Notes under the pieces: model-generated
What the model was told of the DNA's origin: nothing
Database searches by the model: none
What the model saw: only the letters and a program-made list of their open reading frames with translations
Assembly: GCA_023515725.1 (NCBI GenBank)
Contig: JALDTO010000070.1
Location: forward strand, 1-47,479
Direction: 5' to 3'
Length of the DNA: 47,479 nucleotides
Source: Amoeboaphelidium protococcarum X5
Lineage: Eukaryota > Fungi > Aphelidiomycota
Position numbers and translations under genes: made by a program
In this document: positions 1 to 47,479 of the stretch, one piece after another
How positions within the stretch are numbered: the stretch's first letter is position 1
How the letters are laid out: the number at the start of each line of letters is the position of its first letter

Positions 1-326
1 ATGCTGCTCCTGAGTACTTTGAGTAGCTTGCGTTGCCTGAGCAGTTGCATCCAGCGCGCGATGTGTATGCTGCATCTATCGTATTGAACGAGATTTACTC
101 CTAATGTCACGCGTGGTAAAGCTGCAGTCTACTACAAATTAAACAATTTGTTTTGATGGGTCAAAGACCGGAGACTCGCAGATTGCAATACGTGAATGCC
201 CATGCTCCTGCTTTGGAGACTGTTATTTAATCTGGATGGGCATAAAATCCAGCTGATCGCGCTACTGCAGCGCAGATGGTGAAATAGTTGGAGCCTTTGT
301 TGGCAACAGAAATGATTTAAAACTGA
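1..326 (+). CDS. Protein kinase, C-terminal part (subdomains VIII-XI, TKL-like); 5' end lies outside the window
   Basis: Frame from nt 3 with TAR=Gln reads AAPEYFEQL...ARDVYAASIVLNEIYS...GQRP...IQSGWAQNPADRATAAQMV...IQN and ends TGA at 324-326. APE, DVY and W..P..R are kinase C-lobe motifs. Confidence 0.8.
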
Positions 327-749
327 ATTGAGCAGTACGCTGAAGATTAATGAATTGGGAATTTGGCAATAAATAAGTTGAATGATTTCCATGCATTGAA
401 GAATAGTTTAAAAATTTAAAATGAACTACTGTTGTAAACACTTTATTTGTGTCTTAGATGAGTCTCGACTGTTTGGAACAGTTTTGACTAAAGCTTCACA
501 TACAGTGCAATTTAGCAGAGAAACTTGTCTTATTGCCTTCCAAGTATATTGTACCTATCTATCATCAATTACCAGTGGGGACATTAATGAACAATATTGT
601 TATCAATGGAGGTTGTCACATCTCAGAGTGTCAAGACACTTGATTCAAACGAAAGTTTGTTGATTATCTGTCCCTTTATCCCACTCTTTACTTCTGTATT
701 TTGTAAGTAAATTTCAATCAACTGCATTGAATAATATAGAACTGTAATT

Positions 750-2195
750 ATGTTCACCAGCTCTAGAAAAGACTACAGAAAATGCTAGTCTTACAAGTCA
801 AAGTAGGCGATGGAGAGTGAAATGAGGCAACTGATAAATGGCCTATACGACGATCGAAAGGCTATTCCAATTACAAGTTTTCTCAAACAAGATATCGAAT
901 CTAATATTAATCCAAGAAACTACTTACTAAATTCACTAGACATAAGAGTATGGTAGTTACCAGAAGGTGAAATTATGGATACAGGTGATTAGAATGAGTG
1001 TTAGATCGAAAGTGGAGTGGAATCTACGCAGGATAGATTTGTTTCAGCCCTCAGCCACAATGATGAAACGCTGTCTGTCACTGCTAAATTCAGGAGTTTA
1101 TACAATTCTGTGGCTGGAAGCTTTGGATTATATAAGGCTTAAAGTAAATAGAAGCGGAAAACGATATTTGATGTATTCAATATATCTACTTCTGGAGATT
1201 TAGAGTCAGATAGTCAACATATGGGCTCTTAAAGGAAATCCTAAGTGCCTCACGCAATCGCCAGACATCAGAATACCATCTCACTGTGGGGATCAGAGCT
1301 CTCATTGATTAATCACTAGTTTGGTGCACTGATTAAAATCTAGTAGTACCAGCTAACTGTGCCATAATTTGTGGTTACTCTTTGTAAATACGTAACGATT
1401 ACGCGAGTGAATGGATATGTGTGCTCAGAATTCATCTTACTGGATAACCACCAGTAGCATGACATAAATTTTGTCAAGACTTATTTTGAACTCAATCCCA
1501 TGGCGACAGTTGATAACATTTAGTAAATGTAGAATATATCTCCTTCTCTAGCAATGTACACACTCTTCAACTGGGTCGGATGCATCAGCGGTGGAATTGT
1601 TCCGGTTGGTTGTCACTTTCTGCTTTTAACTGTAGTCGAGTTGTACCTGACAAGTTACTATGGATGTTAACTTCGGTTTAACTAAAAAGTGGCGTTGAAA
1701 TATTCATTATAAACCGTAAATAATTCAACTAGTTCAGTGGATTCGTTGATCTCTAACTAACAACTGATAAGTCAATTCGATGCGTACCCCAAGCGATCTA
1801 TGCCGCTTGTTCAACGGCCTATGTCTTTGATTATTAATTGCATTAGATCCTCAATTGCTCTCATTCCACAAGATTAGAGAGACTTGCTGTTGTACTTGAT
1901 TTAGTGGGCTCGTGAATTTGTTGCCATTAGCTGTAGCGTTTCATCCAACGACGTTGCAGGTGACGCGTCGTATCTTGCCATGTGCTGCAAATTGTGTGAT
2001 CAGTTGTCTTCCTTCATAGCTAAAGGTATGGAGAGGCAACTGAGATCCTCTGTACAAGAGTATAGAAGAGCTAGAACACTGAGTTTGCGCGCATATGAAC
2101 CTGTGCCTGAAGCTTTGCATACGATGGAACAATGTTCATCCCAGGCGCTCATAAAGTTGTGGCTTTTCTTGACTTTCATATATCTTTATGATTGA
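750..2195 (+). CDS. Hypothetical 481-aa protein with a degenerate RhoGAP-like domain
   Basis: One ATG..TGA frame with TAR=Gln that includes track ORF 1980-2195. LWGSEL, VPQFVVTLCKYV, LAMYTLFNWVGCISGGIVP and IALIPQDQRDLLLYLIQWAREF follow RhoGAP helix order, but no EGIFR-type Arg finger is visible. Confidence 0.6.
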
Positions 2196-2682
2196 GAATA
2201 TGTATGAACGCTATTAGATGAACAATAATTTAGTAGGCTACTTGTTGCTTGTTGAAATTACGTAAGAGTTTCAGAGTGTTTTCATAAGATTGCGTATTGC
2301 GTGCCTTAATCACTACCATGAATTAACAGTACCCTGTGCTAAAATAATCTGAATCTCCACTCTTTTAGTAGCAAAGTATAAGTTATTTTATGCGGCGTAT
2401 TGCCTGTTGTATTCGTAGTCTTGTCATCTTAATGGCCGTTTCTAGTGATTGGTTGATGCTACTATTTAGGATTCTGAAAATTCCATTTAACAATTGATAT
2501 TTTCTGCTTCACTCCTTAAATCGTTTTATCATCTCAGTTCTTGTCTTTATTGTTGTTATATTCGATAAAACGCGCGCTAGCCTCCGATGCAGTAAAGCGT
2601 TGTTTATTGCACATGGACTCAATTGCAACGCCTATGAGCGTGTCAATTTCACAGTAAATGAAGTAATTAGAATTCAAAAGTT

Positions 2683-3579
2683 TCATTTATCAGAGTTCAT
2701 GTTATCATCCTCCTGCGCGCTTACATCGACTAAGGATATCACCTACTCGTTAATCTTATCAAACTGGCACAAAACTTCAACTTTGAATCCAACCAAGCAA
2801 CCATCGCTGTACTGGACATTAAGAAGCTTAAGGACACGAGCCATCTCCACTTTCACCTCTTATCCCTGCTTGCACACCTCAAAGTCTCGCATAACATGCA
2901 CCTATCCTTTATCTAACGACGTTGGAATGTTTCCATAATGAGGAGTACGCAACAGCTGAGCCATAGATGCAGGGAGAGGAAGTCTATGAACATCACGCTC
3001 CATCATCTCATCATCTCCACCATTAACAGCCGCAGAATCTCCAGTCTTTTACAAGTCTGTCAACAGTGGATAGTACATAACTCCAGCTGGAATAGTATAT
3101 GAAAACGGAGCCGGTACACCAGCGCGTACATAATCATCTTCTTGCAGATTATCAAAATATTGCTTAACCTGTTCAGAGTTCGAATCGGTGAAAAGCAGAA
3201 ACAATTACGCGTTCATTCGGCCAACATTCTTCTATGCCGAGAATTGCTCAATAGCAGAAGACATATCAGCGCCAAAGTCGATATCCTGAGCGGTATTAAA
3301 CGCGACCTTCATAATAGCATGCTTTCCAAATACAATCTTTCCATGTAGCTGGCCCGCAGTATCATTATCATCACCACCAGTACTGATAGATGATTTGAGT
3401 TGATCACGCAAATTCTTCAAAAATTGATTTCTTGCATTGAAAGTGCGCATCAAGTAAACATTCTTATAATGAGCCAAATTGTCTTGGATATTTTGTATTA
3501 GAGCAGACTTTTTCTCCTGCGCTGGCTTCTTCTGCACCTTGGTCAAGTTGACAATCTTGGCACGCTTAGATTTAGGCAT
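2683..3579 (-). CDS. MRT4: Ribosome assembly factor Mrt4 (uL10 paralog), 298 aa
   Basis: Starts MPKSKRAKIVNLTKVQKK. Contains RNQFLKNLR, IVFGKHAIMKVAF, LLFTD, DYVRAG, IPTSLDKGQV and FEVCKQGQ..MARVLKLL. Reads through TAG/TAA to TGA at 2685-2683. Confidence 0.93.
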
Positions 3580-3939
3580 TGTTATTACGAGTGATTATCA
3601 GAATATATATATTATATATCGAGTCTTGTTAGTTAGCGTTAATTAAAAGACGAGTTGAAGTAAATTTGCGCGTTTTGCTCAAAATTGCGATTCAGGCCGT
3701 CTCAGTGAGAGGAGGTTGCCATTAGAGACCGCGGCTTGTGTTCTCACGATTTTTCATCTCAAACGGTCGGAGAGCGACGCCGACCGATCGAGTAAATAAA
3801 GCTGAAATGTCAACAGACAGCCCCGCTTCACTCGTTTGCGTCGAATCGATTGAGATTTCACATTAATTTGGACATTGCGTCATTGCAGATCGCTCTATTA
3901 TAACATTAGTTTAGCATTGTATTGCTATTATAACATAAT
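3580..3939. promoter_or_regulatory. Bidirectional promoter region between MRT4 and the LCB3-like gene
   Basis: 360-bp head-to-head spacer with a GC-richer core. Contains the inverted repeat CGGTCGG(3764-3770)-N9-CCGACCG(3780-3786) and a CGCG at about 3669. Confidence 0.5.
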
Positions 3940-5544
3940 ATGTCAATGCAGAATTTGTATTAATATAAAAAGTAGCAGAAATTGCGAGGGAATTCTCTGA
4001 GACATCGAGTTAGAGTCGCTGCGTGGAATAGAATCTAATCAGAGTTGTCTGCGATTAATTAGCTCTAGAAGAGATGGCGTGGACCATTTTTGGATTTTAT
4101 ATGTGCTGTTGTTCTGACAGCTATGGGTACACATACCGCTTTTCTTGTTGGACTCCCGCTACTATTTCTGTTCTATGACAATGGTGGATTGCATGATGAA
4201 TTCTATTTCGCTCGCCATATGACCATCATCTGTGGATTGTGTGTGGCGTTTACTGGTGTCCTGAAAGATTATCTTTGCCTGCCTAGACCACCCGCTCTGG
4301 ATGACATTAAACATAGTGGAGATGGGCCGAATGTAAACTCTTTAATCTTCAGGATGAAAGATCGGCTTGTTACGCGTCTGCTGCATACGAAAGGATCTTA
4401 TCACACTCAAGAATATGGTGCGCCATCTACGCATGCGTGTAATAGTACAGCGATTGTCACTTTTATCATGTTGCATCATTATATACTGCCACTGTATGAA
4501 GGGCGACTGGATCAGTTTTCGAATGGAGACATGATCTTCATTGCACTGCTGATGGTTTATGCTATGGCTCTTCCATTATCTCGTGTCTACTGCGGGATGC
4601 ATTCATTTACTGATGTTCAGGTGGGCGGTGCGCTGGGAATGTCTATAACTATGGGGTGGTAGTTCATTGCGATCAATTATCTGAATATTGATCAATTTGT
4701 GATTAATTCTCCTCCTATGGTTGTATTGGGTGCATCGTTGATCATATATTATATCTGTTTCGTGCATATGCATCCATCACCGATGAAAAAGTGTCCGTGC
4801 TATGCTGATACAGTGTCTAATTGTGCGGTTATCGCTGGTGTGTTGTATGGTACATCAGATTTTGGCTTGACCGCTAGAATGAATGATTTCAAGTATGGTG
4901 CATCCATCCCTTTTGTATTCGATTGGTAGCGATGGTATTTGCCACTTACTTTTATGGGCTTAGGTGCTGATAATGATGGAGGCTATATACCAATGCTGTC
5001 AGTGTGGGGTATCTGTTTGAGGGCAATCTTGATGATGTCTTTGCTCTTGTTATGGCGCTTGGTGGCCAAGGCTTTCTTTAATGCTCTACTCACTCCCGTA
5101 TATGCCATTATGCATTCCTACTACGGAGAGGGTCATTTGGATAGTTGGATGAGTTCCGGTCTTTCTGAAGCAGTCGCTTGTGAAGATTAGTCTTGTACTA
5201 CGGATCATGCCGAGGATCCGTTGCACTCCTCCCGCTATAGTCATAACAGCGTAGGGGATATGGTGCTTCAAGATGGGAATGATTCTGGTGTGAGTGTATC
5301 TTCATCCCTATCCGAGTATTGCCTTAGTAATGAACCTATGTAAGAATCGCCGTAACATCAAGACGATCTTACTCTCATAATCCAGGATATTTTGAGTCTT
5401 GAATACTATGATGGAAAGTATGGGATGGAGTTCTCATTTAACAAGCTGTCTCTTGATATGACGGTGAAGTTTATAGTTTACTTTGGAATTGGTATGTTGG
5501 CTGTAGACCATATACCTCGTTTGATTTTGTATTTAAAGTTGTGA
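3940..5544 (+). CDS. LCB3: Sphingoid long-chain base phosphate phosphatase (PAP2 family, Lcb3/Ysr3/SGPP type), 534 aa
   Basis: Motifs C1 KDYLCLPRP, C2 EYGAPSTH and C3 SRVYCGMHSFTD, multiple TM segments, and C-terminal KFIVYFGIG. Track ORFs 4090, 4699 and 4939 share one frame joined by TAG. TGA at 5542-5544. Confidence 0.9.
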
Positions 5545-5720
5545 CTTTTTGCTTTTGAAGTAAATTACATTTATTTAAATTGTATTTAGATTTTACTTAC
5601 TTCTGAACAAAATTTAAACACTAACATTACCTCCAGGTAGTCTTACGATCAGAAGAACGGCGGCAATTGATTCTTCAATTTAAAACGGCCATGTGTTCTA
5701 CTTGTTCAAGTCAATTTACT

Positions 5721-5834
5721 AAACGCGCTTCATTTTACGCGTATTTTCTGGTCTTTTGAAACGTGAAACGCAGATTCTTCTTGATCATTGAGAGTCTTTG
5801 ACCATTGAGAGCTCTAATAACACGTGAAACGCGT
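5721..5834. promoter_or_regulatory. Motif-rich upstream region of the orphan nuclease-like gene (MCB-like boxes, short direct repeats)
   Basis: ACGCGT at 5737-5742 and 5829-5834, ACGCGC at 5723-5728, ACGTGAAACGC at 5761-5771 and 5822-5832, TTGA(T/C)CATTGAGAG at 5781-5794 and 5798-5811. Confidence 0.45.
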
Positions 5835-5908
5835 CAATTCTCACTTCTTTCTATGAAAAGTTTGTGGATGGTCACCTATTGTAATTAATTATATATTATA
5901 ATTGCAGA

Positions 5909-7162
5909 ATGCTTGGAAAGCCGTAGTACAAAAGTGGAGATCAAACAGTATTTGTTCGTGTAAATGTTGATGTCGATAGTTATGTTAGTGAAAGTGATGA
6001 TGAATCTCAAGTCTCTGTGGAATCTCTTGACGTTGGGGTGGAGTTAGTCGATGATATTAACGCGCTGATGAGGGCCAAGTTTCTGGCTAATAAAGCTTGT
6101 CTTGATCAATTAGTTCGTACATGGGAGTTTCTAGATTCTGATTAATAAATGTCTGCTGGTATTAAAATAGTAAAAGCCCCCACTGCATCTAAAATCTAAC
6201 ATGTCGTTTTAAATCCGTATCTTTATCGAGGATTGCAACCGATTAACTCTCTCAATAATTTGGCCTCGTTGGTTGGCGCGCCCATAGATTGGTATTAGAT
6301 TTATGAGCTAAAAGTGGCCAGTGATCACTTGGTGAAGCGTTTGTATCGAAAATTGGTTAGTCTAGATGAGAATGTTAGTGAAAATGATATTTAAAACGCG
6401 TTCGAAAGCCTGGTTATTAGAATTGGGACTTGTCTCGGTATCTCAGTGTAGTACTCCCAGTAGAAGTCATACATAGTCGGTGGCATTCTGGCAAATTCCG
6501 AATATGACATCCGTGGAAGACTTGATTCCGTTTTCAACGGTTGGTCTGGCAACTCTTTGCTCGCCACAGAGTGCAAGAGAGCTTCTGCATTTTTACCGGA
6601 CAAAATGTGGCATCATGGTTCTCGAGGCGTTTAAACTTTGTCCACATTATTTGTCACTGGATGTCCCACTATCCTATATTCTTAGAAAGCCTTCAAAATC
6701 TTTTTGGAGAATGATAGTCGTGATACAATTTATACTTGGACTACCAGTTGTTTTAATGAGTCCTCTGATAATAGTGTCCCTTATTCTAGGGAGATGATTG
6801 CTTCGTCATATGGCATTGAGAATATGACTAGCGTCATACTTTAAGTTATCTCAATGTGTTTGCTCGCTTGTGGGCGTGATGATCTTGACTCATCCGTAGT
6901 TGAAGCTGAAGAGCTGATGACTACTGAAGAGTCCTCCTTTGCTAAGTGTTCTGACGTGCTGCTCTCTGGTTAATAGGTAGGCAAAGCAAGCGCAGAAGGC
7001 CGGAGCGGTGCTTAAAAAGTGGCGCGCTCCTAGATATTAAAGATTATATAGCCCCAATTCATGTCTGGCTTTGTTAATGGGACGCCGAGTTATATCGCCG
7101 TACGCATTGCTCCTGATGACTTGGTGAATAAGATCGAGACTTTGACTTAAAAATCTGCTTGA
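5909..7162 (+). CDS. Hypothetical 417-aa protein, candidate PD-(D/E)xK restriction-endonuclease-like fold
   Basis: Continuous ATG..TGA frame with TAR=Gln, absent from the ORF track. Motif order is SENDIQNAF (helix 1 E), GRLDSVF (D), LLATECKR (ExK), then RGVQTL. Confidence 0.65.
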
Positions 7163-7628
7163 ACTAGTACTCAATAATCATACTCTACTTTTCAGTATAG
7201 TTATTTGTATTTTTTTTGTAATTTTTTTACCATATTTAATGCTTGATCTTATCAGGGCACGTTTCACATTTAGCCAAATGCGTGGAAATCTTGCCGCGTA
7301 AGGCGCGGTAGCTTCAGGGGGATGTTTGATCAATAATTTGATATTGGATAACACGCTTAACATCACACTGTTAATCACTATTCAGCTTGTTCTAATGCTT
7401 TATATTATACTCATCAATATACGGATTACAATTGTATGTCAGATTCAACTGTTCTGAGAGAGATTAAGGCTAAAAAGTATAAAGAGTGAATCCACGCTTT
7501 CTGAGTTGAAACTGTACTGGAATGTGTGGATCCGCATATTTGGGTGTAAGAGATGATGGTAAGCGGATTGCAGAACATTTATTTGAATTGTCTTTATATT
7601 TTACTTACTTTATAGTATACGCATTGAT

Positions 7629-10600
7629 TCAATCTTATTATTGCTATTGTGGTGCAGCATCTAATTGGTTACCAACAGCTTAAGGGATCTACTGGAGTAT
7701 ACCATCATCATCGCTACCGTTAGATACAGCAGAAGTAGAAGATGAAGATAAAGTGGAGGTTCTAGCCATTTGCCTCCGTTCACTTTCGCTCAAATCTTAC
7801 AATTACTTTCCAACCAGAAATGCATCATCATACGCCTTATCAATAACACCATCCAAGGATTAACTCAGTATATCTGATGCAAAGTAAAATAATACTACCA
7901 GCTAAATGAGAGGATAAATCATTGTGGATGCAGCAATTTCAATCAACGGCTACAATTCCGAGTTATGTAAATAAAGTTCTATGATTGCACTAGGAAGCAT
8001 GAATCGAATCTTTGATACAATAAAGCGAACAAACACCAAGTTGGTAAAAGGAAGAGCAATCAGAGCCACAGCACTCAAAATGTATAATGAGCAGATCAGG
8101 TGAACATCTTTGATGGATACATCTCTCAATTTACCGTTCCACAATTGATGAATAATCAATTAAATCTTGAACAATAGCACGGAGTAGAGTCTAACAGCAA
8201 GCCTCTGACACCGAACAAAATAAGGTGAAGTTCTAGCGTTATCATCATCACGTGGGAGTGGCATCAGAGGAGCAGGTGGAATTCTGGCCAAACGCTAAAC
8301 ATTGCCCAGATTCAACTGACCGATGAACAGAATAACTGTCGATGTAAATATAAAGCCAATACTCAACGCATCGAATATTGGGAATATTTCGTATCTGTAG
8401 ACAAAGCCAGCGCTGAATCGAGTCTCTGGTTGAGATGTGGCATTAACAAATTATGGACTGAGCTTACGCGGATCAGAACCAGCATTTTATAGTGATAGAG
8501 CCAGATATACAATATCCAATATGGGGCGAATAACAACTAAAACCACAAGCATAGCATCCAAAAAGGACAATATACAGTACCATCCAATTAAATAAGCCGC
8601 CTTCATCATGACGATGCCTTAACTGACAAATTGTCTCATTGACAACCAGAATGCGCTGGATAAATACTAATTGTACAGCATGATCCAACTCAATCTAATC
8701 TTGTCCAAAAGAGATAGGCTTAACCGGCTGCTATTAGCACTTACCAATCTTATCTCTTCTCCGGATACGTTGTTCTGCAGCTAACGAAACTTTATCAATA
8801 GGAGCAAGTCAATAACCTTTGTAGATAGCAATGCTCCAATCTTGAAATACTCTTAAATCGCAGTGACCAAGGTGTAGTTGGACTCAAATTGACGCGTAAT
8901 GTCTGCCTTCATGTCATTTACCTCCTCGTCAAGGACATCAACCCCATACAAAGTACGGACCTTCTAAATAATCCGCTAGTCTACAGCATGAGATAGCACT
9001 TCAAGAGCTTTCCAAGGCATGTAGAAATAATCGCGCATAAACTAAACTGCTCTTTGGACAAATTTCAACACCAAGAGTAATAAAATGAATCCTATAGTGA
9101 ACGCATACCAGTCATGCAACATTGGTGGATTTTCGGTACTGGTAGAAATATTTTCAACAATGTTATAATACGCTCCAATAGAAGTTAAGCAGTCATGCAC
9201 TTTTAAGGCCATTTATCTACCCATGAGAATTGGAATGTAAAAGAACAGAGCTTAAACGCAGACCATCAGAGCCCACACGCCAAATGCAAACATGTGCATT
9301 CTAATTCGAAATTTCCTTGGCTTAAAGACTATAGCGGTAAGCAGTTCCTACGTATTAGTTTTAGGTATGATTCCAAACATTGTGGTATTGATACCAGGCA
9401 CATTCAGGTATCTGTTCATAAGCAACTTGTGTGTAAAGTACACGAATCGAGGATCCATCACCGACTGATACAGATCAAGAGTATATTGTCTATTCTCAGT
9501 CAAATTGGACTCTGCCGAAGAAGCTGGTATCATAAACGGATCCCTCCAGTGAGAAAACGGACTAACGATAGATCTAAGCAGTGACCTCCTCATTGGATGT
9601 TCAGTAATATCGACGCCTCCATGCTCAGTAGACGTTATAAAGGAGATTGATCGCACCTCAGGTGGAAATTACAAATCTTGCCCGAAAGCCTTCTTCACTT
9701 CAGCCAACGATGACAAATCATCCTATGCAATAACTCTGACAAGACCATGGTAATCTAGCTCATCCATTTTGTAGGATCTGACATTCTGCAAACAGATCTT
9801 TTCATCTTTATTGATAGATATTTCATGAGGATTCTATGCATTGGATGTGGAATGAGATTCCATACGGGAAGAATCTAAAGATATATCATCTTCAGGCCAG
9901 ATACCGCCATACAAGAATGATCGAAGCTTTAATGAAGACGCTAGATAGAATAAACATTATCTCCATGCCATAGTGAATGCATTAATCAAATTCGATCGCT
10001 TTATGGCAAAGGGGAAGAGCATATGGATGCAAAAGAACTCATAGACAGACACAACAGGCAATCCAAAACGCAAATCTAGACGCAGTGGAATAATTGATGG
10101 CTGAGTAAGCGATGCTGCTTTCAGAGCCTTCTCCAAGCACGCGGCCATATCTGATGGCTGCAAGGTACTTACATAAGTCCATAAGAATTACACCACGTTA
10201 ACCCAGTGCTCAATTAACAGCAGAGAGAAGGACGGGATGCCAAACACGCTGAATATGATCAGAAAGTACATCCACAAACTGAGAAATATTCTTTACATCT
10301 ACCTACCAAATGGCTTCTCCAGAATCTCTGTAATAGGATTAAAATCATTATTAGACGTACTTGGATCCTTAATAAACCATAACAGTCCCGGTCTAAAGCA
10401 CTTTCGCAAGTACGACGTGAAGTAGGCAAAAGAGAACATGTACATTGTGCCGGCAAACCAGTGCAGAAATAGAGAACTTTTTTAATGCGACTAATGGAAT
10501 TCCGAGAAGGTGAGGAAGCCATGGTAAACACACGTCAGAACAGGCGCAATTAGCATGATTAAAAAGTTACCGTTCTCCACCAGCCCTTTCAAAAACTTAC

Positions 10601-12476
10601 CATTTTAGTCCGCACCGTACAGCAGAGGCATCGCGCAGATATGCACAAACACGCCACAGGCTAATGGAAATATCACCAGTTCCAACAATAAGATAATGAC
10701 AATTTTAATGGATAGAAGAGAAAAGTTTAGAATCCTTTTCACTCTTCTCTATATTGATAGAATATACGACATGACATCACCTTCCAACTAACGAGAGTCA
10801 TCAAGCAGGCGCAAAGGTACAAGCAATATCTTTATGTGCTCAGTGGAAAGCATTAAGAGCGCAACACAGGCAGCCATCATAGTCAAGTACCCCAGGCCAA
10901 TTGTAGGCAAGATATTCACGGCAAAGTCAATGACCGCAGGTGAAAGGATTTGTAAATCCTAAACTGATTAATTGCCATTTTTAGTTGACAACTCGCCCAA
11001 CTCCGACAGTGTTGAATTGTTATTTCGAACAAAATTTGCTTCAATAGCTGCCACCATCTATACCGGAGAGAATAAATTCACGCTTCCAAACATGCTCAAA
11101 AACTACTTGCTCAAAACGCCAACACTGTACGGAATTTTGAGAAATGCAGTTATGAATATAAACATGAACAGCACCAGATACGTAGCATTAATCAAAAGGC
11201 CTGCAATAGGACCACGGAATCCTAGGAGATCTAACAATCCCAAATCTCCTATGTCTACATCATCCAGATCATTATTGACGCCAATGTTTTATCTACCTGC
11301 ATTTTAAAAGGCTGGTTCTTGATCAACTGCAGGCTGATGATCTTCAGGCTCTAAATCAGGAATTCGCGGAAGCTCTTCAACTTCGTTCATAGGCATAACT
11401 GCGGCTTACCCTTCCTCAACTGGTACATCAGCATCAGCATCTTACCATGGCGCTTAATCATTATAAAACTATACAAACTCATCAAGACGCACGACATCAG
11501 GCTAACCATGATCCCTGTCTTATTCAAACGGCCACTACTACTAGTCTTATGAATTGGTATCAACGCCATCCAGCTCCTGGTTATTAAATTTGTAAGCACT
11601 ATCGTTAAGTCTATCCTCTAACTGATTAGAACTAACAGAACTTGAACTTGCCTAACCGATACTATGAGTAAAATCCCTTTCAATATTCAGACTCGCATCA
11701 CTCTGATCAGTCAATTGCTCAAGCAACTCCTACTGCAAATTTTATCCGACAATGACATTCAATCCCAACTTCTCATTGAGTTTAATAATCATAAGCTCAA
11801 ACTAATCCCGCGTGAACCATTCAAAACGCGTCTAATCAATCTATCTCAGAAATACCATTTAGTTAAACTAATCATGCAGCAACATCACCATCAAACATAT
11901 TCCAGCCAGGCAAATACCAATAAGCAAACCTTCAATAATACGATTCAGTAAACTGTATCCATCCAATTTCGTGAAAGTATCACTCAAGATCGACGACAAC
12001 AGTCGACGCGATGACGAATAATTATAAAACTCACTGAAAGCCGACAAAATTCTACTAAATGCACCAGTGATAGATCCACCCGACTCAAATGACGCACCGC
12101 CATCATTAAGCTTGAAACAGAAATGCAAAATCGAAGACGCGCACAATGGAACGATTACGCCCCAAACAATGACAACAAACGCGCTCCTACAGCCATACGC
12201 AATAGTAGACATGAGATTGCCGACCAATCGAGCAACCACCAGTACAAGCATTTTGTGAACAGGAACTTCCTTAATCTGATCATCCGGTACAGAATAGACA
12301 TTCTTAAACTTGAATACATGGCCACACAGCTCACACTTTGATTTATTAGACCGCTGTAGCCACTCCAATAGACACTACTCATGCACGTACTAGATACTAC
12401 CGGAACACAGGCAAGGCTATCTCAAAGGATTATCATCCGTCCCTTCACACCTACAGACTCTACATATAACTTCCAT
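7629..12476 (-). CDS. DOA10: ERAD E3 ubiquitin ligase Doa10/MARCH6, about 1615 aa
   Basis: N-terminal [43 protein letters not shown]...CELC. Many TM segments and a C-terminal IDKAYDDAFLVGKQL element. Track fragments ending 12368, 10163, 9656 and 8159 share the frame. TGA at 7631-7629. Confidence 0.92.
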
Positions 12477-12888
12477 TATGATATTCCTAAATCTATAACC
12501 GATTTAATGCAAAGATTGGATGAAGTGGACAGGTAAACTCTTTTTCTCAGAGTTTGAGGAAATACAGAAAGGTTGAGAAATCCAGAAATTTCGAAAGAAT
12601 AGCGACAAAGAGGCAAAGAGAGAGATAGGAGAGAGAAAGAGAGTCAATTTAGAGAAACGACTCCAACTTTCGTCAAGACGTTTCTTCCCGGAGAGACTTT
12701 GCCGTTCGTTGTTCCGGTCGTTCCCTCGTACTCCGCTGAGTATGTATTGATTTCCCTTCTACTTTCTCTCTCTCTCGCATTCTTGACTTGTTTAACATCT
12801 GTCATCCTCACTCCTTTTGTACATTTAAAACTTTGTAATATCTAATATACACATAGCTTCTGCTATCTAATAGTAAAATAGTGTCAAG
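12477..12888. promoter_or_regulatory. Bidirectional promoter between DOA10 and proteasome beta3, with mirrored GA-rich and CT-rich tracts
   Basis: 412-bp head-to-head spacer. GA tract at about 12607-12657 and CT tract at about 12751-12783, so each gene has a pyrimidine tract on its own sense strand. Confidence 0.55.
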
Positions 12889-13566
12889 ATGGGAGATAAT
12901 ATTATGGCTTATAACGGTGGAAGTGTCGTCGCAATGGTTGGCAAGACACATGTTGCTATTGCTTCAGACAAGAGATTCGGTGTGTAGGCAATGACTCTGA
13001 GCACGGAGAACCCTAAAGTTTACTCTATGCATGAGCGTCTGTTCATCGCACTGAGTGGGCTGAGCACTGATGTTATGACGTTGAGTTAGATGTTGAAGAT
13101 GCGCTGCCAGTTGTACTCATTGGCTGAGGAAGGGCGTAAAATTGCACCGGTCGCCTTCAGTCATCTAGTGAGTAGCACGCTGTACGAGAAGAGATTCAGT
13201 CCGTACTATGCTGAGCCAGTCATTGCAGGACTGCAGCCAGTGATTGACGAAAAGTCATCTAATGATAAGTCGTCGTCGAAGTAGCAGAAGACAAAGTTGA
13301 AGCCATTCATCTGTAGTACTGACTTGATTGGGTGCATCAACTTTGCAAAGGATTTCGTCGTGGCTGGAACATCTTCTCACCAACTATACGGTACTTGTGA
13401 AGCACTGTGGGAGCCTGACATGTCCAAGGATGAGTTGTCTGAATGTATTAGCCAGGCTCTGTTGTCTGCCATGGACAGAGATGCTGTCAGTGGATGGGGT
13501 GCTGTGGTGTACCTGATTGGTGAAGAAGGTGTCACTGTCAGACACTTGAAGGGAAGAATGGATTGA
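12889..13566 (+). CDS. PUP3: 20S proteasome subunit beta3, 225 aa
   Basis: [61 protein letters not shown] and C-terminal LKGRMD. Three in-frame TAG read as Gln. Ends TGA. Confidence 0.96.
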
Positions 13567-13568
13567 TC

Positions 13569-13617
13569 TTTCTGTTTCACTTTACGTTCTCTCTTTGCCT
13601 TTTCTGTTTCACTTTAC
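13569..13617 (+). repeat. Exact 17-nt direct repeat in the PUP3 3' flank
   Basis: TTTCTGTTTCACTTTAC at 13569-13585 and 13601-13617. Confidence 0.8.
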
Positions 13618-13818
13618 TTCCATACTGTCACTTATTGCTCAATAGCTATATTGGCACCAGCATATTATTCATTGTACTACTTAACATATTACACTGTTCA
13701 CTTGGATGACGCGTAAAAATAAAAATAAAAAGTATCTCAAAATGCACGTAAGAGCTTCGATTCATTACAATTTAACATTAAAATAGAAATATGAGTGTAG
13801 TTGGACTTGTGGGGAGAA

Positions 13819-14334
13819 ATGCCGGATAGTGATTGCGTGCTGAGTTTGTAGAGTGTCAATGTGTTTGATAAAAAAGATGGAACTGTGGATAATACGCTGT
13901 AATCGCATAATCAGAGCTCCTTATTCTAATAATAAGAATCTCCACAGATATAACAGTATCAACCTTATGAGAATGTCGATGATGATGATGCGGATTAGGA
14001 AAGTTTCGTGTCGAATCTCTATCTGAAACAAAAGCAGCATTTTGCAGATCAAAACAACGAAGATGAACAAGAAGAGTAAGCCATTGAATATAAGGAGCAT
14101 CCAACTGGTGATGAATAGCCTATTGATTTTGATTTCGAGAATGCATTCATTGATATTCCAATTCTGCCTTTAGAAGAGGGTGAAGCAATGCATGAGAGTG
14201 TTCGCGATGCAGTTAAAGATCATTAATAATAGTAGTAATAGCAAGTAGACGAATCAAAGGCGCAAAGTGAAACGAAATCTCACGTTTCCTCGTTTAAAGA
14301 AGTTCAAGAGGCGTGGAATCTAGATGGTGTTTGA
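13819..14334 (+). CDS. Hypothetical acidic, Gln-rich 171-aa protein (possibly a 5' exon of the downstream gene)
   Basis: ATG..TGA frame with a strong D/E/Q bias and a poly-Q run TAA TAA TAG TAG TAA TAG CAA at 14224-14244. No recognisable domain. Confidence 0.55.
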
Positions 14335-14545
14335 CATTGCCTTCCATTCCAATCTATCTTCTATTCATGAATTTGGAAATAAACAGCATAATCGAATATT
14401 AGTTGCAGTATCGTTTTCTGTGGAATAATATGAGGTGTTTTGACCGCATAGTGCCTTCGATTACTTGCTTAACAACAGAAGCAACCTGTCGTCATTATCG
14501 TTCTATCAAATACCATTCTTGTATGATAGATATTTGCGTCTGAAA

Positions 14546-17500
14546 ATGCCTACATAATATACTAAGTACGCACCAGGAACGGTATGTAAGGCTGTCAAAT
14601 CATTTAAGACAGAGTATTATGACGAATTATCTTTAAGTGTGGGCGATTTGATTGTGATTGAATAGCCAGATCCGGATGAGATCAAGTCGATGAAACAAGG
14701 TTATATCAAGGGAGTGAACAGAGATCTGGGGCCAATGAATGGACGGAATGGATTTTTTCCTGCTGATTGTGTTGAAGCTGATGGAGAATAGCCAGATTCT
14801 GAGCAATTTTAAGGTATTTCTGCAGATTAGAACTTGCTCGGATAGAATGATGATTTTAATGATGTTGATCAGCAGCCAGATGAGAACCAGTTGAAACGAA
14901 AAGATTCTGCAGATTCGTCCATTATTGGCTCTTATTAAGATCTTAATAATAGTTTCGGTGCGGAGTAGTATGGCGATATCGCTCTCCTGAATGAGTAGAT
15001 TGATCAGTAGGACCAGCTTGATAATTCTGGGGATTAGTCTTCGCTTTAGTAACAGTAGCAGGCTGATTTGCAGTATGTGGAAGAAATGTAAAAGTAGATC
15101 ATACCTGGTATGAAGGTGGCGGTGAGATTTCCGTATGAGGCGTAGAAGAGCGATGAACTGGAGTTGAAAATGGGCGATGTAGCAGTTGTCACGCACTGTC
15201 CTCCTGGTGGCTGGTGGAGAGGTGCTCTGTGGACAAAGAATGAAGGACTCGGTACTGTGGGCTGGTTCCCTGCCAACTTTGTCGAAATTCTTCCACAGTC
15301 TGAGTAGGCTGATTATCCTCCTGCCAGCAATAATAAGGCGCGAAAAGATTCTGTTGTCTCTGTGGCTGATGATGAGTCTACAAGGCCTAAGAAGAAATTC
15401 TGGCAAAGGAAAGCTTCTACAAAGCTTGGTATAACTGAGTTAATTAGCGGCAAGTTGACCGAGAGGCATGAGGAAGAAGACGGTACAGATAACCAGGGGT
15501 CTCAAGGTGATGGAGATGACAGTCAACATACGCCTAACTCTGAGCAATATGGTTCACTGACCAAGAAGTCTATTAATATGTTCAAGAGATTGACTACTTA
15601 AGGAATCTTGCCATCTGTAATGTCGGGTGGATCTACGGTTGGTTCGCGGGAGAGCAAAGTTGTCAGTCGATAGATATCCACGTAAGATTTTCCTCAAATC
15701 GTGGTCGCCGTCCCATCACAGTAAGCTTTGGAGGTGATGAATAGTCCGCAAAGACCAGAGAAGAAATCGTGGAAGGATGGTATGTCTGAGAAGGAGGTTG
15801 AAAAGTTGGGCATTCGCGAGTAGAAGCGGTAATAAGTTATTTGGGAATTGTTCATTACGGAAGGAGCATATGTTAGGGACTTGAAGATGGTGATTGAGGT
15901 ATTTATGCGTCCGATGGTGGATAAGCGGCTTCTGACTGCCAAGAATGTGGAGATAATCTTTGGTAATCTGGAAAAGATCCTTGGTGTCAACGAACAGTTT
16001 TATAAACATTTAGAAAGGATTTATGACTCTAGTAGTACAATTGATTCTTTTGGATCAATGTTCATAGAGTACTGCGATTAGTTCTTTGCCTACACAATGT
16101 ATTGTAGCAATAATGCTAAAGCACTGACCAAGGTCAAAGATCTGACTTCGACTAATAAGACTTTGGCAAAGTTCTTGAATGAGTGTTACTAGATTCCAGC
16201 CACGCGTCACTTGGATTTGAGTAGTTATCTGATTAAGCCAGTTTAGAGAATATGCAAGTATCCTTTATTTCTGCTGGAGATTATCAAGGCCACCTCAGGA
16301 GTTCATTCAGATCGTACTAATTTGGAGATTGCGCTGGCTAAGTTGTAGAATGTTCTTATGGTGATCAATGAAGGTGTCGATGGTTTGTAGAGAATAGTGG
16401 AGATTTAGAACGCATTTGCTGAGAAGATTGAGTTGAGCTCTCCGACGCGTTATCTGATCAGGGAGGACCACCTCTCAATCTTCTTACCACCACCAGAGTC
16501 GAGATAAAAGCCTCGATAGATCTTCCTTTTTAATGACATGGTGCTGATTGCGAAGAAGGATTGGAGAGAAAAGTATCATTCTATCGCAAGTGCTGAGATT
16601 GAATGTGTGACATTGAATGAATTTCCTGGAGACAAGTAGAACATTTTTGAGTTGGTATTTTTGGACTAGCAGACTTACGAGGAGTAGGAGAGATTCACGG
16701 TTGTAGCTAATAATAAAGAGCAGAAAGCTAATTGGATACAGGCTTGGAAAAATTTGACCTCTTCTGGAATATTGTCACGTATCCCAGAGAAGTCTGTTGT
16801 TAATTTGACCGCATTGGATTCGACATAGAAATCGAGTGGGCGAACATCGACAGTCACTGACTCTCTTCGTGAACCCGGTGATCTCAGCCGTAATATTACT
16901 GTGCGGTCGAAGAATCCTCTCAATAACTCAGCGCTAAAATCGAGTAGAATTGTTATGAATGCTTCAAAGTTGAGCTTGGCTTCTGCTAAAACTGCCGGTA
17001 GTAAAGAGGGCAGATTAAGGTCATCTTCATTGAATAATGAGAGCGCCAAGCATCATTAAGCAATAGCTCGCGAGTTACTAGATAAGCACGCCATTCTGGC
17101 TAGGAGTAAAGCGCGCAGTCTTAGTGATGTAAATGCAGATGAGGATGTTATTGTTAGTCAATCAAAGTCTTAGGCTGAAGTCTAGAAAAGCGCCTCGCTA
17201 TAGGATGATGATGATGATGCTGGTGATAAGGGCAGGTATGATGTTGTTCCTGAAATGCCAGGGATTTAAATTACGGTGACTAGTCCAACTTCTAATTCGA
17301 TGAATACTTTACATCAACCAGTGGAGTAGATGATGAGCTCATCTTTACAATCTCCAGCTTTTGATGATAATAAGTCCCCTCAACTTGCATAGTCCACTAC
17401 TGCTGTTAAAAAGTATGAGCGCGTTCGCAAGTATAGTGTTGGAAAGGATGATTATGATTCTTTGAAAGCCAAACTGGAGTATGCTTAGATGTAATTATCC

Positions 17501-20500
17501 TAGAAGGAGGACTTGTTGTAAGAGTAAGCTTCTCAGATTTCGGAATTTCAATCAACTGTCAGTTAGAATGAACTTTAAGCGGCTTCATACAGATTGAAGT
17601 TGGAGGAGTGTGGTAAGTAAATTGTCGATCTGAAGTTGGATCTGAGTAAATCGGTGTCTCATGCATTAGAACTTGAAGAGCAGTTGGAGGAAGAGCGTAG
17701 AATACATGAACATTATGAGGTGGACATGAAGCAAAAGTACGAGGCTGAACTTTCGCGCAATAAAATTTTGTTGCAAGAGAAGTAGCAGTATGATCAAGAG
17801 CTTGCCGCAAAGATGGACCATATCAGTAAGGAGTTGTCTATTGAGAAGGAGAAGAATGCAAGGAAGTCGAGCGAGATTAGTCGTTTGGTGTCAGCCAATA
17901 ATGAGTTGGAGAATGAGCTGGTCGAGTTGCAGAAAGAGTTGATGGAAAGAAGTGATAAAATTAACGTGCTTACTGAGAAACTTTAATTGACTAATCCAAG
18001 TTGGTCGTCGCTACTGGAGAAGAAGGAGAAGGAAATTAATTTGTTGAGGAGTCAACTGTTAGAGGTGGATGAAAAGTATAAATAGTCCACCTAAAACAGG
18101 TCACGATTAGGATCTATGGATAAGCTATCTACAAAGCCGGAGCTGCGCACCACAGTGTCTATGAATAATGTCACGGCCGCTGGTGGTGAAAGTTTAATGA
18201 ACTCGAGTGCATTGATACAGAAGTTGAAAGAGTTGGAGCAAGCTAATTCTCGACTCTCTGCTATTGTAGATAAAGTGAGTTAGGGAATGAAGGACAAAAT
18301 TTGCCAGACTGATGTCAAAGCGTGTCTCGAACAAGGATGTTAGACCGATTCAGATCTCTTGCTGTCTCATGTGGACGTGTAGTCAATCTTAATTTAACAC
18401 AAGGCTGAGATGAAATCCGCAAAGAGTTAAATTTCCACAATGAATGAGCGATTGGCAATGGCTTAGCAAGAAATTGCAACGTCTAGTAAATCAATCAAAG
18501 ATCTTACTGCAGAAAGAAATGTTTACAAGAGCAATTATGAGAAATCATTTGAAACTTTTGATCTCAAGGCTAGACAGCTGTAAGCTGAAAATGCTGCACT
18601 GGCGACTGAACTCGAGAAGCGTAAGTAATAGTCTAATTCTGAGCTATTGAAGTTGTAACAGGAGTTTGAGTCTTTGAATACAGATTATTAGGAGTAGGAA
18701 AGGGAGCTAGCCCAGGCGCTGATGGATTTGTAAGATTAGAAGTCATTAGTAGCTGTCATTGAAAGCGAGAAAGCTGAAGTCTCAGAGTTGTTAAAGAAAG
18801 CTATGATTGAGTTGGACCAACAGAGATCTCAGGTTAAGAGACTCGACGCGTCACTTGATGAGGCACTTAAAGAGCGGGTGAATCTCGTTAATTCTTATGA
18901 AGGTGCAGTCAAGTCTCTGCGCGATGAACTGGATGATAATGATGAGAAAATAGTGCAGCAGAAGAATGAGAATAATCAGCTTCTCTAGCAGATAAGATAG
19001 AATAGATCTTAGTTTGATTAGATTGTTGCCACTCTAAAATCATAGATTGAGATGATAACGTCTGCATTCTAGGAGAAGAGATTGGAGTTGACCACATGGT
19101 AGGAGAAGTTTAATGCCCTCTAGAGTTCTTTTGTCAAGTTTCAAGATGATTATAAGAGTGAGTAGTAATTCTCCAATGAATTGAAAGCAGAATTCCAGTC
19201 CGTGTTGGAGAAGAATGGTAAATTACAAAAGTCCATCGATGAGTATCAAGCTGAGATTACAGAATCTTAGTCATCAATTCTCAAGCTTAAATCGCAAATT
19301 GGGATCCTCAATCGTGCTTCATCGTAAGCAAATTCTTTAGTTGATCAGATTAGGCGTGAGTGTTCTGTACTGTAAACTGATGTTGAAGCTAAGAATACAA
19401 AGATTGAAAAGTTGGAGTTGCTTCTATCTAAAGAAAGCGCAGAAGTGAAAGAAGTGCTTCTAGTAGAGAATAAGGATTTGTATAGCAAGCTGTAGGAGTA
19501 GTAGAAGTAATTAACTCAGACTGAACATGAACTTAGTCAAGTCCGAGTTGAAATGGAAAATTAGCTAAGTGATAGCACTGATGCCTCCCTAATGTTGTAA
19601 AACTAAGTGCAGACTCTCTCTACCAAAGTTTAAAATCTGGAGCATTAGGTGGAGACTAAGTAATTAGCGTTGATCAGTGTCAATAATAGTAAATCTGAGA
19701 TTGAATAGTAATATGAAGAAAGTCGGAGTAGGCTCTCTGAATTGCAAGTATTGTATTCTATGTTATAGCAGGGGTAAACTCTATAGAAATCACTTTTGGA
19801 TCAATCTTCAGACGAGCTTACTTAGTTCGAGTAACAGCTGCGTGATGAATTTTAAATCAATTTGGAGGGTGTTTAATTAAAGCAAGATTTGGTTCAGGAA
19901 ATATAGCATGTAAAGAGTATTGTAGTATCTGAATTTAGTACTCGTGATTAGTAAGTCAATAGTCTACGAGGTATAATTAAGGATCTTTGTCTGTCATTGT
20001 CATTAGATCCTGACACTGCTCATGTGGAAACTTTATTGAAATTTGAAGTTGACAAGCTGAAGTTGAGGCTATCGACTCTGAGTGAGAATGTTCATTCAAG
20101 CCGTCATGATGATACTTAATTAGCTGAAATTGTATCCAAGTAGCTGACTCCGTTGCAGGAATAGATTATATCATTACGCCAAGTTGTGGAAAGTTACGTC
20201 AAGACTGCTGCTGAAGCCAATCCAGGCTAACATTCTCTCGATTCACTTGTGCATCAACTATCTAATGATTATACGAAACTGATGGAGTAGCACTCAATAA
20301 CACTTCAGAAAATGCTGCGCGATTAAGATGAGTCTAAGAGTTAGATGTAGATTCTTTAAGATGGTTTGGAGATTGCAAAAATGACCATATAAAAGCTGAA
20401 TTAAAACTCAGTACTGGCGGCATCTCCAGCTGACTATTGGCCGCATTAGATCACTTAGAACTCTGCTACCACTGATAATCTGTCAAGAGAGAATTAGAAG

Positions 20501-20656
20501 CTCAAGAATGACATGTCCAAGTTGAAGAAGACTGTTCGAAAGCACATGGATCAAATGTCACAGAACTACCTGGCCAGTGTGAAGAATAGAGAGCGTGATA
20601 TATTATTTCTCCGAAACGAGATCAAGCATCTACTCTAATATAGATCAGAATAATGA
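14546..20656 (+). CDS. Dbl-family RhoGEF: SH3-SH3-DH-PH plus about 1000 aa of coiled coil, about 2036 aa
   Basis: SH3-1 KAVKSF...DELSLSVGDLI...GFFPADCV. SH3-2 FPYEAQKSDELELKMGD...GGWWRG...GWFPANFV. DH RQQVIWELFITEGAYVRDL...LSSYLIKPVQRICKYPLFL. PH IFLFNDMVLIAK...KANWIQ. Then heptad-rich E/K/Q/L sequence to TGA at 20654-20656. Start codon uncertain. Confidence 0.88.
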
Positions 20657-20998
20657 ATGTTTATACCATAGATTAAATAGAATTATATATTGATAATGCA
20701 ATCTAGCTGTATAGCAATGAGTTTGAGGGGATTGTTGCCTCTTACTAGGTAGCGTCATGCGATTTTTGATGAGACTTCCTCTCTCACGCGGTCTCTCCCT
20801 GACGAGCGCGTCAAGTCTCGTTTGATGAGATTAATGTACCTGACGACTTTCCTGTTTCAATTTTCATCGCTTCTAGTAAGCCCCCTGAATATCTCAAATA
20901 GGCAAGTCTCGATTTTGAATAAATGAAACACTTTCTCTTGGACGCGCTTCATCTCTTAATTAACACATAGAGTGCATTTTATTAAGTGAATAGAAGAT

Positions 20999-22696
20999 AT
21001 GGAGATAATTAAACAGTTGTTGCCTTCGTCGTGCGTACCAAGCTTTGAAAATGATAATAACAATGTCAATCTGGAACACGTTCAGAACTAGTCCAATGAT
21101 CATCCGATAATCATCAATCTCAACTTTATAAGTAGACGTTATCCTGATGATCCTCGCGCTTTGAATAAGGATATTAATGAAAAGGAAATGAAGGAAGCTC
21201 TGAGTATTTTGAATAAATTGCAGTTGAAGCCTGACTCTGCTGTAGCTTTGATAGATTATGACCAAGACGTTGCTGTGAATGATGATGTTGTTCAAACTGC
21301 TAATTCTAATAGTGAAGATACCCCTGGTGAGTCAGCGAAGGTTAAGAATCACGGTGGAAGTTGGATATTGAAGAGAATCTTTAGTAGTAATAATAATTCC
21401 AACCAAAGTAAGAAGACAAAGTAATTATAATAATCGAGGGATTGTGATACTATGATTCCTGCGTCGCCTTCATCATCATAACAAGATCAAGTCCATTATC
21501 CACCTGCGGGAGGTAAAAGAGTGGTCGCATATTTCATCAGTTGGGGCATCTATGCGCGCAAGTACTTGGCCACAGACATACCAGCTGATAAGATTACGCA
21601 TCTTAATTACGCGTTTGCCAAGATATCATAGGATGGTCTGTTTGAGGTGTAAATTGGAGACTCTTGGTCCGATATTCAGTACATGTATCCGGGCATGAGT
21701 TGGAACGATCCACCTGAAGTTGTCAAGGGTAACATTGGTTATATCAATGGTGAGTTGAAGCTGAAGAATCCTCACTTGAAAACTTTCATCTCTATTGGTG
21801 GTTGGACGTGGAGCGGAAACTTCTCCACCATGGCAGCCTCAGAATCTAGTCGCAAACTGTTTGCTGCATCCTGTGCCAAGTTTTGCAAGACTTATGGGTT
21901 CGATGGTATCGATCTGGACTGGGAATATCCTGTCGAGGGTGGACTTGCTTCTAATGCATACTCCCCAGCTGATGGTGTCAACTATACTCTGGTCATGCAG
22001 GAGATTAGATCATCATTGGATTAATTGTCAAAGGAAACTGGCAAGACGTATTACTTGACCATTGCTGCACCGGCGAACCGTAATATCATCAGGCATTTGG
22101 AGGTGGCCAAAATTGCACAGGTTTGCGATTTTATAAACATCATGACATATGACTACCGTGGTGGATGGAGTCCATTCACTGGTCATCAGAGCCCGCTGTA
22201 TCCATCTTCTGATGATCCGTACCCAGATCTTGGTTGCACCAGCATTGCTGTGGATACATTCTTGAACGCTGGATGCCCGGCTGATAAGTTGAACATTGGT
22301 GCCGTGATGTACGGCCGCGGCTTTCAGGGTGTTAAGAACGTGAACAACGGCCTGTATTAAAAGTACGCATCCGTTCCAATGGGAACATGGGATTAGATGA
22401 GTGGTGAAGGTGCCACTGGTGTTTATGATTACAAGGATGTAGTTTCCAAGTAGATGCCAAAGTATTGGGATGATGTTGTGAAGGCACCTTATGTCTATTC
22501 ACCAGATGTATCAGATGGACTCATGATCAGTTTTGATGATCCTCAGAGTATCAGTGCTAAAGCTTAATACATTAAGGATAAGAATCTGGGTGGTATAATG
22601 TTTTGGGAACTGTCTGGTGATATCAAGAGCGGCCAACCTGGGTCTTTGATTGATGCTGCTCATACTGCTTTGAATTAGTAAAGTAGTAGTGCATGA
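20999..22696 (+). CDS. GH18 chitinase with a roughly 170-aa low-complexity N-terminal extension, 565 aa
   Basis: RVVAYFISWGIYAR, ITHLNYAF, ISIGGWTWS, catalytic FDGIDLDWEYP, INIMTYD, ISFDDPQS and LGGIMFWELSGD. TGA at 22694-22696. Confidence 0.93.
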
Positions 22697-23128
22697 TACT
22701 CTTTGTTGTTCATACGGACGCTTATTATATGCTGAAATGTTTTTGAATTAATAATATTGATACTTTTTGGTCATTACCTCACAATGTGCGCTTTATCCCT
22801 TTTTAAGGTGTCTCATTTATGTAACCATTTTTAAGTATTACAGTGAGTTTTAGATTTAAAAGAGTTGACCATATACTTTCACTATGGATAGAGACATTAA
22901 AGACACCGCATACAGTAGATCGAAAGCTTTTCCACTATTCCTTTCAGCGCGTCGTTATCGCCGTGAAAACTTTCACCTTAACACTCTGCTCCCAATGAAG
23001 TAAAATTGTTCCAACTTCAACTTTCTCTGCGGATCAGATTAAAATTTCCTTTTGAGAGAATATAACGTTATTCATTCAATCTCCATCGCTGAGAGGTGTA
23101 TAATACTAAAACTATATGAAATGTCAGT

Positions 23129-26100
23129 ATGAAAGTCAAGATAGTTAGCATAGAGTCCAGGCAGGTCTTTCCGAGTGTTTATGATAAATTCTAAGGTTGG
23201 CACTACGCGAGCGGGAAGTAGAAGGTTCCCGTACTGGACATCTATGGAATTGAGGACGGAAGTGGTAGAAAAGTTGTGTCGCATGTGCATTAGATTTACC
23301 CATATCTATACATTCCGTATTATGAATATGAAGATTCTGTATTGAGTGACGGCGGAAACTATTAGTAGAATCAGAGCGATAATAATAATGATCAATAAAG
23401 GAGAAGACTTGGTGATTACATGGCCGTGCTGGAAGAGGCCATCAATCTGGCTCTGAGCTTGAAGAACAATGGCAGGGAAAGTGTGTCTTACGTTCGCGCT
23501 ATAGTACCAGTCAAAGGGATTGATATGTATGGCTACCATGCGCGTTATAAACTCTATCTCAAAATATACTTGAATGATCCGCGTAGTGTCAATCAGTTAT
23601 CTGATCTCTTGTGTAGTGGCGCAATAATGAACAGATTCATCTAACCGTATGAGAGCCACTTTCCATTCGATTTGCAGTTTATGATGGATTATAATCTATT
23701 TGGGATGGACTACATGTAGTTGAATGAAGAACATATCCTGATAAGAACTCCGCATGATCAGCCGGAATTGCTGCGTTATGAAGAATCAGTGATGGGAAGA
23801 GAATCATCCGCTGATATTGAGCTGGATATTTACCCGTGGACTATTATGAATCGTACAGAGGTGTAAGAGAGACCGTCAGAGCCATTCCTTCCCATAACTG
23901 ATAGGAAAGAGAAGCTGGTCCACTCTCTCCAGTGTCTGTGGTAGGATGAATAGAAACGACGTGATGGTGAGATGCCCAAGCAGTAGGTGGATATGAATGA
24001 CCGTTCACTGCCCACTCAGATTGATTATAAGGAGAGAGTATTGAATGCAGTAAAGCAGTTTGTTGATAGTGCTCATACTAATGATCGTACATAATCTGAT
24101 GATTAATCTGCTACATTGTCTGCCTATATGACTAGTTTTTAATCTGTTACTGCATTGTATCCGGCTCATGTTTTAGTCCGTAGTTAGTGTGATAAAAGTG
24201 CATCCACAAAGACTTCATAGACTGATTTACATAACCAAGTCCATACAGAAGGTGATAATTAGGATGATATGATTCTAGATTAGCTAACAGATGAGCCTAT
24301 TAGATCTTTTGCGACTGCTATTCCGTCGACTTTACGTGGACTGAAGATTGATGCCACTCAATACGTTAATGAATCTATTATATAAAGTCAACGCGTGTAA
24401 TTCCCTAATTAGATGGCTGATGATGATATTGTTGCCGGAAATCTAGGTGATGATGATGATGATCATTATGGTAACGATGGCGTAGATCAAGTTTATGAGG
24501 ATTTATAAAATTAGGAGTAGCAGTTTGATGATGGTATTGCAGACGATTCACTTGAGAATGAACATGAAAGTAGTGACAGTGAACTTGATGATTTATTGGC
24601 GTGGATGGCATAGAAGAAGGCTTCTCAGGATGACGTTGATGCTTCCAACATTGATACTAATCCGCTTTCGGAATAAACTGTGCATATATATGACTAGGAT
24701 AATCATAGCAATATGGAATCTAGTAACTTTATAAGCAATTTAGATGCCATGTGGTCCCCTTAGAAAGTTGGTAGAGAAACTTTACATCAGAGTGATAAAC
24801 CAATGGTAACTTCTCCATCCCAGAAGCTCAAATCTTAATGCACTGAGATAGAACCGCTTGAAGGTATTTAAGCAGAATTAAGTTAACCAAACCATCAATT
24901 TACACAAATATCACCCCCATCGTATGAGCAAGTCTTGGCTGAAGTTAAATCATGTGTAATCCCGGTGCAGTATCGAGATCCATTCTATTCTCAGGTGAAA
25001 GATGTTGGTAAGAAGGCGAGACAGTTTGGCGGTGCTTTGTTCAAAGTTGGAGGTCCAGATGCAGCTATTGGTGGAGAACGGTTCTAATCTGCACTGCCTC
25101 ATGTCTTATGGTCATTGTCTGATAGTCAATCAAAGTACTTCACTCCTGTTATGCGACCGCCGTCATATCAATAAGTCTAGCGTGAATTGTCTCTTTAGAG
25201 GTAGTAGTAAATGTTATTGCTTAATCAGTCATTGCCTACAACCATCATAAATGATAGACGAGACACTAAGGGTAAGAATAGAGTTGATATATCATAAATT
25301 GATGGACCTACAATGATTATGGCTGGTAGAGATTTTAAATTGGCTAGTGCTTCTGTACAGGAGAATCGTAACTCTGACTGTGATTTGGTGACTGTAATGT
25401 CATTGGAACTGCACGCCTCGGTACATGATAAAGAACGTAAGCCTGATCCTAGTAGGGACCCTATTCAGTGTATGATGCTGACTGTTTAAGATTCTAAATT
25501 TAAAGTCAACTCTGATAATGGCAATGAAGATGGCAATGATATGCGTGATGAATCTATAAGTGGAGTCAATGGCAATCAAAATGATCCTGAGAGTGGATTC
25601 GGTTATAAGAGAATAGTCATGATGATCAAAGATGAAGGACTTAGGCAACTTCCATTAACTGAGCACATTCTAATATTAGTTGCGGATGAATTGCAGATGA
25701 TCAATTGCTTGATCCAGTTGGTACGTGATTATGATCCTGAAATTATACTCGGTTATGAGATACATATGGCCTCTTGGGGATATGCAGCAGAAAGAGCTTA
25801 TAGCCAGTACAAGATTGACCTTTGTAAAATGATTAGTAGATCCTTTGCTGATCATCGTATAAATACAAGAGGTCATGGAGGTGTTAACAGTGATGAGAAC
25901 AATGGACAGCATAATGAAGGACTTAATATGAAAGCGAATGAGTGGGGCTACTAGAAAGCGTCAGGATTAAAAGTCACTGGACGGATTGTACTTAACGCGT
26001 GGCGATTGTTTAGAGCTGAGATGGCGCTGACCTCTTACACGTATCAGACTATGATGTATCATGTGCTGCATCGTAGAGTGCCCAAGTTCTCGCCGTTCAG

Positions 26101-28105
26101 TCTATCTCGGTGGTATTGGGGACGGGATGGATTGGACCGATATCGGGTGGTGTAATACTATTCTGATATGAGTTTGAACACTTTAAAGATGCTGGATGAG
26201 TGTAATATACTGATTAGGACGGCGGAGTTTGCCAAGGTGTTTGGTGTATAGTTTTATGCTGTCATATCCCGCGGCTCTCAGTTCAAGGTGGAGTCCATGA
26301 TGGCCAGGATTGCTAAACCGGAGAATTACTTGCTCATATCTCCATCCAGGTAGCAGGTGAGGTAGATGCGTGCTTTGGAGTGTCTACCTCTGGTCATGGA
26401 GCCGGAATCTGCATTCTATAAAAGTCCATTGGTTGTATTGGATTTCTAATCTCTGTATCCATCCATAATGATTGCTTACAACTATTGCTTTTCCACCTGC
26501 TTGGGCAAATTTACACCTCAGCATCTGGATACGCTTGGTTTTGCTGATTATAAAGTTGATTCTTTGTAGTTGCGATAAATTAATTCAGTAGAATCGGAAC
26601 AAGGATTTGCATAGCAGTTGAATGCAAGTCCTAATGGTGTTGCATTTCTCAAAGCAACGCAACGTGACGGCATACTGAAAAAGATGTTGTCAGAGGTGCT
26701 GGATACACGTATTATGATAAAGGATAGCATGAAGTTGTACAAGAATAGGAAAGCGCTGACTAGGATTCTGGATGCTAGATAGCTCGGCTTAAAGTATATT
26801 GCCAATGTGACGTATGGCTATACCTCTGCCAGTTTCAGTGGCCGCATGCCATGTGTCGATGTCTCTGATTCCATTGTGTAGATGGGAAGGGAGACGTTGG
26901 AGCGGGCGATCAGGTAGGTGAATGAGCATCCTCAGTGGAATGCGCGAGTTGTCTATGCAGATACCGATTCCATGTTCATATACATGGATGGTTCTAGTAG
27001 AGAACGGGCATTCAGTGTTGGTAGAGAGATTGCAGACACCATCACGCGTCAGAATCCATATCCGATGAAGTTGAAATTTGAAAAGGTATATCATCCATCG
27101 GTGCTGCTGAGTAAGAAGCGTTACGTTGGCTGGAAGTTTGAGAGTGAGCAGAGTGTGGAGGGAGAGTTCGACGCCAAGGGCATAGAGACTGTGCGAAGAG
27201 ATGGATGCCCAGCTGTGGCCAAGATTATGGAGTCCAGCTTGAAGATTCTGTTCCGCTCACAGGACATGTCAGAGCTGAAGCGGTATTTGTAGATGCAGTG
27301 GTAAAAGATTTAGAGTGGGCGCGTATCACTTTAAGACTTTGTCATTGCGAAAGAAGTCAAGTTGGGCACCTACTCTGAGAATGGTATAGGTCCGCCTGGA
27401 GCTGTGCTAAGTGTTGACAAAATGGCCCGAGATCGAAGAGATGAGCCGCAGTATGGAGAACGGGTCCCTTACCTGGTCAGGTACTTGTCCAAAGATGCAC
27501 GCCTGGTAGATTGTGTAATTTCACCTGAAGATTTTATGCGCGATCCTGGTGGATGCCGTTTAAATGCCGAGTATTATACTACCAAGTAGATTATACCTGC
27601 GCTTGCCAGAGTGTTCGACTTGATCGGATGTGATATTATGTCGTGGTACACAGAGATGCCTAAAGTTGGAAAAATTATAAAGTACTCTGTCGATCAACTT
27701 CTTCCATTCGATTACAATGTTGTTCAGAAGGCTGCGGCTACTAACCATAAAGCTGTGAATACTCTTGAAAAGTTTTATCAATCACAGCACTGCTACGCTT
27801 GTGGAAAGTCTACTGGTGCAAAGTAACAATAGTAGTTGATGTAGCGACAAAAGTAGTAGTTGCTGTGTCAAGATTGCGTACACAGACCAGATATTACTGC
27901 AATGAATTTAAATACTAAAGTTTCGGTGGCAGAGTCCAAGTACTTGGCACTGGTGAAAGTCTGTTAGAATTGTTGCGCCCATCAAGGTGTGGATGCTGCC
28001 ACTGCCTGCGAGTCTATAGAATGTCCGGTATTTTACGAACGTTTAAAGTCGCTGTAGAATTTCTCATAGATTCCACAATTGATGAATGCACTCTAATTGC
28101 TTTGA
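23129..28105 (+). CDS. REV3: DNA polymerase zeta catalytic subunit, about 1658 aa
   Basis: N-terminal VPVLDIYG..HVHQIYPYLY, YESHFPFDLQFMMDYNLFGM, SRGSQFKVES, VLDFQSLYPS, RQLGLKYIANVTYGY, YADTDS, KKRYVG, GIETVRRDGCP, EPQYGERVPY, and C-terminal CysA/CysB. TGA at 28103-28105. Confidence 0.96.
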
Positions 28106-28256
28106 AGTAATATCATGTAAATATCATCTTTGATACAAATTTCGCTTTTTTGACTTGCTTAGTATCATACAAGCCCTCTTGTCTATAATCTTCAGCTTCA
28201 AAAAATGAAAAGCAATAAATGAATGTAATCAAAGAGTCCTGTGTATTTCAACAATA

Positions 28257-31200
28257 TCACTTTTCCAACACTAGAGCAACGTTGGCTAAGATAAGCTAAG
28301 ACACTTGAGCCGAGTTGCTCACTCTAGCATAACACGATTGAATTAGATCTTTACGTCCAATGTCTTTGTACATTGGAATCGAGATGTACTCCTTTGCAGG
28401 GATATCTTCCAAACTCACATAACTCAAGAACAAGTCCCCAGCCTCGACAAGTAGAGAAGAACCAGCAGATAATCCACTCGATGAGAAACGACCACTCTGA
28501 ATAAAGAGACCTTGCAAAGTGATAGCAGATTCAGGCAGATTATCTCCGGATAACGAGATCACAGCAACCATATCTTCGGTACTTTGATTCTTCTGATCAC
28601 CAGCAGACAGTTGCAGAGCCACCAACATTGATTACGGAGAGGATAAACGCGATAGATCGCATTCGACTTTATTCCAATCGGTGGTAGAAGACATGCTTTC
28701 AATCTACGCACGCTTACTAACCAGATACTACTGAGCCAGTTCCAAAGAACGTATAGAACGAGGCAGAGCATCTGATAATAGATTAAGTGCTGTAGATTCA
28801 TTAGATGTTACAGCATATTGAACGTTAGAAAGCCATCTATTCCACAACTCAACTTCAGCTCGCGCAATATCTTAAACAGAGTTGGACGTACCAGAATGAG
28901 CCTTGATAGACACTGATTTCAATTCAGAAGTTAAAATTTTACTAAACTTGCTCCAATCGCCAGTGAATTGCTAAACTATCGTCGAAGAACTTGCACGATC
29001 CCTACTTGTCTGCGTCGTCTGCTACATCATTAAAAGAGCCTTTTAAACACGAGACTGAGCCATGACAATATCCGAATCCTCTGGAAGACCAATCCACTAA
29101 GGCTTGGTATTCTGAGATAGTCCATCTGCAAATTTCTATAAATCTTAATATTAGCCACTTGCAGATAGAACCAGTTCTTTCTACCCGAGAAGCATACACT
29201 CTTTAGCAAATACATCAACGGACATCAGACTGTCAACCAGTGACTTTAAAATGCGCTGATCAAACTCATTCTCCAAACTATTGCCATAGATGAGATTCAT
29301 GAGAACAAACTTGAATTACTGCAGAGGCAACTGTTGGACATTAATATTGGATTTACCATTAGCGACAACCATAAGGATACGATCAATCATCTATATGGCC
29401 ATCTTAAAGTCCAAATCAGAGAACTCATATTCCTTTGACCAACCAAGCGGTACATGCTTCATTCTCTCACACACCACGGCATACAACCACGTAAGCATGA
29501 AAGCTAGTCTAGTTCTTTCAAATGGCAACCGATCACTCTAATCGGTCACTACCATAGATAGTTTACTTGATACCGTAGATTTAAGACTGCTGGAATTATC
29601 AAAGAAGACTTTACGAAAATGTTCCACCAAAGATGCTGGAATAGTGCGCGATATCTAACCAACTAAAATCAGCCGAAAGCCGTCATTATTCACTGTACGA
29701 GGCTATCTAGTACCATTGTCTAACAGAATAGTCTATTTGAAATTTTAGATCCATCCAACTGATAAATGAATATTAGTGGCCATAAACCAACATCCCTCTC
29801 GCATAGCCTGACGAAGCATTTAACCTGCTTCTTCTTCATTCTCCGCCGTGCCCATTGAAGTGGATAACAACTTTATCGATTGCTATTGCGCAAGTTCCTA
29901 CACCAAATACGAAGGATCCATACCACGGCGAGATATAAGCAAAACTTTACTTGACTCTTGGAGACATGATGATAGATCGACAGACTTCACAGTGAAATCA
30001 AACCCGAAGAGCTTATTGGAAAGCAGAGAAAGCGCATTCTACAATCTATCAAGTCGAACTGACGCCATAAGAACGGCCAGCGATAGATAATCGTATACAG
30101 ATTCTTTATCCAACTCCTGTAATAGCTTAGTCTCTGGATTAGGATCTTCTCTGACAATCAAGTCAAAATCACCGATTTACATAACCTTCTGCAGATTATC
30201 TCCAACAAGGGATTTAGATTTCGCAAACTTGTTTATATTAGACTAGTCCGCGGCATTCTCCTACACCTGAGTGATGTACTACAGACAGGAAACGCCACAT
30301 TTAGACAGCTGAGGTTCATCTTCATGTTCAAAATGCAACTGCAAAACCTTGATCACGTATACTAATAAGTGGTCCTGTTCAAGAGACATGGATATGTGAT
30401 CGCTCACACGTCTCAAGAGCAGCTACTTAAATTCAACAGAAGCGGTAGCGCTATTAATCGGACACTAATCTACCAGCTATTTTACCACACTGATAAACCA
30501 GTCGAAAGAAACCATGTAGAATCTGGACATCTTTGCCAGGTCAATAATGACATAGAACAAATCTGATACATAATCCGCCAGAGGTTCAAACGAACTTGCG
30601 GCAGCCTCAATCTCAACCAGCATCTGCTCACTAGATTTTGCCTTCTCCACCACAGACTGCCCTTCGCTCTTCAATTTGACCAACTGATCAAGGACGGAAT
30701 CGTTCTCCAACAGATTTCCTACAGTACTATTTAATGTATTCAGCAGCTATTCTTCCAATTTTCTCAACAGAATCAAAGACTCTCCATGCAACTTCGATAT
30801 CTCACGCTTCTTCTCAACAATCTCTGGCCTATTCTTAAGTACCAGCAAGTCAAGAATCTGAGCCTGGACATTGGCTTTAGTGATGGAAAAGTTGACAATA
30901 CCAACCTTACTGCAGATATTAGGAGTCCACTAATTATCCCGGCTACTTGAGTAAAGCACAAGCTTGAATTAAGAAGACAAGTCAACGTCCTGTTTACCAA
31001 GCCTCACCATCTTGCGCCCATTAACATTTTTAACTTCATCATTGAGAAGAGGTAAGACGAGAGGATCAAAGTTTTCGGCGTCTTTGACAATCAAAAATCT
31101 TCCAAATCTGACACTAGTTTCCAGCACTTTAGGAAATGATTGATCCAGGAATGACGTGACTTACACATTCTACTTCTAATGCAACTATGTGACAAATGAC

Positions 31201-34200
31201 AATGCTTAGCTTTGCGGATCGACAATCAGAGGGATTTTCAATGAGCGGTCCATAATGGCGGCATTCTCAACACAGAAATCGTCGTTAGGAAGTCCAAACG
31301 TTTTCCACTATTAAGATGCTTCAGATAGAACCAACTGGTCGACAGCTGTCGCAGACTGAGTGAAGGAGATATTATACTGCTTCAAGGCACTTTACCATTT
31401 ATAATAAAGCTGATTACGTTACTTTTCAGGAAGTGATCCAGAATAGGATAAAAAGGCTGCATTAAGCAGAGAATTACCATGAACATCCTACATATTCTTA
31501 GAGAAGAGGGATGACGTCTCAGTCCATCGTTCTTACTCCGTTTACAGACTCTGCATAAGATCAATACTGCGCTGCAAGTTCTTTTCTACTTGGTTCAACT
31601 CGGCTCTCAACTGCTCCGTCTCACCAACCAGAGCCGAATACTCATCCTTATACGTCTGAAGTTATTCCTCCAAGATCTGTATCTGTGCTGAAAGCTAATC
31701 ATTCTGCTCCTTGACCGATGACAATTTACTCTGCAAATTAGCAACCTCAGTCCTCAGCGGACCAACTTTCTGCAAAATGTCTGCATACTTCACTTGCGCA
31801 ATGACCCAGGCCACCAATGGACCACACGCTTTACTAGCACGATTCACAGCATCAAAATTGAATTCTGGCTGAGACATGAAATCCTTCTTGATCAGCTTAA
31901 CAATCTTCTCTGTCATCATCTTCTCATTATCAAAGTTGAGAATGGACGATATGAAGTCATCTCTTCTAATCACCGACTATACAGACCTCCAACTATCAGA
32001 TTCAAAGCCAAGTAATACGCACACCGATTCCATGGCCATCTTTACAGACTATGGTGGATTCGCCATAGATCTAACCTCAGTCAACTACTACTTTTTAATG
32101 CTGCCGACACTATCCTTAGCCAATGCTATAGCAGGTTCGGCTTCAGCCAACTCGGATTGCACTTGTTGCTGTCTTAATTCAATATCCAATGCTTACTGCT
32201 GCACGATACTCTATAACTTCTTTGACTCTTCCTTCTTGAGCTCTGCTTCCTGCTGACTTTCAACCACCTGCTTCAACTTTACATTAGCCTTCTCGGACTT
32301 GCTCTTCAGAAGGACTTTCTTGTCATCCAATTGAGCTCTCATCTCACTAATCCTGTCTGAGGCTTCCTCAATCTTATCCAAGCCAACATTGTAATGGCGC
32401 TAACGATCTTACAGCTCACCAGTCTTTTATCCATGTAGCGTTTGAAATTAAACAAGCATTCTAAGGTAGTTATTAGGACCAAAACTAAACCAAGTATTGC
32501 TGACTTGATTAGCCAATTACTGCATAGACAGAGCCTCCTGATGAAACTATAATAAAGCATGGCGCACAGACTCGCGATGGTCAATAACAATATTATGCTT
32601 CTATGCAAATTGATACAGGGATTAGTCAGTCTCTGTGCCCAACTGTGACGGTAACTGGAAATCAGCAACTTCCAAGTCCAAAGACTATAGGTAATTACCA
32701 CCAAGCTGGTACAAAGTATCATCTGACCACACTCCCCACCAATTCAGAACGCAGCGATTAAACAACGCCGGTGAAGTAACGAGCTTACTGTTCAAGCCAT
32801 CGACATTAGGATTCATCAGGAATATAATGTGCAAATTATGGGAGATTTATATCCTGAACCACGCCAGGTACTCATCATCTGTATCGAAGCGTAAATCTTT
32901 ACTCGCACATGCCTCCTTGATCTACATCATCAAACTTGTAAGATCATCTCCGTGGAAAAGGCCAGGAATTTCCGAATTAGCCAATAGAGTGTTCATTCTC
33001 TCGGTGAATCTCAAATCCTCCATGGCATGATCATCCAGAATGAAGGATATCTTCTCATATTTACAGCCAGCACGGATGAGAAGAGCCTTCAAATCTTCAT
33101 CAAAATCTAGTGCCGAGTAATTACGATACGGATTCAACTGGAAAACAGAGTATCCATTTAGCCACGACACAAATTTCACTAGTGAACTCTTTCCACACCC
33201 ACTCTAACCAATCATCAGCAAATGACCCTGCGGTTGCCTCAAAACTCGATCGATCCTCAATGCATGGTCAATCATTTCATCATATATAACCAAATGTGCA
33301 TCAAGCTCTTCCTCTTGGTAAGTTTTAAATCTAGCTGCAACGTACGCTTTCAGGTCGTCTCCATCGACTCTGCTTAGAGTTCTATTCATCCAAGTGGAGA
33401 ATAGTAATGGTTTATCCACTAACACTGAAGACAAGTCCACATCAAAGATCTACCGAGTCAGAGTAACTAGATGCTATCCAAACTCTGATCGCTCTTAAGA
33501 TTCAACGAGACGATCTTAAAACAATCTCTACGCTTCATAAAACCACAGTTGCACCAGATCTTCAGGTAGACAATCTTCATTCTACTTCACAAACTCGTTC
33601 AAACCTCTTACCCAACGAGTCAGTTCTCTTGGAGAATATATATAATGAGCCTGAGATTTAACTTTAAACGTGGATTGTACGTACTGATACACCTAGACCA
33701 TTCCACTGCACAATTGAGACTTGAGTTGTCGGCATTGAGGTACACATTTAAGAGCATAATCCAACATCGCACCGTATATGACGTGTAAAGACTCTTCTGA
33801 TGGATAATCAATGTACAGAATTGAACAATTGCTGAGAAATCGCGGACTAAATTCAAATCTACCAGCATCCGACGGAGGATTGCAAGCTCCAACAAACACG
33901 ACATCTTATAGATGAATCCACTAACTATACTTGGAACTATAGAAACCTTAACGAGTCACCATCTATCGCATAAGAGTTATGACTTTCTAAGTTCCATATT
34001 CATCCTGAGCCACAATGTTAATCTCATCACAAAAGACAACCAATTTCTTGCCAACCTACCGCGGCTGCAGTGTAATACCGGATGAACTTCGCACGTAGTC
34101 GCAATACTCTTCTAAACCAGTGATAAGCATATCCGGAGAGGTGGTAGATGTGAAATTGATGCCATACAAGACCACTTAAGAGGATTTTCGAAGCATATTG

Positions 34201-37200
34201 AACAGAGTCGAACTCTTTCCACTTCCAGGTAAGCCACATAATATAACAACAGAGGATTCTCCAACCAACTACTATATCAAATTCTCGTTGCGCACAGTAT
34301 CCAAAGTGTCTATAAATATTTCAGAAGATAGATCCCTCAGAACCATCTCATTAGAATCATTAACTTGATAAGGTACCCAGTTTCCGCTAGCAATGTCAAC
34401 AGTATAGTCAATGACATTAGCAGTTATATCGATAGTCGATATAGATGCCAAATAGTCAACCAATTTGAGCTGATCTTGGCGCGAACAATCGCCAGCAACA
34501 GAATATACAATATTTAAAACCAGCTTCCTCTGTAAAAATATCAGCATCAATTGTTGGTCCAACTTCCCATCAACAAAGGTCGATTAATGACGCTCAATGG
34601 ACTCCAAATCGGCAATGATAAACTTGCTCAAAGTCTTCAAACTTCTACTGACAGAAAACTTCATAACATGCTTAAGCGATCTTCCATAATCCAAAGCCTT
34701 ACTAACAAGACCTCCATTTACAAAGAATGGCTTCAATATACTATGAAACTGAACTTAGAGCTCCTTAAATGCGGCTTCAGCGGTGAGTAATCTACCTGGA
34801 GACGCAAAGAGGCAGCCTCGCGACAGTTTCAGCAATATAGACTCAATAATCATATCAGTATCCACGTTGGACGCGTCAAAATAGACAATACCACATCTAC
34901 TCACGGTGGCCATTGTGGCATACTTCATGCTATCAACTTCAAATACCAACTTAACATTAGAAGGAAAAGTGAGCCTCTCTCCATTCGGTAGACTAAGCAG
35001 TTTGTTATCATCCAGAACGCTATTTAAATTTTCAATCCATTCAGTATCCAGATCGCCATCAAAGACAATGAAATACAAAAGCTTCGGATTCTTCAATGCC
35101 GACTATACTAAGCTTCTAGCAATTGAAGTAAACATACCATCGGTCCACTCTCTCGTCACAGAATCCAGCTTTCCGTACAATGCCTCCTTCGATACAGCTT
35201 TCGGATCGATGACTTTTACGTCACCGAGTTCACTCTTAACCTTCAAGCATTCACAGAAAACTTGGAATGCACAGGATTTACCAGAACCCGAATCACCAGA
35301 TAGTATAATACCGTTATTAATTGACACGACACTAGCGATATGCATAACTTTATCTAGAAACTACGGAGACTTACATAGATGCAACCTATCAATAGACTGT
35401 TCACAGAGCGCAGAAAATTCAGCATCCAACACTCCGCCATCTGAATCTTTAAAGAAACATAAGAGTAATTTTTGAAATTTGGATAAGTCATCTGATACCA
35501 GCTTCGGCAGGATTGCCTTCTTTATACCCTGCTGAAGAAGTTGAAATCCATCAAGTTAAGCTTACGAGCCAGTTGCCAATGAAGCCAAATTCAAATTACC
35601 AACTACTGATAAAACGCCCTTCATAGCACGCAAGCCAAAATCATAATGCGGCTGGGAAGACATCAGCTACTAGCAGACGCTAAATAATGACACTAATTTA
35701 CGAGCTAACGTGTGTCCATCGCTAACGATACCTTAGGAGAACAGCAATATCTCCACAATCTGAACCACATCAGGCTTAGTTAACGCCATTGGTCTGAAAA
35801 GACGCCTCAAATTGTCCGGTAACTGATTGCGACCAATATAAGCCGGATTCATGGTAACAAATATTCCAGTGTTTTTCTAGATACTAATAGACTTTTAAGC
35901 AATCTTTACTTGAGATGAACTTGACAACAACGCCTCTTAAATGTTCTAAATCTGGTGTGATAGAGAAGACAATATATGCTCGTCCAGTCTGTTAAACTCA
36001 TCAAAGCAGCCCCATGCACCTACCTAACACAATCCGGACAATATTCTACTCATAGATTTGTAGTCAAATGAATCGTCGCAGCAAAACACAACCACCGGAA
36101 GCCCAAGATCGTAGCCCAGAGCTTTAACCGTCTCAGTTTTACCAGTACCAGCCTAGCCGTAAATATTACCACCCAAATGTTGATGCAAAGCAGACAGTAA
36201 GTTAAGCTAACAACGCTAGGTAGTAGGCGTTTAAACAATCTTCTGGCAAACACCCAGGTACTCAAAATTGTAGTTAAATTACATATCCATGCATTTGATT
36301 GTGATCTTACGGAAATCTGAATCTGCCTTGTACTCCATTATTGCTCTGCAGATTACACTATCGCTCTTGCCCTCATCTTAAAAAGCTGACACCAAATTAC
36401 GCCAATAACTCAACTCTACCAGCATATTTCTAAACTTTAATCTGAGCACAGATACTTTTACTTCTAGAACTTTAGATGCCAATCCATTAATCAACTGATT
36501 GATTACACTTGCTGCCTTTGAGAGATTAGCCTTATTCTCAATCAAGCGTGTGAGATGTAACTTAACGCTGACTAAACACGCTTGGAAAGGATAATCCGAT
36601 AGCCATTATTACCAGTCAAAATCAGTGTAATCTTTAGCAGTAGAGAAACTTTCAAGAGATGCCTTCAATAATACTTCAAGAGCAGAAATTAACTGCGCTT
36701 CCAAAGACTTCAACAAGTCAACAACTGCCAAACCTTGAACTATAAGCGGCGTAGAAAATAGAAGCACCTCACCCTCTGGACTTTGAACACCAGTAAGAGT
36801 AATCTTCTCAGCTCCATCTTGCACAATGAATTAACCAACACCGAAAAACAGCTTATTAACATACTTGCCTAAAATCTGAAGATCCCCACCACAGCCCATA
36901 ATCTCAAGCAAATCGTCATCCCCAACAAAATAGAATCTAGGATATTGATCCCTCTATTTCGTCAAAAAATCTGACAATGAGCGCTTAATCTTTTGCAACT
37001 GTACCAGAAATCTATCGACGGTAGATTGAATCAAAGGAATCTGCACCATTGATAATACTTGAGGCGAAGCTACAATCTGCTTCACAAGAGATGAGAAGTC
37101 ATTTACCACGCTGCTAAACTTGATAAACTCATTCGGCAGTACCATCTTCAAATCTGAAGAGTTGGTAAATAAACCATTCATGTATATGAATTATGACTAG

Positions 37201-40200
37201 AACTCGGAGTAAATAGAGAACAGCGCATTGACTTCATTCAGTTTCTATTCCCACTGAACGACTTCAGTCTCAAAATGCTTATAGAAAGGGGAATGCTTCA
37301 TTGACACCAGGCCATTAATACTCTCCACAGACTATTCTATAACTTGATCATAGTTCCTGATAATACGCACATTAGACCGATGTAGAATGAGATCTACCGT
37401 CATATTCTCCCACTTTTCAATCACATCACGCAAGTATTCCTCTATTCCCATCTCTCCAATAGCATCATTGATTACATTCTTCACTGGCTACGTGGCAAAC
37501 GATTACAGATATCCAAGAACAGAGCCTAAATGCAAATCAGCATCACCCCCAGAATGATTCCAAACAGTAAATAAACGCTTCCAGTGCCTCTCTTTCATAT
37601 AATTCGACTTGAGCTCAATAATGAACTTGTGCAGCTACATCGTAACATCAATTCTTTTGGCAAGAGCATCAAAAGCGGCATAATGCTTAATAGCTGGCGG
37701 CATGTCTCCTAACATAGCTTTCACGTTCAACAGAGCCTTCTTGACAGAATCAGGCGTAACTTAAGACCATAAACTTGACATGATCTGATCAAACTGCTTC
37801 TACAAAGGAGCAATGGAAGACCAAACATTTTTAAGATCATTCAGCTCTTCAATGGCAGATTAAAATTGACTATCAGACATAACTTCAAGTCCAACTGATG
37901 ACCGAGCCTAATTGAGAGTAAAGATTTCAGTATTCAGAGAATTAAACTTCTGCTCAACATCATTCAACACAGCTTAAGCATCAGAATATTGCAAAGAGCC
38001 ATCTATTGGCTTACTCGAGCCCCACTGCGTAACCACTCTAGATACCTTCTCTCTAATGACTTTATCTTGAACAGTCAACTTACTCTAGATGACACTCAAA
38101 TTGTCTGCCAAACTTTGATTTTTAGATTCATAGATACTGACAAGCATAGAATACTCTCCCTTCAAACGTTCATATTCAACCTGAGGACGACGACCATTGG
38201 CTTTGCCTAATTTGAAAGATTATTAAAACATATCAAGTCGTTCCTCTGACAACTTCACCTCATCCTTACACTGATTCAGTAGAGACACCAATTAAATCAT
38301 CTCCTGCACAGAAGCACTATCAAAGGAAGGACATTGTTCAATTTGATATCGTATACCAGCAGTGTCTTGCAAAAAATTATTGGCCTTGGATTCGTACAGC
38401 TCAATGAATTTAATCAAAAAGGCAGAAATCAGCTCACTGAATCTTTCAACAAGAGCATTCTTCGCACCAGCTGTCGTTAAACGAATGATACCGCTCACAA
38501 ATTCACGAGGTAAAGAGGAACACCTTTTCTTTTCACCAATGAGTAGAGTCATGTATTACAACCATCCACCAAGATTATCGCCGAGAGTCTCCGCCACAAC
38601 GCCGTCATCGCAGTCCCACAAACTCTGATATACAATGACAGAGCCCATAGCAATTTGACACCGCTCCATTGAGGTGGCAAAAGCTTTCCACAAATCATCA
38701 ATCAAGTGGGACTGAACTTCGCCTATTAGATGAGAATAATCAGTTATGGTCTCGATCAAAGGACTTAATGAGAAAATCACGTTAAGTTTATCACTGATTA
38801 ACTATACGACGACCTGCATAATACCGCTAAAGTCCATAGTAGAGCTAATCTTTTTCAGCCTGCAACGGATATCAACAGCAATAGGATCAATAGATAAAAA
38901 ACTTCGGGACAAATCGCCAGGCAGCTCTGTCCCACTTAAAACAGCGCCCAAGTACTAAATTATCTGCTCCATCTTGAGAACTAAAGCTCTTTCAACTGAA
39001 GTATTAACATGATTAAGCCAAGGCGCAATGGAAGATTAAGCGGACATTCTAACAGAATCGACTATAGCTTGAATTTATCCCATAAGACTCGGAATCTTGC
39101 TCTCCAAATCATCTCTGCATTTCTCTATAGCCTTAATAGCCTGAGCGATAGCATCATGTTTATTCTAATAGAACTCCACCTTATTTTACAAGTTACCAAC
39201 ACCGTCACTGATATCCTCAACAAACTGGCCATATTTCCCGCTGCGTCCATCAGTTGCAGGCAACGTCAAGTACTCCCAACGATATTCAATGCCTTGCTGC
39301 AGCAATGATTAGATGAGTTAAATCTCTTTAGTCACCAAAACTCCCAGATTGCCTCCAGCTTAACTCACAGTGTGCAAACTAGATGTAAAAGATGACAATG
39401 CCGCTTACAAGTTCACAGCATAAGGGTAAATCAGTCTACAATCTTTGGCCGCACTGACAACAGAATGAGGCACAGAGAAGCCCATCGCCACGAAATTCTA
39501 AACATCTTTGTACATTGACAATTTGGCCACGTTAATATTCAATACAAGCGACAGAGTATCGGTGCTGCGATCTTTGACAATTTTGAACAAACTTGATCCA
39601 AATCCATAATCGGCATTCTACACTTTTTGAAGCCAGTTATCATACAACTACTAAGTGCCGAGCTTAGAGCGAAAATTCTAAATCTCCTCATTCAACTTCT
39701 AGCCATCAGCATACGTCTCCCAGCCTTGTCCAAAGACACTCTCAATTTTTTTCACATACAAATTTAACTATCTCTCCAGCTGCTTAACCCACATCACTTC
39801 ACCACTGGCCAGAGGTGCTTGTCTTAGACGCTCATAATAATAAGTTTCGCTCTTTGTATAACCAGCCAAAAACTTGTCAAGCAGACGATGGATATCCAAC
39901 TTGACACTTCCAATCAGCTGCACCTGGTAATCCTTAATCGCAGCACGTACTTTCTGTCTCACAAAGAGAGTGTTGTACTTGCTGAATAGTCTAAACATCT
40001 CATTTGAATTCTTACATTGATCCAACTTATTCTTCAAATCCTCAATTAGCTCATATTCAATCTTGTCAACCTACTCCATATAAAGCTTCTCGTTAGCATT
40101 CCATTATTGTGTCCCTTCATCTGAAATGTCACAAATGTCCAAAGTCTTGATTAATCGATAAGCTTCCCCAAGATCTTGAACGGTAATGGCAGACTCAGAC

Positions 40201-41615
40201 TAGTATATTTTCTCCAGAGTTTCCGCCAGCAAATGATGATTAGTTCTGAACTGTAGAATGTAATCAAGACGATCCTTTAAACTCTCATGCTACGCATTCA
40301 CCTTCACTGGAATAAACTTTTCACCGCGTCGACGAATTAAATCTCTGGCAGCAGTCACAAACTCTCTACACTACTCATCCCACACAGTGAAAATCTGGTC
40401 AAACAGAAAATCCATATTTTATTTGAATGCAGAAAACGGCATATTCATCAACTTGAGATTGGTTACAATCTTCACTACCAAGTCATTAAAGTCATTGGCT
40501 ATGACATCCACCAGCTGTAATGCACGAGCCACCGGGTAACCACTGAGCTTCAACTTCTTAATCAAGTGGGAGAATATCAATATGACTCCATCACGCAGCT
40601 TCTCCATACTGTCGGCATTCATCATTTCAGCAGCAGGAAAATCTTTCAGCAGTACATTATACTTTTACGCCTGATCAAGACAAGCCTGTAGCCCAGTATC
40701 CTGGATAAAACCGATAGTGGCATGGAATCTTTTGGCCTATTTCAATAGATCCATCACCAATAAAACTTCATCATTTTACAGTTGCTTCTCAATATCCAAG
40801 AGTTCCCGCTCTAACTGCTGCCAGAAATTCACCTCTTAGAGAGCATTAACAACAGCAGAATCTCTAACCAGCTTAGTGACTGTCTAAATATCGATGACCC
40901 ATTAATTAACATCGCTTTATAGTTGATTAATGAAAGTCTAATCCGTGGCTACATCTGCAAAGCCTTCCACCTGAATCTTTTGTCCACTTTATCTGCACTT
41001 CTGCACGTACTCCACTACTCTAACACTACTAACCTTCAACTAGACATGTGGAATATCAACATTCTATTACAGATTGAGCAAAGCATTAGCCAACTCGGCC
41101 AACTTACGCCTCGCCAAATTGACGGCATTATCACCTTTACTATTCGCAGTTGAACGAGACATTACGGCCGACTTGTTGGCAGACACATCCGAACCAGACA
41201 CCTGCTGCCCGGCAAACGCCTACAATAATGGACTCAATGCGTTCACCACAGTACCGTGCAATGAGCCAAACAAAGAAGCCTAGTCCAACATTGGCACATA
41301 GAAAGATGATAGCTGACTAACCAGTGGCTAAGAAGGATCCAAGTCAGCTAAGCCATTCAACTTGTTCACGCAGAGAACGCCTTAACACTTACCCAGACTC
41401 TAAGTCAACTCGGACTAAAACAGCAGAGTCGCACTCTCACTAGCATCCCCACTATGAACTCTCAGCAGGTAAAGAGTAGACACACTACCACTGCAGAAAC
41501 TCTAAAACAACTTACCATTATCAGGCAAGTTCAACGCCAACTGTAACAATTTAAGATCACACTCCATTAAACTTGGCACAGCATTCTCCAAATATTCTCT
41601 CAATTTACCCTCCAT
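28257..41615 (-). CDS. DYN1: Cytoplasmic dynein 1 heavy chain, about 4452 aa, apparently intronless
   Basis: Tail [21 protein letters not shown]1 [29 protein letters not shown]2 [30 protein letters not shown]3 [24 protein letters not shown]4 [16 protein letters not shown], stalk [11 protein letters not shown]. More than 15 track fragments share one frame. TGA at 28259-28257. Confidence 0.96.
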
Positions 41616-42047
41616 ATCTCAATATTGTATCTAATAGAATAGATAACACTTCAGTTCTATTGATAATAGTTGATGAAACTTGAATAGAATTTATACAGTG
41701 TAATCAATCAAGAAGTATTACTCTAGGTAGAAAGGGTGAACGAAGAAGACTATGAAGAGCACGCGCTCGAGTCAGAAGGAAAGGACGACGCGTTTGCTCA
41801 AAGAAACTGAACTGAATCTCTCGGAATTCAGCAGACGCATTTCTCGTCTAAAAACGCTTCCATCGTGCTCTATTGCAGAGACGTTCGTTTCACTAAAAGG
41901 AAGTTGTTTCAGGCTGAAGTTTCCATTTATTATTTCTTCTTTCTTCTTCTTTACGCGGTTTGTCTCACTTTATTTATTGCACCTTGCCTCATTGAAACTT
42001 AAATCCCTTGCATTCACTGAATATTATTATATCAAAGTATAATATAA
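41616..42047. promoter_or_regulatory. Bidirectional promoter between dynein and FANCM with MCB-like boxes
   Basis: 432-bp head-to-head spacer. ACGCGT at 41788-41793, ACGCGC at 41761 and ACGCGG at about 41953. Confidence 0.5.
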
Positions 42048-45000
42048 ATGGAGTTTGAAATTGATGATGATTTACTGCTGTGTGCATTGGATAATATTGA
42101 GAATGTGGTTGACACTGGGCCTAATATAACTACTAATCTGATGGATAATCATCAACTATGGCAAGGTTAGTAGACAACAACCGCATCATCCTCATCTAGT
42201 TGCATTGTAAAGTCTTCTACTAGTAATACCAAGATTCGAGATAATAAGCAGACTACTCTGTTTGATAACAATTTTTCACTGAAGCACGTTCCTGATAATA
42301 ACGGTAATAATAATGTCAACTTCTCAAGACCGTCTAGTATCGCTAGTTTGCGCGTAAACACTCAAAACTTCTCTGTTGAAACTCACCATGAGATTGATCA
42401 GGATGCTGTCAAGACATGGATTTATCCAAACAATTATCCTGTTAGGCAGTACTAGTTCAGTATTATCAAGAAGGCCCTGTTTGTCAATACCTTGGTCTGT
42501 CTACCCACTGGCCTTGGCAAGACTTTTATTGCCGCCGTGTTAATGTTCAACTACTATCGCTGGTTCCCAAAGAGTAAAATCTTCTTCTTGGCACCGACAA
42601 AGCCTTTGGTAGCGTAGTAGATCAAAGCTTGTTATCAGATTACTGGGATTCCTCAGCCTGATACGGTTGAGCTCACAGGGGCAATGCAACCGGCCACTAG
42701 AGCCAAGATGTATCAAGAGAGACGAGTCTTTTTCATGACACCTCAGTCTCTTAGTAATGATTTGAATTCTGGTATCTGTGATCCCAGATAGATTGTATGC
42801 CTCGTTATTGATGAAGCTCATAGAGCTACCGGGAATTATGCTTATTGTCAAGTTATTGAAAAGGTCTATCAGAGTCACAAGGCGTTTAGAATTCTTGCAC
42901 TATCTGCTACTCCTGGATCGCTGGTGGACTCTGTTCAAGTTATTGTTAACAATTGCAAAATTCATTAAATTGAGATTAGAACTGAAGAGTCCAAAGATAT
43001 AGTTTAGTACATCTATAATAAGCGGAAAGATGTAGTGGTGGTGAAACTTAGTCCTGATATCTGCAAAGTTCGCGATACGTTTAGTTAATAGATCTTATAG
43101 CCAGCTGTTAGTCGCTTGTTTAGAGCGGGCGCTATCTATCAGAAAGATGCCATGAATGTGGGCAAGTATTAGATACTAATGGCTAGATAGCGATTCAATA
43201 TGAATGGTAATCGTGGTAATGACCGTGATAAAAATCTTATTCGTCGAGACTTTACTGCGCTTATGACATTGTATCATGCATTTGAACTTTTGCCCAAGCA
43301 CGGAGTCTTATCATTCTACAAGTATCTGAAGGAGGTGTTGGCAGATAGTGGTGGACCAAAAAGTACTTCTGGTCCAGCCAAGTTGATGCTCATGAATAAT
43401 CCTCATTTCCGCGGTCTGATGAACTTCATGGAAGAGATAACTAACCGGCCCACTTTTGTTGGTCATCCGAAATTGGACGTGCTGGAGAGCCGGATGCTAT
43501 AGCATTTCATGGACAGTCAATGCTCCTCATCTGATAGTCAGTCCTCATCGGACCAATAATCTTCAGTCTCCACTCGTGCCATGGTATTTTGTGAGTATAG
43601 AGATGCCGTGGATGAGATTGTGGCTAGGCTTAATAAACATCAGCCCACAATCAAAGCTGTGTCTTTTATCGGACAATCGTCTAATAAATCTGTGAAAGGT
43701 TACACCTAGAAGCAGCAGTTGGAGGTCATTAAGAAATTTTAGAATGGTGAGTATAATGTCATTGTTGCTACCTGCATTGGAGAAGAAGGCCTAGATATCG
43801 GTGAGGTTGATCTGATTGTATGTTATGACACTTAATCGTCTCCAGTCAGAATGTTGTAGAGGATGGGAAGAACTGGTAGGAAGCGGGATGGCTCTATTCT
43901 GGTGCTATTGAGCGAAGGGAAGGAGGAGTATTAATACAAAGAAACTTAGAATTCTTACAAGAAGGTGTAGCAAGCTATCATGTCGCAGGACAAGTGTTTT
44001 ACAATGTGGCCACAGGAGTGCAGAGTTTTACCAAGTGCGGTCTCTCAGCCTGTATGTTCTGAACAGCTTCTCTCATTTGCATAATATGACGATAACTTTG
44101 CCAATTAGAAGCCGCTTTCTGACAAAAAGTAGCAGAGCAAAGCGAAATCGAAAAAAGTTGCCGTGAACTAAGATGCTATTTCATTAGAATTATCGGTAGA
44201 GAAGGTAAAATATGTAAAATCGAAGACTAATACTGGAAAGAAAAGTAAAGCAACCAAGTAAAGTGGTAAAGAGAAGTCTAATGTTCCCACGCCTGATTTG
44301 CCTGAAACTACTGCTCCTAATACTGCTCGATAAAAGGTGCAGTTTGTTAATCTGATATCTGACGATGATGAAGATGAAGATTTCGCTAAGAATGAGTAAA
44401 AAGTCATTGAATCTGGTGTTAAGGTAATCTCAGCCGAACCGATACCTATGGTTCCTCAAGTCCTTGAAGATACAGTTCCCGCTGAGAAAGAATGTCAAGA
44501 GATTCTTCTTTAAGGACCTGCTATAGTAAAAGACTATTCCTCACTTTACCATACCTTGCCTCAGCATGAACCTACTTCAAACTGCCATCATTAAGCATCT
44601 TGCCCAGCCAGTGACTAGTCTGACTTAAAGTTGGCGATCGAAAATGCCGTCATCGGAATCTCCTATGCTCGTACTGATTCACTAGTTGTAATCCCTAAAA
44701 AGTCTTAAAGTTATGATAGTAATCCAATGGTATCAGTTTAGTAATCTGAGAATTAAACAGTTTAAGACTTTAATGCATCGCCAGATAGGAGATAGTCTCA
44801 TGTTAGGACAAAGCCCAAAGAGACTAGAAAAATTACTGCTAAGAGAACCTTTGTCTTTGACGAGGCTGACTTGACTGATGCCGAAGATACTGATGAAGAA
44901 GTGAATTACGGCAGTCGTAAAAGAGTGAGGAATACCAGTGAAGATGAAGATGAGGATAAGCTGGATGAAATGCTGGCTTAGGATCTTGAATTGGTTGATT

Positions 45001-45584
45001 TTGTCGTTGAAGATCATGATCAGAGTGAAGTATCCGCATAAGAACAATCACATCTCGGTGTGTTTTCGCATCATCATGGTCAGTACAGAATGAAGTTTAA
45101 CGACGATATCTCATTGTCACAAAAGTATGTACATCAGAAGCCCGTGCTTAAGGAAGGAGCGAGTGACTATGACTTGGGCTCATTTGTAGTCGGCGATGAT
45201 GACGATGATGATGATATTATCGACATTGTTGATGATGACACTAGTGGTGAAATAGTGGATGTTCATGATTTGTTTGAAAGTCCTCAGATTCCTCGTCATA
45301 AAGCCGTTAATAATAGGTTGAACTAGAAGAAGCGGAGAATAATATCCTCAAGTGTGGCCAACACTCCCGTGTCTGGTAAGATTTCAATATCCAACTCTAT
45401 GATCAGTTAGAAAGTTATAGTTGAAGAGCCTGCAGAAGTCTTAAATGATTTGAACGTGATTGATTTGTTGGAAGGTGTAGATCTAAGCCTACTAGACTAA
45501 ATTTAAAATTAATAATTCATCATCAAAAATTGCTTAGTTTTATTGTCATTATTCATTAAAAAGCAGTTACGCATTACATAATGA
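42048..45584 (+). CDS. MPH1: FANCM/Mph1 DEAH helicase-translocase, about 1178 aa, no ERCC4 domain visible
   Basis: [80 protein letters not shown] and [18 protein letters not shown]. First in-frame TGA is at 45582-45584, but the exact C-terminus is uncertain (see findings). Confidence 0.93.
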
Positions 45585-45590
45585 CCATCA

Positions 45591-46634
45591 TCACTTTGGA
45601 CAAGGGACCATGGTGGCTTCACCATACAGATTGTAGCCAAACTTCTGTCTGAAATCGAGCCATTCCTGAGGCAAGCTGTCAGTCTGCAGATCAAGATGCA
45701 TATTACTTTCAACACCATTCACGTCAGAAGCTCCGTCATCGAAGCCACACCATTGATTCTGGTCACTGCACTCATCGCCAATGACAACGAGCAGTGTGCC
45801 CAGCTTCTCCAAGTGTGGAGTCAAGTCAGGCAAAATCTGCGGCTTACCATAATTGCCCGGTTGGTAGTTATCCTAATTGATGCGACCCAGTGGAGTGTAC
45901 TCCCAACAAGTATTAGCGTAATTCTTCTTGTAATAGTTATTTCCAGTAGCTGCCACGGTCATACCATTGATCTTGCCACTTTTGAAGCCACAATCAGTGT
46001 AAAGCACTTCACCGCTCTCTGGCTGATGAGTGTACCAAGTCTGAGAAGTCTTGACCTTGTTAGTCTCAGCTGGGAGAGGCTCCAGGTAGCATTACTCATT
46101 ACCGATCCAATGAACATTGTCAGAGTCGGTAGGCGTCGCGTGAGCAGTCTTGCCCCAAGCACCAGGTGGATAAGACATAAGACCGCCGGGACCATAAGCT
46201 GGCTTATTAGTAGTTGGAGCAGGAGCGGATGGATTGGCACCTTTTCCTGGCGATGGAGCGGTTGCATTACCACCATACGCAGGAGTATTAGATCCAGCAG
46301 GAGCAGGCGATGGACCGCCACCATAAGCAGGAGCATTGGATCCAGCAGGAGCAGGAGAAGGACTTCCACCATAGGCTGGCGCTATAGCTGGAGCAGGCGA
46401 TGGGCCTTTACCATATGCAGGCGCGTTTGCTGGAGCGGGTGATGGACTTCCACCATATGATGGCGCATTAGCAGAAGGAGAAGGACTACCACCAGCTTAA
46501 TAACCAGGAGCATCGCAAGCAGGTGCATGAACATAAACAATTTCACAACCATCAGCATCATAATCAACGGCATTGATCGCGCTCATACTGACAAGCAGAG
46601 ACGCGCACAGGGAGGCAATTTTACGATACTACAT
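45591..46634 (-). CDS. Secreted 347-aa protein: signal peptide, Pro/Ala/Gly/Tyr repeats, GH45/expansin-like double-psi beta-barrel domain
   Basis: MQYRKIASLCASLLVSMSAINA (codon 2 is TAG), repeated APAYGGxPSPAP units, then TWY..DCG..VAATG..C..VVIGDEC..NQWC..MHLDL..VPCPK. TGA at 45593-45591. Confidence 0.75.
46190..46497 (-). repeat. Coding tandem repeat, about 6 degenerate units of (N)APAYGG(S/G)PSPAP(AGS)
   Basis: Recurrent CCACCATA and GGAGCAGG strings on the + strand at roughly 39-45 nt spacing. Confidence 0.85.
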
Positions 46635-47479
46635 TTTTTAATAAATATTCTATTTTATATAAACGTGACTAAGACTATATAATTATATATAAACGACTAT
46701 GTGTTTAAAATAAAGAAGAAATACCAGGTAGTCATTCATCCCAAGTTTATCAGATCTCATGATACCACTTGATGTTACACTAAAGTTGTGACAGCCATTA
46801 AGATTGCGTAACGAAGCACCTGTGATCCCAGTCATGTAACATTACGCGATAAGCTACAACATTGCCGTATGTAACGCGTGACCGCTTTGATAAATGCAGA
46901 CTATAGAGATGATGACATCGTAAAGTAAGCGATAAAATTATGATAATATAAAGCAAGGCGACTAACGCCGTCTGATTAAAAAAGCACAGTCAATATCCTT
47001 ATCAAATAATCACATAGATTCTAGACACGAATTTCATTTCGATGTAAATACAAATCTACCTTGGGCTGCTTACACCAAAATATTCATTGAGATTGATTGG
47101 ACGAGGGTTCGGTTACTTACATTAATCCGGTTTTATAACCAATCAGAAAAGCAATCTCATCACAGCGACACTTGGTTGCATCACTTATCCTTCACTTCTA
47201 CGCAATTTCTTCATTAGATACTATCAAAAAAGGGCCGATCTCTCGTTCGTGCACTTCAAAGTTTTTTTGAAAATTTTCTGTAGTAGATCACAAGATGATG
47301 GTTCGCTTGTTTCACAACTATTTTGAAATGATTTGTAGCGTTGCAGTATAAATGGTATCCATTGAAACTGGTCTTAAATCGAGATATTATCTCTGAACCC
47401 GTGTCTTTCCTTTAACTAGTAACTCACCTTGTTTGATTATTACTCTGCTAAATATGAAGGTTAAAGTCTCATTGATTGA

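Follow-up and report, generated by a model that had tools for sequence, protein, structure and literature searches.

The question raised by this locus is how genes that contain numerous in-frame TAA and TAG triplets are to be read. The window, by which we mean the whole contig analyzed here (1..47479; 47,479 nucleotides, 40.3% GC), contains no frame longer than 285 codons under the standard code. With TGA as the sole stop, the longest frames extend to 4453, 2070, 1843, 1661, and 1187 codons, compared with a mean of 449 and a maximum of 698 codons for the longest TGA-free run in base-shuffled windows. The contig then resolves into 14 coding sequences (CDSs), almost without introns, and across 11 of these TAA and TAG (TAR) account for 552 of the 997 Gln-family codons (55%). 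A first-pass annotation had proposed that both triplets encode Gln, that TGA is the only stop, and that the source is the aphelid Amoeboaphelidium protococcarum or a relative. The guess at the lineage was right, with 100% identity to an MIR68 protein (tblastn, MIR68_005212, a locus tag of the A. protococcarum assembly), and for this reason the conditional suggestion of a new instance of TAR as Gln falls away.

The contig begins with the 3' end of a protein-kinase-like CDS (3..326, plus strand), which is cut by the contig start, ends in TGA, and is identified from motif reading only. Two CDSs on the plus strand belong to no assigned family: one of 529 codons (606..2195; 25 TAR), whose longest piece has no Pfam match, and one of 417 codons (5909..7162; 17 TAR), whose pieces likewise have none. 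Around them lie genes for an Mrt4/ribosomal L10-family protein (2683..3579, minus; 6 TAR), a PAP2-family phosphatase (3940..5544, plus; 10 TAR), and a Doa10/MARCH6-like RING-CH ligase (7629..12476, minus), the last identified from its N-terminal RING-CH motif and with an inferred start. The plus strand then carries PUP3, encoding proteasome beta3 (12889..13566), a small acidic CDS (13819..14334), an SH3-DH RhoGEF (14546..20656; 121 TAR, with a TAA-TGA end), a GH18 chitinase (20999..22696; 14 TAR), and REV3, encoding Pol zeta (23129..28105; 68 TAR). A dynein heavy chain of 4,452 codons (28257..41615, minus; 165 TAR) is followed by a FANCM/Mph1 helicase (42048..45584, plus), whose end position is tentative, and by a secreted-looking Pro/Ala/Gly repeat protein (45591..46634, minus) with a weak C-terminal match to EXPB1_D1 (expansin-like). 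Protein searches were run on stop-free pieces, and the exons of spliced models were compared one at a time, unjoined.

The TAR codons cited in the first-pass annotation are all found in their motifs: in the DH motif PV[TAG]RI at 16244, in Pol zeta family motifs at 26447 (TAA) and 26780 (TAG), in dynein at 36026-36024, and in FANCM at 42615-42620 (TAG TAG) and 43857 (TAG). The poly-Q runs of the window do mix TAA, TAG, and CAR, as in the 7-residue run at 14224 of the small acidic CDS. The dynein motif GLC[TAG]V had been taken as a family-invariant Gln, which it is not, as only 36 of about 75 homologues have Gln in this column.

The meaning of the two codons was approached by profile decoding of the dynein heavy chain against 104 homologues. 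TAA was decoded as Gln with a log-odds of 31.5 (runner-up Glu, 8.4) and TAG as Gln with 39.6 (runner-up Lys, 6.1), while all 60 sense codons present, serving as a control, were decoded correctly. Gln is best for each codon separately. The TAG at 37197..37199 (minus strand) aligns with Gln in 69 of 70 homologues. The TAG in the AAA1 Walker A motif (36153..36155, minus) stands where 74 of 75 homologues have Pro and is read as a Pro-to-Gln substitution, and one further TAG falls in a Leu column.

A second line of evidence comes from the largely duplicated genome of this species (~24 Mb, ~40.5% GC; PMC10608142), represented here by an assembly of 23.65 Mb in which homeolog pairs share 84-91% DNA identity. 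The homeolog of the window itself was sought in this genome and not found, and exchanges between homeologs were therefore scored at other loci. TAR and CAR were swapped at 44 of 335 sites (13.1%), a rate that matches synonymous TTR/CTR swaps (62/441, 14%; p=0.75) and lies far above that of non-synonymous TAY/CAY swaps (3/368, ~1%; p=5e-12); a larger homeolog set gave 87 of 665. In actin, Gln137 is encoded by TAG in one copy and by CAR in two others. Deposited proteins agree, with KAI3636945.1 matching the genome at 100% under code 6 and at a lower value under code 1.

Cognate tRNAs provide the remaining line. No tRNA gene was found within the window (1..47479), and the genome holds two tRNA(CTA) and two tRNA(TTA) genes, on contigs C158 and C200, with a tRNA-Gln(CTG) gene located 0.6-6 kb from tRNA(CTA). 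In a tree built with the anticodon masked, by FastTree only, the CTA and TTA tRNAs cluster with both Gln tRNAs (support 0.996). Both are derivatives of tRNA-Gln, and the two anticodons are those for which the first-pass annotation had advised a search. An open 27:43 pair was rejected as a peculiarity of the suppressor tRNAs, being shared by 6 of 42 nuclear tRNA genes. A metagenome scan with the suppressor tRNA core matched four contigs, all unrelated and prokaryote- or phage-like. Local duplication of a tRNA-Gln gene would have produced two dedicated tRNAs with anticodons UUA and CUA, presumably substrates of the cell's single GlnRS; a duplicated GlnRS serving the new tRNAs was rejected, since GlnRS is represented by one homeolog pair only. 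UAA and UAG would then be read as Gln by these tRNAs, giving the table 6 (ciliate-type) code.

The reading of TAA and TAG as Gln is confirmed, with four independent lines of support in profile decoding, homeolog swaps, cognate tRNAs, and the NCBI proteins. That the two codons differ in meaning, or encode Glu or another residue, could draw on Glu as second choice for TAA and on the TAG codons in Pro and Leu columns, and is nonetheless scarcely credible given that Gln ranks first for each codon, that TAA/CAA (29/241) and TAG/CAG (48/358) each swap at the synonymous rate as against 0.9% for TAR/GAR, and that both suppressor tRNAs are of tRNA-Gln descent. It is also very improbable, if slightly less so, that the TAR codons are removed from the RNA, by U-to-C editing or as tiny introns, or that the genes are pseudogenes. 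The 55% share of TAR among Gln-family codons, the 4,452-codon open frame, and the presence of cognate tRNAs all speak against such a reading. Metatranscriptome contigs covering 18 dynein TAR codons add a weak argument in the same direction, with at most 5 editing-type changes and no joints, although they come from another strain and possibly from DNA.

The release factor eRF1 carries several unusual residues in its N-domain, where the first-pass annotation had suggested looking. The same residue occurs in none of the homologues for T58A (0/47), S60V (0/48), R68K (0/55), and L126Q (0/120), and in 5 of 120 for L124M, while the core (GTS, E55, NIKS, S70, and YxCxxxF) is intact. The effects published for single mutants are weak: S60V proved neutral in the human factor (PMC3632111), and L123Q in yeast eRF1 disfavors UAR only slightly, with readthrough of 4.4/5.4/3.4% as against 2.6/2.6/2.4% (PMC4482090 Table S3). 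The changes around the stop-reading motifs would weaken recognition of UAR and leave termination to UGA, often with a backup UGA behind it, so that eRF1 may be regarded as UGA-biased. The overall model, in which UAR is read as Gln via two tRNA-Gln-derived tRNAs and an altered eRF1 terminates at UGA, is in our judgment probable.

Whether TGA is the only stop is the part of the first-pass annotation that stands with a caveat. All 14 CDSs with an end in the window do reach TGA, partly by construction since the frames were defined by TGA. Independent evidence comes from PUP3 in the window, where TGA directly follows a family-type C-terminus, and from actin and ARP4 outside it, which end in the same manner. 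SepSecS was sought in the genome and not found, which does not prove its absence, and TGA as a selenocysteine codon was rejected, there being no sign of UGA as Sec. The FANCM end is doubtful. Its frame closes with a UTR-like tail (45498..45584, plus), consisting of a TAA and a further 84 nt at a GC of 0.20, with four more TAA codons and a TAA-TGA end. This GC is below that of every coding 84-nt window of the contig (n=1,759), and a gap of only 6 nt separates the TGA from the stop of its convergent neighbor, compared with 151-487 nt for other convergent pairs. The protein end before the first TAA (45498-45500) is acidic-hydrophobic, and this TAA is a candidate terminator or marks a recent stop loss. 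More widely, TAA directly precedes the terminal TGA in 8 of 92 gene families against a background of 2.1% (about fourfold; p ~8e-4 in a post-hoc test). This excess is stable at three gene-calling thresholds, and the counts at this position are 8, 1, 3.5, and 0 for TAA, TAG, CAA, and CAG. A purely fossil-stop reading of TAA-TGA was rejected, as ancient Gln codons at gene ends would be expected to have reached equilibrium among the four.

These observations raise the possibility that UAA has a double meaning set by context, encoding Gln internally and acting as a stop near the poly(A) tail, with FANCM as one case. The near absence of TAG and CAG beside the eight TAA codons, the noncoding look of the FANCM tail, and the intact stop-reading core of eRF1 would all fit. 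However, backup TGA is enriched after the stop (at +1 in 6/92 and at +3 in 9/92), and a single G-to-A transition from TGA-TGA to TAA-TGA can therefore account for the excess equally well under plain code 6, while FANCM is explicable by a TGA-to-TAA stop loss. In dual-meaning codes the dual codon is depleted near 3' ends, whereas here TAA was not seen to be depleted over the final 15-120 codons in a set of 35 genes, nor in 82 families, both small samples. No TAA/TGA swap was observed at about 20 aligned pairs of homeolog stops, and terminal TAA is exchanged with CAA and TAT between homeologs. Termination at UAA is less probable than not, and its strict absence may be presumed under the plain code. 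Were it to occur, UAA would be the first codon among opisthokonts with both stop and sense meaning, in a code that also keeps UGA as a dedicated stop, and would offer a fungal-side model for how ribosomes discriminate between the two; some deposited proteins would carry false tails.

The nuclear tRNA genes display a further feature. U1.C72 was rejected as a special mark of the suppressor tRNAs, as it is common to 27 of 42 nuclear tRNA genes. Pair 1:72 is mismatched in these 27 sequences, both suppressors among them, with no other mispair; at acceptor pairs 2-7 the corresponding count is 1 of 252. This pattern is more probably than otherwise a signature of tRNA 5' editing, in which case about two-thirds of the nuclear tRNA genes would need base 1 rewritten after transcription. 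A review of 2014 (PMC4284800) stated that, with the exception of tRNA-His G-1, no nuclear tRNA was known to undergo 5' editing, and such editing would be an example. The pattern resembles the mitochondrial editing by Thg1-like proteins of chytrids and amoebozoans (PMC4284800) in that mismatches lie at the start of the acceptor stem and the 3' side is conserved. It differs in that the A. protococcarum genes lie in the nucleus and have the mismatch confined to pair 1:72, the editing itself being deduced from DNA only.

The code as such is not new. TAA and TAG as Gln in A. protococcarum were reported by Karpov et al. (2013, Protist 164:195, as cited in PMC5304391, PMC6299283, and PMC11687900), genomes of strains X5 and FD95 of this species have been sequenced, the code of the window does not differ from the one reported, and the public assembly (locus tags MIR68, assigned to strain X5 through a published accession mapping) is already annotated with it. 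A description of the suppressor tRNAs, of the altered eRF1, or of the excess of TAA before terminal TGA was not found in the literature searched, the two primary A. protococcarum papers lying outside it. Within that literature this is the only stop-to-Gln nuclear code found reported among opisthokonts, which makes its machinery of some use, and the tRNAs and eRF1 changes are directly testable in yeast, a host that is close enough. The other table 6 organisms (Tetrahymena, Paramecium, Stylonychia, Hexamita, Streblomastix, and the Ulvophyceae) are alike in UAR as Gln, in tRNA-Gln-derived UUA and CUA tRNAs, in eRF1 changes at 58-60 and 124-126, with L124M forming part of the QFM motif of Stylonychia (PMC3632111), and in an excess of backup UGA (PMC6879139). 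A. protococcarum differs in the independent origin of its code within the Holomycota, where Paraphelidium uses the standard code (PMC6299283), and in the eRF1 change L126Q, where L126F is the one usually seen (PMC4482090). With the context-dependent codes of Blastocrithidia, Condylostoma, karyorelictids, and Amoebophrya it would share, on indirect evidence, termination at UAA near the 3' end, whereas it differs from them in retaining a dedicated UGA stop and in the lack of any TAR depletion seen before its gene ends.

The reading of TAA and TAG (together TAR) as glutamine in the window is real and correct. The standard code (code 1) leaves no frame open beyond 285 codons; if TGA alone is read as a stop, frames of 4453, 2070, 1843, 1661 and 1187 codons appear, and the longest TGA-free frames of base-shuffled windows (n=200) average 449 codons and reach 698 at most. 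The stop-free pieces match the domains Ribosomal L10 (Mrt4), PAP2, RhoGEF, GH18, DNA polymerase B and a helicase bundle, and the Gln-family codons of 11 window CDSs comprise 240 TAA, 312 TAG, 187 CAA and 258 CAG. The six TAR codons cited by the first-pass annotation all have the coordinates and motifs that it quoted, and its claim that they encode Gln is borne out by the agreement of profile decoding, homeolog exchanges, cognate tRNAs and protein identity under NCBI table 6 (code 6).

For the profile decoding, 150 relatives of the window dynein (28257..41615, minus strand) were fetched with a stop-free piece, 104 were aligned to it with TAR masked, and codon meaning was scored by a Codetta-like log-odds. 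TAA (68 sites) decodes best as Gln, at 31.5 against 8.4 for Glu, the next residue, and TAG (92 sites) likewise, at 39.6 against 6.1 for Lys; as a control, all 60 sense codons present were correctly decoded. Gln is the residue in nine of the 12 TAR columns with a consensus of at least 60%, and the other three have Asp, Leu and, at Walker A, Pro. In the AAA1 Walker A motif (36153-36155, minus strand), TAG (Gln) stands against Pro in 74 of 75 homologues.

The genome is largely duplicated, and its homeologous copies are 84-91% alike. Between aligned homeologous CDSs, TAR and CAR (CAA or CAG) are exchanged at 44 of 335 sites, a rate like that of the synonymous TTR/CTR exchange (62/441), and non-synonymous first-position changes are far rarer (TAY/CAY 3/368, TAR/GAR 4/457). 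A larger set, which takes in two or three antisense shadows, gives 87 TAR/CAR exchanges at 665 sites, with TAA/CAA and TAG/CAG each at 12-13%. At actin residue 137, which is Gln across the family, one copy has TAG and two others have CAR. The A. protococcarum protein MIR68_005212 is 100% identical to the genome under code 6 and less so under code 1, and a stop-free ARP4 piece of the genome is 98% identical to MP228_002389 of the same species, whose protein cluster contains both MIR68_005212 and MIR68_003705. Weak evidence comes from a related strain, whose metatranscriptome contigs span 18 TAR codons of dynein with no joints and at most five editing-type changes. The NCBI model KAI3636945.1 joins ARP4 (~430 aa) to an upstream gene, giving 1,555 aa in total, which is likely an annotation error. 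Positions 20900-27900 and 33000-37000 of the window are single-copy, although the rest of the assembly is duplicated; there the homeolog has been collapsed, homogenised or lost.

Genes for tRNAs with UUA and CUA anticodons, for which the first-pass annotation proposed a search, are present in the genome. The homeologous contigs C158 and C200 carry two tRNA(CTA) and two tRNA(TTA) genes, found in a set of 63 scored tRNA matches. The tRNA-Gln(CTG) gene is a divergent neighbour of tRNA(CTA), 0.6 kb away on C200 and 6 kb away on C158 (L077:2956-3029 and 9026-9100; L080:5740-5814 and 6431-6504), and tRNA(TTA) is 15-20 kb from this neighbourhood. The locus on C158 includes an LTR-retrotransposon-like gag/pol frame. 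Because these suppressor tRNAs have 51-54 bases in common with Gln tRNAs but no more than 46 with any other, and form one clade with Gln tRNAs in a tree built on anticodon-masked sequences (FastTree support 0.996), we infer that they arose by local duplication. GlnRS is found as a single homeolog pair. An open 27:43 pair, leaving a 4-bp anticodon stem, occurs in both suppressor tRNAs (L056/L057, L064/L065) and in four further nuclear tRNA genes; the two canonical Gln tRNAs are without it. Genes for tRNA(CTA) are also present in metagenomes, on two low-GC contigs that are unrelated and whose other genes look standard or phage-like (L107:6115-6187, L109:4437-4511).

The release factor eRF1 is encoded by two copies, and the N-domain substitutions that had been anticipated do occur (T58A, S60V, R68K, Q79S, L124M, L126Q and K130R), several of them in none of 47-120 aligned homologues, with the stop-reading core (GTS, E55, NIKS, S70 and YxCxxxF) intact. 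In ciliates the residue at position 126 goes with the type of code, and in yeast L123Q confers a weak bias against UAR (PMC4482090); L124M belongs to the UGA-only eRF1 motif of Stylonychia, and human S60V is neutral (PMC3632111). Given these substitutions and the published effects, a UGA-biased eRF1 is plausible. For Gln, the eRF1 genes themselves (L003/L004) strongly favour TAG over TAA: tallied from frames after the start Met, one copy has 2 TAA and 12 TAG, the other 0 and 16.

That TGA is the only stop, as was also claimed, holds for conserved C-termini, with TGA directly following those of PUP3, actin (three copies) and ARP4, and is to be qualified by two features of gene ends. The terminal TGA is immediately preceded by TAA in 8 of 82 families, against an expectation of 1.2, and, with more data, in 8 of 92, a roughly fourfold excess over the 2.1% background (p ~8e-4, post hoc), with TAG at 1, CAA at 3.5 and CAG at 0 in the same 92. 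Such ends occur, for example, in the RhoGEF CDS (20651-20656), in the FANCM/Mph1 helicase CDS (45579-45584) and in the locus pairs L078/L079 and L104/L105. The FANCM frame also continues past a TAA at 45498-45500 for 84 nt at a GC of 0.20, lower than all 1,759 same-size coding windows, and its TGA lies 6 nt from that of a convergent gene (tail region 45498-45593), the remaining convergent gaps being 151-487 nt. This TAA is a candidate for either a terminator or the site of a recent stop loss. Termination at UAA near the poly(A) tail fits both features; plain code 6 also fits them and is moderately favoured, leaving UAA termination as the less probable reading. Backup TGAs are enriched after the stop (+1 in 6/92 and +3 in 9/92 families), as in ciliates (PMC6879139), and so the excess is explicable under plain code 6: a single G-to-A transition would turn TGA-TGA into TAA-TGA, and the FANCM tail would come from stop loss. 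No TAA/TGA exchange was seen at ~20 aligned homeolog stops, no TAR depletion near gene ends and no SepSecS in the genome. Beyond the FANCM end, a secreted-looking Pro/Ala/Gly repeat protein (45591-46634, minus strand) has five 42-48-nt repeats, and a weak expansin-like match (E 0.001, below cut-off); a homologue of its last 93 residues was sought without success. Two intergenic gaps (5567-5602 and 7575-7610) hold copies, 92% alike, of an AT-rich direct repeat of 36 nt.

Both suppressor tRNA genes have U1 facing C72. The mismatch is general: counting each distinct sequence once, 27 of 42 nuclear tRNA genes mispair at 1:72 (L005-L065, L077, L080), the sequences being drawn from 63 of 1,171 candidates picked by model score, a selection that would if anything conceal mismatches; pairs 2-7 are mispaired in 1 of 252 (p=2e-26). 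Among near-identical copies (Asn, Thr, Phe, Ala, Lys, Ile) base 72 is constant and base 1 varies, and every Phe, Trp and Thr copy seen is mismatched. The pattern looks like the DNA signature of genome-wide 5' editing or repair of base 1; the rival reading is that an open first acceptor pair is tolerated. G1-C72 is a listed identity element of eukaryotic tRNA Trp and Thr (PMC9976931), and 5' editing of nuclear tRNAs was, according to PMC4284800, not known apart from His G-1. A mitochondrial-type cluster (L012/L021, contig C346, 26% GC) with Trp-CCA, Gln, Asn and Tyr genes, the last two overlapping, has mismatches in acceptor pairs 1-3, as in chytrid mitochondrial editing.

PMC10057920 links the KAI363 accession series to strain X5 and KAI365 to FD95; by that mapping the window is from X5, a strain label less certain than the species. 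The other A. protococcarum strain (GCA_023515745.1) has the same code. Strains 97-99% alike turn up in metagenomes from a biofilm, from freshwater and from sediment, and also in sequencing runs that bear a different organism's name and are probably from infected algal cultures; one Logan contig (L081, run SRR845265) keeps 20 in-frame TAR codons with one CAA/TAA swap. The interest of the result rests on the two leads, UAA termination and the 1:72 mismatches, and not on the code itself, which is already known for A. protococcarum, probably for the same strain: later papers (PMC5304391, PMC6299283, PMC11687900) credit it to Karpov et al. 2013. Paraphelidium uses the standard code.
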